Below, piece after piece: positions 1 to 64,000 of a stretch of 64,000 bases of DNA. Numbering within the stretch: position 1 is the first letter of the stretch; every line of letters starts with the position of its first letter. The DNA is from a virus. The translations under genes were made by a program, and so were the position numbers. The notes beneath the pieces are model-generated. The model had not been told where the DNA came from, made no database searches, and saw only the letters and a program-made list of their open reading frames with translations. The stretch covers positions 77,604-141,603 of the IMG/VR virus record IMGVR_UViG_3300010354_000046; one strand, written 5' to 3'.

Positions 1-1848
1 TGGGTATAGTGCTGGATCTGGTGCATCTGGATCTAAGAAATCGCTGCTTAATAAATCTTTAATGCTACTTGCAGCTTCTTCTGCATTTGCACCTTGTGCT
101 GTCCAACGTGCATCGCGGAATAAAATTCCTTCGTCGGTTGTTTGGTCGGTTTTGTCAACTAAGACCCACTTACCGCCCATTCTGCGATAAACTAGTGGGA
201 AGTTTTCTAAATCAGCTGTGCTAATCCATAAATCATTATCAACTAGTGCTGTGCCATCACTTTGTAATGTTGGAGCACTGGCGCTTACTTGTGGACCGTT
301 AGGATCTGTAGTTGGGAATTTATTTAGATAACCCTCCCAATCGCTTCCATTGTGTACCATGATATCAACCTCATCAATAGTGCTGTTGTACCATAGTCTG
401 CCGTCTGCTGGAATATCAACTGGTTCATCTGGACCAATTTTAGCCATTGCATCTCCAACAACTAACGGTGTCCATAATGTGGCTAAGAAACGAAGGTTTG
501 TTGGTGTTACTCCTGGACTGTCAAAACGATTAGTAGCTGCAAAAATATTTTTTGTAAATCCAGTACCTGTCATTCCTGTGAATTCAAAATCACCGCCTAG
601 TTTATGAGTAATTGTTACATAACCTAACGCATCAACTGTGGCTGTTAGATTCGTAAACCCTGCATTGTTAAATGCAGTAGCAAAAGCATTACCTGTTGTA
701 ACTATGTCTGCTGGAGTAGCATTTCCTGCTGATGTAAAGCTAATAGTTTCTGTATTCCATGAACCATCAACTAAACTTTCTAACACAGTTGCGCCAGTTG
801 CGCCAGTACCACTAATTGCAGTAACCTGTGTTACTGAAGTGCTGCCTGTGCCATTACGTGCCCAAATTTTGAAACTGCAATGAGCTGTTGAATTAAATCG
901 AACGTATGTTGCACCTAGTGCAAGGTTAGAGCCGCCTCCAATAGGATCAAGGCCCGCAAGTGCTTTAGCACCGTCTGCATAGATTGGAGCTGCTTGCTTA
1001 AGCCATGCGCCTGTTGCTAAATTATATCGTTTAACATTATAGTTAGCACCTTTATTTGGCGTTGTTGTCTTGACCCAAACAGAACCGTCTCCGGCTGTTG
1101 CAGTTCCTTTCCAATCAGGAATGTTTGTATGGGAAGCAACAGATAAAATCTTATCAAGACCTGCTTGTGTTGCCCATGTTGTTGTACCTACTTCAATCCA
1201 AACACCGCCCGTTTTAAACCATAGTGTAACGTCGTTGATTGAAGCATCGGCAGCATTTTCTAAACATACTACTGCGTATTCTCCATTTGCACCAATTGAT
1301 GATTTTGGAGTATAATCTTCGCCGCCAAAGTCGGAAACTTTAGTAGGATCGGTAATTACAATGGGTGCTTTATTTGTAAAAGTTTGATTTGTTTCGCTCC
1401 ACTCAAAAATACCAAACAGCGTATTTTGTGTATCGAACCAAAATGTTCCATCTGCTGGTGCGCCGCTTGGTGCGTCAACAGTTGCATCTAGTTGACCAAG
1501 GTCAACGTCAGCACGTACTACATAAGCGCGATTGCTAACGCCTAAGAAGCTGTATGCTGCTTGCAATCCGTATTCGTTCTGCTCACCTGCATGAATAGGA
1601 TTGTTATTAGCGTCTGTCTTAAAGATAGGTGTTCCAAACGTATCTCCAAGATCTTTTTGACTTGTTAATAGATAAACGGTACCGGCATTAGCTTTTAATG
1701 TTCCGGGAGCAATACCTGTTCCTGCACTATTTTGTTTACTTTCTTCAGAAGTAACAATAATTAGAGGAACTGTGCCTGGTGCGGCCGGGGTATAAAAACT
1801 CTCGTCGATTACTGAAACCGATACGCCTGGTGAACTGAGTTGAGCCAT
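1..1848 (-). CDS. gp18: Tail sheath protein, N-terminal 616 codons (runs off the window; absent from the ORF track)
   Basis: Minus-strand reading from the ATG at 1848 (GGAG RBS upstream): MAQLSSPGVSVSVIDESFYTPAAPGTVPLII...LGDTFGTP...NEYGLQAAYSFLGVSNRAYVVRAD. SPGV, FG-P and YVVR are hallmarks of contractile sheath N-termini. Confidence 0.9.
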   Translation of the reverse strand, partial: MAQLSSPGVSVSVIDESFYTPAAPGTVPLIIVTSEESKQNSAGTGIAPGTLKANAGTVYLLTSQKDLGDTFGTPIFKTDANNNPIHAGEQNEYGLQAAYSFLGVSNRAYVVRADVDLGQLDATVDAPSGAPADGTFWFDTQNTLFGIFEWSETNQTFTNKAPIVITDPTKVSDFGGEDYTPKSSIGANGEYAVVCLENAADASINDVTLWFKTGGVWIEVGTTTWATQAGLDKILSVASHTNIPDWKGTATAGDGSVWVKTTTPNKGANYNVKRYNLATGAWLKQAAPIYADGAKALAGLDPIGGGSNLALGATYVRFNSTAHCSFKIWARNGTGSTSVTQVTAISGTGATGATVLESLVDGSWNTETISFTSAGNATPADIVTTGNAFATAFNNAGFTNLTATVDALGYVTITHKLGGDFEFTGMTGTGFTKNIFAATNRFDSPGVTPTNLRFLATLWTPLVVGDAMAKIGPDEPVDIPADGRLWYNSTIDEVDIMVHNGSDWEGYLNKFPTTDPNGPQVSASAPTLQSDGTALVDNDLWISTADLENFPLVYRRMGGKWVLVDKTDQTTDEGILFRDARWTAQGANAEEAASSIKDLLSSDFLDPDAPDPALYP

Positions 1849-1879
1849 ATTAGAATCTCCATGAATACAATTCTTAATG

Positions 1880-1886
1880 TATTTAG
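1880..1886 (-). promoter_or_regulatory. Late-promoter-like motif CTAAATA upstream of tail sheath
   Basis: Variant of T4 late promoter TATAAATA; the same core recurs before most structural operons here. Confidence 0.6.
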
Positions 1887-1939
1887 TGGATTTTGGTATT
1901 TTGGCTAGGTTATAAGCCCTGAAAAAGGGATAGAAAAGG

Positions 1940-1947
1940 TGTAAATA
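1940..1947 (+). promoter_or_regulatory. Late-promoter-like motif TGTAAATA, 5 nt before the HNH gene ATG
   Basis: One mismatch from TATAAATA. Confidence 0.55.
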
Positions 1948-1952
1948 TTTGT

Positions 1953-2288
1953 ATGAGACCTTTATGCAAGTGCGGGCAAAGGCCTGCGGCAGTGAATTAT
2001 TATAAAAATGGACGGGCTTATTACCGTAGCCAATGTGAATCCTGTCTTAAAGGCGGGTTATTCTCTGGTATCCCTCGTTGGCAGCGAGCAGGATATAAAA
2101 TGAAAAACACTTGCGACAAATGCGGGTTTAAAAGTCCACACAAAGAAGTGTTCAATGTATTTCATGTAGACGGCGATTTAAATAATTGCCGTCCAGCTAA
2201 TCTTAAGACTGTGTGTGCAAACTGTCAACGAGTCCTGCATAAAGAGGGCGTTCGTTGGCGTCAAGGGGATCTTGTACCAGACCTTTAA
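1953..2288 (+). CDS. Zn-binding HNH-like protein
   Basis: CxC/CxxC pairs and FHVDGDLNN...NLKTVCANC, an HNH-type beta-beta-alpha motif. Confidence 0.7.
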   Translation: MRPLCKCGQRPAAVNYYKNGRAYYRSQCESCLKGGLFSGIPRWQRAGYKMKNTCDKCGFKSPHKEVFNVFHVDGDLNNCRPANLKTVCANCQRVLHKEGVRWRQGDLVPDL

Positions 2289-2895
2289 CTTGGTCAAACA
2301 GATTTTCAATACTACCGTTATTGTCCAGTACGGCATCAAAATCCGTGCCAACCCATGCAGTTTCGCTAGCATGAATTTTATACTTGGCCATCCTGTCTTT
2401 AGCTATGGCCCAACCAATATGACGATTTCCTTTATTAACGGCTACTGCGTCTTCGTACCACTCGGGTTCGTCACCGCGAACTACACGTATAACTCTGCCG
2501 CCAGCATTTCTGATACTTTTAATTTCGTTAGGAAAACGGCAGTCGGAGATTACAATATCGTCTTTGCTAGTACGTAGTTTATTTTCAAGGGCAGCAATCC
2601 AAATATCATCGTGGAAGGCTTTACGGCATACTTCTGTGCCCCAATACTGTAAAATCCAACGAGGAGTAATATCCATACCCAACCGATTACTCCACCACTC
2701 GTCACGTTGTTCTCGCCATTCACGGGCTTGTTTTGTGCGCCCTTCTAGCATAGTTCTATCCCAGCCAAAAACATGGGCTACAGCGTCTTTTAGGCTGTTA
2801 GCAAAACTTTCTCGTCTAAATCCATGGTAATTAACCAGGTAATCAGCAATGGTATCTTTGCCCGAACCAATGAACCCGCAAACGCCAATAATCAT
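2203..2895 (-). CDS. gp1: Deoxynucleoside monophosphate kinase (T4 gp1-like)
   Basis: N-terminal P-loop GFIGSGKDT, SFA..LKD, TPRWILQYWGTEVCR and ISDCRFPNE motifs. Confidence 0.9.
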   Translation of the reverse strand: MIIGVCGFIGSGKDTIADYLVNYHGFRRESFANSLKDAVAHVFGWDRTMLEGRTKQAREWREQRDEWWSNRLGMDITPRWILQYWGTEVCRKAFHDDIWIAALENKLRTSKDDIVISDCRFPNEIKSIRNAGGRVIRVVRGDEPEWYEDAVAVNKGNRHIGWAIAKDRMAKYKIHASETAWVGTDFDAVLDNNGSIENLFDQVKGLVQDPLDANERPLYAGLVDSLHTQS

Positions 2896-2899
2896 AAGA

Positions 2900-2944
2900 A
2901 CCCCCGTAATTTCTGCTAGTATATAACAAAAAGATTACGGGGGT
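2900..2944. repeat. Perfect 11-bp inverted repeat ACCCCCGTAAT/ATTACGGGGGT
   Basis: Arms at 2900-2910 and 2934-2944; one arm contains the G-rich RBS of the kinase gene. Confidence 0.85.
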
Positions 2945-2947
2945 CAA
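2918..2947 (-). promoter_or_regulatory. Sigma70-like promoter for dNMP kinase
   Basis: TTGACC (2947-2942) followed by TGtTATATACT, giving a -10 of TATATA (16-nt spacer) or TATACT (18-nt spacer). Confidence 0.55.
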
Positions 2948-2954
2948 GAATTTT

Positions 2955-3746
2955 TTAGCCAATAATAAATGTGTAAGGAACCCCGCCTGGGACTAAGTCA
3001 AGTATTTCTTTTTCGAGCTTTTCAATTTCTTGATTGCCTGCGGTTTGCAATGCTGTACCATTAAGAGTAATAGGGCTTCCTGGGCCTGCAATACTGCCAA
3101 ACTTACTACGGGCTTCGCCTAGCATTAATTTACAAACTGCTAAAGTGTAATCGTACAACCATTGTTTTGCATAAAGATCTTGCAGTAATACAAAATCAGG
3201 CCTATAATTTTGTGTTCGCATTAAAATCTGTTCGCCTTGTGCAAATGGCCTTTGTAAAATAGTTAACATGTGATTAGTAGGATTAAATTTGAATTCAATA
3301 TAGCTACCAAACATTTTACCTACTAGTTTTTGGTAACCTGCAAATAATTCGTATGTTGCAAGCCCGCCCATCATAGTACCGCTTAGTAGATAAGTGTTAG
3401 TGTACGCCAAGTTGAACGGCTCGAACAATGTTCCGCCTGCACCCAAACCACTTCTACTGCCTACTGCCCTTCTAAAAATAGATTGCACATTGATAATTTC
3501 ATTAGGAAGCCTGTATTCATTAACATCTTGTTGCAGTTCTAAAAAGCTATAACTTTCTTCAACTGCATTACTGCTACGTTGTCTAAATTTTGTTAAGGCG
3601 CGATCTAGTGCAATTTCCATGTGTTTAGGATCTAACTCGACGTCAACCATACCATCGCCTAGCATGGTTTTAACGTAATCAAACACTTTGTTACGTTCAA
3701 TTAAACTTGTAGATTCGCTAGGATCTTGTGGATAAGTATCTGCCAT
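2955..3746 (-). CDS. gp13: Neck/head-completion protein (T4 gp13-like)
   Basis: YVKTMLG..MVDVELD, WLYDYTLAVCKLMLGEARSKFGSIAGP..ITLNG and a C-terminal FIIG; adjacent to the gp14-like gene. Confidence 0.8.
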   Translation of the reverse strand: MADTYPQDPSESTSLIERNKVFDYVKTMLGDGMVDVELDPKHMEIALDRALTKFRQRSSNAVEESYSFLELQQDVNEYRLPNEIINVQSIFRRAVGSRSGLGAGGTLFEPFNLAYTNTYLLSGTMMGGLATYELFAGYQKLVGKMFGSYIEFKFNPTNHMLTILQRPFAQGEQILMRTQNYRPDFVLLQDLYAKQWLYDYTLAVCKLMLGEARSKFGSIAGPGSPITLNGTALQTAGNQEIEKLEKEILDLVPGGVPYTFIIG

Positions 3747-3763
3747 TTTTAGTTCTCCTAGTA

Positions 3764-3783
3764 TATTTAGCTGGCGATAAATA
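3764..3783. promoter_or_regulatory. Back-to-back late-promoter motifs: CTAAATA (-, 3764-3770) and ATAAATA (+, 3777-3783)
   Basis: The 42-bp divergent gap carries one motif per strand. Confidence 0.65.
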
Positions 3784-3788
3784 TCATT

Positions 3789-5222
3789 ATGCCACGATTA
3801 TCCTTATATAGACCCGAACGAGGGCAAGACTACAAATTCATAGATCGTCAGATTTCTGAGATGTTTCAGGCTGGCGGCACGGACATTTATTTGCACAAAT
3901 ATCTGGGTCCTAAAAATCCTACGGAAGGGACTGCTGATCAACCCGTGTATGATGCTGTTAAAGAAACAAACATACAAGATTTGCTATTTTTAGAAAATCG
4001 TGATAGAAAATACGAGTCTGAGATTTATAAACTTAGGACCATTTATGCAGTTCAACAAACCGACTGGAATCTGAGTCAATTTGGACTATTCATAGATAAC
4101 GACACTATTAATATCAGTGTACATATTAACGATATAGTAACAACAATAGGTCGTAAACCTATGTCAGGAGATGTGTTCGAGTTGCCGCATATGAAAGACT
4201 TATTTGCATTAAACGATTTAAGTTTTGGTATGCCGCGATACTATGTTATTGAAGATGTTACTTTAGAAAGTGCTGGGTATAGCGTTACGTGGTATCCTCA
4301 TTTGTATAGATTAAAATGTAAACGTATTGTTGATGCTCAACAATTTGCTGATATACTTGATAAGCCTGCTACCGATGCAGACGGCAATCCAACAGAACAA
4401 TCTTTACGAGAAATTTTAAGCATACACAACAAAGAGCTTGAAATTAATGATGCTATTGTACAACAGGCCGAAGCTGATGCATCTAAGAGCGGATACGAGA
4501 CTAGACAATTTTATACACTAGCTGTTGATCCTACAACAGGTAAACCTGTATTGAACACAGCAGACTCTACTGAAATAAACGCCAGTACAATTAGTACCTC
4601 TAGCAATGCGTTAAATGTTTCATCAAATAATGCAGTTCCGGTAAGAACGGGCTATACTGGATATCTTGTAGGTGACGGTTTTCCAAGTAATGGTTATGAT
4701 TTTGGGTTTGGTATTCAATTTCCAGAAGCGCCAGTCAAAGACGATTTCTATTTACGAACAGATTTTCTTCCTAATAGATTATTCCGTTTCGATGGATCAC
4801 GTTGGGTCAAAGTTGAAGATGCTGTTCGCATGAACATGACTAATACTGATACCCGAAACACGCTTAAAACTAGTTTCATTAATAATAGTAACTACATTTA
4901 TAACGATGCAGTCCAAGATGGCAGCGATTTTGTTGCATTGGAAAAAGGCGACTATATTATAGATACAAATATTAATTTCACTGTTACTAGTTTGTTTGTA
5001 GAATTTAAATTAAGTGTTGTATCATTTGGATTTAAATTGTCCGAGTACTCTCCTCCTTTAATCACAAATAACTTAGGAAAAATTAGGATTACCTTGCCAG
5101 TTGTTAACGATGAGCAATTAGTTATCCCAGAAACTGGTAGCTGGAGAATTACACTATGTAACAATCGAGAAGCGCAGAGACAATCTTTAAGTAAAGTTTT
5201 AAGACCTAAGGCAGATTTATAA
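3789..5222 (+). CDS. gp14: Neck protein (T4 gp14-like) with C-terminal extension
   Basis: LSQFGLFID.D.I.I, RKPMSGDVFELPH and YPHLYRLKC resemble gp14; sits between gp13-like and gp15-like genes. Confidence 0.7.
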   Translation: MPRLSLYRPERGQDYKFIDRQISEMFQAGGTDIYLHKYLGPKNPTEGTADQPVYDAVKETNIQDLLFLENRDRKYESEIYKLRTIYAVQQTDWNLSQFGLFIDNDTINISVHINDIVTTIGRKPMSGDVFELPHMKDLFALNDLSFGMPRYYVIEDVTLESAGYSVTWYPHLYRLKCKRIVDAQQFADILDKPATDADGNPTEQSLREILSIHNKELEINDAIVQQAEADASKSGYETRQFYTLAVDPTTGKPVLNTADSTEINASTISTSSNALNVSSNNAVPVRTGYTGYLVGDGFPSNGYDFGFGIQFPEAPVKDDFYLRTDFLPNRLFRFDGSRWVKVEDAVRMNMTNTDTRNTLKTSFINNSNYIYNDAVQDGSDFVALEKGDYIIDTNINFTVTSLFVEFKLSVVSFGFKLSEYSPPLITNNLGKIRITLPVVNDEQLVIPETGSWRITLCNNREAQRQSLSKVLRPKADL

Positions 5223-6664
5223 TGCAACATTTTTATGACGGACAGATAAGAAGATACCTAACCCAAACAATACGAGTTTTAAGTAACTTTGTAGTAAAAT
5301 ATGGAGATGGTACTTTAGTTAGAATTCCTGTAGGCTACGGAGATGCTGATCGCCAAGCTGCCAATGTAGTTCGACAAAACACCGGATCATCTCTTAGTAG
5401 TGTTCCAAAAATAAGTGTTTATATATCTGGGTTAGATTTAGACAGTTCACGTTTGGGTGATTCGAGTTATGTTGGGAAAGTTCACATACGAGAACGAGAT
5501 ATCGATATTGCAACCGACAGATATACTCAAGGCCAGGGACGCAACTACACAGTTGAAAGAATGATGCCTACACCGTTTAAGTTAACCATGAAGGCCGATA
5601 TATGGACTGCCAACACTGATCAAAAATTACAGGTACTTGAACAAATTTTAGTATTATTCAATCCTAGCTTAGAGTTACAAACAACAGACAACTATATCGA
5701 TTGGACTAGTCTTAGCGTCTTAAATCTTTCACAGGTAAATTGGAGTTCAAGGCAAATTCCTGTTGGGACAGATAGTCCTATCGACATTGCTACTCTAACT
5801 TTTGAAACTCCTATATGGATCAGTCCTCCTGTTAAAGTTAAACATCTTGGGGTTATACACAGTATTATTACTAGCATTTATCAAGACGCAGGTCGTAGTG
5901 ATGATGCATACATAGAAGGCTTAGGTCATCCATTAACTTCAGGACAGAGTAATTTTGCAAATCTATTAACCAAAGAAATTGTTACAGTTACAGACTATGT
6001 TATACAAGTATACAACGGTCAAGCAGTTTTGTTAAAAACAAATGAAGGATATGTTCCGAGAGAACCTGTTCTCGATATCCCTCAACGAAACGGAGTTCCA
6101 ATTAATTGGAATGAATTGTTTGACAAATACCCTAAAAAGTATGCACCGGGGTCGACAATGATATTTTTAGTTCAGCCAAACGGGTCTGAAGTTGTTGGAA
6201 CTGTACTGATTGATCCAACAAATGAAACAATATTAAAAATTAATTGGGATGCCGATACAAGGCCGCCTGATACCGATTTAGATAGCCCTGGTGACAGAAG
6301 CTCTAATGGCGGCAGAAGTTTAGGAACTTTTGACGCAATTATCGATCCTACAAAAACTTATCCTGGAAGCGGAATGACAAATTTAGAATCAGGAGACAGA
6401 TTTTTAATTATCGAGGATATAGTAGATACAAGTCTTAATGATCCAGTTGCACAAGGTTGGGGCGGGTTCGTTGCAGCAGCAAATGATATTATCGAATGGG
6501 ATGGATCGGCGTGGCAAATAATTTTTGAATCTGCTCAAGAATCTAACACCATGATCTGGCAAACTAATATATACACTGGTATACAATACGTGTGGAATGG
6601 CGTAATGTGGGCTAAATCATTTGAAGGCGAATACGCACCAGGATCATGGAGAATAGAAATATAA
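5222..6664 (+). CDS. gp15: Tail completion/sheath stabiliser (T4 gp15-like) with C-terminal extension
   Basis: HFYDGQIRRY, RIPVGYG, PTPFKL, LQVLEQILVLFNPS and TLTFETPIWISPP motifs. Confidence 0.8.
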   Translation: MQHFYDGQIRRYLTQTIRVLSNFVVKYGDGTLVRIPVGYGDADRQAANVVRQNTGSSLSSVPKISVYISGLDLDSSRLGDSSYVGKVHIRERDIDIATDRYTQGQGRNYTVERMMPTPFKLTMKADIWTANTDQKLQVLEQILVLFNPSLELQTTDNYIDWTSLSVLNLSQVNWSSRQIPVGTDSPIDIATLTFETPIWISPPVKVKHLGVIHSIITSIYQDAGRSDDAYIEGLGHPLTSGQSNFANLLTKEIVTVTDYVIQVYNGQAVLLKTNEGYVPREPVLDIPQRNGVPINWNELFDKYPKKYAPGSTMIFLVQPNGSEVVGTVLIDPTNETILKINWDADTRPPDTDLDSPGDRSSNGGRSLGTFDAIIDPTKTYPGSGMTNLESGDRFLIIEDIVDTSLNDPVAQGWGGFVAAANDIIEWDGSAWQIIFESAQESNTMIWQTNIYTGIQYVWNGVMWAKSFEGEYAPGSWRIEI

Positions 6665-7095
6665 ATGATAAAATTATCTGTAGTGGTGCTTTGATTTATT
6701 CAAGATCCACTCAAAGATTTCTTTTATTACAAAAAGCTCAAGGTAAACATTCAGGCACTTGGGGGCTTGTTGGCGGTACAATGCACGAAGATGAAAATCC
6801 ATGGCAAGGTTTACAACGAGAAATTACCGAAGAAATAGGTAGTATGCCTGAAATAACAAAAACAATACCTTTAGAAACATTTGTCAGCAACGATACTGTG
6901 TTTAATTTTCACACTTATTTGTGTGTAGTTGAAAATGAATTTGTTCCCTTGCTAAGTGACGAGCACTCAGGGTGGGCGTGGTCAACTATGGATTCAACAC
7001 CAAAACCATTACATCAAGGTCTACGTAATAGTTTTAGTAATAAAACAGTAAAGACTAAACTACAAACTGTTTTCAATGTTATGGATTTGATTTAA
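6646..7095 (+). CDS. Nudix hydrolase
   Basis: Nudix box GGTMHEDENPWQGLQREITEEIG plus EHSGWAW. Confidence 0.9.
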   Translation: MENRNINDKIICSGALIYSRSTQRFLLLQKAQGKHSGTWGLVGGTMHEDENPWQGLQREITEEIGSMPEITKTIPLETFVSNDTVFNFHTYLCVVENEFVPLLSDEHSGWAWSTMDSTPKPLHQGLRNSFSNKTVKTKLQTVFNVMDLI

Positions 7096-8560
7096 TATAA
7101 TCGATCCATTGTTTGTGATTCACAGCATTTCTTTTCGTTTGATCTTTAATTAGGTTAATTTTTTCCGAGTAATTTTTTGTTGCGTTATAAAGATGATGGT
7201 GATCTAAAAATTTCTTTAGCCCTTCTTTATTCTTAATCAGACCGTGACCGTATGCTACACAAGTAAAACTAGTAGATTCAAACATAAATCTATCATTTGG
7301 AATATCTTTACTTGTCAGGACTCCGTAGTTAAATTTTTCTTCCATTTCCAGTATCCATTTGGGTTTATTACCGGTCATGTATCGCCAAAAGTCGCTATCT
7401 GTGCGGTTGGTGTTATAGAAAAATCTAATATACTTGAAGCTATTTTCATAGATTTCTGACATCGTATTATTATAGTTTCTTTGATCATACGCAAGATGTG
7501 TTCCTTGAAATAGTCTTGTAAAATTATCAATTTGTATAATTAGATGATGAATACTGGTAGCTTCTAAAGGTTCAACAAATCCGCTAGCAAGACCGATAGC
7601 AAGACAGTTACCTATCCATTGATTGTTATAGTAGCCGCTTGTAAAATTGATGACTCTATCGCTTTGCAATTCAACATCGTGTGTTTCAACTAACCATCGA
7701 TTAAAATCATTTTTTGCTTCTTCGTCTGTAGTAAATTTACTACTATAAACGTAACCTGTTCCTCGTCTGTTACTTAACGGAACATCAAGAATCCATCCGT
7801 TTTTGCTGGCAGTGGCTGTTGTATACGGAGGTATTTCATTAAAATTTTTAAACAACGGATTGGGTATAGTTTTATTTGTAGGTAACAATTCTGACATATC
7901 AATCCAGTCGGCATTGAATTGTTTAATTAAAATACGTTCGTATCCAGAGGCATCAATATAAACATCTCCTCGTATTACTTCTCCTGATTGAAGTTTTATA
8001 TAATCAATAACATTGTCTTTAAGAATTACTTCCGAAACTATTCCGTCAATGGTTTTAATTTTATCTTTAAATTTATTTTCGACATATTTGCTGAAGAGAG
8101 TTGCATCAACATGTAGTGCATGTCGATAGGATAAATCATTTGTACTAGGAATTAAATTATTTTGAAAAAAGAATTGTCCGTAATTATAGCCACCATTAGC
8201 TTGATCTTGCAAGATTTCATAAGCTTCAATGGCGTTGTAATTAAACATCACAGAGTCGATTGCTGCTAAAGATTCGTTGTGAGGAAAGCTGTGATACCAT
8301 TCGGCTCCGGGTTGTGCCCAATCTTTAAATTTAAGCCCTAATTTTATTGTTGCATTACAGTCTCTAATTAAATCTAAAGTAGATATGCCTACAGCTTTTA
8401 AGTATGCATCGAACACCGGAGTTAAACTTTCTCCTACGCCGATTCCTGGTTTTTTATGATCGTAGATTACAGTTATTTCAGCCCGATCGCCCCAGTATGA
8501 TTTAAAATAACTAGAAGCAACTGCTCCGCTTGTTCCTCCACCAATAATGACAATTTTCAT
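7079..8560 (-). CDS. Flavin-dependent (tryptophan halogenase/PrnA family) protein
   Basis: GGGTSG, GVGES, ATIKLGLKFKDW (catalytic Lys position), GWILDVP and FVEPLEATSI. Confidence 0.85.
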   Translation of the reverse strand: MKIVIIGGGTSGAVASSYFKSYWGDRAEITVIYDHKKPGIGVGESLTPVFDAYLKAVGISTLDLIRDCNATIKLGLKFKDWAQPGAEWYHSFPHNESLAAIDSVMFNYNAIEAYEILQDQANGGYNYGQFFFQNNLIPSTNDLSYRHALHVDATLFSKYVENKFKDKIKTIDGIVSEVILKDNVIDYIKLQSGEVIRGDVYIDASGYERILIKQFNADWIDMSELLPTNKTIPNPLFKNFNEIPPYTTATASKNGWILDVPLSNRRGTGYVYSSKFTTDEEAKNDFNRWLVETHDVELQSDRVINFTSGYYNNQWIGNCLAIGLASGFVEPLEATSIHHLIIQIDNFTRLFQGTHLAYDQRNYNNTMSEIYENSFKYIRFFYNTNRTDSDFWRYMTGNKPKWILEMEEKFNYGVLTSKDIPNDRFMFESTSFTCVAYGHGLIKNKEGLKKFLDHHHLYNATKNYSEKINLIKDQTKRNAVNHKQWIDYIKSNP

Positions 8561-10014
8561 GTATGACTCCTAATTGCCAATAACATTTCTTTATGTGTTA
8601 GCACATCGTCTTGTTCAATTCTATTTGCATTTTCTAAATCTTCTAAAACTTTTAGTACATATTCTTTAGCTTCAACTGGTAGTGTGTCATACTCTTTTTT
8701 AATGCTATTTTGATCAAACAACTGTAGACCGTGAAGAATAAAAATATAGTGTAGTTCTTTAAACAAGACTGATTTCGATATTTTTTCAAAATCATCTTCA
8801 ACAGGCATCTTGTATCGCCACACATTCAAATTTTGTTCTAAACTAGGAGGAAGTTTAGTATCGGCAACCTTACGCCAAAATTCTGTGTCTCGACGCGGAC
8901 ACACAAAATGTAATGTAATAAAATCTCGAATGTTTTCGACTATGTCTCTAAATGACTCGTTGTATTTGTCAATAGCATCTTGATTGTAATTAACTAGTCT
9001 TGTGATTAGCATAAAACATTGCTGTATAGTAGCTCCAATACTGCTTGCTTCGAGCGGTTCAACAAAACTACTACTCAACCCTAACGCACAACAATTTTTA
9101 ATCCAAGCATGATCTAATGCGCCTGGTTCAAATTTAATATGTTGTCCTACTGTTATTTCATGACCTAATACTTTTTCAACTTCAATTTTTGCCTGCTCAG
9201 GAGTTAAAAAACTGTCATCAAAAATGTAACCATTGCCCCAACGGCCGTAAGTTGGTGTCCTAAAAAGCCATCCGTAATCCATTGCTTGAGCAAGACTCCA
9301 CATATTATAATTTTCTGTATCTGGAGTCTGAAATACGATTGCGCTATTTGTATGAAGATATTCTTTGTGACTTATCCATTTGGCTCCAAGTTTACTAATA
9401 AGAAACTTTTTAAAACCTGTACAGTCAGCGTAAAAATCGTATTTGTATGTTGCATCTTCACTTTTTAATAAATCTATTCCGTCGTCATTTACTACTACTT
9501 CTGTTATTTCGTCGTGGTAGATTGTAATTTCTCGATCTAAAGCAATCTTTGTTAGATAGTCATTTAGTTTGAATGTATTGAAATGGTACTGCGCTACTGG
9601 TGTTCTATTATTATCTAAAAACCACTTTTGCACTTTATTTTCCCAAAAAATTTCTCCAGATAATCTCCGAGAATCCATGCCGTCACTTACAAGTTTAGCA
9701 TATATCATAGGATACTTTTTTAACCATACTAGATTGTATCCGTCTTGTATACTATGCATGTAATCGGGTACTCCCCAATTTTTAAAAACAATTCCCATCT
9801 TCATTGTAGCATCAGTTTCGACTATCATTTCCCCTGTGTTAATGCCTACAAAATCTGCAAATGCACTCCAGTGTTCGGTTGATCCTTCGCCTACTCCTAT
9901 AATTCCAATTCGCTTGCTACAAATAATATCGACTTGGTAATTTGGAAACCTTGTTTTAAGTATTAACGCAGAAACAAGTCCGGCTGTTCCGCTTCCAACA
10001 ACTGCAATACGCAT
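8557..10014 (-). CDS. Flavin-dependent (tryptophan halogenase/PrnA family) protein
   Basis: GSGTAG, GVGEG, ATMKMGIVFKNW, GWLFRTP and FVEPLEASSI. Confidence 0.85.
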   Translation of the reverse strand: MRIAVVGSGTAGLVSALILKTRFPNYQVDIICSKRIGIIGVGEGSTEHWSAFADFVGINTGEMIVETDATMKMGIVFKNWGVPDYMHSIQDGYNLVWLKKYPMIYAKLVSDGMDSRRLSGEIFWENKVQKWFLDNNRTPVAQYHFNTFKLNDYLTKIALDREITIYHDEITEVVVNDDGIDLLKSEDATYKYDFYADCTGFKKFLISKLGAKWISHKEYLHTNSAIVFQTPDTENYNMWSLAQAMDYGWLFRTPTYGRWGNGYIFDDSFLTPEQAKIEVEKVLGHEITVGQHIKFEPGALDHAWIKNCCALGLSSSFVEPLEASSIGATIQQCFMLITRLVNYNQDAIDKYNESFRDIVENIRDFITLHFVCPRRDTEFWRKVADTKLPPSLEQNLNVWRYKMPVEDDFEKISKSVLFKELHYIFILHGLQLFDQNSIKKEYDTLPVEAKEYVLKVLEDLENANRIEQDDVLTHKEMLLAIRSHT

Positions 10015-10790
10015 TACTTTATACTCCTAAAAGGACATGCATCAGTTTCAAGAGTTTTTATGAATAAATCTCGAGTTTTAGATTGTTTTAAAAATGTTTT
10101 AGCACCAGTCGACACTTGTGTTTTTTTAATCCACTCTTGTTCGCTAATAACTTGTATTTTTAATTCGACTTTTTTATCGGTAAGAGGAATGATGTGGACA
10201 AGAGGAGTTCCAGCTTTCATAATAAATTCTTGCCTTATATTTGGAATCTCCATAAATGTATGCAAATGTAAACAATGCTGGCTGTTAAAATCAATAACAC
10301 CTCCAGCTGGCGCTAATTTATTAATCCAGAAAGGATCGTTGTTAGTAGTCCAATAGGGTTTTTGTATTAAAAATTTTGTACCAGTGGGTTCTTCTATATG
10401 CCATGGAAGCACTATCTTTACATGCTGATATCCATTAAACCCGCTCCATTGTCCGGGCCAGTGACTTTCTAAAGCAAACGGATTATCTGCACTAATAAAA
10501 CTATATTTGCCATCAGTATCTATAATAACACTTACGTCAGTCCACAACGGAGCCATGAATCCAGTTTTAAAATAATCAATAACACCCGGGCAACCTTTAA
10601 GCGTTCCTGATGGGATTTTGTGCCTTGCGCCAGTTCCTGGATTTGTTTTTTCTTCGATTGTTTCCAAGGGCAAATCTTTAATCCAACCTGGGTAAAATTT
10701 CATTGCTGGCATTATGGGTGTTGTTTTAGCAATCATCGAATCGTATGTAAAACAATTCAGTGTTATTTTTGATTTCTTAAAAAAGAACAT
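10014..10790 (-). CDS. Hypothetical phage protein (CP..DY..G / GTPL..IIP type, possibly beta-clip/dUTPase-like fold)
   Basis: 258-aa ORF translationally coupled on both sides; motifs KGCPGVIDYFKTGF and KAGTPLVHIIP. Function unknown. Confidence 0.6.
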   Translation of the reverse strand: MFFFKKSKITLNCFTYDSMIAKTTPIMPAMKFYPGWIKDLPLETIEEKTNPGTGARHKIPSGTLKGCPGVIDYFKTGFMAPLWTDVSVIIDTDGKYSFISADNPFALESHWPGQWSGFNGYQHVKIVLPWHIEEPTGTKFLIQKPYWTTNNDPFWINKLAPAGGVIDFNSQHCLHLHTFMEIPNIRQEFIMKAGTPLVHIIPLTDKKVELKIQVISEQEWIKKTQVSTGAKTFLKQSKTRDLFIKTLETDACPFRSIK

Positions 10791-11440
10791 TATGCATCAA
10801 CTCCTACATTACCGGCAATGCTTATTCTGTAATCGTCGCTAGTATAAAACGGATTAACACTATGCGTCAGAGTTGCTGGAAAAAATAACATTTTTCCCTC
10901 AAACTCCTTGTCTACAGGTATAACCATTCCGCTATGTTGTCCTACTATGTTCGAATAATGAAATGTAAATTTAGAAACACGACGACTCTGGTCATTCATA
11001 TCGGGAAACATTCTGTCTTCGTCTTCTAAATTATAAGGAATTTTAATCCAGATAACAAAGCTAAAAATACCTGTGTGCAAGTGCGGCGGATTAAATTCAT
11101 GTTTCTTTTGAAAGTTAACCCATAAATTTTTTAGTTTAAATTTCCTATTATCATTGTAAATGCCAATATCAACTTGAGGAGTGTAGTTCCATTTTTCATC
11201 GTATAATTTAGTTAACGCAAGAGCTAAAGGCTCAACAGCATTCCAACAATCACTATTGGCAACATATTCGTGGTTTAAGTGACCTAGTAGATTTCTTTGA
11301 AATCCTTGATAAGAATCAAACTTTGATTCAAGCATTTGTTGAACGCTCGAAGTTAATACTTGCATAACATCGTTGGGTACAATTGCATCTATAACCCCAA
11401 TGTTTGGTAAATCTCGAAATCTTGTGAGTAAGTTGTTCAT
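10790..11440 (-). CDS. Putative 2OG-Fe(II) oxygenase (HxH type)
   Basis: WVNFQKKHEFNPPHLH...FFPATLTHSVNPF...RISIAGN. Confidence 0.8.
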   Translation of the reverse strand: MNNLLTRFRDLPNIGVIDAIVPNDVMQVLTSSVQQMLESKFDSYQGFQRNLLGHLNHEYVANSDCWNAVEPLALALTKLYDEKWNYTPQVDIGIYNDNRKFKLKNLWVNFQKKHEFNPPHLHTGIFSFVIWIKIPYNLEDEDRMFPDMNDQSRRVSKFTFHYSNIVGQHSGMVIPVDKEFEGKMLFFPATLTHSVNPFYTSDDYRISIAGNVGVDA

Positions 11441-12087
11441 ACTAATCTTAAGTTTCCTGCAACAGATATTCTGTAGTCGTCACTGGTATAAAATGGATTT
11501 ACACTATGATTTAAGTGAGATGGGAATATTGCAATATTTCCTTCAAAATTTTTGTCTATGTTTAATGAATAATTTCTAAGTTGGCCAAGTACGTTGTTAT
11601 AATGAAAAGTAAACTTCGATGTTCGTGGGTCGCTGTTACTTACAACAGGAAATACTTTACGCTCGTCGTCTAAATTATAAGGAATGCGAACCCATATAAC
11701 AAAACTTAAAATTCCAGTGTGTGTATGTACAGGATTAAATTCGTATTTTTTTTGAAAATTTACCCATAGATCAGTAAGTCTTAACTGCTTCGGAACTGTT
11801 ACATTAAACTGCTCGTCTAGTTCTTGGAAATAATGCCATTTTTCGTCGTACAAATTTGCTAAATGCAAAATAAAAGGCTCGATTTGCGGTATTAAGCCGT
11901 GCATGCCGTATTCGTTGTTCATATGTCCCAGCAGTAAATTTCGATAGTCGAATTCTTTATCAAACCCGCCGTTTAACATTCTATCAATATCTTGATTTAA
12001 GATACTCATTATTTCGTCAGGTACTTGGGCTATTAAAACTCCATATGTTGGAAGCTCCCGAAAATCTATAGAAAGTTGCTTGGTCAT
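11437..12087 (-). CDS. Putative 2OG-Fe(II) oxygenase (HxH type), paralogue of the neighbour
   Basis: WVNFQKKYEFNPVHTH...IFPSHLNHSVNPF...RISVAGN. Confidence 0.8.
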   Translation of the reverse strand: MTKQLSIDFRELPTYGVLIAQVPDEIMSILNQDIDRMLNGGFDKEFDYRNLLLGHMNNEYGMHGLIPQIEPFILHLANLYDEKWHYFQELDEQFNVTVPKQLRLTDLWVNFQKKYEFNPVHTHTGILSFVIWVRIPYNLDDERKVFPVVSNSDPRTSKFTFHYNNVLGQLRNYSLNIDKNFEGNIAIFPSHLNHSVNPFYTSDDYRISVAGNLRLV

Positions 12088-12172
12088 GTATTATCTCGTA
12101 AGTTTACTATATATCACAATCTCCCGAGTAGGTTTTAGAGTTTAGATAAATTACATAAACAAGGAAACTCAT

Positions 12173-13768
12173 ATGGACAGAAATAAGACGATTAAAAAAA
12201 TAGTTATAGTTGGCGGCGGATCGGCTGGGTGGATGACTGCTGCAACATTAAAACATTTTTTTCCGTTAAATGAAGTAGTTGTTATTGAAAGTCCGGATAT
12301 TCCAATTGTGGGTGTCGGGGAAAGTACATTGGGAGGTATACGTTACTGGACCCAAGCCCTCGGTATTGATGAGAAAGATTTCCTGTCTTACACAAATGGG
12401 TCGTACAAATTAAGTATTAAATTTACTGATTTTTATGATAAAGATGCAGGGTCTTTCCACTACCCGTTTGGAACGCCTGTGCTTACCGATGCGCCCGAAG
12501 GTCTTAACGAGTGGCAAGCAAAAAAAGTAATTTACCCCGACACGCCTGTGGAAGATTATTGCAGAACATTTTATTCGCAGATGCCTTTGATTGAAGGTAA
12601 TAAGTATAGTTTGAATGAAGATGGCGATATTGACGGCTACCGAACTGATTCAGACGTAGCTTACCATTTTGATGCTCAGCTATTTGGAAGATGGCTTCGT
12701 GAACGGTACTGCATTCCGAGAGGAGTACAGCGTACAGAGGATACAGTCGTTGACATCAAAACCAACGACGACGGAATTGAAAAATTAATTTTAAAATCAG
12801 GCCAAGAAGTTACTGCTGATTTATTTGTTGATTGCACAGGTTGGAAAAGTATGCTGCTAGGCGGTGCTCTTAAAGAACCGTTTACTTCTTATGAAGACAT
12901 GTTGCCAAATAATAGAGCATGGGCGGTACAATTGCCCTATGTAGATCCTGAAAAAGAAATTGAACCGTATACTAATTGTACTGCTATTGGACACGGTTGG
13001 TGTTGGAATATTCCGTTGTGGAGTCGTTTAGGCACTGGGTACGTGTACAGCGACAAGTATATTGACCCCGAAGGCGCTAAAGAAGAATTTAAACAGTATC
13101 TTATGAGTAATAAGATGACTGTTCCTAGAACCAAAGAACAAGTAGATGCGTTACAGTTCCGTGATATCCAAATGAGAATTGGAATCCATGAACGCACATG
13201 GGTTAAGAATGTAGTAGCTATTGGGCTTTCTGCGGGGTTTATCGAACCCTTAGAAAGTAACGGATTGTTCAGCGTTCACGAGTTCCTTATGATGCTGGTA
13301 GCAGCTCTTGAAAGATCTCATACTAGCCAGTGGGACAAAGACGGTTATAACACCGCAACTTTATCTTTATTTAGAAATTTAGCAGAATTTGTAGCATTAC
13401 ACTATGCCCTAAGCGGCCGCAATGATACAAACTACTGGGAAGCTATTAGCAAAAAAACATTTGATCCTGGAATGGTCAAGCGTATTCCTACTATTAACAG
13501 AGGATTTGCAGACCTTGTAGATAAAAAGTTTTTTATGTTTGGACACAATTTACCCGGCGGCATTCATTGTATTGCAACAGGGATGAATTATTTTGTTATG
13601 AATCGTGCAAACATTATACACGCCGAGTGGAAATTTGGGCATAACGCAAAACGTGTGTTGGATGAATTTATATTCAAAAGAAAATTCCTACAAGATAAAT
13701 GGCAACGTGCAGCAGATCGATCTCCGACACTCTATCAATTTTTGAAAAATAAAATTTATAATGACTGA
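12173..13768 (+). CDS. Flavin-dependent tryptophan halogenase-family protein with canonical motifs
   Basis: GGGSAG, GVGEST, SYKLSIKF, intact GWCWNIP (WxWxIP) and FIEPLESNG. Confidence 0.9.
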   Translation: MDRNKTIKKIVIVGGGSAGWMTAATLKHFFPLNEVVVIESPDIPIVGVGESTLGGIRYWTQALGIDEKDFLSYTNGSYKLSIKFTDFYDKDAGSFHYPFGTPVLTDAPEGLNEWQAKKVIYPDTPVEDYCRTFYSQMPLIEGNKYSLNEDGDIDGYRTDSDVAYHFDAQLFGRWLRERYCIPRGVQRTEDTVVDIKTNDDGIEKLILKSGQEVTADLFVDCTGWKSMLLGGALKEPFTSYEDMLPNNRAWAVQLPYVDPEKEIEPYTNCTAIGHGWCWNIPLWSRLGTGYVYSDKYIDPEGAKEEFKQYLMSNKMTVPRTKEQVDALQFRDIQMRIGIHERTWVKNVVAIGLSAGFIEPLESNGLFSVHEFLMMLVAALERSHTSQWDKDGYNTATLSLFRNLAEFVALHYALSGRNDTNYWEAISKKTFDPGMVKRIPTINRGFADLVDKKFFMFGHNLPGGIHCIATGMNYFVMNRANIIHAEWKFGHNAKRVLDEFIFKRKFLQDKWQRAADRSPTLYQFLKNKIYND

Positions 13769-14369
13769 TTTATATCCTTTATTTTCTCAGCCGGTATTAA
13801 CTGTTGATACGGACAAATCAAAGCTGGTAGATCTTGTATCTTATTGTGAAAATGTGCTACAATACAGATCTAACGCTGGAGGTAATTTTACTAGTTTGAA
13901 TACAAGTGTATTAGATCTTGCCGAGTTCAGTGATGCAAAAGAACTGATTAACAACGCCATTAAAGTATACACCCAAGAAGTAATGTCCTGGACTGACGAA
14001 GGTTTAAATTTCTTTGTAACTCAATCTTGGGTTAACAAAAATCCAAGAGGAACATGGCATCACGAACATTATCATTTGAATACAGTTTTAAGCGGTGTAT
14101 TATATTTGCAAACTGTTGAGAATGATAGTATATCTTTTGTTAACAACTCGAAACCATTTTTTAAGTTTTACCCAACAGTTTCGAATATTTGGAATAGCGA
14201 AAGATTTAATATTGAAGCTAAAGATAATAGAGTAGTGTTATTTCCAAGTGGAATGTTGCACGGCGTGCCTTCGCATAATTCAAACTATAATAGATTTAGT
14301 TTGGCTTTTAACGTGTTTGTTAAAGGAAAAATTGGTAGCAAGGAAAATTTAACATATGTTGAATATTAA
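13761..14369 (+). CDS. Putative 2OG-Fe(II) oxygenase (TIGR02466-like)
   Basis: SWVN...HHEHYH...SGVLYL...LFPSGMLHGV...RFSLAFN. Confidence 0.8.
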   Translation: MTDLYPLFSQPVLTVDTDKSKLVDLVSYCENVLQYRSNAGGNFTSLNTSVLDLAEFSDAKELINNAIKVYTQEVMSWTDEGLNFFVTQSWVNKNPRGTWHHEHYHLNTVLSGVLYLQTVENDSISFVNNSKPFFKFYPTVSNIWNSERFNIEAKDNRVVLFPSGMLHGVPSHNSNYNRFSLAFNVFVKGKIGSKENLTYVEY

Positions 14370-14377
14370 GGACTAAG

Positions 14378-15319
14378 ATGAAAAGAAACACAGCATTTTT
14401 AATCAATGGCGGAGCGGGGCGTGTACTGAGTTCCATTCCTGCTTTCGAACTTTACGAAAAAGAAAATCCCGAGGATAATTTTATCATTGTTGTTGAAGGA
14501 TTTATGGAGTTATTTAAAGGGCATCCAACTTTATATAAAAGATGTTACGAGTTTAGTCATCGTAATTTATTTGAAGATAAACTACGAGATATGAATTATT
14601 TTCAGCCTGAGCCTTACCAAGTATGGGAATACTATAATCAAAAAGCTACAATTTCTCAAGCATTTGATATTGCTATTAATAAAAAGGGGCTTCGAGAAGT
14701 ACCTAAGCCCACTATTGCTCTTACCACAGAAGAAAATTTAGGGGGCGCTGAAACTCTAAAAAATATTCGCAAAGACTTCAATAATAAAAAAGCCATAGTT
14801 ATTCAACCCTTTGGAAGAGGGTCAAATATGAATCATCATGCTCATAATATCGATATGGGCGGTCGATCATTTATGCCCGAACATGCTGCCAAACTGATCA
14901 AACGCCTACAGAAAAAATATTGTGTTATTGTTATGGACGAAAAACAACACGATTTTAAAGCATTAGGATGTGAAGACGTTGTTGTACAGATGACAGGAAT
15001 GACTTTACGTCGATGGATGGGCGTTATTAACTCTGCTAGCTACTTTGTCGGCTGCGATAGTATTGGTCAGCACATTGCGTATGCCTTAGGAAAACCGGCT
15101 ACAATTATCATTGGGTCAACATTTAAAGAAAATGTGTCGTACCCTAACGCTAAGAATTTTAATATTATTGACCTAGGTGAAGGCCGTAAAATGTACAGCC
15201 CTATTAGAATGTGTTTTAATGAAATTGCAGATGTTAACAACGATAAACTAATGCACTTAAAAGATTCAGATTATGATAAAATTGTTGCTTCTATCGAAAA
15301 CGGAATGAATAAGGTATGA
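14378..15319 (+). CDS. Glycosyltransferase, GT9/heptosyltransferase-like GT-B fold
   Basis: N-terminal GGAGR.L, IVIQPFG, and FVGCDSIGQHIAYALGKP matching the GT9 D-S-x-x-x-H-x-A-x-A motif. Confidence 0.7.
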   Translation: MKRNTAFLINGGAGRVLSSIPAFELYEKENPEDNFIIVVEGFMELFKGHPTLYKRCYEFSHRNLFEDKLRDMNYFQPEPYQVWEYYNQKATISQAFDIAINKKGLREVPKPTIALTTEENLGGAETLKNIRKDFNNKKAIVIQPFGRGSNMNHHAHNIDMGGRSFMPEHAAKLIKRLQKKYCVIVMDEKQHDFKALGCEDVVVQMTGMTLRRWMGVINSASYFVGCDSIGQHIAYALGKPATIIIGSTFKENVSYPNAKNFNIIDLGEGRKMYSPIRMCFNEIADVNNDKLMHLKDSDYDKIVASIENGMNKV

Positions 15320-15924
15320 CGTCATTTGAAATTATTCCTTTATTTCCTCAAGCGTTATATAGGGCTGTTTTTCGGCCCTTAACTTCCACTGAGATTGAAA
15401 TAATTGATAATTTCCCTGTTGAAAAGCAACAGTTGGGTAATCATACTAGTCATGTACCTTACTTTTTAAACGAACCTGGATTAGAAAATTTAAAAAAAGA
15501 TTTAGAAGAGCATATCGATACATATGTAAGAGAAATAATGAAAGTTGACTACAATGTGTATATTACCAATTCTTGGAAAAATTTAACCAAGCCCGGTGAG
15601 CAGCATATGATACACAACCATTCAAACAGCATTATTTCTGGATGTTTGTACCTAAGATCGAGTCACATCCAACCTACTATATCTTTTACTAGAGGAAATT
15701 TTCCTTATCTGCTTGCATTTGAGCCAACAGAATTTACGCCATTTAACGCATTAGAGTGGACCATTCCGGTTGAGGATAACAATATTATTTTATTCCCGTC
15801 AACTATGCATCATTGTGTAAAGACCAATCAAAGTAACAAAGAAAGAATGAGTCTTGCATTTAATACATTTGTTAGAGGTAACATCAGGACTCAATATACA
15901 GGAGCAGATTTAATCTTAAAATAA
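15316..15924 (+). CDS. Putative 2OG-Fe(II) oxygenase (TIGR02466-like)
   Basis: SWKN...HMIHNHSNSIISGCLYL...LFPSTMHHCV...RMSLAFN. Confidence 0.8.
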   Translation: MTSFEIIPLFPQALYRAVFRPLTSTEIEIIDNFPVEKQQLGNHTSHVPYFLNEPGLENLKKDLEEHIDTYVREIMKVDYNVYITNSWKNLTKPGEQHMIHNHSNSIISGCLYLRSSHIQPTISFTRGNFPYLLAFEPTEFTPFNALEWTIPVEDNNIILFPSTMHHCVKTNQSNKERMSLAFNTFVRGNIRTQYTGADLILK

Positions 15925-15927
15925 ATT

Positions 15928-17718
15928 ATGAAAAAACCTATTTGGATTGCAGCAATTACTAGAGGGCATAATGCCAGTGTATGTTTACTAAAAGACGGAG
16001 AAATTGTTTTTAGTATTGAAGAAGAGAGATTAAGTCGACACAAATATGACGGCGGTCCTTTTGCTTCGATGATAAAAATTTTAGAATATACGGATAAACT
16101 TGATTATCTTGTTGTTGCACACACTCAAACATTAGACGACACCGCAGGAAAAATTGACTTCACTGGAGATAACGTTTATACAGGTCTTGCAAGAAAACTA
16201 GGATTAATCAATCGCAAAGAAAACATTTATAAACATCCACAAGTTATTGATTTAAGTCATATACACCATAAACTTCATGCTGCTTGTGCATTTTATCGAA
16301 GTGGTTTTGAAAATGCAGTTGCAGTTATTGTAGATGGCGCAGGAACATTTTTACCGTTAAGTGTAAACAACGAAGCAGTAATTGGCTGGGAAACAGAAAG
16401 TCTTTACGACTGTTCCTACCCTAGTAATTTTACAACATTATATAAACACATTGGGCTACGAGGACCTAATTCTGGTATGTTAGTTAAGAATTTTGATAGT
16501 TCAATGTATGACGAGCCTGGTAAAACACACGAAGCGTTTATCACAGACCGTGCAGGTATTACTAAAGTATACGAAGCAGTTACCCAGTACTGTGGATGGA
16601 GCCCTATTGAAGCCGGTAAAACTATGGGGTTATTTCCATATGGTAACAAAACAGACAAGATACCTAAGTTATTTGACGAATCAAGTGTAAGGCCGGTATC
16701 GAACAGAAACCTTATTGTTCCTACTTATCCTAACGGTGCTGTGGTTAATCATGGCTTGTTTGAGTATTTAAATGAGCACGAAGCACAAGACATTACATAT
16801 CTTGATAACCGTCGAGACTTAGCTTATGCCTGTCAAACACAAACTCAAGAACAGTCGCTTAAATTAATAAAATATGCTGTTGAAAAAAGCGGGAATAAAA
16901 ATGTAGTGTTTAGTGGAGGTTACGGTTTAAATTGTGTTGCCAATTACTATTATCTAAATGAGCTTAGAAAAGACGGTATTAACTTCTACGTTGAACCTAT
17001 TAGTAATGATGCTGGAACAGCGATTGGTGCAGCATTAATGTGGTGGCACAAACTTACTAATGATTGTACTATTAGAAAAGGAAAAACACTTTATCTTGGT
17101 CCTAAAAAAACTTATAGTAATGAAGAAATTTATAAGGAAGTTAACAAAGCAAATGTACAGATAAAAGATGCATCTTATGCAGACATTGTCAAGCTGTTAA
17201 CAGAAAAAAACATTGTTACACTATTCCAAGGATCTAGTGAAAACGGTCCAAGAGCATTAGGAAATCGTAGTGTACTATTTGACCCTAGGTTTGCAGATGG
17301 TAAAGACTATGTTAATAATGTAAAACACAGAGAATATTTTAGGCCGTTTGCAGGCAGTATTTTACAAGAATTTGTACACGAATGGTTTGATTTACGTGGC
17401 ATGGAGGACACTCCTTTTATGATGTATGCTGTAAATTGCCAACCAGGAGTAGAAGAAAAAATACCAAGTATCATTCATGTCGACGGAACTTGTCGTATAC
17501 AAACAGTAACACAAGAACAAAATTATCATTACTATAATTTGATTAAAGAATTTTATAATCAAACAGGATGTCCAATTATCTTTAATACTAGTTTTAACTT
17601 AGGTGGTGAACCATTAGTTGAAACATTAGAAGATGCTATATGGACCTTAACAAATTCGGACATTGAATATTTGTTCTTACCTGAGTATAATAAATTAATC
17701 ATTGTTAAAAATAAATGA
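15928..17718 (+). CDS. Carbamoyltransferase (NodU/CmcH/TobZ family)
   Basis: EEERLSRHK, HHKLHA, VDGAG, GKTMGL, SGGYGLNC.AN, DAGTAIGA, GPRALGNRS, KHREYFRPFA, HVDGTCRIQTV and NTSFN. Confidence 0.95.
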   Translation: MKKPIWIAAITRGHNASVCLLKDGEIVFSIEEERLSRHKYDGGPFASMIKILEYTDKLDYLVVAHTQTLDDTAGKIDFTGDNVYTGLARKLGLINRKENIYKHPQVIDLSHIHHKLHAACAFYRSGFENAVAVIVDGAGTFLPLSVNNEAVIGWETESLYDCSYPSNFTTLYKHIGLRGPNSGMLVKNFDSSMYDEPGKTHEAFITDRAGITKVYEAVTQYCGWSPIEAGKTMGLFPYGNKTDKIPKLFDESSVRPVSNRNLIVPTYPNGAVVNHGLFEYLNEHEAQDITYLDNRRDLAYACQTQTQEQSLKLIKYAVEKSGNKNVVFSGGYGLNCVANYYYLNELRKDGINFYVEPISNDAGTAIGAALMWWHKLTNDCTIRKGKTLYLGPKKTYSNEEIYKEVNKANVQIKDASYADIVKLLTEKNIVTLFQGSSENGPRALGNRSVLFDPRFADGKDYVNNVKHREYFRPFAGSILQEFVHEWFDLRGMEDTPFMMYAVNCQPGVEEKIPSIIHVDGTCRIQTVTQEQNYHYYNLIKEFYNQTGCPIIFNTSFNLGGEPLVETLEDAIWTLTNSDIEYLFLPEYNKLIIVKNK

Positions 17719-18230
17719 TACAACATTTTTCAGAATTTGTTGAGCCGTGGCTGCATAACAAAGCTAAAGAACAATTGCTGAGTCCTATGCTGGACTGGAA
17801 TTTTCCTACATTTGGTGGTCAAGATACTGATATAAAGTATGCTTGTTTTGGTAGATGTGCTCTAAATTTAAGTAAAAATTATGTAAACTGGAATAGAGTT
17901 GAATCGTTAACTTATGTGTTAGATAACTGGTTAGAGCGTAACAAGAATTGGTTTCAAGTTGATCTTGTCGGTAGATGTATAATGAATTTTTATACTCCGG
18001 GCCAGCAAACAGAGTGGCACACAGATAATACTTATAACATGCCAGGACTTTATAGCCTACTGTATTATGTAAATGATGCTGACGGTGGAACAGAATTTAA
18101 GGATCACAAATATTACCACCAGGAAAACACAGGAATATTGTTCGATTCTTATACATTGCATAGACCAATAGTATCTACGGTGCCCCGAAGAATAAGTGTA
18201 AGTTGGATAATTCAAGGACGAGTATTATGA
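17715..18230 (+). CDS. 2OG-Fe(II) oxygenase (HxD type, prolyl-hydroxylase-like)
   Basis: WHTD, LYYVNDADGGTEF, distal His and RISVSW. Confidence 0.8.
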   Translation: MIQHFSEFVEPWLHNKAKEQLLSPMLDWNFPTFGGQDTDIKYACFGRCALNLSKNYVNWNRVESLTYVLDNWLERNKNWFQVDLVGRCIMNFYTPGQQTEWHTDNTYNMPGLYSLLYYVNDADGGTEFKDHKYYHQENTGILFDSYTLHRPIVSTVPRRISVSWIIQGRVL

Positions 18231-19414
18231 AAGTTGCAGTATTGGGCGTGGGCACAGCTGGAATTATGTCGCTGTGTCATGCATTACGATGGTTATGTCC
18301 AAAAGACAGTACTGTAACTTCAATATATGATCCCAAGTTTCCAATTTTAGGAATTGGAGAAACATCTCAACCTGGATTCCAAACTTTATTATTTGAGTCA
18401 ACCGGTTTCACTTTTTTAGACGATGCTGATAAATTGGATGCAACCATTAAATTAGGTGGAATGTGGAAGAATTGGAGAGACGATGACTTTAATGCGTGTC
18501 TTACTGCACCATCTTATGCTATACATTTTAATAATTTTAAATTGAAAGAATTTTGTTTTTCGAGGTTTAATAAAAAATACCAAAGTAAATTTTTAGTATC
18601 CGAAGGTAACATAGACAGTATAACTAATGCAGGAACTTGTGTGCTAGTAGTTGTCGACGGCATAGAATATCAATACGACTATGTTATTGATTGTAGAGGT
18701 TATCCTACAGACCTGAGTGAATACTATGTTGTTGAAACTCCAACTGTAAATAGTGCATTGGTAAACATAATTAATGAACCGGGTACATGGAACGCTACTG
18801 TTAACCAAGCTACAAAGAACGGCTGGATGTTCGGGCTACCTTTACAAACAAGACAAGGGTGGGGATATCTATATAATGATAAACTTACTACAAAAGAAGA
18901 AGCAATAAAAGATATTGAAGAAATCTTTAATAAAGAGAACATAGAATTAAAAGAATTTAAATTTAACAGTTATCATGCTAATACATTTTTTGACGGTAGA
19001 ATTTTAAAAAACGGAAACAGGGCGTTCTTTTTTGAACCAATAGAAGGGCAGGCGGGATTTTTTTACGAAATCGCCTTGCGGTATCTTGTAGATTATGTGT
19101 ATGGCCAGTGTTCTGTAGCAGATGTTAACAGACACCTTTTAGATGCAGCAAAAGATTTAGAATTATTCATTAATTTTATATATCACGGCGGCAGTAAGTT
19201 TCAAACAACTTATTGGAGTCATATATCAAAAGTGGCTAGAGAAAAACTAAACAACAACGAAAAATGGAATTATATTGTTTCTACCGTGAATAATTATTTA
19301 AAATTTGGTGGGCAAGAGCCGCCAACTAACACTATAGGTCGTTGGAGTGTTCACCACTGGAAAATGTGGGATAAAAAGTTAGGCTATAATTATTTTTATG
19401 ATAAAAACATTTAA
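18227..19414 (+). CDS. Shorter, divergent tryptophan halogenase-family flavoprotein
   Basis: Start placed at ATG 18227 (ATGA overlap, AGGA RBS); GVGTAG, GIGETS, ATIKLG, GWMFGLP and FFEPIEG. Confidence 0.8.
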   Translation: MKVAVLGVGTAGIMSLCHALRWLCPKDSTVTSIYDPKFPILGIGETSQPGFQTLLFESTGFTFLDDADKLDATIKLGGMWKNWRDDDFNACLTAPSYAIHFNNFKLKEFCFSRFNKKYQSKFLVSEGNIDSITNAGTCVLVVVDGIEYQYDYVIDCRGYPTDLSEYYVVETPTVNSALVNIINEPGTWNATVNQATKNGWMFGLPLQTRQGWGYLYNDKLTTKEEAIKDIEEIFNKENIELKEFKFNSYHANTFFDGRILKNGNRAFFFEPIEGQAGFFYEIALRYLVDYVYGQCSVADVNRHLLDAAKDLELFINFIYHGGSKFQTTYWSHISKVAREKLNNNEKWNYIVSTVNNYLKFGGQEPPTNTIGRWSVHHWKMWDKKLGYNYFYDKNI

Positions 19415-19910
19415 TAAATTTGTACCCGATTGGCTACACCGCCGGGCGCATGAACAGTTACTAAGCCCGTATGTAGATTGGCACTTTCCTGGAAACGGGG
19501 GCTATTACGGTGACATCGATAAAGCATGTTTTGCTAAATTGTTGTTTGATGAAGAGCGAAATTATTCAGATTTTTCAGGAGTTGATTCTTTAGTTTATGT
19601 GCTAGAATCTTGGTTAGATCAAAATAAAAGTTGGTTTAAATTTGAAAGATTGAACCGTTGTATATTAAATTTTTATACACCGGGTATGACTATCGGATGG
19701 CATACAGATCACTCTAATTCTAGGTACCATACATTAATTTATTATGTAAATGACAGCGACGGAGGAACTGAGTTCGAGACTGTCAAAGTCCCACATAGAG
19801 AAAATTCCGGTGTTATATTAAAATCAAAGGACTCACATAAAAATATGGAGTCCTCTGTTCCGCGACGCATAAGTGTCGCATGGATTTTAGTCGGCGATAT
19901 TATGGATTAG
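19398..19910 (+). CDS. 2OG-Fe(II) oxygenase (HxD type), paralogue of 17715..18230
   Basis: WHTD, IYYVNDSDGGTEF and RRISVAW. Confidence 0.8.
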   Translation: MIKTFNKFVPDWLHRRAHEQLLSPYVDWHFPGNGGYYGDIDKACFAKLLFDEERNYSDFSGVDSLVYVLESWLDQNKSWFKFERLNRCILNFYTPGMTIGWHTDHSNSRYHTLIYYVNDSDGGTEFETVKVPHRENSGVILKSKDSHKNMESSVPRRISVAWILVGDIMD

Positions 19911-20427
19911 TAGCTTTGCCCCACTTGTCCTCAGGATTCCAAGGTGCTTTGGGCCAAGGTACTCCAAGATGGCTTTTAAGTTTTGTCAAATCAATATTAT
20001 CTGTCATATCTCTTAGAGCCTGTCGATAATCGGCCCATGCTTGCTTATCTTCTGGACTCAGTGGACTATCAGGCATTTGTGTCCAATCACTCGTAACAAA
20101 TTTATGTAATCGTTGTCCGTGTATCCATCGGCGATATTTTTCTCCCGGGCTAATTTCTGTAAATACCCAAGTTTGTTCAATACTACCATCAGGATTTTTT
20201 ACAATTTCTCCCGGAGCAACTTCTTCCCATTCTTCTACTATCGGAGGATAGGCGTTTTTAATTTCGACAATACTTTGAGAAGCCAGTAACCCAGGAGTTA
20301 ACTCGTTGAAAGTCAACACCCTGGTTTGAGGATCTTCAATAGCAAATAAATGTCTTACATTTTCTTCGATTAAGGGAGGGCCCGATGGCAACCCGTCTTC
20401 GTCAATGTACGTGTAAAGTTTCTGCAT
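19900..20427 (-). CDS. Tail fibre assembly chaperone-like protein
   Basis: C-terminal SDWTQMPDSPL...WADYRQALRDM...WPKAP motif; directly downstream of the fibre gene. Confidence 0.8.
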   Translation of the reverse strand: MQKLYTYIDEDGLPSGPPLIEENVRHLFAIEDPQTRVLTFNELTPGLLASQSIVEIKNAYPPIVEEWEEVAPGEIVKNPDGSIEQTWVFTEISPGEKYRRWIHGQRLHKFVTSDWTQMPDSPLSPEDKQAWADYRQALRDMTDNIDLTKLKSHLGVPWPKAPWNPEDKWGKATNP

Positions 20428-20458
20428 TCATAACTCCATTATACGTTATATTTAAAAA

Positions 20459-22783
20459 TTAACCCGATGAATTAGGGTAAGTTCTGGTTGCTGGCCATAC
20501 AATTCGAACGGCGCCTTTGCCGCCCCAACCTCCTCCGTGTGATGTGCCACCGCCGCCACCACCGCCACCATAGAAGCCACCGCAATTATAACCATGGCCG
20601 TTACCGTTAGCCCATGGCTCGCCTGCAAGTCCGCATGTTCCGTTAGATCCAAACTGGCCGCCAGTTCCTGTAGAATGCCCGTTAAACGGACTGCCGCAAG
20701 CACCGTTATTACCTTGAGCACAAATGCCAGTGCCACCGCCACCACCAGTTCCATAAGTTGAACTATGATGTGAGCCAGCTGATCCGCCACCGCCGTAGCA
20801 TCCAGTGTGGCCAGAGTTACTATACCAGCACTGATTTGGACCGTAGCCACCACCGCCACCACCGCCACCAGCGGTGTTAGGGAATGTAATAGTTCCTGGC
20901 CCGCCTGGCCCGCCATTACAGCCACAACCGGTACAGCAACCGCAATGTCCGCCGCCACCAATAATACCTGGGAAGCATGAATATCCGCCAGCTGATTGAC
21001 TCCAGCAGCCGCCGTTACCAACTTGAACGGTATAGCTTGAGCCGCTGCTAACAGAAATACTATTTTGATATGTTAATCCGCCGCCGCCGCCGCCACAAAC
21101 AGCCCAGCCGTAATAGCCTCCACCGCCAGCACCAATAACAGCAACGTTAACAGAGTTAACACCAGCTGGAGCGGTCCATGTATATGATTGTGTACCACCG
21201 TTTTGGTTAGATTGGGCACCTTCATATAAGCTAGCACCTGGTGGAGGAGGGGCAATACTAAATGCTGAAATAACGCAAATACATTGGAAACACATACAGA
21301 ATCCGCAGCCGCAACTTAAACACTGGCAGCATAGCGCACTTTGTCCGCTAACTTGTAAGTAACCTAATGTACCATGGCTTGTTAAGCTAGAAGCTGTAAC
21401 GTTAGATGCTAGTGTACCGCCTTGGATACAGCAAGCAACTGTTGTGTTAGCACACACAGAACAGTTAACGTTAAAGTTACTTGGGTTCCAAACATAAGCA
21501 TCGCTTGAACTGTTTGCTCCCCATAACCATGTTGGTTGTCCAGACTGTCCGTTCCAGTGGAATGCTTGTGTTGTACTATCGTTATACAAGCGACCTGCTG
21601 TACATGCACATCCACCAATGTTCATACTTGCTGCTAAACCGCTAAAGTTAGTAGCAGTAAATGTTGGAGCAGCTCCGCTGTTGATGTTTTGTGGTAAGCT
21701 AATTGTAATATTACCAGTTGCTGCACTAACGCTAACTTGGTTAGTTGTACCAGCTAAACTTAGTACACCAGTATTTGTTAGTGTAACAGATCCACTTGGG
21801 CCACTAATTGTACCACCACCAGACATACCTGTGCCAGCACTGACTGTTACACTGGTTAACACACGATTGTTATTGTCAGTAACGTTGCTACTAAAGCTAC
21901 CAGTTGTTGCACTAATACCAGCACCAAAAGTTCCTGAGCTAGCAACGTTTAAGATGCCGCCTGCACGAATGTTTTCACTTACACCTAACCCACCAGTAAT
22001 TACTAACGAACCGGTAGAAGTACTTGAACTACCAATGTTTGCAGTAATATTAGACTGTGCATTAGCTTGAAATGTTGTAAAGTTACCTGCTGCTCTTGTA
22101 GTAGCACCAATACGCATATTATCAATATCGCCCGTGCCGCCAGAACTGATAGTAATTGCAGCACTACCTGTTGTAGTATGACTTTGGTTGTTTGCGCCAG
22201 TGTTAGCAACAATTGCACCAGTAAATGTAGCTGTACTGTTAGCGGCCAATGTTGTAAATGCACCAGTACCACGTGTAGTAGCACCAATGTTCACATTATC
22301 CATTGTACCAGTACCAGCAGATGTAATTGTAACACTACCGCCTGTTGATGGAGTAATTGTAACGTTTGAACCACTTGGGTTCATTGTGATTGGGCCACCG
22401 TTTGCAGTAAACCCGCCGTTCATGTTAACAGCACCACTAAATGTAGCACCAGTACGAGTAATATTTCCACCCTCGTTGTTTGTTACCATGTAATTAGTAC
22501 CATCAGATACTATTGTAAATGATGAGTTATGGGGAATTGTTTGCGATGTTGCGGATGTAAATCCGTTACCCATAATAACACCAGTTGGCGTTGTAATTGT
22601 ACAGTTGCCTCCTGTGTTATTATAAAATGTTTGTGACCAACCTTGAGAATATGCTGGTGTAACTACTGTTACAGCATATCCCGGTGTTCCGGTCATTGTT
22701 ATGATGCTACCATTGATTGCATATGTAAACGTGGTAGCACCGGTAACAGTTAAGTATAACGATACTGTATTATAACGTGCCAT
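20459..22783 (-). CDS. Tail fibre/adhesin with Cys-rich neck and glycine-rich tip
   Basis: Thr/Gly-rich beta repeats (DN..IGATTR..G.FTT, SSTSTGSLVITGGLGV); C-terminal WTAPAGV.SV.V..IGAGGGG...GGKGAVRIVW Gly-rich domain. Confidence 0.75.
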   Translation of the reverse strand: MARYNTVSLYLTVTGATTFTYAINGSIITMTGTPGYAVTVVTPAYSQGWSQTFYNNTGGNCTITTPTGVIMGNGFTSATSQTIPHNSSFTIVSDGTNYMVTNNEGGNITRTGATFSGAVNMNGGFTANGGPITMNPSGSNVTITPSTGGSVTITSAGTGTMDNVNIGATTRGTGAFTTLAANSTATFTGAIVANTGANNQSHTTTGSAAITISSGGTGDIDNMRIGATTRAAGNFTTFQANAQSNITANIGSSSTSTGSLVITGGLGVSENIRAGGILNVASSGTFGAGISATTGSFSSNVTDNNNRVLTSVTVSAGTGMSGGGTISGPSGSVTLTNTGVLSLAGTTNQVSVSAATGNITISLPQNINSGAAPTFTATNFSGLAASMNIGGCACTAGRLYNDSTTQAFHWNGQSGQPTWLWGANSSSDAYVWNPSNFNVNCSVCANTTVACCIQGGTLASNVTASSLTSHGTLGYLQVSGQSALCCQCLSCGCGFCMCFQCICVISAFSIAPPPPGASLYEGAQSNQNGGTQSYTWTAPAGVNSVNVAVIGAGGGGYYGWAVCGGGGGGLTYQNSISVSSGSSYTVQVGNGGCWSQSAGGYSCFPGIIGGGGHCGCCTGCGCNGGPGGPGTITFPNTAGGGGGGGGYGPNQCWYSNSGHTGCYGGGGSAGSHHSSTYGTGGGGGTGICAQGNNGACGSPFNGHSTGTGGQFGSNGTCGLAGEPWANGNGHGYNCGGFYGGGGGGGGTSHGGGWGGKGAVRIVWPATRTYPNSSG

Positions 22784-22798
22784 TTTTTATCCTAATCC

Positions 22799-23119
22799 TT
22801 ATGATGTTGAAGTTTCAATACCATAAACGGTGCAGCCAACGTTAGCTGCGCTTGAATATACTACAATATTTAGTCCAGCATTTAATACCAAACCTGTACG
22901 CTCAAATACACCAAGCGGAACAATAACTGTATCATACTCAATGTACTCTTGTGCATTAGGTGTTGCTGTTGTAGAAATTGCTAGTCGTATTGTACATGCG
23001 GTAGTATTTCTATTTGTTAATGAGACATTCAGTACAGTATAGTACCCTGTTGGTACTGTATAAACTGTAGTTAGCGTAGTTGCTGGAACCGCCGAAACGC
23101 CTAATCTTCCTGTTGCCAT
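22799..23119 (-). CDS. Small beta-rich virion structural protein
   Basis: GGAG RBS; TTVYTVP...SLTN...LVLNAG pattern shared with 41707..42057 and 50706..51038. Confidence 0.7.
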   Translation of the reverse strand: MATGRLGVSAVPATTLTTVYTVPTGYYTVLNVSLTNRNTTACTIRLAISTTATPNAQEYIEYDTVIVPLGVFERTGLVLNAGLNIVVYSSAANVGCTVYGIETSTS

Positions 23120-23136
23120 GTTTTATTTCTCCAATT

Positions 23137-26100
23137 TTATCTTGATAAAAAGAATCCAAGGGCAACGGGAGCTCCGTCAATGCCGCCTGTAAAATTCATT
23201 TTTGCTGTCACGTTTAATTGTCCGCCACTTGTAGTAGAAATCGTGTTATTAGCAATATACACGACACCTGCCGTTAGTGTATTTACGTTCAATTGGCTTA
23301 AACCGCCACCAATTTGGGCAGTAATGTAACTCTTAATTGCCCTCTGTGTTGGTAAAATATTATCACTATTTGCTGTAAAGTACGGATCTGTACTAAACTG
23401 TGTAATAGTTGCACTTCCAACACCTAAACTCAAACCACTTAACTGCAAGGATTGTAGTCCCGACAAGTTGAAAGCGTTAGCGTTCAATGTAGCTGTACCT
23501 GTTGCCTGCTGCACTCCAAACAAGTTACCAACGTTAAAGTTACCGTCTTGGTCAGTACTTGTAAAGAACACACGACCACCGTTAGTTGCCAATGTTTGCT
23601 TGTTAATATCAGCTAAACTTGGATCAACATATGGGTAATTGGTCCTTGCCTGGTTTCCAGTACCGATGTATAAGAAATCATGTCCAGTTAATCGAACCTG
23701 ACTATACTTAATTGTCATAGTCATACGGTTTAAATACCCCGGAGCATTATACACCGTTAAAGCTGGACTAATTTGGAACACCGCAGTATAATTTCCAGCT
23801 CCTGTAGGAGGCATAGAAAGAATATTACTAATTGTAACTAATTTATAGTATTCTCCAGGAATACTTGCAAACGAAACGTTCGAACCAGCTTTTGGAATGT
23901 CAAACAAGTTAGTAACTGCAATAAAGTTACTTGCTTGATAGAAATCCGCACGACCGTCACCTGTCAATAGTGCAGTTGCAGTAGTGTTCAATGTACCTCT
24001 GTTAGTAAATGTTGGGTTACCAAGAACACCATCGCCCATTCTTGCTCTAATAGGAGCAGCTACAGTATCATTAGGATCAATGATAGTTTGTATTGGAGCA
24101 GCCTTATATGCACCAGACAAACCTGTTGTAGTATTTAAAATAACAGAAGTTGCGCTACCAGGTGTTGCACTTACTTTAAATTGTGTACTGGTAATAGTTG
24201 AACCAATGACATAATAAGTTACATCAGTTGTTAAACCATAACTGTCTAAACCTGTAAATTCAACTGGTTGACTGTCTACAAGATTAGTTGTGTTATCAGT
24301 AGTAATTAAATTTGTAGTTGCAGTTGTGGCTGTGACACTACCGTATGGATATCCAGAACCAGGTTCAATCATTCGAATTTCTTGTATATTTCCAGATTGT
24401 GCTCTAATTCTTCCTAGTGCTTGGGCGCCAGTTCTCATTGAAGCTGCAATTTGTCCGCTATTAGAAGCTACCGCAACCCAAATAGGCTGGCTATTAGGAT
24501 TACCAAATGCAATACCTTGCCATTGACTTGAACTTGGCATAGCCCTTACAGTCCAGTTAATGCCGTCAGGGCTTGTAGCACATATATTTGTTCCTGTGGC
24601 AATTGCAAAGAACAGTCCTTGGCCGTAACTAACCCTAGTCCATGTTTGACTTGAACTTAACACGCTAGTAGCGGTTCCAGTTGCTGTACTAACAGCATAC
24701 CAATTTGCACCAAAATCTAAACTGTAGGCTACGCGGCCTGTCGCTGCAAGAGCAACAAATCGTCCGTTTCCGTAAGCAAGGCTAGTCCATGTAGTACTTG
24801 CAGGCAATGCTCCTCCAGCAGTCCAACTTGAACCGTTAGTACTATATGCTGTAGCAGTATTTCCTGTACTAATTGCAACAAAAGTTGAGCCGCCATATTC
24901 GACCGCACTATATGTGCCTGCGCCCAAAGTTGGAATTGTTCTAGAAACCCAGTTAGATATAACACTACCAGTACTTGCTGCGCTAGCTGTGCCGCCTACA
25001 GCAACGTATATGCCACCACCATATGCAGTATCTGCAAAAGTTGTAGCTGGTAATGTTCCTCCAGTTGTCCAGTTAGCACTAACCGCAGAGCTTCCTAGTA
25101 AGTATGCTGTGCTAGTTGTGCCTGGAATTATTGAAACAAATGCAGCAGTAGTGTCATTAATTGTTACTGTTGGTACACTAGTGTAACCTGAACCACCATC
25201 TGTAACATTAATTTGATATACTCCGTATGAACTAGTAGTTAGTACAGATATAGCTGTTGCTTGACTTGTAGCGCCGCCACCACTTAGTGTAACAGTTGGT
25301 GGAACTAAATATCCTCGCCCGTAAGTGTTAACTGTTATATAAGTAACTCTATCAGTTACAGCAGTAACAGTTGGTGCTGTTAGATATCCAGATCCGTAAC
25401 TGCCTCCATCAGCTGGCTCAACGCTGACACTGACAATTGCTCCATTTAGTACTGTAGCTACACCTACTGCATTAGATCCAGTAGCACTGGTAAACACAAT
25501 AGTCGGTGGGCTAGTGTATCCAAAACCACCATTGACAACAGTAATACTAGCTACTTGATCTGCACCTGCTGCACCGGTTGAGTTAGCTGTTCCTAGAACT
25601 GCTGTTAAAACTGCACCAGTACCTCCCAAACCACCTACTGTAGCAGTAGCAGTTGCACCTTGGCCGCCGCCGTATACTGGTTGAGTCCATGCGCCGCTGC
25701 TTGGCAGAGTTCCGCCTGCGGTCCATGTAGTACCGTTCGTGCTATACGATGTAGCTGTTCCATTAGCTAAAGCAATAAATCGATCTTTAGCGTAATATAC
25801 AGCACCCCAAGTTGTTGTAGCACTTAAAGTTCTTGCTGTAGCAGTATAACCTGGAGCAGTATAATTAATACGAGGTTCAATAATGTATGTTGTGGTTAAA
25901 TCTAAAGGAGTAACCAATGGAGTACCAGGAACAACATGATCCCACCCTGCTTCATACAATGTTACAGATCCAGTTGCTGTTGATAGAGTAGGAGATCCTC
26001 CACCTTGTGATGTTGATACTGTAAACTGAGTTGCACTACTAATTGCGGTGACATAGTAAAGTGTATTAGCAGTTAATCCACCAATAGCACCGTTAAGATA

Positions 26101-29100
26101 AATTTGTTGATTAACATATAATGTGCCAGTACTTGCAACAGTAATCAAGTTTGTAGTTACTGTTGTATTTGTAATGGTTAACGGAGTAAAGCTATCTTTA
26201 TAAACTTTAGCAACTTTAGAACCATTGCTATAATCTAAAATATTAGCGTATTGTCCGACACCAGAACCAGCAGTAATATGAACACGCATGCCAACATATG
26301 CAGTACTCAACGCAGTATCAGTTGCACTAATGGTAATTGTTGATAAATCACCGCCCTGTGCAGCATTAATAGCAGTTCCGTAATTCTGTCCGCCGTAGCC
26401 ATTGCCGTCATTTTTATCAATTAATCGTGTTTCATAAACAGCATCGTCTCTAAATTCGTCGCCAATTGAAACTACGTTAAATCCGCTGCCGCTAACTGCT
26501 ACGTCAACGTTGGAGTAAGACTGACCTGCATTTAAGTATTCAAATCGATAAACTTTATTAATACCGTCTGTAATAACATTCTGCACTAGTGCCTGTGCAG
26601 ATCTATTATCTAGATTTGCATATAAAGGAATTTCAGTACTATCGGTTCCTTCAGCAATAACACCGTATACACCATAAGAGCTATTGCCGTTAGTTGCTCG
26701 CATACGTCCGCCAAGTTCTGCCAAGTAACCTGAATAGCTGTAGTAACAGAATACTGAAACTAATTCAGTTAACGACTGAGAACCTGTACACCATACACCA
26801 ATTCCGTCTGAAAGAATTGTTGTATAGTCATTGGCAACAATAGATCTGTTGCCGCCTGCATGTATTGCGCCGTCAATCTTCATACCAGTACAGCCTGTTC
26901 CAAACAGAGACACGTTTTGGCAATAACAGCTTCTTTCTAATACCCAGGCTGCGCTATCGTTTGGTCCAAATCCTGGATCCAAGCTAGTATATGCGCCAGC
27001 AGTTGGTCGTTTAGTTCCGTAATCGTTTTCTTCTGTCAAATCACCGTTTAGTCCGTTAACTGTCATGTTACGAATACCGCAGGCGTTTCTTACATAGAAC
27101 ATGTCTGATAGTGCAGAACCCTCAACAGCATTTTTGTAAAGTCTTGCAGCACGTAATGATTTATAATTTCCTGTCCATTGTAAATCATATACAAGTGCTA
27201 ATACAAATTCTTTCATATCACGCTGGCAAGCAGTTGCATCAAACTTATAACGAACTGTTAGACTTGGACTTGCAACTGTGCTAAGAGTCACAGGAGTTCC
27301 TCCAAGTGTAGTTGCAACAGTAAAGGAAGAATTACTTGGAGTAGTTGCAACATAATATGTTGTTGCAATAGAAATGCCTCCTGCACTAACTCCAGTGAAT
27401 ATTACTGGATCATTGATAGATAAATTATGAGGAGCAGACATTGTTATAGCAGAAATACTAATACTAGCAATTGCGCCACCGTAATTTTCTGTTACATAAG
27501 CAGAAGCTTCTGCTGCTAAGAAATCTGCGTTAGCTCGAAGAATTTCTGCACCTTTAATAGTACTTAGAGTATTGTTGTATGTTACAGTACCGTAAGTTTC
27601 AACAACATCACTAATTCCTTGATCAACAATCTTAATAAATGCTGCCATTAATGCACGAGATTGTGCTTTTTGTGTTGGATAATTGACTAGAGATGTGGAA
27701 ATCAACGTTCTTAAATATCTAAAAGTAGCTACAGTTGCTCGCTTTTGCTCTCCGATTACTTTTGAAGCTTGTGCTCTGTAATAACTCATAGCTGCTTTTA
27801 CTGTTTGGAAATTACTTCCTAACATAAAGTCATAACCGATTGCATCAACAACATACCCTATATCTCTCAAACATGTGCTCGAGTTATAAACAAGTGTTGG
27901 ATAATTAGTTGAAATAAAAGAACTAATATTTCCTTTAATTGTTGTAAGAGTGCCGTTTAATATGGTAAACGCATTTACCGCTGTGGCACTTACTTGACTA
28001 AATGTAGGAACAATAGTTGTTTCTGCGGTAATAGTTAAACCAGTTCCGTTAGACAATGTTGTAATTGGTGTTCCTGCAAAACTAGTAGAAACAGTAAATG
28101 TAGTAGTCAACGGCGTACTTACAACATAGTATGTTGTACCAGATACTAATCCACTATTAGAAGTTTGAGGAACAATAATATCACCAACTTTAAGTCCGTG
28201 TGCTGAGCCAGTTGTTAATGTTGTGCCACCTGCAATAGTTGTAATTGTAACAGTTGGTACTCCTGTTGTATCGCCTAAATCAATGATATTGGTGATAATA
28301 TCAACAAGTACACCAAGTTGTGTTGCTGCGCCAGCTGATCCGTTTACTTGCAATACATCTTTACGAGTCTGTGCAACTGTTCCTTGATAAGGACTTGATG
28401 CGTATCCAGTTACTGAAACAGAATCAACTGCAATGGCCTGCACTAACGCTTTTAGATATGCGTATGCTGCAAGTGTTGCGGTTTTTTCGCTCGAATAAAC
28501 TTGTAATGTTCCAAAAGAGTAATATGCTTTTCCAGCCATTTTGCTAGCATATGTACCGCCGTATTTTAAATCATAGACTAATGCATCAATGATATAACCT
28601 ACATCTTCTGAACATTTAGCAGAGCTATATTCAAGAGCTGGATATGCAGAACTTAAATAAGCAATAATTTCAGATTTAATAAATTCTTTATTATCGTTAA
28701 TTAATGTCTCGGCGCCTGCAAATCCGCTGTTAATATTTGATGGATTTGGCCATACAAAGTCAACAACAGCACCGCCTTTAATATATTTTGTTACATCTGT
28801 TAAAATTTTCTGTGCTTGAACAGTAGCACCAGAAGATGCAATAGCCGATGCTTTGTATTTCATGAAATGGATTGCGCCAAGACATGCATCTTTTTGGCTT
28901 GAAATTACGTATTCGGCAGATGTTGTTGGTCTATAATAGGCCATACCAGCTTTAATTGCGTTAAAGTTGGTACCTAAAAGCATATCGTACCTAATTGCAT
29001 CAACTATTAAACCAGCATCTCTGTTTGATAGCGCAGTATCAAAAGAAACTTCTTGATAGAACTTTTTAATCCAAGCAGTTGCATCTGATTGGATTTCAGA

Positions 29101-32100
29101 TTTAGCAGCCACTAATGCGTCCGATGCTGTTTGTAAACTAGTGGAAACCCATGTTAAGCAAGGCTCAATGCTGGCAGGAGCAACACCGTTATTGATATAG
29201 TCGATGACATTCTGAACACGATCCTGCATAAAAGTACCTGCATACGGGCCGCCGAGACCAACTGTACCAGTAGTAACTTGTGTTTCAGTATTTCCTGGAC
29301 TAACAGTTACAGCTAATTTATTTGCAATCTGTCCGACAATCACTTTTAGACGTGTTAGGCCAGCTATTTCTGCTGGCTTTGTTGCCAGAGGAATAACTAG
29401 TAAATTGTTGGAGAAATAAGCACTTCCTGCAATTAAACTTTGTCTGTTTCCACCGTATGTAACATCGTGTCTTACTGCATCTAAAATAAATCCAATATCT
29501 TCAAGGCAAGATGCTTTTTGTGCGGCGGTAAATCCGTTCCAAATAGTATCATACCCGTTTGTAGGATCTGCTAACCACGCACTAATTTCAGCTTTGATAA
29601 ATGCATAATTTTGTAATACTTGTGCTCTTGAATCACCGTAACTTAAGGTATCACCTGTTGTGTTTCCTGTAGTTGCATAAGCAGTATGAATCAAAGTTGT
29701 ATTATAATTTGTTGGGTTTGGCATTACAAGTGTTGGAACTGCTGTCAAACCAGATGCTAAGATATCATAAACTATTTGGGTTGATTTTTCAATTGCAGTA
29801 GCAGCATCGGCGCTGCCATTAGACCCCATAGGCAATGTTGTGATTTGTAACTCATCATTACCAGTTGTAGGTGTTATTGTTGTATTTGAAATAATGTCTG
29901 GTAATAAAGATTTTACTCTGTTAATAGCAGAAATAGTTTTTGATTTATCACTGACCAGTATTGATACTGGCGCAGCAGGCTGCACGACACTAGTCCTTAA
30001 TTCGTCACCGACTAGTGCTGTGAATTCAGGGACATATATTGGAAGAATTTCATTATATGTCCCTGTTTTAATCATTATGGTAGTGTTTGGCTTAGTTGAT
30101 GTTGGTAATGCAGTAGCGGATCCTTGATTTAGTGCTACGTCAATTAAATCAACTAACCCTGATAATTGTGCCAACGCAGTTGGTTCACTTGTAAATGCCC
30201 CGTCAATAATTTGTTGGGCACGATTTGCAATGCTGATACCGTTAAGTGCCTGGTAGTTGTTTGAAGGAGCAGTATTTGATAAAACGTTTCCTAGTAACGT
30301 TTTAAGGTACACATGCGATTGAACAAAATTAGGAATTCTATATCTTGTTGTGGTTGTAACAAATGCATTTCCTGCTGCTGTAAAATATGCTCGGCCGGCA
30401 GCAACAGTTTTATTTGTGCCGCCGCGAGTTAAATCATATACAATTGCATCGTATATGATACCAGCATCTCGTTCAGTTTTTGTTCTATCATAATCTAATC
30501 TACCAGTCATTGTACCAGTAGCTGATCCTGTCAATGCTCTAACAACACCACCATACGTATTACTAATTGTAAAATGTGTATTATCGATAATTGTTTTTAC
30601 ATAATAAACTGTGCCTAATGTAATACCGCCTAATGCAGTACCGCTAAACACAATCGGCATATTAAGATTTAATCCTGCGGTAGAATCGCAAGTAAATTCA
30701 TAAGTGCCATTATCGTGAGAAGTAATGTTAGTTTGGCATGTATAATACAGATAGTTATCAACTTCTTTCAAAATGAACTGTTTATTTCTTTGCAATAAAT
30801 TTTTTGCTTGAGGATTTAGGTAACCTTCTTCAATCTGTTTACATGCATAACGAACTGTTTTCCATGGTTTGTCGATTGTTAAGCCGCTGGCTGGTGCTGG
30901 TTCATCTCTTCCAAGTGGACCAACATAAACTAAATTATTAATTAAACCGTAATTTGCCCAAGCAGGGAAACCGTCTGTACTACGTAAAATTTGTCCGTCG
31001 ACGCCAACTGGTAATCTAGTTGGTCCATTGGCACCGTAATAAATCATATCTCCGGTGGTTGTTAGTACATTAACCTCTGAACCAATAGTTAAAATGTTCC
31101 AATAGCTAGCTGTAATATCATTATCTGGCCTATTTCCATTAGCAGCAGTATGCGATACAACACACACATAACTGTTTCCGCCAAATAACACTACATCACC
31201 TAGTACATATACCGTTCCGCTATTCCATGTTGCGCTACGGCCGCTCCACGTAAATGTGCTTATTAATCCGCCTACTCCAATACCAGTAACGGTAATTAAA
31301 AGATCGTTGGCTGGAGTAATACCACCTAGCGAAGATCCTAATATTTTAATTACATTAGTAGCAGCATAGCCTAAACCTTCTTGTCCTGACACAAGTGACA
31401 CAGAGTAAACTGTTCCCGAGCGTGTAACATCAAATTGTGCTCCTGTGCCAACACCAGAAACATTAGTTCCAGTTAAAGCTGTATAGGTTTGAGGATTATT
31501 AGTCCAAAAGAAGCCGCTGTTTAATCGGCTCCAGTAAGAAGCATTCGGTGGCTGTTCTCCTGTATTGTCTGCTGATGCAACGTAGGTGTATCCATGTAGT
31601 CTTACTACGTCACCAACTTTATAAGCAGTGGCAATGTCCCATTCGCTACGGAAGTTAAAACCGGTAGTAAAAACATCCCAGTCGCTAGGGTTAGTAGTTG
31701 GTTGTTTATTAGTATTATTTGTTTTAGCAATATAACTGTAACCACCATAAGTGACTGTGTCGCCTATTTGGTATGTTGTTGAGCTGTTCCAGCTATTTTC
31801 AAATTCAAAACCTTCAGTAAATTGTGCCCATTTTGTTCCGTCAAATGATGCAGCAGAAGTATGATGAGTTGTACAAATCCATGTGCCTGCACCGTATTTT
31901 ACAACGTCATTAATTTTATACCTGACGCTTGCACCACTCCAGTTTCCAAGATATATAATACCTTGATTAAATATTTCCCATTTATTTTGATCGGCTTCTA
32001 GTCCGTTTGAGACTGTAGCTGCACTCACGTGAGGAATGGCGCAGATATAGACAAAACCTCCATAAGAAACAAAGTCATTAAGTGCGTATCTTGTTCCGGT

Positions 32101-32712
32101 ATTCCATGCACCTCTATAATTAAACGCCTCTGCAAATGCGGTCCATAAATCTTGGGTTGCTTCTAGTCCGCCAAATGTATAAACGTCGCCACCGCTGACA
32201 TACGGAGCAGTAAAAGGAGTGGCAAATGTTACACTAGATGTTGTAGATGCTGTAACTGTATGTTCACCGTTATATGCTGCCGGATCCATTCCAGAAACTG
32301 TAATTTTTGATCCTGGTGGAAATGGGGTTGGAGTAACTGTAGCAAAAGTTATTGTTGCTTTTCCTGCATTTAACGAAAGACCAGTTGCACTAACTGTAGT
32401 TGGTATTAGCCCAGCAGAAGTATGCGGAGCATCGCAAATATAAACAATACCGCCATACTTAACTTGGTCGCCAGCATCGTACTCTTCGTTTGGTTGCCAG
32501 TCGCCTCTCCAAGTTGTGCCGTCTGCAACCACGTTCCATTTAGTAGGAATGGCTGTAAGATCTGTAGCAAAATGTGCGCTAGCCACGTGATTTACAACGC
32601 AGATATAGCTCTTACCACCCTTACTGATCACATCGTCGATAGCGTAAGTTTGTCCGGTGGTCCATGCACCTTGCCATACAAATCGAATTCTACCTAATTT
32701 AAATTCTGCCAT
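23137..32712 (-). CDS. Giant virion structural/fibre protein (3191 aa)
   Basis: N-terminal tandem W..Y..GD.V.YGG..Y.C...H (CBM5/12-like) repeats, split beta-helix motif, helical repeats, GSGY..APTV repeats and YGNG.FVA...YS.NG..W propeller-like repeats. Confidence 0.8.
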   Translation of the reverse strand: MAEFKLGRIRFVWQGAWTTGQTYAIDDVISKGGKSYICVVNHVASAHFATDLTAIPTKWNVVADGTTWRGDWQPNEEYDAGDQVKYGGIVYICDAPHTSAGLIPTTVSATGLSLNAGKATITFATVTPTPFPPGSKITVSGMDPAAYNGEHTVTASTTSSVTFATPFTAPYVSGGDVYTFGGLEATQDLWTAFAEAFNYRGAWNTGTRYALNDFVSYGGFVYICAIPHVSAATVSNGLEADQNKWEIFNQGIIYLGNWSGASVRYKINDVVKYGAGTWICTTHHTSAASFDGTKWAQFTEGFEFENSWNSSTTYQIGDTVTYGGYSYIAKTNNTNKQPTTNPSDWDVFTTGFNFRSEWDIATAYKVGDVVRLHGYTYVASADNTGEQPPNASYWSRLNSGFFWTNNPQTYTALTGTNVSGVGTGAQFDVTRSGTVYSVSLVSGQEGLGYAATNVIKILGSSLGGITPANDLLITVTGIGVGGLISTFTWSGRSATWNSGTVYVLGDVVLFGGNSYVCVVSHTAANGNRPDNDITASYWNILTIGSEVNVLTTTGDMIYYGANGPTRLPVGVDGQILRSTDGFPAWANYGLINNLVYVGPLGRDEPAPASGLTIDKPWKTVRYACKQIEEGYLNPQAKNLLQRNKQFILKEVDNYLYYTCQTNITSHDNGTYEFTCDSTAGLNLNMPIVFSGTALGGITLGTVYYVKTIIDNTHFTISNTYGGVVRALTGSATGTMTGRLDYDRTKTERDAGIIYDAIVYDLTRGGTNKTVAAGRAYFTAAGNAFVTTTTRYRIPNFVQSHVYLKTLLGNVLSNTAPSNNYQALNGISIANRAQQIIDGAFTSEPTALAQLSGLVDLIDVALNQGSATALPTSTKPNTTIMIKTGTYNEILPIYVPEFTALVGDELRTSVVQPAAPVSILVSDKSKTISAINRVKSLLPDIISNTTITPTTGNDELQITTLPMGSNGSADAATAIEKSTQIVYDILASGLTAVPTLVMPNPTNYNTTLIHTAYATTGNTTGDTLSYGDSRAQVLQNYAFIKAEISAWLADPTNGYDTIWNGFTAAQKASCLEDIGFILDAVRHDVTYGGNRQSLIAGSAYFSNNLLVIPLATKPAEIAGLTRLKVIVGQIANKLAVTVSPGNTETQVTTGTVGLGGPYAGTFMQDRVQNVIDYINNGVAPASIEPCLTWVSTSLQTASDALVAAKSEIQSDATAWIKKFYQEVSFDTALSNRDAGLIVDAIRYDMLLGTNFNAIKAGMAYYRPTTSAEYVISSQKDACLGAIHFMKYKASAIASSGATVQAQKILTDVTKYIKGGAVVDFVWPNPSNINSGFAGAETLINDNKEFIKSEIIAYLSSAYPALEYSSAKCSEDVGYIIDALVYDLKYGGTYASKMAGKAYYSFGTLQVYSSEKTATLAAYAYLKALVQAIAVDSVSVTGYASSPYQGTVAQTRKDVLQVNGSAGAATQLGVLVDIITNIIDLGDTTGVPTVTITTIAGGTTLTTGSAHGLKVGDIIVPQTSNSGLVSGTTYYVVSTPLTTTFTVSTSFAGTPITTLSNGTGLTITAETTIVPTFSQVSATAVNAFTILNGTLTTIKGNISSFISTNYPTLVYNSSTCLRDIGYVVDAIGYDFMLGSNFQTVKAAMSYYRAQASKVIGEQKRATVATFRYLRTLISTSLVNYPTQKAQSRALMAAFIKIVDQGISDVVETYGTVTYNNTLSTIKGAEILRANADFLAAEASAYVTENYGGAIASISISAITMSAPHNLSINDPVIFTGVSAGGISIATTYYVATTPSNSSFTVATTLGGTPVTLSTVASPSLTVRYKFDATACQRDMKEFVLALVYDLQWTGNYKSLRAARLYKNAVEGSALSDMFYVRNACGIRNMTVNGLNGDLTEENDYGTKRPTAGAYTSLDPGFGPNDSAAWVLERSCYCQNVSLFGTGCTGMKIDGAIHAGGNRSIVANDYTTILSDGIGVWCTGSQSLTELVSVFCYYSYSGYLAELGGRMRATNGNSSYGVYGVIAEGTDSTEIPLYANLDNRSAQALVQNVITDGINKVYRFEYLNAGQSYSNVDVAVSGSGFNVVSIGDEFRDDAVYETRLIDKNDGNGYGGQNYGTAINAAQGGDLSTITISATDTALSTAYVGMRVHITAGSGVGQYANILDYSNGSKVAKVYKDSFTPLTITNTTVTTNLITVASTGTLYVNQQIYLNGAIGGLTANTLYYVTAISSATQFTVSTSQGGGSPTLSTATGSVTLYEAGWDHVVPGTPLVTPLDLTTTYIIEPRINYTAPGYTATARTLSATTTWGAVYYAKDRFIALANGTATSYSTNGTTWTAGGTLPSSGAWTQPVYGGGQGATATATVGGLGGTGAVLTAVLGTANSTGAAGADQVASITVVNGGFGYTSPPTIVFTSATGSNAVGVATVLNGAIVSVSVEPADGGSYGSGYLTAPTVTAVTDRVTYITVNTYGRGYLVPPTVTLSGGGATSQATAISVLTTSSYGVYQINVTDGGSGYTSVPTVTINDTTAAFVSIIPGTTSTAYLLGSSAVSANWTTGGTLPATTFADTAYGGGIYVAVGGTASAASTGSVISNWVSRTIPTLGAGTYSAVEYGGSTFVAISTGNTATAYSTNGSSWTAGGALPASTTWTSLAYGNGRFVALAATGRVAYSLDFGANWYAVSTATGTATSVLSSSQTWTRVSYGQGLFFAIATGTNICATSPDGINWTVRAMPSSSQWQGIAFGNPNSQPIWVAVASNSGQIAASMRTGAQALGRIRAQSGNIQEIRMIEPGSGYPYGSVTATTATTNLITTDNTTNLVDSQPVEFTGLDSYGLTTDVTYYVIGSTITSTQFKVSATPGSATSVILNTTTGLSGAYKAAPIQTIIDPNDTVAAPIRARMGDGVLGNPTFTNRGTLNTTATALLTGDGRADFYQASNFIAVTNLFDIPKAGSNVSFASIPGEYYKLVTISNILSMPPTGAGNYTAVFQISPALTVYNAPGYLNRMTMTIKYSQVRLTGHDFLYIGTGNQARTNYPYVDPSLADINKQTLATNGGRVFFTSTDQDGNFNVGNLFGVQQATGTATLNANAFNLSGLQSLQLSGLSLGVGSATITQFSTDPYFTANSDNILPTQRAIKSYITAQIGGGLSQLNVNTLTAGVVYIANNTISTTSGGQLNVTAKMNFTGGIDGAPVALGFFLSR

Positions 32713-32735
32713 TTTATTTCATTCCTTTGACATAA

Positions 32736-32742
32736 TATTTAT
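32736..32742 (-). promoter_or_regulatory. Late-promoter-like ATAAATA
   Basis: In the 50-bp gap upstream of the AGGA RBS of the 3191-aa gene. Confidence 0.6.
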
Positions 32743-32762
32743 CATAGCTTAAAATATGCTAC

Positions 32763-35700
32763 TTATTGGAAATTTCTTCCGTTAAAACCTTTGCTAGTAC
32801 CGTTTCTTACAAAAAATTGTAAGGCAGGTAAGTCTCCATCGACGCCGGCAAATTGACCTTTGATGTTAACTTTGCTTAACATACGAACTTGCCAACCAGC
32901 TTGCCCTTCTGCGATGGTACTTGTTATCTTATCAGGACCTCCTACTACAACTGTACCAGCTGTTAACTGTCCTGTAAATGTATTAGCACCACCCTGGCTC
33001 AAACGGCCTGCTAAGTAAGCCTTGATGGCTCGCTGTGTTGGAAGGATACTATTACTATTGGCAAGGAAAGATGTATCAGTACTAAAAGCTGTAATAATAA
33101 CTTGGTTATTACCTACACTAACGCCGCCAAGTTTCAATTGTGACAAGCCAGTTAATCCAAATTGGCTTGCACTTAAGGTTACAATACCCGTTGCTTGTTC
33201 AACACCAAATAGACCACCAACACTGAAGTTACCGTCTTGGTCAGTTGAGCTATAGAACACACGACCATTATTGCTTTCAACAGTATAGTTAGACTGATTT
33301 AAGTTTGTATCAATTGGGAACCCTGGATAATTTGATTGGTAAGTGTTACCATAACCAATATTTAAAAAGTCGTGGTTGGTTAAACGTACCTGGCTATACT
33401 TCTCTCTAACTGTAAAAGATGTAGTATGCTCCGGTGTGGTGGATGTATCCAGCGCCGGACTAACTGTGAGTTGTACTGTAAGGTTAGGTGCGGTCGATCC
33501 GTACAATGCTGTAGAACTTGTTACTTTATAAATCTGAGTATTGGCTCCAACAAATTGCAAGTTAGAACCTGGTGTAGGTAATTTACTTACATTTTTAGCA
33601 TATAAAGTTGTGCCAATTTGATAGTTATCGGCGTATCCGCCACCAGCAATTGTAATAGCAGTAGAAGTTGTATTATAGTTTGTACCTCTTGATACAAATG
33701 TCGGGCCGGCTAGCGATCCGCTACCAAGTCGAGCAATCAAAGTTGCATCTGAGCTATTATTCGGATCGGTGTAGGATACTGTTGGAACTCCATTATAATT
33801 CGATCCTGGCTCCCATAATGTAATAGAACTAATTTCAGAATTATAAACACTTGGGCGTCCTTGTGCTCTACAACCTGCAAAGGTATTTGTTGAAAATCCT
33901 GTTGAGGAAATAGAAATAAATGTGCCTACATTTGAAGATGTTGGAACCCCGTAAGTCGACACCATTCCAATACCTGTTGTAGTAATAGTCCTTTGTTTCC
34001 AAAGAATCCCGTCTTCGCTGGTATATCCTATAGCACTATTATCATTGAGTGCTAGATAAACTCCTTGCCCGTAACTAACAGTGGTAGCAGTTATAGTATA
34101 CGGAGACGCATACCAAGTTATTCCATCTAAACTATAGGCTGGATTTGTACTTGTACTAGACACAGCTACAAATTTATTGTTACCGTATGTAACTTTTGAC
34201 CATGTAGAACTTACTGGTAATGCGTTACTTGTAACGATCCAAGTGATTCCGTTAGTACTAATAGCAACATCTCTAGAATTATTTGCTATAGCAACAAATT
34301 TTCCTTGACCGTATGTGATGCTAGACCATGCTAGTTGTGTTATTCCAGAACCAAGCGCCCATGTAGCTCCAAAATTTGTTGAGTATGCTGGCTGAGATCC
34401 GCTACCTGCAACTGCTGTTCCTGCAACTGTAACAGATGAAACGCCACCTGCAAGTACAGTACCTACAGTTAACGTTAAATCATTAGCAGGTGATGCTCCA
34501 CCAAGACTAGTTCCTAGTACTCTAATAGTATCACTAACTGCATAACCAGTTCCTGGAGTAGTTATAACCACACGGTATGAAGTTCCAAATCTTCTAACAG
34601 TAACTTTACAGCCTGATCCGCTACTACTTACATTTGATGTAGCTAAATCGTAATATGCAGCTCCGCTAGATAAGGCAATAAACTTACCATTGCCGTATAT
34701 TAATTGAGTCCAACCGCTTAGACTTGGTAAATTTGATAGCAACCAACTATTTCCGTCGCTGTTTGAATAAATCACCTGAGATCCGCTTCCAGTGCCGCTA
34801 AAACTAATTAATACAACAAAACCATTTCCTGCTGCAACAGATGTCCATTGAGATGTAACAGGTAATGTTATCTGAACATAACTTCCGCCGTTTTGTGATC
34901 TTACTAAAGAATTTCCATAGTCTGATGTGACATAAAAATATCCGTTTCCAAATGCTATTGCATTGTAAACACTTGTGCTTGCGCCGCCAAGGCTTACTAC
35001 AGAAGCTTGGTTAAACGCTGGCTCGCTAAATGTAAGTCTTGGTTCTATAAAATATGTACTTGTTGAATCAAACAACGGTGTATCAGGTGTTCCTGGGTTA
35101 ATGTTATCCCATCCAACTTGTGCCACTTGCATATAGCCGGTGCCGCTAGTTAGTGTCACATTAGTTGCTCCGCCCGAAGTACTTGCAATTGTAAAATAAT
35201 TAGTTGCTCCTGTTGTAATAGTTCTGATATAATATGTTGTAGCGGATGTTACTCCTCCAAATAATGGAGTAGAGAACGTACCAGTCATACTACCAGTTCC
35301 GCCGTCTAATAATAATTTAGTCGATGTAGTTGTGCCAACCATCGACCCAGTTGCTGTTGTTAATGCAACATCTGCGCCAGTAGTTCTACAAATAATATTT
35401 CCAGTTGCAGTATTAAGGGTCACGGCTGGACCGCTAGGTACAGCACTAACTGTGAACGAAGTACTATTGTTAATAACAGAAATATAGTATACTTGTTCTG
35501 CAACTAATCCGCCAAACGCTGTACCAGTAAACATCACAGGATTATTCAGTACAAATCCTGCTGTAGATGTAACTGTGATTAGATTACTTCCAGTACTTGT
35601 TGCAGTGGCAGTTGTAGTGATTATACTTGTAGAGACAGTAAACTGTGTTGAATTTGGTCTATTGCTGATGTAATACTTTGTTATTTCTGAAATGTTGCCA

Positions 35701-38700
35701 AATCCTGTACCAACAAAATATATTGGATTTAACGGAATTAAAGATGTAGTATCAGGTAATCCAGAAAGTGTAATTAAATTTGTGCCCGTTGTTGTATTAG
35801 TAATAGATATACTTAAAAGAGAAGCTGAAATTGTAAATGTGTTGCTATTAATAACATCATTAACATAATAATAGGTTCCAACAGTTATCGATGTTCCAAT
35901 TGTAGTTCCTGTAAATTGAATTGCAAAGTTTGGAAACATATTAGTTGTTGAAGCTGTTAAGTAACCGGTATTAGCAGGATAATTTAAAGACATAGTACCT
36001 GTAGCACTTACTAGTGTCCAAATAACTCCGCCAAATGTTGTTGATATTTGTATCTTTGTACCGTCAACAATGTTGGCTACATAATATGTATAACCTGCCG
36101 TAATCTGACCAAATGTTGTGCCGGTAAAACTAATAGGCATATTAACAGCCAACTGAGCTGTACTGGTTACAGTAATTGTATTGCTTAATCCGCCAATTGT
36201 TTCAGTAGCTGTAATCTGATTTTGACTTATTGCTGTTACAGTTGTGGTGAAGAATTTTGGAATAAATTGAACTGGTTGATTAACATACAAAGAATTAACA
36301 TCTTCTCCTGTACTTAATGTAAATCTGTTTGTCCCCGAGGCTGTTTGATTAATTAATAACGGAGTAAATGATTCTTTAAGAACATATGCATCTTTAGTCA
36401 CAGGATTAAAGCTAGAGATGTAGCCATATTGCCCTGCGCCTAGTCCGCTGGTAACTAACAACCTCATACCAATGTATGTATTTGCCGTTGCTACATCCGA
36501 TTGTGCTAATGTTAAGTAGCCAACACCGCTATTACCGCCTTGGGCATTATTATTTGCTGTGATAAAGCCGCTACCGCCGTCGGTAATAATAGTTTGATAT
36601 ATTGCTTGAGATCTAGTTTCATTTCCAATTAACAATGCACCAGAACCGGCACCTGTAACACGAATATTTGCAAAAGCTGTATATGTGTTAGTTGTAGCAT
36701 TTTCTAAATAGTAATTTGTAATGGCCCAGCTACCAACTTCGATCTGTGCTCCGTAAAATATAGTCGAACCAGAAACTCCATTTCGACCTCTAGGATATAT
36801 TCTAAATTGCAAAGTTGTATTAAGTCCAGTTACATCATATATGCCAAAACTAAATCTGTACCAACCATTAACATTAGTCGGAGTTGCTTTTACCAAGGAC
36901 GGAATTGCTCCAACAGAATCCACGCTTGTCCCTGTAACTGCTCCTGTAACCCAGTTATAGTTTACAGAACTTGTAACTGTACTTGATCCGCTATAGATAG
37001 CATAGATATCAAAATTACTTGCAGTACCTGGTTTAGCATATATGCTGAATGTATAATATTGAGTTGTTCCAGAAGGAACAAGACCATTAGATGTAACAGT
37101 TAGTACAGAACTTGGAGGTTGGATACTAGCAACAGTAATTGTTAAATCGTTAACTCCTGTTATCCCGCCAAATGTATTACCAGTAATTAATATCTGATTA
37201 CCTTGAACATAGCCTGAACCTTGATTATTAACTGTTACAACATATCCTCCCGGTGTGGTAGTAATGTCAAATGTTGCTCCAATGCCAGTACCGTTAAGGT
37301 TTAGTCCAGACACGTTTGTGTAAACTTTGCCGCTGGCAGGTATTGATATATTTTGATAGATATAACTTGTATCAGTAATACTAGTGTTTCCTAAGATTGT
37401 CCATGCTTCTGCAGATCCAAAAGGAGATAAAGAGTTTTGGAACAAAATTGCATTTCCGTCATTAGTCCAGCTGGCTCCTATAAAGTTATTAGTATAAGTG
37501 AGCATGTTGGTCACAGGAATATTATAGTCACTACCAGAGTTTGTATACTGAACTTTTAAAATTTGTGCGTTTGAGCCAAAAGAACTTACCGCAGCAGCAG
37601 ATGCTTGCTGAGATCTGTTATCAACACTTCCTGTGGTCGGTATTTCGTTAGGATCAAATCCTTCTGATAGTACACCGTACTCTCCGTAAGAGCTATTACC
37701 GTTTGTTGCGCGGCTTCTTCCACCGTTTTCTGATAGATAGCCTGCATAGCAAAAGTAAGCAAAAACAGAAACTGCTTCGACTAATGCTTCGCCGCCATAC
37801 ACCCATACGCCAACACCGTCGCTTAAAACTTGTGTAAAGTCGTTACACACAACTGAGTGTTGTCCACCATTATGTATTGTTGAATCAACTTTTAATCCAA
37901 CTGCGCCGGCCCCAAAATTTGTACAGTTCTGAATATAAGGAGATTTTCTAATAATCCACGCACTAGTATCGTCGGGGTCGGTGCCCGGATCTAGTGCTGT
38001 ACAAGATCCACCTGTTGGTCTTCTAGTCCCGTAAATATTTTCGTCCGACAAGGTACCTAACATTCCACTAAATGTCATATTACGCATAGTTGTTCCGTTG
38101 CGTAATCTAAACATATCGCCTAATGCTCCGCCTCCGTACACATACATAAATCCATTTTCTGTTGTTAGGTTAACTGCAATACCTTGCTGGCTTGTAGTAG
38201 TGACTCCAGGGACAGCACCAGAACCAGTATCGCTAAATGTGATAGTTCCCGAAGGGGTAGAATCAACTGCCGCAGATAATGTTATAGTTGTTTGTGCAAA
38301 TTGCGGAGTATTTTCTTCAATGTTGAGAACCTTTTGATTGCTTGTAATTCCTGTTCCAGAAACTTCCATGCCGTAGTGAATAACATTTAGAATAGAATCA
38401 ACTACAATTTGATCAGCTGTAGCGCCTGCCTGTAAATAATTTGAAGTGGCGTTAACTGGTTTTTGTATAGTGACTACAGGGTTATCTGTATAGCCAGACC
38501 CTGGAGCGGTGATTGTGTAACTTAATACACTACCAGTAGTAGCATCAACGACTGGACTAACTGTTGCAGTATATCCTCCGGCTGTTTCTGGTGCCGAAAC
38601 AACTGCACTTAATCCTTGGCTATAACCAGATCCTGCGGTTCCTAGCGCCACGGTTGCTAAAGAGTCTCCGAAGACTCTTACCTTAAACGAAGTTGGTGTA

Positions 38701-41294
38701 ATAGACGAGCCAATTACATAGTAGTTTCTTCCAGAGACTAAATTTCCAAAAACAGTATTAATATAAGTTATTCCAGAAGCACTACTTACAGGATTTAACG
38801 ACACGAACTGAACTCGAGTTCCTTCGTGCATATTAGTCGTTGAGCCAACATGAATTGTATTGACTCCGCCACCAATTGTTCTTGTTGCAAGTAAATTAAC
38901 ACCGTTAGCAGGTCTAACTGTTACTCCGCGGAGTTCATCTCCAACGATAGAAGTGTTTGCTGGAACAATGATTGGAATATTTTCGTCATATGTTCCAGAT
39001 TTTACCTGAATTGTTACTGTAACATTGTCGTTAGCTCTAGGTATGCTTGAAACTAATCCCGTAGTAAATGCTGTTACAATAATACTTTGTAAAGATGCTG
39101 TTTTAGAAATAGCAGCACCTTCGGCTGTGTAGCTATTATTAATTACCTGATTAATGATGCTAGCAGGTGTTGTTGTTAGTTCCCATTGAGTAGGTGATGT
39201 GTCAGGCTGGTTATTATTGTTGCTACTGACCAAGCTCTTATACCAATCTCCGTCATAGAATACCACGTCGTTAACTGCATAGTTTGTAATTGCAGCCCAT
39301 GTTTTATTTTCAATTTGATAATTTAATGTAGGTGCAGTATTAGATAAAACGCTCTGAGTTACACTAAACAAGTAATTTATGACTGCTGTAAATTGTGTAA
39401 TTCCTGCGGCTACACCAGGTGTTGTAAATTTATTACCTGATATTAAATCAAAATATGTTAGGGTATTTCCAACAGTCTGACTTGTGCCGCCGCGTGACAA
39501 ATCGTAAACTAGTGCATCGATTGTATACCTAGAATCACGCTTTGTTTTAAACTCATTCATTAACGGCTGCGCTGATGAGAATGGAGGAATGTTATTAGCA
39601 CGTTGATATTTCATCCACTCATATGCTTCAGTGACAATAAATTCTTTATTTTGGTCTATTAAGTATTTGGCGCTTTGATTGTAGAATCCAGCTCTTACTC
39701 TGTCACATGCGTATTTGATAGTCCTCCAAGGAATATCCCAAGTAGTTCCTCTATCTGGAGCATCGATTCCGTTAGTGGCAACATAAAACACGTTAGGGGT
39801 AATAAAAATAGACGACCATGTAGGAAATTCGTTAACAGATTTAAGAATATTAGATTCTGGACCAATTGGAATTGCAACACTTGATCCGTTTAAAAAACTA
39901 ACCATTTCGCCATTTTCGTTCAGTGCGTTGTAAATATCATTTTGCAAAAACAAGACCCAGTATTGATTTGTAGTATCGTTATCTGGTCTATTAATTACCG
40001 AAGAAGTATGATACTGAACACATTTATAGCTGGCGTTTTTCCACATTGCAATATCACCGACGTGATATACGGTGGTTAACGACCATTTAAATTTCCATGT
40101 AGTTCCAGGAACTACCATTTTCCAATATGTGTAGTTTATGCCAGTAAATGATAAACTTTGACCGTTAATTGGTGAGCCGTCGGGTGATTCATTAATTGTA
40201 ACTTGATTAGTTCCAACGGTCCTGACAATTTGTCCTCGACTAAATCCAGTGCCTTTAATAAACATACCTGGAACAATTCCCGAAGCCGATGCAAGATTTA
40301 CCTGTACTCCTGTGCTACCAGATGCCACATAAGTAGTGTTAATGATAACCGCAGTTGGGCGTTGGTTTAAGCTATCGGCAATAGCAACAAATAATTGACC
40401 GCTTACTCTTACAACGTCTCCAATTTTATATTCTGTTACACTAGACCATTCTTGTTGTAATTCATAACCTTGTGTAAACAACGACCAGCTCACAGGATCT
40501 GTAGATGGTGTGTTTCCAACGTTGTTAACAATGTTAGAAATGTATGAATATCCCCCATATACTACAATATCGCCGGCTTGATACACCGTGGTTTCGTCCC
40601 AAGTGCCGCCAAACTCTACTCCTGGCATCCACAGATCCCATTTTAACGGATCAAATGGATCTGCTGATAAGTGGCCTTCTGTGCAAATATATAGTTCTGG
40701 TCCTAACTTAGCAACATCACCAAGTTTATATCTAAATGCTAGAGGATTATATTCGCCCCTGTAGGCAATGTTATTGACTAAAATTTCCCAGTTGGCTAGG
40801 TCATATTCTAGTCCAAGAATTGTAGTCGGTGCTGATGTATGTGCTGTGCTGCATCGGTAAACCCGGCCTCCGTAACGAACAATGTCTCCTACCCCGTAGC
40901 CAGTATTTTGAACCCAAGCATGTTGCCATGTTGTAAACACACCGTATACGTCCCAGTAATAAGGGTCAAAGGTAGTAGCAGATGTGTGGCCTTCTTTACA
41001 AATATATGCATTTCCGCCGTAGATAATAATATTTCCAATAGTGTACGAAATACCTGGCTCCCATGCTCCTCTCCATGTATGGCCGTCTAGCATTAGAGTC
41101 CAGTATGGCTGCGGCGAACCATCTTCACCGGTATTATTGAGGTCGTTATTAAAAACGCTGCCTGCTGTATGTGCAGTTAAACATACATACGAACGACCGT
41201 TTTCACTAACCACTGCGTCTTTAGCGTAAACTGTTCCTGTTTGCCAGATACCTTTCCAGGTAAAACGCAATCTGTCAATTTTAAATTCTGCCAT
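32763..41294 (-). CDS. Giant virion structural/fibre protein (2843 aa), paralogue of the 3191-aa protein
   Basis: Same MAEFK start and repeat types; shared RATNGNSSYG.YGV, YSQVRLT.HDFL.IG.GN and STDQDGNF.VG.LFGV.QATG. Confidence 0.8.
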   Translation of the reverse strand: MAEFKIDRLRFTWKGIWQTGTVYAKDAVVSENGRSYVCLTAHTAGSVFNNDLNNTGEDGSPQPYWTLMLDGHTWRGAWEPGISYTIGNIIIYGGNAYICKEGHTSATTFDPYYWDVYGVFTTWQHAWVQNTGYGVGDIVRYGGRVYRCSTAHTSAPTTILGLEYDLANWEILVNNIAYRGEYNPLAFRYKLGDVAKLGPELYICTEGHLSADPFDPLKWDLWMPGVEFGGTWDETTVYQAGDIVVYGGYSYISNIVNNVGNTPSTDPVSWSLFTQGYELQQEWSSVTEYKIGDVVRVSGQLFVAIADSLNQRPTAVIINTTYVASGSTGVQVNLASASGIVPGMFIKGTGFSRGQIVRTVGTNQVTINESPDGSPINGQSLSFTGINYTYWKMVVPGTTWKFKWSLTTVYHVGDIAMWKNASYKCVQYHTSSVINRPDNDTTNQYWVLFLQNDIYNALNENGEMVSFLNGSSVAIPIGPESNILKSVNEFPTWSSIFITPNVFYVATNGIDAPDRGTTWDIPWRTIKYACDRVRAGFYNQSAKYLIDQNKEFIVTEAYEWMKYQRANNIPPFSSAQPLMNEFKTKRDSRYTIDALVYDLSRGGTSQTVGNTLTYFDLISGNKFTTPGVAAGITQFTAVINYLFSVTQSVLSNTAPTLNYQIENKTWAAITNYAVNDVVFYDGDWYKSLVSSNNNNQPDTSPTQWELTTTPASIINQVINNSYTAEGAAISKTASLQSIIVTAFTTGLVSSIPRANDNVTVTIQVKSGTYDENIPIIVPANTSIVGDELRGVTVRPANGVNLLATRTIGGGVNTIHVGSTTNMHEGTRVQFVSLNPVSSASGITYINTVFGNLVSGRNYYVIGSSITPTSFKVRVFGDSLATVALGTAGSGYSQGLSAVVSAPETAGGYTATVSPVVDATTGSVLSYTITAPGSGYTDNPVVTIQKPVNATSNYLQAGATADQIVVDSILNVIHYGMEVSGTGITSNQKVLNIEENTPQFAQTTITLSAAVDSTPSGTITFSDTGSGAVPGVTTTSQQGIAVNLTTENGFMYVYGGGALGDMFRLRNGTTMRNMTFSGMLGTLSDENIYGTRRPTGGSCTALDPGTDPDDTSAWIIRKSPYIQNCTNFGAGAVGLKVDSTIHNGGQHSVVCNDFTQVLSDGVGVWVYGGEALVEAVSVFAYFCYAGYLSENGGRSRATNGNSSYGEYGVLSEGFDPNEIPTTGSVDNRSQQASAAAVSSFGSNAQILKVQYTNSGSDYNIPVTNMLTYTNNFIGASWTNDGNAILFQNSLSPFGSAEAWTILGNTSITDTSYIYQNISIPASGKVYTNVSGLNLNGTGIGATFDITTTPGGYVVTVNNQGSGYVQGNQILITGNTFGGITGVNDLTITVASIQPPSSVLTVTSNGLVPSGTTQYYTFSIYAKPGTASNFDIYAIYSGSSTVTSSVNYNWVTGAVTGTSVDSVGAIPSLVKATPTNVNGWYRFSFGIYDVTGLNTTLQFRIYPRGRNGVSGSTIFYGAQIEVGSWAITNYYLENATTNTYTAFANIRVTGAGSGALLIGNETRSQAIYQTIITDGGSGFITANNNAQGGNSGVGYLTLAQSDVATANTYIGMRLLVTSGLGAGQYGYISSFNPVTKDAYVLKESFTPLLINQTASGTNRFTLSTGEDVNSLYVNQPVQFIPKFFTTTVTAISQNQITATETIGGLSNTITVTSTAQLAVNMPISFTGTTFGQITAGYTYYVANIVDGTKIQISTTFGGVIWTLVSATGTMSLNYPANTGYLTASTTNMFPNFAIQFTGTTIGTSITVGTYYYVNDVINSNTFTISASLLSISITNTTTGTNLITLSGLPDTTSLIPLNPIYFVGTGFGNISEITKYYISNRPNSTQFTVSTSIITTTATATSTGSNLITVTSTAGFVLNNPVMFTGTAFGGLVAEQVYYISVINNSTSFTVSAVPSGPAVTLNTATGNIICRTTGADVALTTATGSMVGTTTSTKLLLDGGTGSMTGTFSTPLFGGVTSATTYYIRTITTGATNYFTIASTSGGATNVTLTSGTGYMQVAQVGWDNINPGTPDTPLFDSTSTYFIEPRLTFSEPAFNQASVVSLGGASTSVYNAIAFGNGYFYVTSDYGNSLVRSQNGGSYVQITLPVTSQWTSVAAGNGFVVLISFSGTGSGSQVIYSNSDGNSWLLSNLPSLSGWTQLIYGNGKFIALSSGAAYYDLATSNVSSSGSGCKVTVRRFGTSYRVVITTPGTGYAVSDTIRVLGTSLGGASPANDLTLTVGTVLAGGVSSVTVAGTAVAGSGSQPAYSTNFGATWALGSGITQLAWSSITYGQGKFVAIANNSRDVAISTNGITWIVTSNALPVSSTWSKVTYGNNKFVAVSSTSTNPAYSLDGITWYASPYTITATTVSYGQGVYLALNDNSAIGYTSEDGILWKQRTITTTGIGMVSTYGVPTSSNVGTFISISSTGFSTNTFAGCRAQGRPSVYNSEISSITLWEPGSNYNGVPTVSYTDPNNSSDATLIARLGSGSLAGPTFVSRGTNYNTTSTAITIAGGGYADNYQIGTTLYAKNVSKLPTPGSNLQFVGANTQIYKVTSSTALYGSTAPNLTVQLTVSPALDTSTTPEHTTSFTVREKYSQVRLTNHDFLNIGYGNTYQSNYPGFPIDTNLNQSNYTVESNNGRVFYSSTDQDGNFSVGGLFGVEQATGIVTLSASQFGLTGLSQLKLGGVSVGNNQVIITAFSTDTSFLANSNSILPTQRAIKAYLAGRLSQGGANTFTGQLTAGTVVVGGPDKITSTIAEGQAGWQVRMLSKVNIKGQFAGVDGDLPALQFFVRNGTSKGFNGRNFQ

Positions 41295-41321
41295 TTTATA
41301 AATTCCTCAATAATCTAATAT

Positions 41322-41696
41322 TTAACTAATAATCTGTGTTGGATCGTAGGTATATGCTTGATTAACTCTTACAACAAAGTTACCATTACTGTCTAAATAA
41401 TAAAAAATATTTTTATTATCCCATCGGTACTGATCCCAATATAGGTTGTCATACGGACGGCTGTGATCTTCGGCCAGGCGTCCGTCAAAAAAATCAACAC
41501 CGTATTCAAAATCGGAAAAATCTTCCGTACTAGCGCCGGGAGTATTGATAACAATAGTTCCTGTATCTTTTAACTGATCAATTTTAGCAAAATATAATGT
41601 ACCGTCGTCGGTTCTTCTTAAGGCGTAAAAATAACGAGGATTTCCGCCTCCAAGTAAATCTGATTGGTTAACTTCTCCGCCAACATAATATGTCAT
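41322..41696 (-). CDS. Hypothetical protein in structural operon
   Basis: 124-aa ORF with AGGA RBS, tightly packed between structural genes. Confidence 0.7.
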   Translation of the reverse strand: MTYYVGGEVNQSDLLGGGNPRYFYALRRTDDGTLYFAKIDQLKDTGTIVINTPGASTEDFSDFEYGVDFFDGRLAEDHSRPYDNLYWDQYRWDNKNIFYYLDSNGNFVVRVNQAYTYDPTQIIS

Positions 41697-41706
41697 AATT
41701 TATTCC

Positions 41707-42057
41707 TTAAACAATATCTACGTAACTCATTACCAGGTCGAGAGCATCGGCGGTATTTGATACAACGTACATTTTCATATCCCCGGCTAAGATAAGTTTT
41801 TCGCCACCGTTAATAACCCTTAAACTTTGATTAGGTGGAACAATAACATCTTTTACATAGTACGCTTCTGCAAGAACACTATTTGGGGGTGTAGGACTTA
41901 GTTGCTCTAAGCGAATAGATGCCAATACAATGCCGCTAGTCAAGTTCGATAAACTTAAACCAATTACTGTACTTCTAGTGTTTGTAGTTACACTAATAAC
42001 TTCGACTTCGGTTGTTCCGATGTTTTGTTCTAATTTATTTTTAAAAAATGATGCCAT
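41707..42057 (-). CDS. Small beta-rich virion structural protein
   Basis: STVIGLSLSN...KDVIVPP...GEKLIL pattern. Confidence 0.7.
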   Translation of the reverse strand: MASFFKNKLEQNIGTTEVEVISVTTNTRSTVIGLSLSNLTSGIVLASIRLEQLSPTPPNSVLAEAYYVKDVIVPPNQSLRVINGGEKLILAGDMKMYVVSNTADALDLVMSYVDIV

Positions 42058-42060
42058 AAT

Positions 42061-45000
42061 TTATCCAAATAATAATGCAGTAACAATTCCAATGTCGGTA
42101 GCTTCTGCTGTTGTTACGCCGCCGCTTTGACCTGCAACACTGGTCCATGTGACTCCGTTGTATACTTCTACTAATTCTAGAACTGTATTAAACCGAATCA
42201 TTCCAAGTTCTGTTATACCCGGCCTATCATTTAACGAATCTCCAGCAGGAATAACAACACCGCCAGTTCCTGCAATTCGAACATAACCTCCAGAAGTTTG
42301 AATAAATTCTGTAACTCCGCCCGAAGTAACATTGGTTATAGTGTTATTTCTAAATCGTAAATTTCCAATCCTGACGCCACCGGCTCCTGTAGTTAATAAA
42401 TTTAAATCTGTTCCGCTAACAGTTGTAGTTATTGTATCTTGTTGTATATCAATGTTGTTGGTTTGTATTCTGTCTGTTTGAAGTTTAGTAGCATCAAGAG
42501 TTGCTTTTACAACATTGTTGATATAAAATCGAATAATATTGTCAGCAGTTCCTGGTGCTAACTCAGGAGTAATTTTTGTTACTCCGGCAACATCAATTAC
42601 GCCGCCCAGCGATTGCCAATAGCTACCTGTCCAGCCTTCGTACCAATTAAAATCAGTATTGTATCGGATCATTCCAGTTGCAGGTGTTCCAGGTCTTTCG
42701 CTAGTATTTCCTACTGGAATTTTAAAACTTTGATTACTATTAATATTAACAATACCAGTACCTTGTGGAGTTAATACAATATCTGAATTAGTAACAGTAC
42801 TAGAAATATTATTGTCAGAAACCTGTATTCCTTCAAATATAATATTACCTGTTCCATTAGCTTGAAATTCTAAATCTGTATTGGTAGTGGTAGTGGATAT
42901 TGTGTTATTTTCAATTCTTATTACTGGTAATTGCAAGTAACCTGTTCCAGTAATATTTCCAGTTACACTGGTATTTCCGCTGGTAATAAAACTACCTGTT
43001 TGATTTATATCGCCAGTTTGTGTAACTGTGCCAACAATAGTTGTGTTCTTTAGATAGCTTGTGCCAGTTGTGACCGTAAAATTATTTGTTACAGTTAAAT
43101 TTTGATCTATCTGTACATTGTTATTTGGAAAATAAACTTCGCCAGTTCCATTAGCTGTTAGTAATAAGTCCGTGTCAGTTGCAGTTCCTTGAATTGTATT
43201 GGTACTAATATTAATGCCGTTCAAATTAGCATTATTAACGTACACATCTTTCCATCTTAAATTAGGGCTGGCAGAACCTAAATTATAAAAATTATTAATC
43301 GATGGAATCATATTGGAACCAATACTAGCAACAAAATTCATTGTATCGCCACTAGAGCTTCCTAATGTTGTATTACCATTTACAAGGGTGTTTCCTGTAA
43401 CTGTTAAATTTCCTGTTACAAATGTATTATTTTGTAAATTAATTTCTCCACTATTAGCAACAACATTTACGTCGCCAAAGTTACTTTGAATTGTATTTCC
43501 AGTAATTGTAATATTACCAGTTGTAACTTCTGTTGGGCTCAGTGTTGTAGTATTAGTACCGTCACTAAATGTAATACCAGATAATGTTGTGATGCTTAAA
43601 TTTTCTCCTGAAAATAACACATCTCCTGTTTTTTGATTTACATAAAAACTGTCACCAACTCTGAAGTTGCCTTCGTTATCAACGCTGGTGTAATAAATTT
43701 TAGCGCGATTTAATTTTACAACTTCATTAGCTTCTATACGATCGTTAGGATCGTTAGCTAGTGATTTTCCTGATCCCACGTAGGCAAAATTTTGGCTAAT
43801 TAAGTAAGCCAAACATCCGTCACCGTCGCCGTAAGCTCCATATACTCCATAAACACAGGCACTTCCAATGCTACGGAATTCTGCTCCAAAGTCTTGATAG
43901 TTTGCAAAATTGATCCTAGTCGAAAGACCACCTGCATTTGTTCTTATATCCTGTAATGTTACACCATCATCTAATACTACAGTACTATTATTTGCGCCGT
44001 TAAAATGTAGCAATAGTACTGTTGATGTATCACCAGTTAAGGCAACAGTTGACGGGATAAATGTGGTCGAGTATCGACCTATTCCTTTTGTTATTCTAAC
44101 ATCGTCAATGTATCCTGCAAATCCGTAAGCACCTGCTGGGTCAGCGCCAATTCGAACTCCCCTTTGAGCATAGTTATTTGTATCAGTATAGTCTAATCCT
44201 ACTTGTCCGCCATTAACAAATGCTCGTGTAACACCACTAGTTCTAGATAATGCTATATGGTTCCATTGATTCTGTTGAACTAGGCCAGCTGCTCCAATTC
44301 TAAAATTAAAATTGTAATAGAAATAGAGCTGATCAAGATTATTAATTCCTATAATAATTCCGCCACCGTCGCCCGGAGTTGTTGTTCTTAAATCAAAAAG
44401 TGTCCTATAACTACCAGTTGTTGTTGGATATACCCATGCTTCTATTGTAAAATCACCTGTGCCAAATTCAAAATCTGGCTGGCTAGTTGCCGAGATATAA
44501 TCGCCAGTCCCGTCTAAATACAGGCTTGAAACACCAAACTTTTTCTGTGCAGTTAATAATTTAGCATTACCGGCAACTGCAATAGGCTTTCCTAATCGAT
44601 CTTCTAGTGTCTCAAATCCAACACATTTTCCAGTTAACGAAATGTAGTTTCCATCGATACTGGAAATTGTGCCCGATGCTAAAATTGTTGTACCATCTGT
44701 ATCATAATAAGTAACGGTGTTTCCAACAGCCCATGTGCCTGTTCGATTATCAATTCTTAATATTGTTTTTCCAGAACCAGATTTACCAGTTGTACCGCTA
44801 ATTAAGTGGATGCCTTTATCAGCAAAATAGCTAAAACTGTTTAACCATTCAACCCTAGTGCCGTTAGTTGCCTTAATTGCGCTTTGGGCCGGAACAATAA
44901 ATGTCACGCTATGAAATAAACAAGCAACTTCTATACTTGTAGAACTTACTACACTACCGTCTAAATAGGCACCTTGGCCTGCGTCGCCGGAGTCATAGCC

Positions 45001-46107
45001 GTAAGGATCTGTTGGGGAAGTGGTACTGCCTGTTGTAATAACTGTTACGTTTCTAACATATGGGCTTCGGCTGGCGGTAACCATGCCTGGAGCAAATTTA
45101 AATGCGTATCCAGTGTCGTTTACTGAATTGTATCGAAATCCTGATATACTCAGATCTTCTACTGTAGTTTGTCCGTTAAGTAAAATTGCATCTTTATCTA
45201 TCGTTCCTACCGTTGGTTGAATTTTTACGGATCGGATTCCTGCGCCTCGTAGTGTAACACCTGCAGGAATTGTTAATGGAAATATTTCTGTGTATGTTCC
45301 TGGATAAACAAAAACTTGGTCGCCTGCTGCGGCTTGACTTAGTGCATATTTGATTGTTGCAAACGGAGCATGTTCGTGATTACCGTTATATGTATTGTTA
45401 CCGTTTTCAGCAACGTACCAAATACTTCCTTGTGGCAAAGTAAGTTCAATACCGTTACCGATAATATTAGTAGCAGTTAATGTATCTGTTACAACATTGT
45501 TGGAGTAAACAGTTCTCCAAGATTTTCCGCTTCCAAGCGGGCCTGATCCTAAATCCCATGTGTTATTATCGTCTGGGATAATGTTACTATTAATGTCTGC
45601 ATTAAAAACAATATTGTCAGTATTTGCATCTCCCAACTGAATATCGCCGTCTGCTGTAATAGTTCCTGTAGCGTGTAAATCACCGTTAACTAGCATATTA
45701 GCATTGACATTAACTTCGCCGGTTCCGGTTGTTTCTATTACAAGATCTGTATTAGTGCCTAATGTTTCGATTACATTAGTTGAAAGTTGTAAGTTACCTG
45801 TTTGTATTTTACCCTGATATACTACAGGATTAGTTCCGCTTGGGGTTAGATTAATTACATTATTTGAGCTAGCAATAGTATTACCGCTAATAGTAAAACT
45901 AGCAATTGTTGCTTCTTGAGAAACTTCTAAGTTGGTTGTTCTTGCAGTTCCGTTGATCTGCAACTCGTTGGTAGGAGTAGTGGTCTTTACACCAATTCGG
46001 CCATTAATAACATCAATATAGAGTAGGTCGGTCTCAAAGGCAAGGTTAACTCCTTGACGGAGCAGGTTTGCCTTTAAGAGCGGACCCGTAATACGACCAA
46101 GTGCCAT
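42061..46107 (-). CDS. Fibre/spike protein with beta-helix start motif and LamG-like domain (1348 aa)
   Basis: WYVAENGNN...PFATIKYAL...VYPGTYTE; GDFTIEAWVYP...QWNHIA...GYIDDVRITKG; repeated N.I....N.DL.L..NGTG and P.G...RP...G.IR.N motifs. Confidence 0.75.
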   Translation of the reverse strand: MALGRITGPLLKANLLRQGVNLAFETDLLYIDVINGRIGVKTTTPTNELQINGTARTTNLEVSQEATIASFTISGNTIASSNNVINLTPSGTNPVVYQGKIQTGNLQLSTNVIETLGTNTDLVIETTGTGEVNVNANMLVNGDLHATGTITADGDIQLGDANTDNIVFNADINSNIIPDDNNTWDLGSGPLGSGKSWRTVYSNNVVTDTLTATNIIGNGIELTLPQGSIWYVAENGNNTYNGNHEHAPFATIKYALSQAAAGDQVFVYPGTYTEIFPLTIPAGVTLRGAGIRSVKIQPTVGTIDKDAILLNGQTTVEDLSISGFRYNSVNDTGYAFKFAPGMVTASRSPYVRNVTVITTGSTTSPTDPYGYDSGDAGQGAYLDGSVVSSTSIEVACLFHSVTFIVPAQSAIKATNGTRVEWLNSFSYFADKGIHLISGTTGKSGSGKTILRIDNRTGTWAVGNTVTYYDTDGTTILASGTISSIDGNYISLTGKCVGFETLEDRLGKPIAVAGNAKLLTAQKKFGVSSLYLDGTGDYISATSQPDFEFGTGDFTIEAWVYPTTTGSYRTLFDLRTTTPGDGGGIIIGINNLDQLYFYYNFNFRIGAAGLVQQNQWNHIALSRTSGVTRAFVNGGQVGLDYTDTNNYAQRGVRIGADPAGAYGFAGYIDDVRITKGIGRYSTTFIPSTVALTGDTSTVLLLHFNGANNSTVVLDDGVTLQDIRTNAGGLSTRINFANYQDFGAEFRSIGSACVYGVYGAYGDGDGCLAYLISQNFAYVGSGKSLANDPNDRIEANEVVKLNRAKIYYTSVDNEGNFRVGDSFYVNQKTGDVLFSGENLSITTLSGITFSDGTNTTTLSPTEVTTGNITITGNTIQSNFGDVNVVANSGEINLQNNTFVTGNLTVTGNTLVNGNTTLGSSSGDTMNFVASIGSNMIPSINNFYNLGSASPNLRWKDVYVNNANLNGINISTNTIQGTATDTDLLLTANGTGEVYFPNNNVQIDQNLTVTNNFTVTTGTSYLKNTTIVGTVTQTGDINQTGSFITSGNTSVTGNITGTGYLQLPVIRIENNTISTTTTNTDLEFQANGTGNIIFEGIQVSDNNISSTVTNSDIVLTPQGTGIVNINSNQSFKIPVGNTSERPGTPATGMIRYNTDFNWYEGWTGSYWQSLGGVIDVAGVTKITPELAPGTADNIIRFYINNVVKATLDATKLQTDRIQTNNIDIQQDTITTTVSGTDLNLLTTGAGGVRIGNLRFRNNTITNVTSGGVTEFIQTSGGYVRIAGTGGVVIPAGDSLNDRPGITELGMIRFNTVLELVEVYNGVTWTSVAGQSGGVTTAEATDIGIVTALLFG

Positions 46108-46205
46108 TCGCTCTCCTTACCCCGTGTTTCACGGTTAACCACCTTACATTGCGGGTTTACCACAGTTTAACCATACAAGAAATGGTCGTTTCTTGTAATC
46201 ACAAG

Positions 46206-46212
46206 TATTTAT
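46206..46212 (-). promoter_or_regulatory. Late-promoter-like ATAAATA followed by ~95-nt structured leader
   Basis: Motif just after the upstream stop codon; leader contains several stems. Confidence 0.6.
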
Positions 46213-46224
46213 CGGAATTTGGTT

Positions 46225-49200
46225 TTAACCTAGGATCACTGCCCAAAGATTCATAATTTCGTCTACCTGCTCTTCTGAGGCAGCGCCGCTGGACCCAATT
46301 GCTGGAATCCAAGTAGTGTTATTAAAAACTTCTAGATATTCAAGCTCTGTATTATATCTAACTTCTCCAAGTTCAGGAGTTAGGCGCCGACCTGAACTAT
46401 CTCCTGCTGGGAACACCACTGCGTTTACACCGTTAAATTTAACGTACCCTTGTCCTGTTGTTGCTAGTGTTATGGCTCCTGAACTTAAATTATTAAAATA
46501 TACATCATCAATAGTGATATTATTAATGTTAGTGATACCTGTATCCGGTGATAAAAATAAATCTAGTGAATTTAATTTTTGTATGTTGTTGGAAATATCA
46601 ATATTTCCAACGTGCCAGCCAGTTGAATAAAATTTAGTAGCGTCAATGGATGCGTGTACACTTCCAGTTATTCCAAATCGAATAGTATTGTCCGATGCAC
46701 CTGGTGTTAGTTCTGCTGTGACAAATGTTGAGTTTACAGCGCCAAATGTAATTGTTGACCCAGTTAATATATTACCGCTAATTGGTTTACTAAGTGTGAC
46801 ACTTGTACTGGTTTTTGAAGAAATAACTGTTCCTGGTTGTATATTTACTGCGGTCACTGCTTGTCCTACTTGAAGACCGCTGATAAATGTAAAATTTAAT
46901 ACAACAGGACCAAATGTAACTAGGCCCGTTGCCGAAGTTGCGGCAGGAGTATCCAATGTTATAATACTTCCTACAATGTTTATTATTGTAGAGCCTGCTA
47001 CCAGCCCAGGGCCAGAAACTACTTTATAACCAATTGACAACCCAGCGGTACTAATAACTTGTATATCCGCTAGTCCTGCTGTCACAGACAATGTGCCGAC
47101 TGCAAGAGTAGTTTTTGTTGTAGTAGTTATAAAACTAGCATTAGATGTATTATAACTGTAAACACTATTAAAACTAACTAGTCCGTTAGGAGCATACCCT
47201 TCATATCTATTATAGACATTATTAAAACGGATTTCTCCAATATTTTCTATTGTTTTATTAGAATTTGAACCTACTGGAATCTTAACTGCTTTTGTAGAAC
47301 TTACTGAAGTATTTCCAGTACCATTGGGTGTTAGTATGATAGATTTTTGTTGGGTTGTAGTAGCTGCTGACCAATTGTTTAAAATTTCGTTGTTTGAAAA
47401 TTTAATTTTTTCAACATTAACATTGCCCGTACCATTTGCACTAAAAATTAAATTTTGATCCGTCGCTTGATTAGAAATTATATTGTTATATAGGCGTATA
47501 TTAGGAACTTCAAAATAACTAGTATTCCCTGTTATTGTTATGTTATTATTTGAAAATAATCCTATGATATCGGTGTTGCCTGTTTGATTTATATTCCCGG
47601 TTAATAAAACATTTCCTGAAATATCGACATCTTGTAAACTAGTTATTCCTGAAGATACTGTAAACTGATTGTCAACTGTTAAGTTATTATCTATTTGTAA
47701 ATTATTAGATGGAAATTTAATCTTACCAATTCCGTTTGCTAAAAATTCTAAATCAGTATTTGTTGTTTTAGTTGTAATTTCATTAGAAGTTATTTCGGTG
47801 ATTCCGTCAATATTAAACAAGTTAGAATACATTGTATTCCATCGTTTTGATAATGAACCTAAGTAATATTGATCATTAATCCCGGGATAAAAATCCTGGG
47901 TAAAATGCGAAACAAAAGAAACAATGTCAAAATTATTAGAACCGAATGTTATATCTCCGTTCAGTATTAAATCCCCGCTTGTTTCTAAACTTTCAGCAAG
48001 ATTTAAATTTGTATTAAGATATGTGCTGGCAGCACCCCCATAAGCTAAGAAGTTAACTGGGCCAGTAATGGATCCAATAGTATTATCATATATTCTTATA
48101 TTTCCTGTCTGTACAAATTGTTCATTAATAATAGTTGAGCTAGTAGGACCTTCTAATGTAATATTACCGCCAGAAATAATATTAATACTCTGTGCATCAA
48201 AAGCTATCCTTCCAGTTTCTTGACTTACATAAAATATACTGCCTACCCGTATGTCGCCGAGTTGATCTGTACTTTCAAAGTACATGTGGCCGCTATTAAG
48301 TTCTATTATTTCATTTGCTTGAATAGTTAACGATGGATCGTTGGTTAAATCTTTGCCGTTGCCAATATATCCAAAATTGTGAGCCATAATATAGCCCAAA
48401 CATTCGTCACCATCAGCCACTGCACCGTATAAACCGTACACGTTAGCACTATTAATACTTCTTAATTCGGCACCAAATATTAATCCTTGATTATAACGGC
48501 CTGCTGTTCCGTTTAACAAATATAGGCCACGGCGGGCAAAATAAGTAAAACTGTTAAGCCATTCACACCTTACACCATTTAAGCAAGTTAATGCATCTTG
48601 TGATGGCGTAATAAATGTTACCGAGTAAAACAACATTGTTGGAATTTGTGTGCTTGTTGGATCAGCAACACTACCGTCTACATATGCTCCTGCTCCAGCA
48701 TCTCCAGCATCGTACCCATACGGATCTGATATAGATGTAGTGCTACCGACTGTCCTAACCGTGATGTTATTAATATAAGGACTTCTAAAATTTGTTTTAA
48801 AATTATTAGCAAATCTAAATGCGTAACCTTTGTTGTTTACACTATCAAAAAAGAAATCTGTAACACTAAGATGTTCAATCATAGTGTCACCGTTTACTAA
48901 AAATGCATCGTTATTATTAGTTGCAAGAGTTGGTTTAATCGTTACTGCACGGATACCAGCGCCTCTTACAGTTACTCCTTGAGGAACAGTTAACGGAAAT
49001 TCTTCGTAGTATGTTCCTGGAAATATGACAATTGTATCACCGTTTGTTGCTGTTGTTAGGGCTGCTTTTAATGTTGCAAAAGTTGACTGAGAGTGGTTAC
49101 CATAATTATCGTCGTCACCATTAACACTAACATAATATGTATTTCCGGCTGTTAACAGCATATCAATGCCGTCAATTGTTAGACTACTAGTGTTTATTGT

Positions 49201-49953
49201 AACTGCTTGAACATCATATGTGTATAAATTATTCCATTGTTGTGCAAGAGAACCTAAATCATATTCATTGTCAAGGTCTGGAATAATATGGCTATTAATA
49301 TCTGCTTGGAAATCAACATTATCATTATTATTGTTTCCAAATATAATATTACCGTCCCACGTTACATTTCCTGTAGCATGTAGAGACCCGGTTACATTAA
49401 CACGATTAGTATTGAATTCTACTTTACCTGTTCCGTTAGGACTTAATTCAATATCACTGTCAGCAATTAAATTTTTAATTAATTGGTCAGTTATTTTAAG
49501 GTTGTCTGTAGTTAACGCTGGGGCTCTGGTTATACCTACAGATCCGTATGGTGATGAATTTCCTCCATCTGCTGTTAGTGTAAATGTTAATGTCCCGGCG
49601 CTGCCGCCGTCTGCATCATCTACAAAGGATATAGTGCCGGATACTCCTCCATCAATTATTCCGTCTAAACTCTGACCCGATGGTTGGATATATATTGGTC
49701 CTAAAAGATTTTGAATTTCGTTTGTATGAATATCAAAATCTGGTACTGTAAACCAATTATCGACAATTAAATTAGTTGTTAAGGTTTTGCCGTTGATATC
49801 AAGTAAACGGCCAGAAGAGCTGGTTTGAATACCGACTCGTTGATTGTTTACATCTATGTAAAGGAGATCTGTTTCAAAGGCAAGATCTATTCCGTGCCGA
49901 ATGAGGTTGTCTGAAAGCAGTGGGCCGCTTATTCTGCCTAATTCAACTCCCAT
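46225..49953 (-). CDS. Fibre/spike protein (1242 aa), paralogue of the 1348-aa protein
   Basis: LGRI.GPLL..NL.R.G..LAFETDLLYIDV start, YYVSVNGDD...FATLKAAL...IFPGTYYE and EWLNSF.YFA shared with the neighbour. Confidence 0.75.
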   Translation of the reverse strand: MGVELGRISGPLLSDNLIRHGIDLAFETDLLYIDVNNQRVGIQTSSSGRLLDINGKTLTTNLIVDNWFTVPDFDIHTNEIQNLLGPIYIQPSGQSLDGIIDGGVSGTISFVDDADGGSAGTLTFTLTADGGNSSPYGSVGITRAPALTTDNLKITDQLIKNLIADSDIELSPNGTGKVEFNTNRVNVTGSLHATGNVTWDGNIIFGNNNNDNVDFQADINSHIIPDLDNEYDLGSLAQQWNNLYTYDVQAVTINTSSLTIDGIDMLLTAGNTYYVSVNGDDDNYGNHSQSTFATLKAALTTATNGDTIVIFPGTYYEEFPLTVPQGVTVRGAGIRAVTIKPTLATNNNDAFLVNGDTMIEHLSVTDFFFDSVNNKGYAFRFANNFKTNFRSPYINNITVRTVGSTTSISDPYGYDAGDAGAGAYVDGSVADPTSTQIPTMLFYSVTFITPSQDALTCLNGVRCEWLNSFTYFARRGLYLLNGTAGRYNQGLIFGAELRSINSANVYGLYGAVADGDECLGYIMAHNFGYIGNGKDLTNDPSLTIQANEIIELNSGHMYFESTDQLGDIRVGSIFYVSQETGRIAFDAQSINIISGGNITLEGPTSSTIINEQFVQTGNIRIYDNTIGSITGPVNFLAYGGAASTYLNTNLNLAESLETSGDLILNGDITFGSNNFDIVSFVSHFTQDFYPGINDQYYLGSLSKRWNTMYSNLFNIDGITEITSNEITTKTTNTDLEFLANGIGKIKFPSNNLQIDNNLTVDNQFTVSSGITSLQDVDISGNVLLTGNINQTGNTDIIGLFSNNNITITGNTSYFEVPNIRLYNNIISNQATDQNLIFSANGTGNVNVEKIKFSNNEILNNWSAATTTQQKSIILTPNGTGNTSVSSTKAVKIPVGSNSNKTIENIGEIRFNNVYNRYEGYAPNGLVSFNSVYSYNTSNASFITTTTKTTLAVGTLSVTAGLADIQVISTAGLSIGYKVVSGPGLVAGSTIINIVGSIITLDTPAATSATGLVTFGPVVLNFTFISGLQVGQAVTAVNIQPGTVISSKTSTSVTLSKPISGNILTGSTITFGAVNSTFVTAELTPGASDNTIRFGITGSVHASIDATKFYSTGWHVGNIDISNNIQKLNSLDLFLSPDTGITNINNITIDDVYFNNLSSGAITLATTGQGYVKFNGVNAVVFPAGDSSGRRLTPELGEVRYNTELEYLEVFNNTTWIPAIGSSGAASEEQVDEIMNLWAVILG

Positions 49954-49962
49954 GCTTGCTCC

Positions 49963-50703
49963 TTATTGATCAAAGCCGTGTAATACTGTTATTGGCTGAG
50001 TAATCATTCCCGAGTAGTTTGGATCAGAAGTAAAATTCAAATAGTATCCATCGTTTTTAGCGAAAGTTAACGACGTACCGCTGTTAATAGTACCCGTGAT
50101 GGCATTACTTAATGTTACTTGTGTTCCGCTTGTCACGGTTACTGTAGTTCCGACTGGAATATTTGCACTTCCAGTGACTATAGAGCCTTGAGCAATTGTT
50201 GTTGTGCTGGCAAAATCTAGTGTAGTGCCTGTGCTTACCGTTGTAGTTGTTGCTAGGACAGTATTAGGATTTTGTGTTAATACATAATTTGTGTTATAAA
50301 TTTGAAATACATTGCCAATTAACACAATTATATTTTGACCGTTCCATGCAACATTGGTGCCACCTAGTCCTGTTTGAACTTGAGTTGGAGGTGCAGGATT
50401 TAATGGACCGTAAAAGTATGTTAAACCATCAATTGGTCCTAAGTTAGATTGTTGCGTAATACCTGTCGATTCTTTATATCGAATACTACGCCAACTACCA
50501 CTCGACCCTTGATAAACCTGAACTTCGTTAGTAGTTGTATTGTATCTTATCATTCCTTGAACAGGATCGACAATGGTATCATTACTTTTTGGCAATGTAA
50601 GATTATTGCTGTTTGCTAAAACAACACCGTTGGAAGCATCCAAGTAAAAACGTGTATCAAATGGTGCTCGTCGATTTAAGACCTGTTTTCTTAAATATCT
50701 CAT
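49963..50703 (-). CDS. Virion structural protein (fibre-associated)
   Basis: GMIRYNTTTNEVQVY motif shared with the fibre proteins. Confidence 0.65.
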   Translation of the reverse strand: MRYLRKQVLNRRAPFDTRFYLDASNGVVLANSNNLTLPKSNDTIVDPVQGMIRYNTTTNEVQVYQGSSGSWRSIRYKESTGITQQSNLGPIDGLTYFYGPLNPAPPTQVQTGLGGTNVAWNGQNIIVLIGNVFQIYNTNYVLTQNPNTVLATTTTVSTGTTLDFASTTTIAQGSIVTGSANIPVGTTVTVTSGTQVTLSNAITGTINSGTSLTFAKNDGYYLNFTSDPNYSGMITQPITVLHGFDQ

Positions 50704-50705
50704 CT

Positions 50706-51038
50706 TTATACCGCCAATGTGCTCACTGTTGCTACAAGATTACTTGCAGAGTCGGTTTTAGCAACAATAAAATCACCGTTGGCTAACACCATTTTTTCTT
50801 GATCAAAACTAACAGTTTCACCTGCTGGCACCGGTAATCCGTTAACAATAATATTTCCTAATCCTGCTGAACCGCCACTAGGAACAGCATACATGTACAG
50901 TAATGATTGGTTAGCTGATGGGCTTGCTGGATTATACGCACTAGTATTGCAAACAATAATAGTAGTAATTGCATTGTTACCAGAGCTTGTATAAATTGTA
51001 GTGTTAGTTCCGCTAATTGTTGTGTTTACGATTGCCAT
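50706..51038 (-). CDS. Small beta-rich virion structural protein
   Basis: TTIYTS...TTIIVCN...VPAGET...EKMVLANGD. Confidence 0.7.
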   Translation of the reverse strand: MAIVNTTISGTNTTIYTSSGNNAITTIIVCNTSAYNPASPSANQSLLYMYAVPSGGSAGLGNIIVNGLPVPAGETVSFDQEKMVLANGDFIVAKTDSASNLVATVSTLAV

Positions 51039-51047
51039 GTTCTTTCC

Positions 51048-52046
51048 TTAAAATAACATACTGAACAATAATGCTCTGTTTTTAGCAACAAGCTCGTCAT
51101 TGACTGTTTCATTTATGCTTTGTCCCGGTTCTCCTGTTCGCTTATTTAAAAAGTATAAGCCAGTTTTTCCTGGGCCAGCAGTAGTACTTGCATATAATTT
51201 AGTCATACTTGTATCTACACTTCCGTTAGAAAGAACAGCTTGATTATTTAAACCTAAAATTGCATTATTTTCTACTATATTGGTATCTGAGCTTAATTTC
51301 AAATTAACATTAGATGACGATATAGTTTTAATTTCATTTTGATATGTGTTTACTTGGTCAACAAATAATCCGTTTTGTGTTATTTGTGTTCTTAACACAT
51401 TCATTACTGTGAACTGAATATTATTGTTATACGCCTGACCTCGAGTCTGAAATGGTGCTAATAGATAATGAAAGTTATCAACGTTAGCATAGCCACCAGT
51501 TGCTGAAACATAATCTTCGATCCATTTCTTATTTGGGATGTCATTATCGTCGGTTACTAGCAATTCATAGTTTGACGAATTTGCAATTCGAATTTTATAC
51601 GAACTGTTTTGCATATCAAACACAAGATCATTATTGGCAGTACCAACGCTTGCAACTTGAATTCCAGATAAATTATCATCACTTGTTTTAAAAACAAATG
51701 TGCCTGGGATTGTTGTTAGTGCTACTGGGTCGTAATGATCTACACTTTCATCAAATAAGAATAACGCATCTTTAAAACTACCTTGATTTACTGAGTCACC
51801 TCGATCGATTCTAAGACCAGCAGAACCTAAAGTAACATAGTAATTTGTTTCGCCGTAGTTGAGTGTTAAGATATTATCTTTAATTGTTGTGTTAGTTGAC
51901 TCGACAGTGGTCGTGGTGCCTTTGACATTTAAGTCTCCAGTAATTACAACTACGCCCGGACTAACTCCTACGTCTAAAGTAATAGTACCACCGGATTGAA
52001 CTTTTACCCGGTAGTCACTTTGGCTAACATTTACTATTCTTGTCAT
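51048..52046 (-). CDS. Virion structural protein (fibre-like)
   Basis: ITGDLNVKGTTTTVEST...IKDNILTLN...AGLRIDRG motif typical of phage fibre proteins. Confidence 0.65.
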   Translation of the reverse strand: MTRIVNVSQSDYRVKVQSGGTITLDVGVSPGVVVITGDLNVKGTTTTVESTNTTIKDNILTLNYGETNYYVTLGSAGLRIDRGDSVNQGSFKDALFLFDESVDHYDPVALTTIPGTFVFKTSDDNLSGIQVASVGTANNDLVFDMQNSSYKIRIANSSNYELLVTDDNDIPNKKWIEDYVSATGGYANVDNFHYLLAPFQTRGQAYNNNIQFTVMNVLRTQITQNGLFVDQVNTYQNEIKTISSSNVNLKLSSDTNIVENNAILGLNNQAVLSNGSVDTSMTKLYASTTAGPGKTGLYFLNKRTGEPGQSINETVNDELVAKNRALLFSMLF

Positions 52047-52059
52047 TTAAAGTCCTAAG

Positions 52060-52079
52060 TTAGGAGCCGAAGCTCCTAA
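52060..52079 (-). terminator. UUCG-tetraloop hairpin (weak terminator or mRNA-stabilising stem)
   Basis: TTAGGAGC-TTCG-GCTCCTAA just after the stop of 52084..52776; no strong U tract. Confidence 0.5.
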
Positions 52080-52083
52080 TTAA

Positions 52084-52776
52084 TTACTGATTTTCGATCT
52101 GTACAATACCAGAACTAGCTGCTGCAAAGCTCCATGGCACAGAAGCTCCGCTAGCAAACAATCCGTCGCCGGAAACTTTTCTAGTTAGGATAGCTCTATG
52201 TGCTGTTAATTTTGTAACCCAGTAAGCGTTAGCACTAGCATCAACTGCTGTAATTGACATTTCGTTAGCACCTAAAGCTGCACTTGCAACTAGTGTGCAT
52301 GTTGCTGTACCGTCGCTAGTTTGTACACGATATTTTCTTGTGCCTTTTTGTGCAATGACATCGCCTGTAGTAACTTCGCTGCCTGCACCGATTTGTGCTT
52401 CGCACTTAATACCATTTTGACGAGCAGCGGCGCCGCTAGTTAGTGTTGCTACTGGAGTAGCACTACCTGAGCCGCCAGCTACACTTCCGTTAAAAGTAAT
52501 TGTTGGAGCACTTGTATAACCTGAACCTGCTGATGTTACGGCAACGGTGTAAGTTGTTGCGCCAGTTACAGTTACAGTTAAAACTGGTTTTGCGCCGCCT
52601 GTAATATCTGGTGCACCAATGTCGGCTGCTGGAATTGTGTAAGTTCCGTTTACTAAGGTTGCTAATGTGCCTGCTGGTGCTGTAACGCTGGCTACACTTT
52701 CTCCACCAACGTTAGCTGTACCAAATTGGCGGCTGTTTGTGTTGGCAAAATATTTCTTTTGAATTGGACGTCCCAT
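52084..52776 (-). CDS. Virion structural protein downstream of capsid (possible head decoration)
   Basis: Start reassigned to MGRPIQKKYF at 52776 (AAGGAG RBS; the longer ORF start runs through a terminator); contains a GSGYTSAPT repeat. Confidence 0.65.
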   Translation of the reverse strand: MGRPIQKKYFANTNSRQFGTANVGGESVASVTAPAGTLATLVNGTYTIPAADIGAPDITGGAKPVLTVTVTGATTYTVAVTSAGSGYTSAPTITFNGSVAGGSGSATPVATLTSGAAARQNGIKCEAQIGAGSEVTTGDVIAQKGTRKYRVQTSDGTATCTLVASAALGANEMSITAVDASANAYWVTKLTAHRAILTRKVSGDGLFASGASVPWSFAAASSGIVQIENQ

Positions 52777-52852
52777 TTGTTTCTCCTTATGTTGACGTTC
52801 TAGGCCATACGCAGAGGGATTCTGCATAAACTCATTACTGAGCATGACATAG

Positions 52853-52859
52853 TATTTAG
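52853..52859 (-). promoter_or_regulatory. Late-promoter-like CTAAATA
   Basis: Directly after the capsid terminator. Confidence 0.6.
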
Positions 52860-52868
52860 CTGATAATG

Positions 52869-52893
52869 AAAAAGGGCTCCGAAGAGCCCTTTT
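52869..52893 (-). terminator. Intrinsic terminator after major capsid gene
   Basis: AAAAGGGCTC-TTCG-GAGCCCTTTTT. Confidence 0.9.
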
Positions 52894-52917
52894 AATTTGT
52901 AACAACGTAGTTGTTGA

Positions 52918-54090
52918 TTACTTGAAGCTTACGCTTGAGTGTGCAATTGCAACGTTTGCTAGGTAGTCAGCTGCATTACCTAGAGAACTAGCTGTGTTGC
53001 TTAGTTCAACATAACCATAACGTGTCATGAATGATACGACTGGTTCGAATGTTGCTGGATCTAGAACAACACCACTGCTCATCAATGGAATGTATGGGCA
53101 ATAGAATGCTGCTGCATCAGATTCGCTAGAACCTTTGTAACCGATCAATACGTTAGCATTGTCAGCTGCATATGTGTTAACATACACTTTCATTGCGCCG
53201 TTTAGTGTACCAACGAACTTGGTATTTGTTGGAGCTTCGAAAGTTCCTTCTGTTGTACGAGCGAATGCGCTTGTAGTAGCAGACTGAAGAATTGTTAACG
53301 CGAATGGGCTAACAACTGCCCAGTTACCTGCACCACGACGTGTACGCTGTGCAATCAAGTTAGAAGCACGGTTGATCTGAACAGCTAAAGCAGCATGCTC
53401 ATCACCAACGAATGTTGCTGTACCAGAAACTTGAGACTGGTTGTATGTTTCAACTGCTGTACCAGCTAGAGAACCTAAACTTGTTAGGATTTCTTGGTCG
53501 ATTTCAGCAGTAATTTCTTGTGCTAGAGCAGCCATAATTTCTGCTTCGATGTCAATACCTTGTTGGGCTTGTGCATCTTGTGCAGCCTCAAATGTCCAGC
53601 GAGCACTTAACTTACGTGTACGTGCTTCAACTGTTTGCTTGAGGATCTGAATGCTCATACGCTTACCAGCTGCACCTTCTAGAGTTGCTGTGCTGGCAGC
53701 TTTTGCTGGGCTTGCCTCATTGCCTGAGTAAGCCTCAGCAATTTTGAATGGGCTTAGTGCTTCTTCACCAGCTACAACACCAGCTCCACTGCTGCTATCT
53801 GCATAGCGAACACGTAAAGTATGGATTTGACCAACTGGACCAGTCATTGGCTGAACACCAACTAACTCGTTAGCGATAACCGTAGGCATCACACGACGAA
53901 TAACTGGAAGAATAACACGATTTAATGTTGCAACGTTGCCGGCAGAAGTGGCACCTGCTGTTGGGGACTCCATCAAATACTTACGTGTATTCTCTAGTGT
54001 AACACCCATTACAGATCTTTTTGTGCCTTGTAGGCCTTCTAAAAGAGCTTCTTTGGTTTCTGCCCAACGGCCGTTTAGTAGTTCTGACAT
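52918..54090 (-). CDS. gp23: Major capsid protein (T4 gp23 family)
   Basis: LIPVIRR-like RRVMP...VGVQPMTGPVGQI, VEARTRKLSARWTFEAAQD, EITAEIDQEI, FYCPYIPL and DPATFEP..FMTRYG. Confidence 0.97.
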   Translation of the reverse strand: MSELLNGRWAETKEALLEGLQGTKRSVMGVTLENTRKYLMESPTAGATSAGNVATLNRVILPVIRRVMPTVIANELVGVQPMTGPVGQIHTLRVRYADSSSGAGVVAGEEALSPFKIAEAYSGNEASPAKAASTATLEGAAGKRMSIQILKQTVEARTRKLSARWTFEAAQDAQAQQGIDIEAEIMAALAQEITAEIDQEILTSLGSLAGTAVETYNQSQVSGTATFVGDEHAALAVQINRASNLIAQRTRRGAGNWAVVSPFALTILQSATTSAFARTTEGTFEAPTNTKFVGTLNGAMKVYVNTYAADNANVLIGYKGSSESDAAAFYCPYIPLMSSGVVLDPATFEPVVSFMTRYGYVELSNTASSLGNAADYLANVAIAHSSVSFK

Positions 54091-54102
54091 TTAAATTTCT
54101 CC

Positions 54103-55200
54103 TTAAATTTTAAGTCCAGCGAGACGACGAATATCGATAATGTTCGAGTCGCTTTCGCTGCTACGTTTGCTGTTGGAAATTTCTTTATTTCCGGTAATTT
54201 CTTTTGCCTCTACTAGTGCCTGTTTCTTCTGCGGAGCTTTGCCAGCGATTACAGCTGGGAGATACTTGTCAAAACTTTCTACAAGCCTTGATGTTTTCAC
54301 ACTCTCCATTAATTCACCCATGATGTCACGTTGCTCTGAGTTTAATGGAGCAAGTAATTCGTTCATGATTGTTTTTCTTTCTTGTGCCTCTTTAAGAGAA
54401 GCAATTTCTGCTTCTTTACTTTCTACTAAGGCTTTAGCTTGTTCAGCAGCTTGTTCAGCTTCTTGAATAGCTAAATCTTTTAGGTTTATAACCTTTAGTA
54501 ATTTTGATGTTTCTGACTTTTCGTTTAGATAACTGGTCTGGAATTCTGAAGCAAAAGCTTCGAATAACTTGCGGCCAAAATCGTTACGACGGGCTGCATC
54601 AATGTCTTCTTTTAGTGATGTTAATTCTGAGCGTAAGCTCTCATTAACAACTGTGTCGACCATTGTTGCGGCACGCTCAATAAACTGCTGTTTCATCTTC
54701 TTAAGTTCTTCACGTCCTTCTCGAACTAAACGAACTTTAGTTTCAGCTAAGTCTTGTTTGTCTTTGTAAAACTCTGCAATTTCTTCAGCAAGAGCCTCAA
54801 CTACAAAACGTTCTAGAGTTCCAAATTTTTCAGCCATAACAACTTGATCTTCATGTAACTCGCGTACTTCGGCAGCTAACTGACGGCTAACGAATTCCTT
54901 CATTAGGCCAGCGTGTTGCTTCATATTTTGAGCATACTTGACTTTCATTTCTGCTAGTGACTTACGATCTTCGGCAAATTCAACGAGTTCAGCAGATAGG
55001 TGATCAGTGACCATTCTATCGATAGCTTCAATCATTTGTTCTTTGTCGTGTTCGTATTTTTGTGCGAACTCTTCGCGTAGTTGATGTGCGACTTGTTCGC
55101 GATTCTCTAGAATCTTTGCATCCCAAGCGGCTTGAATTGACTCTTTGATCTCCTCAGAAATCACATTGTTTTCAAATAACTGTTTTAACGCATCCAACAT
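54103..55200 (-). CDS. gp22: Prohead core scaffold (T4 gp22-like)
   Basis: Glu/Lys-rich coiled coil between protease and capsid genes. Confidence 0.75.
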   Translation of the reverse strand: MLDALKQLFENNVISEEIKESIQAAWDAKILENREQVAHQLREEFAQKYEHDKEQMIEAIDRMVTDHLSAELVEFAEDRKSLAEMKVKYAQNMKQHAGLMKEFVSRQLAAEVRELHEDQVVMAEKFGTLERFVVEALAEEIAEFYKDKQDLAETKVRLVREGREELKKMKQQFIERAATMVDTVVNESLRSELTSLKEDIDAARRNDFGRKLFEAFASEFQTSYLNEKSETSKLLKVINLKDLAIQEAEQAAEQAKALVESKEAEIASLKEAQERKTIMNELLAPLNSEQRDIMGELMESVKTSRLVESFDKYLPAVIAGKAPQKKQALVEAKEITGNKEISNSKRSSESDSNIIDIRRLAGLKI

Positions 55201-55213
55201 GTGATTCTCCTTG

Positions 55214-55840
55214 TTATTGGAGTTTGCTTATTATACCTAATAAGCTCTCTTTGAGATATTTTTGTGCTTTAGGATCCCCTTTCACCTCTTGCGCTATACG
55301 CAAAGCATTATATCCACCACGACTGTTCATCAGGTGTTCATAAATTGGTGTAGGATATGCTCCAGGAGCACTAGGTTGAGCTACCATATCTACTGTGATA
55401 ATCTCAAAATCTGACACTTCACCGGAACCGTCATCTCTGACGTTTCCGGATCCGCGCGAACTTACTCCTAATTTTACACCACTTTCTAACATGGTGCGAA
55501 TTAGTTGTCCCATTGGTGTAGGTAAAATTTTAAGTTTACCGTAACCGTTTGGACCGTCCATCCACATATTAACTATCATATGGCTAACGCGGTCCAAGTT
55601 TATTTTTAGATCATCTGGATGATCTACTTCTCCGAGAACTGAATAACCGTTTTGAATCTGATCGTTCAGGGTTTTGACAGCCTTGCCAATCTCATTCACA
55701 GGGTAAACACGCTGGTTAGCGTTACGTATACCGCCCTGGATGCAAATCCCGGACATGTATAAGTTTTTCCCTTCTTTGTCATCAGACTCAACGATCATTT
55801 TTGCTTCGTTGAAACTGAGATTCTCTCGGAGGTATAACAT
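55214..55840 (-). CDS. gp21: Prohead protease (T4 gp21 family)
   Basis: NANQRVYP, GEVDHP, VSH, LGVSSRGSG and DMVAQPSAPGAYP; start placed at MLYLRE (55840). Confidence 0.95.
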   Translation of the reverse strand: MLYLRENLSFNEAKMIVESDDKEGKNLYMSGICIQGGIRNANQRVYPVNEIGKAVKTLNDQIQNGYSVLGEVDHPDDLKINLDRVSHMIVNMWMDGPNGYGKLKILPTPMGQLIRTMLESGVKLGVSSRGSGNVRDDGSGEVSDFEIITVDMVAQPSAPGAYPTPIYEHLMNSRGGYNALRIAQEVKGDPKAQKYLKESLLGIISKLQ

Positions 55841-55859
55841 ATTACTATGTCGCTTTAAA

Positions 55860-56765
55860 TTACTTTGCACGACCTGGTGCACCGTTGATCATGCTGGTTT
55901 TATTATCAGCTTTTTCAGCAGCACCTTTCTTTTCAGCACCATGGCCTGGTTCTTTCTTAGTGAAAGCAGTCTTGCCAGCTTTGCTGTCTTTTCGGTTGTG
56001 AATGTTACCTAGTCCTGCTGTTAGGTCACCAGCTTTTGGACTTGCTAAACCGCCTTCTGTACCGCCTTTATCTGTTGAGAAAGACTTGGCAATATTAGCA
56101 GTTGTACCACCCATATCGTTCTTACCAGCTACGATTGACTTAGTGTTTACACCGTCGTCACCCATTTTACCAAACTTGTCGTATGTTGCGCCGCCAACTT
56201 TGTTAACATATTCCATCATTGTTTGGAGTTCATCAATTTCTGGCTCGGCGTCCATTCCGCCCATGTCACCCATGTCGTCACCGCCCATGTCACCCATGTC
56301 GTCACCGCCCATGTCGTCACCTTCTTCGCCAGCCATTAGCTGTTCAAATTCTGCTTTTAATTCTTCTAGAGCATCTTCTAAGTCAAGAATACGATCTGTT
56401 TGCTCTTCGTCGTCCATTTCTTCTTCGCCGTCTGCATCTGCATCAACGTCGCCGATCATGTCGTCAGTAGCATCTCCGCCGACGTCATCGTCAGCTTCTT
56501 CGCCTTCTTCATCGTCGCCTTCTTCATCGTCGCCGAAAGCTTCAACGGCAGGCTCTTCGCCTTCCATCTCTTCGTCAACAGGGGCTTCTTCTTCGTCTGC
56601 TTCTTCTTCAACAGCTTCTTCGCTATCGAAATCTTCACTTAGAAGTTCTTCATAAATTTCACGAGATTTACTTACTACGATATTATGAAAAATTTCTTTT
56701 GCTTGTTCTGTATCTTCATTGATAAGGGCCTCAAGCATGGCCTCAAATTGTTTGCGGTCAGTCAT
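55860..56765 (-). CDS. Highly acidic prohead core/scaffold-like protein
   Basis: Asp/Glu-rich low-complexity protein upstream of the protease; start placed at MTDRKQ (AGGAG RBS). Confidence 0.65.
   Translation of the reverse strand: MTDRKQFEAMLEALINEDTEQAKEIFHNIVVSKSREIYEELLSEDFDSEEAVEEEADEEEAPVDEEMEGEEPAVEAFGDDEEGDDEEGEEADDDVGGDATDDMIGDVDADADGEEEMDDEEQTDRILDLEDALEELKAEFEQLMAGEEGDDMGGDDMGDMGGDDMGDMGGMDAEPEIDELQTMMEYVNKVGGATYDKFGKMGDDGVNTKSIVAGKNDMGGTTANIAKSFSTDKGGTEGGLASPKAGDLTAGLGNIHNRKDSKAGKTAFTKKEPGHGAEKKGAAEKADNKTSMINGAPGRAK
56257..56319. repeat. Coding tandem repeat, 24-nt unit x2 plus a shortened copy (DDMGDMGG)
   Basis: CCGCCCATGTCACCCATGTCGTCA at 56257 and 56281, then CCGCCCATGTCGTCA. 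Confidence 0.9.
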
Positions 56766-56801
56766 GTTTTTTTCTCCTGTAGTGATCACAAGGCTGTGTA
56801 A

Positions 56802-56808
56802 TATTTAC
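56802..56808 (-). promoter_or_regulatory. Late-promoter-like GTAAATA for the head operon
   Basis: Upstream of the acidic core gene RBS; overlaps an 18-bp palindrome. Confidence 0.55.
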
Positions 56809-56874
56809 AATTAATTGTAAAAAAGGGGTTATAATAGCCTAAAAACGGCCGTTTTTGTAAAAAAATCCGTTTAT

Positions 56875-57117
56875 TTATGCTGGCGCGGCCGCTGGTGGTG
56901 CTTTGTACATGTCCGCTATAAATTCTAACTCACGTTCTTGTTCGAGAATATGAGCCTCGCTAGATTTTCTTAACTCATTGATTTGACGTAGACTTAGTCT
57001 AGTTTTGCGTGTATCTGATCTATGTAGAGTAGTGACATCGCGATCTGGACTGTATCTCAGATCGTTGGCAATACGTCTAGTATCCGGATCAATGTAAAAA
57101 AGTTCTCGTAGAATCAT
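56875..57117 (-). CDS. Small conserved-looking head-module protein
   Basis: Start placed at MILRELF (57117), 4 nt after an ATAAATA motif; DTRKTRLSLRQINELRK. Confidence 0.7.
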   Translation of the reverse strand: MILRELFYIDPDTRRIANDLRYSPDRDVTTLHRSDTRKTRLSLRQINELRKSSEAHILEQERELEFIADMYKAPPAAAPA

Positions 57118-57124
57118 ACTATAT

Positions 57125-58855
57125 TTATGCAGCTGGTGGTGTTGCAGGTGCCGGAGCCACTGGCGGAACACCTGGCGCAGCAGCTCCTGGACTTAATTCT
57201 GCTTCCATATCTTCTGGTGCAGACAAGTCTCCAGCCATGCCTAAGTCTCCTTCGATGCCGCCAGCACTTAGTCCTGCACTACGCAATTCTCCCGCAGAGT
57301 CAGTGAGTGTTGGTTGACCTTTACCATTTTCTTCTGCCCACATACGTTCGTTTTCTGCAATTTCTTCTTCAGTTAGACCTAAGAAACGCTTCATAGCAAA
57401 TCGCTTACTGACGAATGGAACTGCTTGAATCGTATTAAACGTGTTAATTCGTTGGCCGTCCATATCTGCTTGGCGACTGCTAGCAAAGTTTAGCGGAGGG
57501 TTAAACTTTAATTCAAACAAGTTTGAATCAATATTCACACCTCGAAGATTCATATACAGCTTGAATTCTTCGTCAAATACACTAGTAACTAGTGCTTGTA
57601 AACGTTCGCAATACTTATTAAAACGCAATTCTTGAATGTACGCTGTACCAACACGACCATCATTAAAACTTGCTTGACTGTCGTCTGCACCTGTTGGCAA
57701 ATAGCTACTCGGTATACGTAAACCACGGAATAATTTGTTAGTAAAGTACTTTAAATCATCAATCTCGCCGAGATTCGTCCCTCCAGGTAAAGTCTCAACT
57801 TTAGATCCTCGTCCTTCGGCGGTCTGAGGAAAGAAGTAATCTTCATTAATAGACAATGGATTATAAGCACTATCGATAACATTTTGTCCGCCGCCGGTTT
57901 GGCTTGGGATTCTTCGCTGATGGATTTCATTTTTAACCCTTTCTACGAACGCCATGGCCATGTGTCCTGGCATATTACCAACGTCAATATGGAACACACG
58001 ACGTTCCGGAGCACGTTGAATTCTATAGATTAGAATAGCATCTTCAAGTAATTCTTTTTGCTTATAAACTTTAAAAATGTTTTCTAAAAGACTATTTCCA
58101 AATGGGTAATTATTGTCTAAACCTTCACTTAAACTCAAGTGAACAATGTGTTTAGCATCAATAGCATATTCAGTTTCAGTTGTACCAAAACGACTTCCAC
58201 CGCTCGGGCTAGGAAATGTGCCACCGCCTTTTCCTGTTGGTGCAAGATAGCCACCGGCGCCTGTGCTACCAGCATTATTGCGTGGATTTATGTTTGGAGT
58301 TATCTGTGTAGCAACCAAATCCATAAAGTTTGGTGCAAGATCTTTGACAACATATTGCTCAGGCTTCTTACCTTCGCTTTCATTTACAATAACTTTAACT
58401 AGCTTACTAGGATCGATGTATTGCCATTTTTGTGTTTCAGGATCTCTAATAAAGAAGGCATCTCCGTACTTGAATGTGTTACGCATCATACGGAATATTC
58501 TAGTATCAAACTTATTAGTTTTTACCCACTGTTGTAGATATTCTCCAAGAATTCTTATTTCACTGTTAGTTGCTTTACGGCGCCACTGGATACTAAAAGG
58601 TGTTTTTCCATCTTTTAGTTTTTGTGTTGAAAATTCTGCTAAAATGTCCAAAGCTGCATTAACTTCAGGATCGCTGTCCATTACTTCGTATTGCAAATAT
58701 CGTTCAACACGATTTGGACTACCAGTATACACATCTGGTAAGTAACTGGAATAATTAGCTTTCGCTGGTCCTGGACGCACTGAAGCTCCACCACTGGAGA
58801 TTGAGCTTAATTGATTACCTGTTGGTACAGGTGTAAAAAACTTTTTCCAAGACAT
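57125..58855 (-). CDS. gp20: Portal protein (T4 gp20 family)
   Basis: LLEDAILIYRIQRAPERRVFHIDVGNMP, EDYFFP..GRGSKVETLPGG.NLGEIDD and LRIPSS. Confidence 0.97.
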   Translation of the reverse strand: MSWKKFFTPVPTGNQLSSISSGGASVRPGPAKANYSSYLPDVYTGSPNRVERYLQYEVMDSDPEVNAALDILAEFSTQKLKDGKTPFSIQWRRKATNSEIRILGEYLQQWVKTNKFDTRIFRMMRNTFKYGDAFFIRDPETQKWQYIDPSKLVKVIVNESEGKKPEQYVVKDLAPNFMDLVATQITPNINPRNNAGSTGAGGYLAPTGKGGGTFPSPSGGSRFGTTETEYAIDAKHIVHLSLSEGLDNNYPFGNSLLENIFKVYKQKELLEDAILIYRIQRAPERRVFHIDVGNMPGHMAMAFVERVKNEIHQRRIPSQTGGGQNVIDSAYNPLSINEDYFFPQTAEGRGSKVETLPGGTNLGEIDDLKYFTNKLFRGLRIPSSYLPTGADDSQASFNDGRVGTAYIQELRFNKYCERLQALVTSVFDEEFKLYMNLRGVNIDSNLFELKFNPPLNFASSRQADMDGQRINTFNTIQAVPFVSKRFAMKRFLGLTEEEIAENERMWAEENGKGQPTLTDSAGELRSAGLSAGGIEGDLGMAGDLSAPEDMEAELSPGAAAPGVPPVAPAPATPPAA

Positions 58856-58857
58856 AA

Positions 58858-61584
58858 TTATCCTCTTAAGGAGATGTTAGGATCCATACGCTTAGTTGCA
58901 CGAATCTGTTTCTCGATGCCACCGACCATTTCGGATGAATAAGATAGCATCTCTCCCATAGTCTTATTTAACTGAATTAATTGATCCTTGAGATCGTCTA
59001 GATTTGTACTGGCTTGTAAAGGATTACTTGGTTCTTCTTTTTTAACAACTGGTTCTGTAACAACAGTTCTTTTCATTGCTTCAGCTTTTGATTGAGCAAC
59101 TTCGTTTGGAATTGATCTGCTTATACTTTTTACTTGATTAGTGTCTGGAACTTTTATGTTACCAAACTGTGACATAGCATTTTTGGTAAGAGGTCCTAGT
59201 AGTCCGTCTATTTTAATATTAGCACCTTTGGCAACTAGTTCTTTTTGTAAGGCTTCTATATTGTCATCAAAGCCTTTTGGTTTTGGTTGCTCTGGTTTTG
59301 CCGTTTTAACTTTTTCAATAGCCAACGATAGTGTTTCAGTTACAGAAGATTTCAATGCCGATTCTTTTTCAGTTTCTGCTTTTACTGTTTCTGAAATTTT
59401 ATCACTATTAATTTGTTTAATATCTAGTTCTTTAAGCCCAGTTTCTTTAACAATTTCTGTTAACGCATCCGATGCAGATTTTTTAGTTTCAACTTCGTAT
59501 TTGATGCCGTCGTCAATGCGTTTTTGAATTTCGGCTTTTTTAGCTTCATAATCTTCTTTAATTTTTTGTGCTTCAACATCGGCACGCATAGCTGCTTGAA
59601 CTTTAGAAAATTTACGGTCTTCTACAGCCATACCTTCAATAAGAACTTCTTTACGTTTTTGCCAGTCGGTTCCAAATTTTTGACTTAAGGCATCCATTTC
59701 AGCTTGCGCCGATTTACTGTCATCAGACTGCACACGCTTGGTAGTAGTTTCGCCACCGCCTGTAATTGATTCACTAGTTAACGTATTTTGATTTATTGTT
59801 TCAGACTTGGCGCTTTTCCATATATTTGAAACGAGACCTTTGATCTGTGGCAATGTCATGACCGCTTCTTTTTCATGTAATATTGCCGGAGTACCTGCTC
59901 CAAAATCTTCAACTATATTATCAACATTTGGACTCCCGCCTGCTCTCGACACCGGCGGTTGTCCGAAGTTTGCTCTAGGAGCAGCAGACGAAGTTGTTGG
60001 CATTTCAACACCTAGAGTTTTGCCATAATTAGTCAACGCTGATTGAAATCCTTCTGCAACTTTTCTTCCTGCACCAATCCAGTCGCCTTTAGAGATAGCA
60101 TTTGTAATTTCACTAAAGTTTGGAATATTAACAACACCACCTCGATCTATAGCAGAAGTAGTTTTACCATCAATTGTTTGTACATTTTTTGTAAATGCGT
60201 CTGTTGTTTTTAAAATTTTATCGCCAGCAGAACCTGCTACAGTTAGTCCTTTAACAGTTTTATCTGCACCAATAACCATAGCTGACATAGTGTCATTTAA
60301 TCGATTTAACACTTGTATCAATACTTCAGTAGGTTGTGCTGCTTGTTTTGCTTGTTGAACTTCTCTTAATTTTTGTTCGGCAGCTCTCTTTTCCGTATCT
60401 GTTTTAGCTTCTTCAACTGCTTTTCGAGCATCAGCTTCGGCACGGCCACTGGCAAGGTCTTGAGCAAATCTGCCGCGTCTTTCTAATGCTTGTGCAGCCT
60501 CCGCATCAGAAATTTCTCTACCTTGGCGTCTTGCTTCTTCTTTAGTTTTTTCTATAGCATTAGCATAGTTTCTTGCACTTATCGATATTTCGCCTAATGC
60601 TTCAGCTGTCTCACCTTGACCATATCGAATTTGATTTAAACTTTGATCGCTGGTAACTTGTCTTGCTACTGCTGCCTGAGCTTCTCTTAAAGCTGCATTT
60701 GCCCTTGCTCGACTTTCATCGTCTGTTGCATTTCGTACTTGATTAATAGCATCTCGTAATTGATTTCCTGCTGGGCCAAGAGCATTTAATTGAGATATTG
60801 ATTTTTGACTTAACGCTTGACCAGAATAAATTTCATCAGCTAACTTATCTAAACCAATGCCTTTCATCTGCGTTGACATTTTCATGTATGCATCTGCTGC
60901 ATCTTTGCCGCCGGCTCTTATTTGTTGTTCAATAGTTGCTTGTACTCTTGCGTTTCCTTGTTTTTCTTGAAGAGCCTTTTGTTGTTCTTGTCTACTTACA
61001 CCAGTTAATTGTGCAACTTTGTCCATCTCAAGTGCAAGGTCGGCGGCGGCCATATTAGCTTTCTTACGAGACTCTGCATCATTAAAATCAATATTTTTTC
61101 TTCCTGCTACACTTATAGCAAGAACATCGTTGTATTCTTTGGTAGTATAACCGATTTTTCTTAATTCATCAGCGGCTGTGGTATCACTAAATTCTTTTGA
61201 AAGTCTATTGAAGTTTTTAGTTCCATCGGTGATTGTGCCACCAAGAGCTGTAATATTAGGAATTAGCGTACTAAGAGTTTGACTATATTCTTGAACACTC
61301 AAACGTGTTCCAGCAATACTAGCTCTAAATCCTATAGCGTCATTGTTAAAATTAACACCAAATTTACTAAATTCTCGGTAGGCGTCTAAAGATTCGCCCA
61401 CAATGCCTTTGGCTGCTCCAAACGCACCACTAAGGCCTTCTACTGCTTTGCCTGCTAGGCCGGCGCTGGTATTAAGTGCTGTAATTCCGGTAGAAGCTGG
61501 CGCTGGTCCGGGCGTTGAATTTCTACTAATAGCTTGTCGGAGTAAATTATTATTTTCTGCAAGCAATTCTTCTACTGATGGCAT
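58858..61584 (-). CDS. Tape-measure-like protein
   Basis: 908-aa Ala/Gln/Lys-rich helical protein with LHEKEAVM motif near the C-terminus; adjacent to the gp26-like gene. Confidence 0.6.
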   Translation of the reverse strand: MPSVEELLAENNNLLRQAISRNSTPGPAPASTGITALNTSAGLAGKAVEGLSGAFGAAKGIVGESLDAYREFSKFGVNFNNDAIGFRASIAGTRLSVQEYSQTLSTLIPNITALGGTITDGTKNFNRLSKEFSDTTAADELRKIGYTTKEYNDVLAISVAGRKNIDFNDAESRKKANMAAADLALEMDKVAQLTGVSRQEQQKALQEKQGNARVQATIEQQIRAGGKDAADAYMKMSTQMKGIGLDKLADEIYSGQALSQKSISQLNALGPAGNQLRDAINQVRNATDDESRARANAALREAQAAVARQVTSDQSLNQIRYGQGETAEALGEISISARNYANAIEKTKEEARRQGREISDAEAAQALERRGRFAQDLASGRAEADARKAVEEAKTDTEKRAAEQKLREVQQAKQAAQPTEVLIQVLNRLNDTMSAMVIGADKTVKGLTVAGSAGDKILKTTDAFTKNVQTIDGKTTSAIDRGGVVNIPNFSEITNAISKGDWIGAGRKVAEGFQSALTNYGKTLGVEMPTTSSAAPRANFGQPPVSRAGGSPNVDNIVEDFGAGTPAILHEKEAVMTLPQIKGLVSNIWKSAKSETINQNTLTSESITGGGETTTKRVQSDDSKSAQAEMDALSQKFGTDWQKRKEVLIEGMAVEDRKFSKVQAAMRADVEAQKIKEDYEAKKAEIQKRIDDGIKYEVETKKSASDALTEIVKETGLKELDIKQINSDKISETVKAETEKESALKSSVTETLSLAIEKVKTAKPEQPKPKGFDDNIEALQKELVAKGANIKIDGLLGPLTKNAMSQFGNIKVPDTNQVKSISRSIPNEVAQSKAEAMKRTVVTEPVVKKEEPSNPLQASTNLDDLKDQLIQLNKTMGEMLSYSSEMVGGIEKQIRATKRMDPNISLRG

Positions 61585-61608
61585 TATTTTTTTCCTAAAA
61601 TATGCGTA

Positions 61609-61634
61609 TATAAATACAGCTATAGTATATTTAT
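61609..61634. promoter_or_regulatory. Face-to-face late promoters: TATAAATA (+, 61609-61616) and ATAAATA (-, 61628-61634)
   Basis: Exact T4 late consensus on the + strand. Confidence 0.7.
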
Positions 61635-61646
61635 CCGGAGATCTAT

Positions 61647-62474
61647 ATGGGTTCTAATCCTCTACAGCAATATTTTAGACAGCCTAAAGTATTTTTAAAA
61701 TTACCAAGCCTTGGTGTTTACAATACGCCGGGTTTTATTGAAGGATCAGTTGAAAATATTCCAGTGTTTGGGATGACTGGCATGGATGAAATATTACTTA
61801 AAACACCCGATGCTTTGATCAGCGGCGAAACAACTGTCAAAGTTGTACAAAGTTGCTGTCCAAGTATCAAAGATGGATGGGAAATTAGTAATCTTGACAT
61901 CGATGCATTGTTAGTTGCTGTGCGTATAGCCACTTACGGAAATATCATGTCTGTGACACATGTCTGTAAACAATGTTCAAATGAAATGAGTTTCGATATA
62001 GAGTTGCAACATATCATAGAACACTTTAATAGATGTACATTTGATCCAAAGGTAATGTTTGGAGATTTAATAATCAAATTGAAACCATTAACATATCGAG
62101 AAACTACTAACTTCAACCTGGAAAATTTTGCATTACAGAAAAAATTAGGGCAAGTTTTAGAAATTCAAGACGAAGAAATTAAACAAGGTCATTTAGCAGA
62201 AATTTTTAAAGCCGTAGGTGAATTACAAAACCGAGTGTTTATAGCCGGTGTTGAAAGTGTTGAAACACCTGCTGGTGTTGTTTCTGAACGTGGATATATT
62301 AAAGAATGGTTAGAAAATGCCGACAAAATTGTGTTTGACAAACTAAAAGAACACATAGGCAAGAACAACGATGTATGGCGTGTTCCGCCTAACAATATCA
62401 AGTGCGATGCATGCGGACACGAAGATAGCTTTTTAGTTGAATTGGATCAATCAAATTTTTTCGCAGGCGCCTAA
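61647..62474 (+). CDS. gp26: T4 gp26-like baseplate hub/tail assembly chaperone
   Basis: LPS.G..Y, MTGMDEILLKTPDAL, D.DALLVAVRIATYG, two CxxC pairs and C-terminal NFF. Confidence 0.7.
   Translation: MGSNPLQQYFRQPKVFLKLPSLGVYNTPGFIEGSVENIPVFGMTGMDEILLKTPDALISGETTVKVVQSCCPSIKDGWEISNLDIDALLVAVRIATYGNIMSVTHVCKQCSNEMSFDIELQHIIEHFNRCTFDPKVMFGDLIIKLKPLTYRETTNFNLENFALQKKLGQVLEIQDEEIKQGHLAEIFKAVGELQNRVFIAGVESVETPAGVVSERGYIKEWLENADKIVFDKLKEHIGKNNDVWRVPPNNIKCDACGHEDSFLVELDQSNFFAGA
62453..62462 (+). other. Candidate -1 programmed ribosomal frameshift site (A AAT TTT / T TTT TTC)
   Basis: Two overlapping in-frame X XXY YYZ heptamers; the -1 frame is open into ORF 62480..62695. Confidence 0.65.
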
Positions 62475-62479
62475 CACGG

Positions 62480-62695
62480 TTGTCAGATGAAGAGATTGCA
62501 GATTATCTTGTTAGGCTAGAAAAAGAAGTAGTTAAATTTAAAGAAGAATTGTTTAGAATAGCATGGTTTATGCGTGGAGGTATCAACATAAACGATTTGT
62601 TTGATCGATATTCATCTGAAGATATTAATATTATGACAGAAATTATCAAAGAAAATATTGAAGCAACTAAAGCTACTCAAATGAATTTGCTTTAA
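62480..62695 (+). CDS. Small gp51-like ORF, probably expressed as a frameshift extension of the gp26-like gene
   Basis: TTG start with no clear RBS; lies in the -1 frame relative to the upstream gene. Confidence 0.6.
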   Translation: MSDEEIADYLVRLEKEVVKFKEELFRIAWFMRGGININDLFDRYSSEDINIMTEIIKENIEATKATQMNLL

Positions 62696-63642
62696 CGTTT
62701 GATGTCTTTAATACTGAAATCCCAAGAATTTAATTTATTAGGATCGTAGTCAGTTGGTGCTTTTCCAGACGAGTTATCTCTAGCTCTGGAGCCCGGAGCG
62801 GAAGAAGTACCAGCTACATCAGCATTTCCACCAGAAGAATCTGTTTTATCCGATGCATCATCACTACCGCTAACTTTATCTTTGATGTCTTGCACTACAT
62901 CGTCTACCGTTTTATTACCAGTAGCCACATCGCCTGCATATCCAGCTATAACTGTTAAAAGATTTCCTGCTATAACAGCAGCATTTCCTAGCGTTCCTAC
63001 AACAAGTCCGCCTAGCATGTTAGTTAATGTGGATTTACCCTGCTCAGTCTGAAAGTAATATACAAGTGCCGCACGACCTGTTGCCGAAGAAACGGCTCGA
63101 ATTATTTCAGCAGCATTAGGCATTTTTAAAAGTCCTACCAAGCCAGGAACAAGATTAACAGCCTGCTTAATACCAGGCAAGTTTGCCAACTTTAGTACAA
63201 CCTTAGGAGCAATCCATTGAGCGATTGTCAATCCAAGCAGATTTCGATACTCGCGATCGTACTCTTCGCCACCATTAGGATATTTGGCTTGTAGCTCTTT
63301 CCATCCGGTATAATAGTCATATGCGGCATTGGCCAAGCCAAAGAAGTTAATAAGTTGTATAGCTTCGTTACTGTAATGTCTTGTTAGAAATGCAGCATCT
63401 GCACGACCAGCGGCACGTCTGGCTTTGGCAGCTTCTTTTTCTGCATTGGCTGCACGAACTCTATCTGCATGACTCATACGAGGAGTATTATCAGGAGTAG
63501 TTTTTGCAGCTCGTGCGGCATCATCAGCAGCCCCTCCGGCCTTACTAGTACCCTTTCCTGCACCCTTGATGGCTCGAGCTAGAAGTTTATCAATGAATGC
63601 TTCTTGAATAGGTGTTTCGGAAATGATTTCTGTAATTTTCAT
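62692..63642 (-). CDS. Hypothetical protein, possible internal (ejected) virion protein
   Basis: MKITEIISE..IQEA N-terminus, hydrophobic Gly/Ala-rich helices, upstream ATAAATA motif. Confidence 0.6.
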   Translation of the reverse strand: MKITEIISETPIQEAFIDKLLARAIKGAGKGTSKAGGAADDAARAAKTTPDNTPRMSHADRVRAANAEKEAAKARRAAGRADAAFLTRHYSNEAIQLINFFGLANAAYDYYTGWKELQAKYPNGGEEYDREYRNLLGLTIAQWIAPKVVLKLANLPGIKQAVNLVPGLVGLLKMPNAAEIIRAVSSATGRAALVYYFQTEQGKSTLTNMLGGLVVGTLGNAAVIAGNLLTVIAGYAGDVATGNKTVDDVVQDIKDKVSGSDDASDKTDSSGGNADVAGTSSAPGSRARDNSSGKAPTDYDPNKLNSWDFSIKDIKR

Positions 63643-63660
63643 AGTAGTGTATTTATTAAA

Positions 63661-64000
63661 GATGAACTTACGTTCATCTGTTCTTCGCTATCGCTCGAAC
63701 TTTTGTTATTATTTTAACGCGAAGCGTTTAAGATATTATCTAGATTGTTCAGTCACACTTAGCCCTAATGGGCTAAAGTTCGACATTATCTGAGTTGCAC
63801 ATGTCACACAGCAGTAGAGCATTGCAGAGGCGGTTGTCCGGTACCTCGAGCTCCGTCTTATCACAACGGCGGGTCTATTCTAGTCTGCTATCACTAGCCT
63901 AGCCGTGGGTTATTAAACCTCATTTTACCTATGTTATTCCTTTTCCAACAACCAAACAGCAGGTTTTAAGCTGTCCTCATCCTTTCGGGTAGTGGTTGAG
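63661..64000. ncRNA. Structured non-coding element (candidate ncRNA or origin), truncated by window end
   Basis: No ORF in the track; many stems, e.g. GATGAAC-ttac-GTTCATC and TTAGCCC-taat-GGGCTAA, plus an imperfect direct repeat. Confidence 0.45.

Follow-up and report, generated by a model that had tools for sequence, protein, structure and literature searches.

Gene content and layout of the cassette

The analysed window is a 64,000-nt stretch of a viral contig of 141.6 kb, with an estimated completeness of 38%. Affiliation with T4-like cyanophages was rejected, as gp15 was closest to the proteins of Phosso, Atu_ph07 and PA5oct, and the source is an uncultured freshwater giant (jumbo) phage. 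A cassette of 13 genes was located at 7079-19910, between a gp15/Nudix pair and an assembly chaperone gene with a Cys- and Gly-rich tail fibre. In gene content, the preliminary description of the locus held: every open reading frame was recovered at its coordinates, and Pfam and fold assignments yielded the same four flavin halogenases, six 2OG-type oxygenases, GT9-fold transferase, carbamoyltransferase and one other protein. The left boundary was a Nudix hydrolase gene (6646..7095, plus strand; Pfam NUDIX, 1.5e-16) 3' of the gene for a gp15-like tail-sheath stabiliser (5222-6664; T4-gp15_tss, 2.6e-23). This pair flanked the module in related loci, too. The cassette overlapped tail-to-tail with the Nudix gene by exactly 17 nt (7079-7095) and with the chaperone gene by exactly 11 nt (19900-19910). 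Overlaps of 1-28 nt between neighbouring cassette genes suggest coupled translation. The sole intergenic gap was a divergent control region of 85 nt (12088..12172, no strand); therefore, a gene for a small precursor peptide does not fit, in agreement with the earlier description, as was the absence of NRPS and PKS genes. Pfam annotation revealed no export, resistance or scaffold-forming genes in the cassette.

Within the control region, GATAAATTA lay about 25 nt upstream of hal3, and GATATATAG upstream of ox2. Its GATAA(A)TTA element was kept in relatives of class A, the halogenase- and oxygenase-bearing clade of jumbo phages, and resembled ATAAATAT, an element located only upstream of structural genes. 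The cassette carried neither the RBS tag of early genes nor the early-promoter loop, and a late-like GATAAAT element was present. Exact fragments of hal3, gt9, chaperone and fibre were found in one metatranscriptome, a weak signal. Late expression is putative only, because the two arms of the cassette run convergently to the structural genes from a control region of their own, in which some relatives carried a sigma70-like TTGACA box.

Halogenases and oxygenases

The flavin-dependent halogenases belonged to the PrnA/VirX1 family. On the minus strand, hal1 (7079..8560; PF04820, Trp_halogenase, 4e-89) kept GxGxxG, GxGE, the catalytic Lys and E-P-x-E, with WxWxIP lacking the second Trp; hal2 (8557..10014, minus; PF04820, 1.5e-80) showed the same pattern. 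The VirX1-like hal3 (12173..13768, plus; PF04820, 3.5e-106) heads a conserved core operon. It had a complete WxWxIP, K79 and the Glu, and its top PDB match was VirX1 (6QGM, 1.2e-94). The short hal4 (18203..19414, plus; PF04820, 5e-26) was missing both the C-terminal region and an insert of some 57 residues; its true start is probably ATG 18227 and not TTG 18203. Catalytic Lys and Glu were retained in all four halogenases. VirX1 forms trimers, and its active site is unusually open; its natural substrate is not known, and it halogenates many small aromatics in vitro (PMC8407142).

The 258-aa protein unk258 (10014..10790, minus; phrog_7084) was a conserved partner of the halogenase pair. It was homologous to Syn9 gp43 (E 6e-12), and none of its 16 homologues had an assigned name. 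Its model (pLDDT 76) matched dUTPases at Foldseek E 5e-4 and VIA Z 8.5, a borderline match that predicts a dUTPase-like beta-barrel fold.

Four oxygenases were assigned to PF13759 (2OG-FeII_Oxy_5): the paralogues ox1 (10790-11440) and ox2 (11437-12087) on the minus strand, with about 5e-10 each, and ox3 (13761..14369; 6e-16) and ox4 (15316..15924; 3e-17) on the plus strand. They shared an invariant H-x-H...H...R pattern instead of the canonical H-x-D/E. The PDB relatives of ox3, 2RG4 and 3BVC, are both uncharacterised. The P4H-like ox5 (17715..18230, plus) and ox6 (19398..19910, plus) were 49% identical, with an H-x-D...H...R-x-S pattern in ox5. In PF13640 (2OG-FeII_Oxy_3), ox6 scored 29.9 bits and ox5 25.3 bits, just below the 27-bit cut-off. 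According to Pfam, none of the cassette oxygenases belonged to the TET/JBP family.

Sugar-modifying enzymes and tail fibre

The heptosyltransferase-like gt9 (14378..15319, plus) matched phrog_8954 with 1.6e-122 and Pfam Glyco_transf_9 with only E 5e-4, under the cut-off. Its GT9 fold was confirmed by structure prediction: the AF2 model (pLDDT 88.5) had 3TOV, WaaF, WaaC and TibC as best PDB matches in Foldseek (E 1e-10 to 1e-9). The protein O-heptosyltransferase TibC was matched no worse than WaaC and WaaF. A G-C-D-S-x-G-Q-H motif was invariant. Judged by position only, gt9 has an Arg where WaaC seems to place its catalytic Asp, which counts against the decoration of the fibre proposed below. 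Among 185,579 species genomes, the subfamily was restricted to 16 MAG contigs, each bearing the same phage module, and none was inside a cellular LPS cluster. The NodU/CmcH-type carbamoyltransferase cbt (15928..17718, plus; Carbam_trans_C, 3e-57; Carbam_trans_N, 3.3e-25) was 60-94% identical across 80 related loci. Nucleotide-heptose pathway genes adjoined gt9-cbt in P-SSM2, S-CAM1 and class C, a marine clade. The same gene set was present on the source phage's own contig, 56 kb from the cassette.

The chaperone gene (19900..20427, minus; PF16778, 1.1e-12) was followed by the gene of a 774-aa tail fibre (20459..22783, minus; phrog_4474, 2.4e-27) and by p106, encoding a small conserved fibre-module protein (22799..23119, minus; phrog_11338). 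The fibre is indeed Cys/Gly-rich, as described before, with 29 of its 30 Cys past residue 392. Residues 1-390 formed a Ser/Thr-rich shaft (Ser+Thr 31%), residues 391-520 a Cys-rich neck with 15 Cys, and residues 521-774 a Gly-rich tip domain with 35% Gly and 14 Cys. A match to Gly_rich_2 was weak and below threshold (0.0068). Tip conservation within class A was 60-92%, and the cassette enzymes were better conserved than the shaft. The tip aligned to stand-alone Cys-rich proteins of other phages with an hhalign probability of 83% (E 9e-6), the common region being the start of the Gly-rich domain. A conspicuous neck of 9 Cys did not co-vary with the cassette.

Conservation of the gene neighbourhood

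Adjacency alone is weak evidence because fibre regions are known hot spots of accessory genes. Loci were compared from both search directions. All 11 loci anchored on relatives of the fibre tip had the chaperone and a cassette adjoining. Stand-alone Cys-rich tips were followed downstream by gt9 and cbt in 57 of 70 loci; 12 were truncated and one lacked the genes, which gives 57 of 58 informative loci. The 80 cbt-anchored loci showed the order fibre, p106, p108, one to four Cys-rich proteins, chaperone, gt9, cbt, co-directional with the fibre genes, and the isolates P-SSM2 and S-CAM1 had the same order. Including these isolates, about 100 distinct cbt lineages showed the linkage of gt9-cbt to the tip, in most lineages co-directional with the fibre genes; counted by phages, more than a hundred carry the two genes next to such tips. 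At every related locus, the chaperone gene adjoined that of the tip protein. In jumbo phages, P-SSM2 and S-CAM1, p106 preceded the tip proteins, with 47-52% identity to the genes of the two isolates. In the divergent loci L179, L181 and L183, too, gt9 was immediately preceded by proteins with 9-10% Cys, including a fused protein of 1257 aa. The conserved core of the module is at least one Cys- and Gly-rich tip (adhesin) protein, an assembly chaperone, a GT9-fold sugar transferase and a NodU-type carbamoyltransferase. Gene content, fold and motif assignments and linkage were observed directly in these loci.

Within class A, the order hal3-ox3-gt9-ox4-cbt was invariant down to 41-67% protein identity. 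The periphery varied: hal4, ox5/6, hal1/2 and unk258 had been gained, lost, duplicated or inverted. Class A forms a single monophyletic clade, therefore the co-occurrence of its halogenases and oxygenases with the fused fibre counts once. The proposed co-variation of cassette and Cys-rich fibre consequently stood for gt9 and cbt, linked in every lineage examined, but the halogenases and oxygenases of the jumbo phages gave it no independent support. In Syn9, P-TIM40, Sf-CH11 and class C, members of the same families directly followed genes for fibres and their chaperones. The Gly-rich neighbours in Syn9, P-TIM40 and Sf-CH11 were not rich in Cys, and a homology between Syn9 gp36 and the fibre tip was unsupported (hhalign probability 0.6%). 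One ancestral block may underlie all modules.

Proposed function and alternatives

With the balance about even, the region may be an enlarged form of a widespread phage tail-fibre-tip module. Judged from the sequence, we give a probability of roughly 0.5 to the phage decorating its own host-recognition protein, the fibre tip, during late morphogenesis. The sugar, its protein acceptor and each chemical step are what we infer. At that stage, gt9 would transfer a phage-made, nucleotide-activated heptose-type sugar onto the fibre protein, and cbt would next O-carbamoylate the attached sugar. In the jumbo-phage clade, the tip is fused to a fibre shaft, and the module has gained four VirX1-type halogenases, the dUTPase-fold partner and six 2OG-type oxygenases. 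These halogenases and oxygenases probably add halogen and hydroxyl groups to the same target; candidate sites are the glycan of the tip or, on its surface, the side chains of aromatic residues, Pro, Asn or Lys. A virion substrate had been suggested for the whole cassette; the linkage of gt9 and cbt to Cys/Gly-rich tips favours it, and support from the halogenases and oxygenases is weaker, coming from a single clade. The term RiPP-like is an analogy only, as the fibre system has no leader peptide or recognition element. Counting against a virion target, ox1-4 carry H-x-H and their sole solved relatives are uncharacterised, the enzyme families of the cassette are classically known from the chemistry of small molecules, sugars or LPS, and the literature searched held no report of virion-protein modification by these enzymes.

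An alternative is remodelling of the host envelope, in which gt9 and cbt, perhaps with other enzymes, alter the LPS or surface glycan of the infected cell. Superinfection would be blocked, or progeny kept from sticking to debris, and co-evolution of receptor specificity and masking would place the genes by those for receptor binding. GT9 is the classic family of LPS-core heptosyltransferases, carbamoylated heptose decorates the LPS core in Pseudomonas, and accessory or conversion genes are frequent beside tail-fibre genes. Neighbour genes in P-SSM2 and S-SSM7 were annotated as LPS genes, their role not known (Sullivan et al. 2010, PMC3037559). This explanation is nevertheless unlikely, given the absence of the gt9 subfamily from cellular LPS clusters, the position within co-directional fibre operons, flanked by the chaperone gene and the next fibre gene, in more than 100 lineages, a linkage specific to Cys-rich tips rather than general to fibres, and large, lytic-type phages with short infection windows. 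Heptose and Kdo are reportedly absent from the LPS of marine picocyanobacteria. This would account for the complete sugar pathway carried by cyanophages but would leave no WaaC-type acceptor. Tailoring of a free metabolite, such as a halogenated, hydroxylated, glycosylated and carbamoylated aromatic from a host precursor, is distinctly unlikely, as is a draw-down of 2-oxoglutarate by the 2OG enzymes. All families are standard in natural-product tailoring, NodU/TobZ-type enzymes carbamoylate small-molecule sugars, VirX1 takes many small aromatics (PMC8407142), and a 2OG/nitrogen-stress role was proposed in cyanophages (PMC3037559). However, scaffold-forming, export and resistance genes were missing from the cassette, and its place in the fibre module, tightly linked to tip proteins and chaperone, was conserved across distant phages. 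The six oxygenases, paralogues from two families with the conserved order ox3-gt9-ox4-cbt, favour specific steps over bulk 2OG use.

The fibre region as a recombination hot spot could also have collected independently useful or near-neutral genes without joint function, the 'stuffer DNA' raised by Sullivan et al. (PMC3037559). The variable periphery in class A agrees with this, as does the GC content of 0.34 in the cassette versus 0.46 in the fibre, a difference mostly due to Gly and Cys codons. The invariant class A core, enzymes conserved above the fibre shaft, gene overlaps suggestive of translational coupling and recurrence of the same families together in separate clades make it improbable. 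It is highly improbable that the oxygenases, gt9 and cbt act with the dUTPase-fold protein and the flanking Nudix hydrolase to hypermodify a base of the phage DNA. Phage TET/JBP oxygenases and adjacent glycosyltransferases do hypermodify DNA, unk258 has a predicted dUTPase-like fold and the Nudix gene abuts the cassette. Yet none of the six oxygenases was of TET/JBP type, the dUTPase match was borderline, the Nudix-gp15 pair also occurred in class B phages without oxygenases, and the module was located among fibre genes, not replication genes. GT9 and NodU-type enzymes are not known to modify DNA.

Relation to known systems

Among the closest known systems is the cyanomyovirus 'LPS gene' cassette by the tail-fibre genes (T4-GC 296-308; Sullivan et al. 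2010, PMC3037559), represented by P-SSM2 (PSSM2_301-313), S-CAM1 (SXBG_00229-216) and S-SSM7. It shares the order of fibre, p106 homologue, Cys-rich proteins, chaperone-like protein, GT9-like enzyme (45-49% identity) and carbamoyltransferase (47-50%), and nucleotide-heptose genes, which in the source phage are 56 kb away. Two to three stand-alone paralogues there correspond to the tip fused into the 774-aa fibre here, where the carrier is a jumbo phage and four halogenases, six oxygenases and the dUTPase-fold protein are interleaved. In the literature, the cyanomyovirus genes are LPS genes without known function, not tied to the fibre tip (PMC3037559). A second comparison is with VirX1, of which hal3 is a homologue (E 1e-94) and whose assays have covered small molecules, and with the halogenase and 2OG-oxygenase block of Syn9, Syn10 and P-TIM40. 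Directly 3' of fibre and fibre-assembly genes, Syn9 and P-TIM40 carry a halogenase pair, then an unk258 homologue and several 2OG oxygenases; the block lacks GT9 and carbamoyltransferase, and its Gly-rich neighbours are not Cys-rich.

For decoration of the tip, TibC/AAH with the adhesins TibA/AIDA-I offers a parallel: a GT9-fold enzyme is encoded beside the adhesin, which is O-heptosylated with ADP-heptose. The gt9 model matched TibC (4RAP) as well as WaaC/WaaF, at only 10-12% sequence identity; that system has no carbamoylation, and the acceptor here is putative. Pam3 gp24 fibre/chaperone gp25 and S16 gp38 adhesin likewise combine a distal glycine-rich receptor-binding domain with an adjoining TFA-type chaperone gene (PMC9608196), but these tips are not Cys-rich and lack adjacent modifying enzymes; the likeness of the present tip was judged from its sequence. 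Glycosylation of phage virions has a precedent in mycobacteriophages (Freeman et al. 2023, as cited in PMC12619734), with glycosyltransferase genes beside structural genes. There, the glycosyltransferase families differ, the targets are capsid and tail-tube C-termini, and halogenase, oxygenase and carbamoyltransferase are not part of the system, which was demonstrated by experiment whereas the present one is known from its genes. What sets the window apart from the cyanophage tip modules is its jumbo-phage setting, the fusion of the fibre and an enzyme set larger than at any other locus compared.

Phage identity and organisation of the cassette

The window forms the final 64 kb of a 141.6-kb IMG/VR contig with an estimated completeness of 38%. 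The nearest relatives of its gp15-like protein belonged to jumbo phages, e.g. Phosso, Atu_ph07 and PA5oct, so the phage was assigned to the jumbo phages and a T4-like cyanophage identity was ruled out. Nine studies of freshwater and river metagenomes contained near-identical DNA. A megablast search with the cassette and its left flank returned no match among sequenced phages.

The cassette (window 7079-19910) comprised 13 genes in two arms diverging from an 85-nt gap (12088-12172). The left arm was encoded on the minus strand in the order ox2, ox1, unk258, hal2, hal1. The right arm followed on the plus strand with hal3, ox3, gt9, ox4, cbt, ox5, hal4, ox6. Here, hal stands for halogenases, ox for oxygenase-type genes, gt9 for a GT9-fold transferase gene (14378-15319), cbt for a carbamoyltransferase gene (15928-17718) and unk258 for a protein with a dUTPase-like fold. 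Neighbouring genes within each arm abutted or overlapped by 1-28 nt. ORF listing and Pfam scans matched exactly the inventory in the preliminary description. The tail-to-tail overlaps that it placed at the cassette ends were also confirmed, with 17 nt shared with a Nudix gene and 11 nt with a chaperone gene. As it had stated, the cassette held no scaffold-forming enzyme. Room for a small precursor peptide gene was also lacking; the sole gap measured 85 nt, and a small precursor ORF therefore does not fit. The label 'RiPP-like' does not apply in the sense of a RiPP biosynthetic cluster. Neither small ORF space nor RiPP-type Pfam families were present, and the candidate substrate is a structural protein of 774 aa.

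The Cys-rich fibre and its chaperone

The 774-aa fibre protein (20459-22783, minus strand) was divided into a shaft rich in Ser and Thr (residues 1-390, 31% Ser+Thr), a neck (residues 391-520) whose 15 Cys include a run of nine, and a tip domain (residues 521-774) with 35% Gly, poly-Gly runs and 14 Cys. The run placed nine Cys within 19 neck residues (485-503; window 21274-21331) and was followed by a short PPPP run. It was kept only in the closest relatives, L004 and partly L005 and L025, and was missing from the other fibres of class A, the loci with a layout like the window. In L006, L010 and L012, the neck Cys were missing and the cassettes were still present. Tip domain identity among class A relatives was 60-92%, with seven invariant Cys (alignment A1; window 20462-21247). 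Such conservation of the Gly/Cys-rich tip is unusual in a receptor-binding region and contrasts with the wide divergence of shafts and necks in class A.

The chaperone gene beside the fibre was affiliated with Phage_tail_APC (PF16778, 1.1e-12). A solved analogue is gp24 of Pam3, which has a TNF-like and a glycine-rich tip, is held by the chaperone gp25 and is related to the S16 adhesin gp38 (PMC9608196). In the window, a chaperone of the APC/TFA type was present and the tip was Gly-rich by composition; it scored only 16.9 bits against Gly_rich_2, below the cut-off of 24.3. With the whole fibre as query, tblastn against isolates produced a single marginal match.

Directly upstream of the small protein gene p106 (22799-23119, minus strand), the window encoded two fibre-like giants (3191 and 2843 aa; about 22% Ser+Thr) at 23137-41294. 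Relatives of these giants flanked the module in all classes of related loci. They are alternative candidate acceptors for glycosylation.

Linkage of the enzymes to Cys-rich tips in related phages

The proposal of the preliminary description, that the cassette tailors the virion and most plausibly the adjacent fibre tip, was followed by a co-variation check across related loci. In loci anchored on the fibre, the chaperone and cassette immediately adjoined the tip relative in all cases (11/11). The core hal3-ox3-gt9-ox4-cbt was constant in these loci and the periphery variable.

Anchoring on cbt yielded 80 loci, which were sorted into three classes. Class B was the largest. Its genes were all co-directional, in the order giant fibre, p106, p108, three Cys-rich paralogues, a chaperone-like gene (~215 aa), gt9, cbt, further fibre genes, Nudix and gp15. 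The Cys-rich paralogues comprised 320-410 aa with 9-11% Cys and 15-18% Gly and showed no match in a Pfam search. No halogenase or oxygenase was present in class B loci. Class C was marine and shared its layout with the isolates P-SSM2 and S-CAM1. It held three Cys-rich proteins (~260 aa) and an APC chaperone, together with 2OG-like genes, gt9, cbt and between one and three Trp halogenases. Next came oxygenases of PF13640 and PF13759, then genes for a PfkB kinase, a cytidylyltransferase-like protein and an epimerase, and a second carbamoyltransferase gene. Among isolates, gt9-cbt was present in P-SSM2, S-CAM1, S-CAM3 and S-SSM7, and halogenases and oxygenases in Syn9 and P-TIM40.

The tip and the stand-alone Cys-rich proteins had common signatures, an opening W-x-x-P-x-G-V...G-A-G-G and a closing G-x-G-x-V-R-I-x-Y. 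Pairwise BLAST of the tip with one stand-alone Cys-rich protein was not significant. Profile-profile comparison aligned the first 61 columns with a probability of 83% and an E-value of 9e-6, a moderate support for homology. With the Cys-rich proteins as the anchor, gt9 and cbt were located downstream in 57 of 70 loci, a further 12 being truncated and one, L114, lacking both genes. L114 (6960-10705) was the single informative exception, with three Cys-rich tip paralogues and a chaperone and no gt9 or cbt in the next 6 kb.

Linkage of gt9-cbt to Cys-rich tips was thus found in both directions. The part of the check concerning the halogenases and oxygenases came out differently. In a carbamoyltransferase tree of 104 distinct sequences, all class A members fell into one clade nested among B and C. 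Because class A forms a single clade, the expansion of halogenases and oxygenases together with the fused fibre counts as one event, and class A co-occurrence was rejected as co-variation. The halogenase and oxygenase families recurred beside fibre and chaperone genes in class C, Sf-CH11, Syn9 and P-TIM40. In Syn9 and P-TIM40, a fibre, Gly-rich small proteins and fibre-assembly genes preceded two co-directional halogenases, an unk258 homologue and three 2OG oxygenases. The Gly-rich neighbours in these two phages were not Cys-rich. The comparison of the tip profile with Syn9 gp36 in hhalign gave a probability of 0.6%, which does not support homology. Homology to the tip is therefore not claimed for the Gly-rich neighbours in Syn9, P-TIM40 and Sf-CH11, which resemble it in composition and C-terminal motif only. 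Altogether, the data suggest that GT9 and carbamoyltransferase track Cys-rich tips, and that the halogenases and oxygenases have a looser tie, to fibre-tip regions.

GT9-like enzyme, carbamoyltransferase and probable sugar donor

The GT9-like protein scored 19.8 bits against PF01075, below the cut-off of 22, and matched phrog_8954 (1.6e-122). A sequence search against the PDB gave nothing useful. The predicted model, a GT-B fold, reached a pLDDT of 88.5, and all of its top Foldseek matches were GT9 structures (3TOV, 1PSW, 2GT1 and 4RAP; E 2e-10 to 4e-9), including WaaF, WaaC and the protein O-heptosyltransferase TibC. By these comparisons, the protein is assigned to a divergent GT9 subfamily. 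The sequence G-C-D-S-x-G-Q-H was invariant in 34 GT9-like proteins and is taken here to be the GT9 donor-binding motif (D-T/S-G-x-x-H, C-terminal domain). The first beta-alpha loop read G-G-A-G-R, with an invariant Arg where, by model position only, the catalytic Asp of WaaC (D13) appears to fall. Likeness to the protein O-heptosylation systems TibC/TibA and AAH/AIDA-I consists of the enzyme fold in the model and gene adjacency.

The carbamoyltransferase was clearly of the NodU/CmcH type, with both domains above their cut-offs (Carbam_trans_N 89.7 bits, Carbam_trans_C 193.3 bits). O-carbamoylation of a heptose-type sugar would be the simplest role for such an enzyme. In many class B loci (L047, L056-L061, L102, L106 and others), a second GT9-like paralogue directly followed the carbamoyltransferase. 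This gt9-cbt-gt9' arrangement suggests a two-sugar or two-acceptor variant. Some class B phages had two chaperone-like genes.

Genes of the nucleotide-heptose pathway followed gt9-cbt in P-SSM2, S-CAM1 and class C. The same set as in P-SSM2 was located on the phage's own contig, about 56 kb upstream of the window (G000:C1 about 20,500-23,640; L167:6524-9641, minus strand), with genes for an epimerase, a PfkB kinase, a cytidylyltransferase-like protein, a cupin and an epimerase. It adjoined an M23 peptidase, an AlgH-like protein, an HNH endonuclease and a weak radical-SAM match. SIS-type GmhA was not found on this contig, whose completeness of 38% means that its absence from the phage is not implied. 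Since the own contig carries the heptose-type set that follows gt9-cbt in the other phages, the nucleotide-heptose donor is likely made by the phage itself.

Halogenases and oxygenases

All four halogenases scored far above the Pfam cut-off for PF04820, the flavin-dependent PrnA/RebH/VirX1 type. GxGxxG for FAD binding and GxGE were invariant in 4/4 paralogues, as were the catalytic Lys K79 and E358/E361 (hal3 numbering; E-P-L-E motif, E-P-x-E across paralogues). The Lys aligned with the corresponding region of the cyanophage halogenase VirX1, the closest solved relative of hal3 (6QGM, E 1e-94). The trimeric VirX1 has a large accessible active site and its natural substrate is not reported (PMC8407142). 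The complete WxWxIP motif was present in hal3 only (G-W-C-W-N-I-P); hal1, hal2 and hal4 kept the first Trp and the Pro and lacked the second Trp. hal4 was a shortened form. It probably starts at ATG 18227 rather than at the listed TTG 18203, judging from the usual 4-nt overlap (ATGA) with the preceding oxygenase gene that this start gives and the eight odd N-terminal residues that it removes (window 18203-18230).

The protein unk258 resembled dUTPases and dCTP deaminases in its barrel (Foldseek E 5e-4; VIA Z 8.5, rmsd 3.7 over 129 residues) and was homologous to Syn9 gp43 (E 6e-12). The unk258 homologue comes after the halogenase pair in both Syn9 and P-TIM40, and the pair and an unk258-type protein thus form a conserved trio.

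Among the oxygenases, ox5 and ox6 were P4H-like with the canonical pattern W-H-T-D...H...R-R-I-S, covering the iron triad and the position of the 2OG-binding Arg. The Pfam score of ox5, 25.3, was slightly below the 27-bit cut-off, and its search against the PDB gave nothing useful. ox1-4 exceeded the cut-off for PF13759 and are putative 2OG oxygenases by this family membership. In the motif comparison, they lacked the H-x-D/E...H iron triad and showed an invariant H-x-H...H...R, so that His takes the place of the usual carboxylate ligand. The H-x-H pattern also occurred in their sole solved relatives, 2RG4 and 3BVC, both uncharacterised.

Candidate expression signals

The cassette contained neither the RBS tag of this genome's early genes nor the loop motif of its early promoters. 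The octamer ATAAATAT occurred in four copies in the 64-kb window, below chance, and all were intergenic (3777-3784, 32735-32742, 57121-57128 and 61627-61634). Three were positioned just upstream of structural genes and the fourth about 330 nt upstream of one. By its placement, ATAAATAT is a candidate for the core of the phage's late promoter; it resembles T4 TATAAATA. A related GATAA(A)TTA element was located about 25 nt before hal3 in the window and in class A relatives, and a sigma70-like TTGACA box upstream of hal3 in some relatives. The frequency of GATAAAT in the window was at chance level. One metatranscriptome contained a few exact contigs of 151-269 nt from hal3, gt9, the chaperone and the fibre, which hint weakly at expression, with DNA carry-over possible, and allow no ranking of genes or timing.

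Proposed function and alternatives

The best-supported reading, held at a probability of about one half, is that the cassette region is a module for fibre-tip maturation, in which GT9 and carbamoyltransferase would decorate the fibre or a tip protein with a carbamoylated sugar of the heptose type. In the jumbo-phage clade, additional modifications of this target would come from the halogenases and oxygenases. That a dedicated multi-enzyme pathway matures the receptor-binding tip by hydroxylation, by halogenation (perhaps with iodine or bromine, as in VirX1) and by attachment of a carbamoylated heptose is a more tentative proposal.

To our knowledge, no function has been assigned to the halogenases, multiple 2OG oxygenases, carbamoyltransferases and 'LPS' heptose genes recorded in marine cyanophages since 2005-2010. 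Sullivan et al. 2010 counted prnA, carbamoyltransferase and 2OG oxygenases among the sporadic genes of cyanophages and described the heptose genes as LPS genes whose function is unknown and which may be stuffer DNA (PMC3037559). Remodelling of the host envelope would agree with the LPS label and is considered a minor possibility. A gt9-profile scan of 185,579 prokaryote species, one genome each, gave 16 loci only, all on MAG contigs, and none of the 16 contained an LPS cluster. Parts of the same phage module were present in 15 of them; the weakest, L185, matched no probe. In three divergent loci, proteins with 9-10% Cys were encoded directly upstream of gt9. That the genes have no joint function, as stuffer DNA might, appears improbable beside the constant core.

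Small-molecule chemistry is rather unlikely. The cassette encodes tailoring enzymes and no scaffold-forming one. For the oxygenases, 2OG drawdown or DNA repair has been suggested (Sullivan et al. 2010; PMC3037559). DNA modification, to which the dUTPase-like fold of unk258 might be related, is given very little weight.

Fibre-tip maturation would have a precedent in mycobacteriophages, where virion glycosylation is established (Freeman 2023, as cited in PMC12619734). The literature search returned no paper tying these enzymes to fibre tips, and no direct study of phage heptosyltransferases on virions or of Cys-rich cyanophage virion proteins. Both the gene families and the cassettes in cyanophages had been described before. 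New are the consistent link to Cys-rich tips and the jumbo-phage variant, which combines a fused fibre with the largest set of enzymes found in these searches. The linkage of enzymes, tip and chaperone extends across T4-like cyanophages and jumbo phages of freshwater and offers one testable hypothesis, the chemical maturation of a receptor-binding protein. If the tip is matured by this pathway, the host-recognition surface of the virion would be chemically unlike the gene-encoded one, and orphan halogenase, 2OG-oxygenase and 'LPS' genes of cyanophages would gain one function. For a large group of abundant phages in aquatic habitats, fibre sequence alone would then give an incomplete prediction of host range. 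These phages would join the short list of viruses encoding their own virion glycosylation, and halogenation would be a new virion modification.
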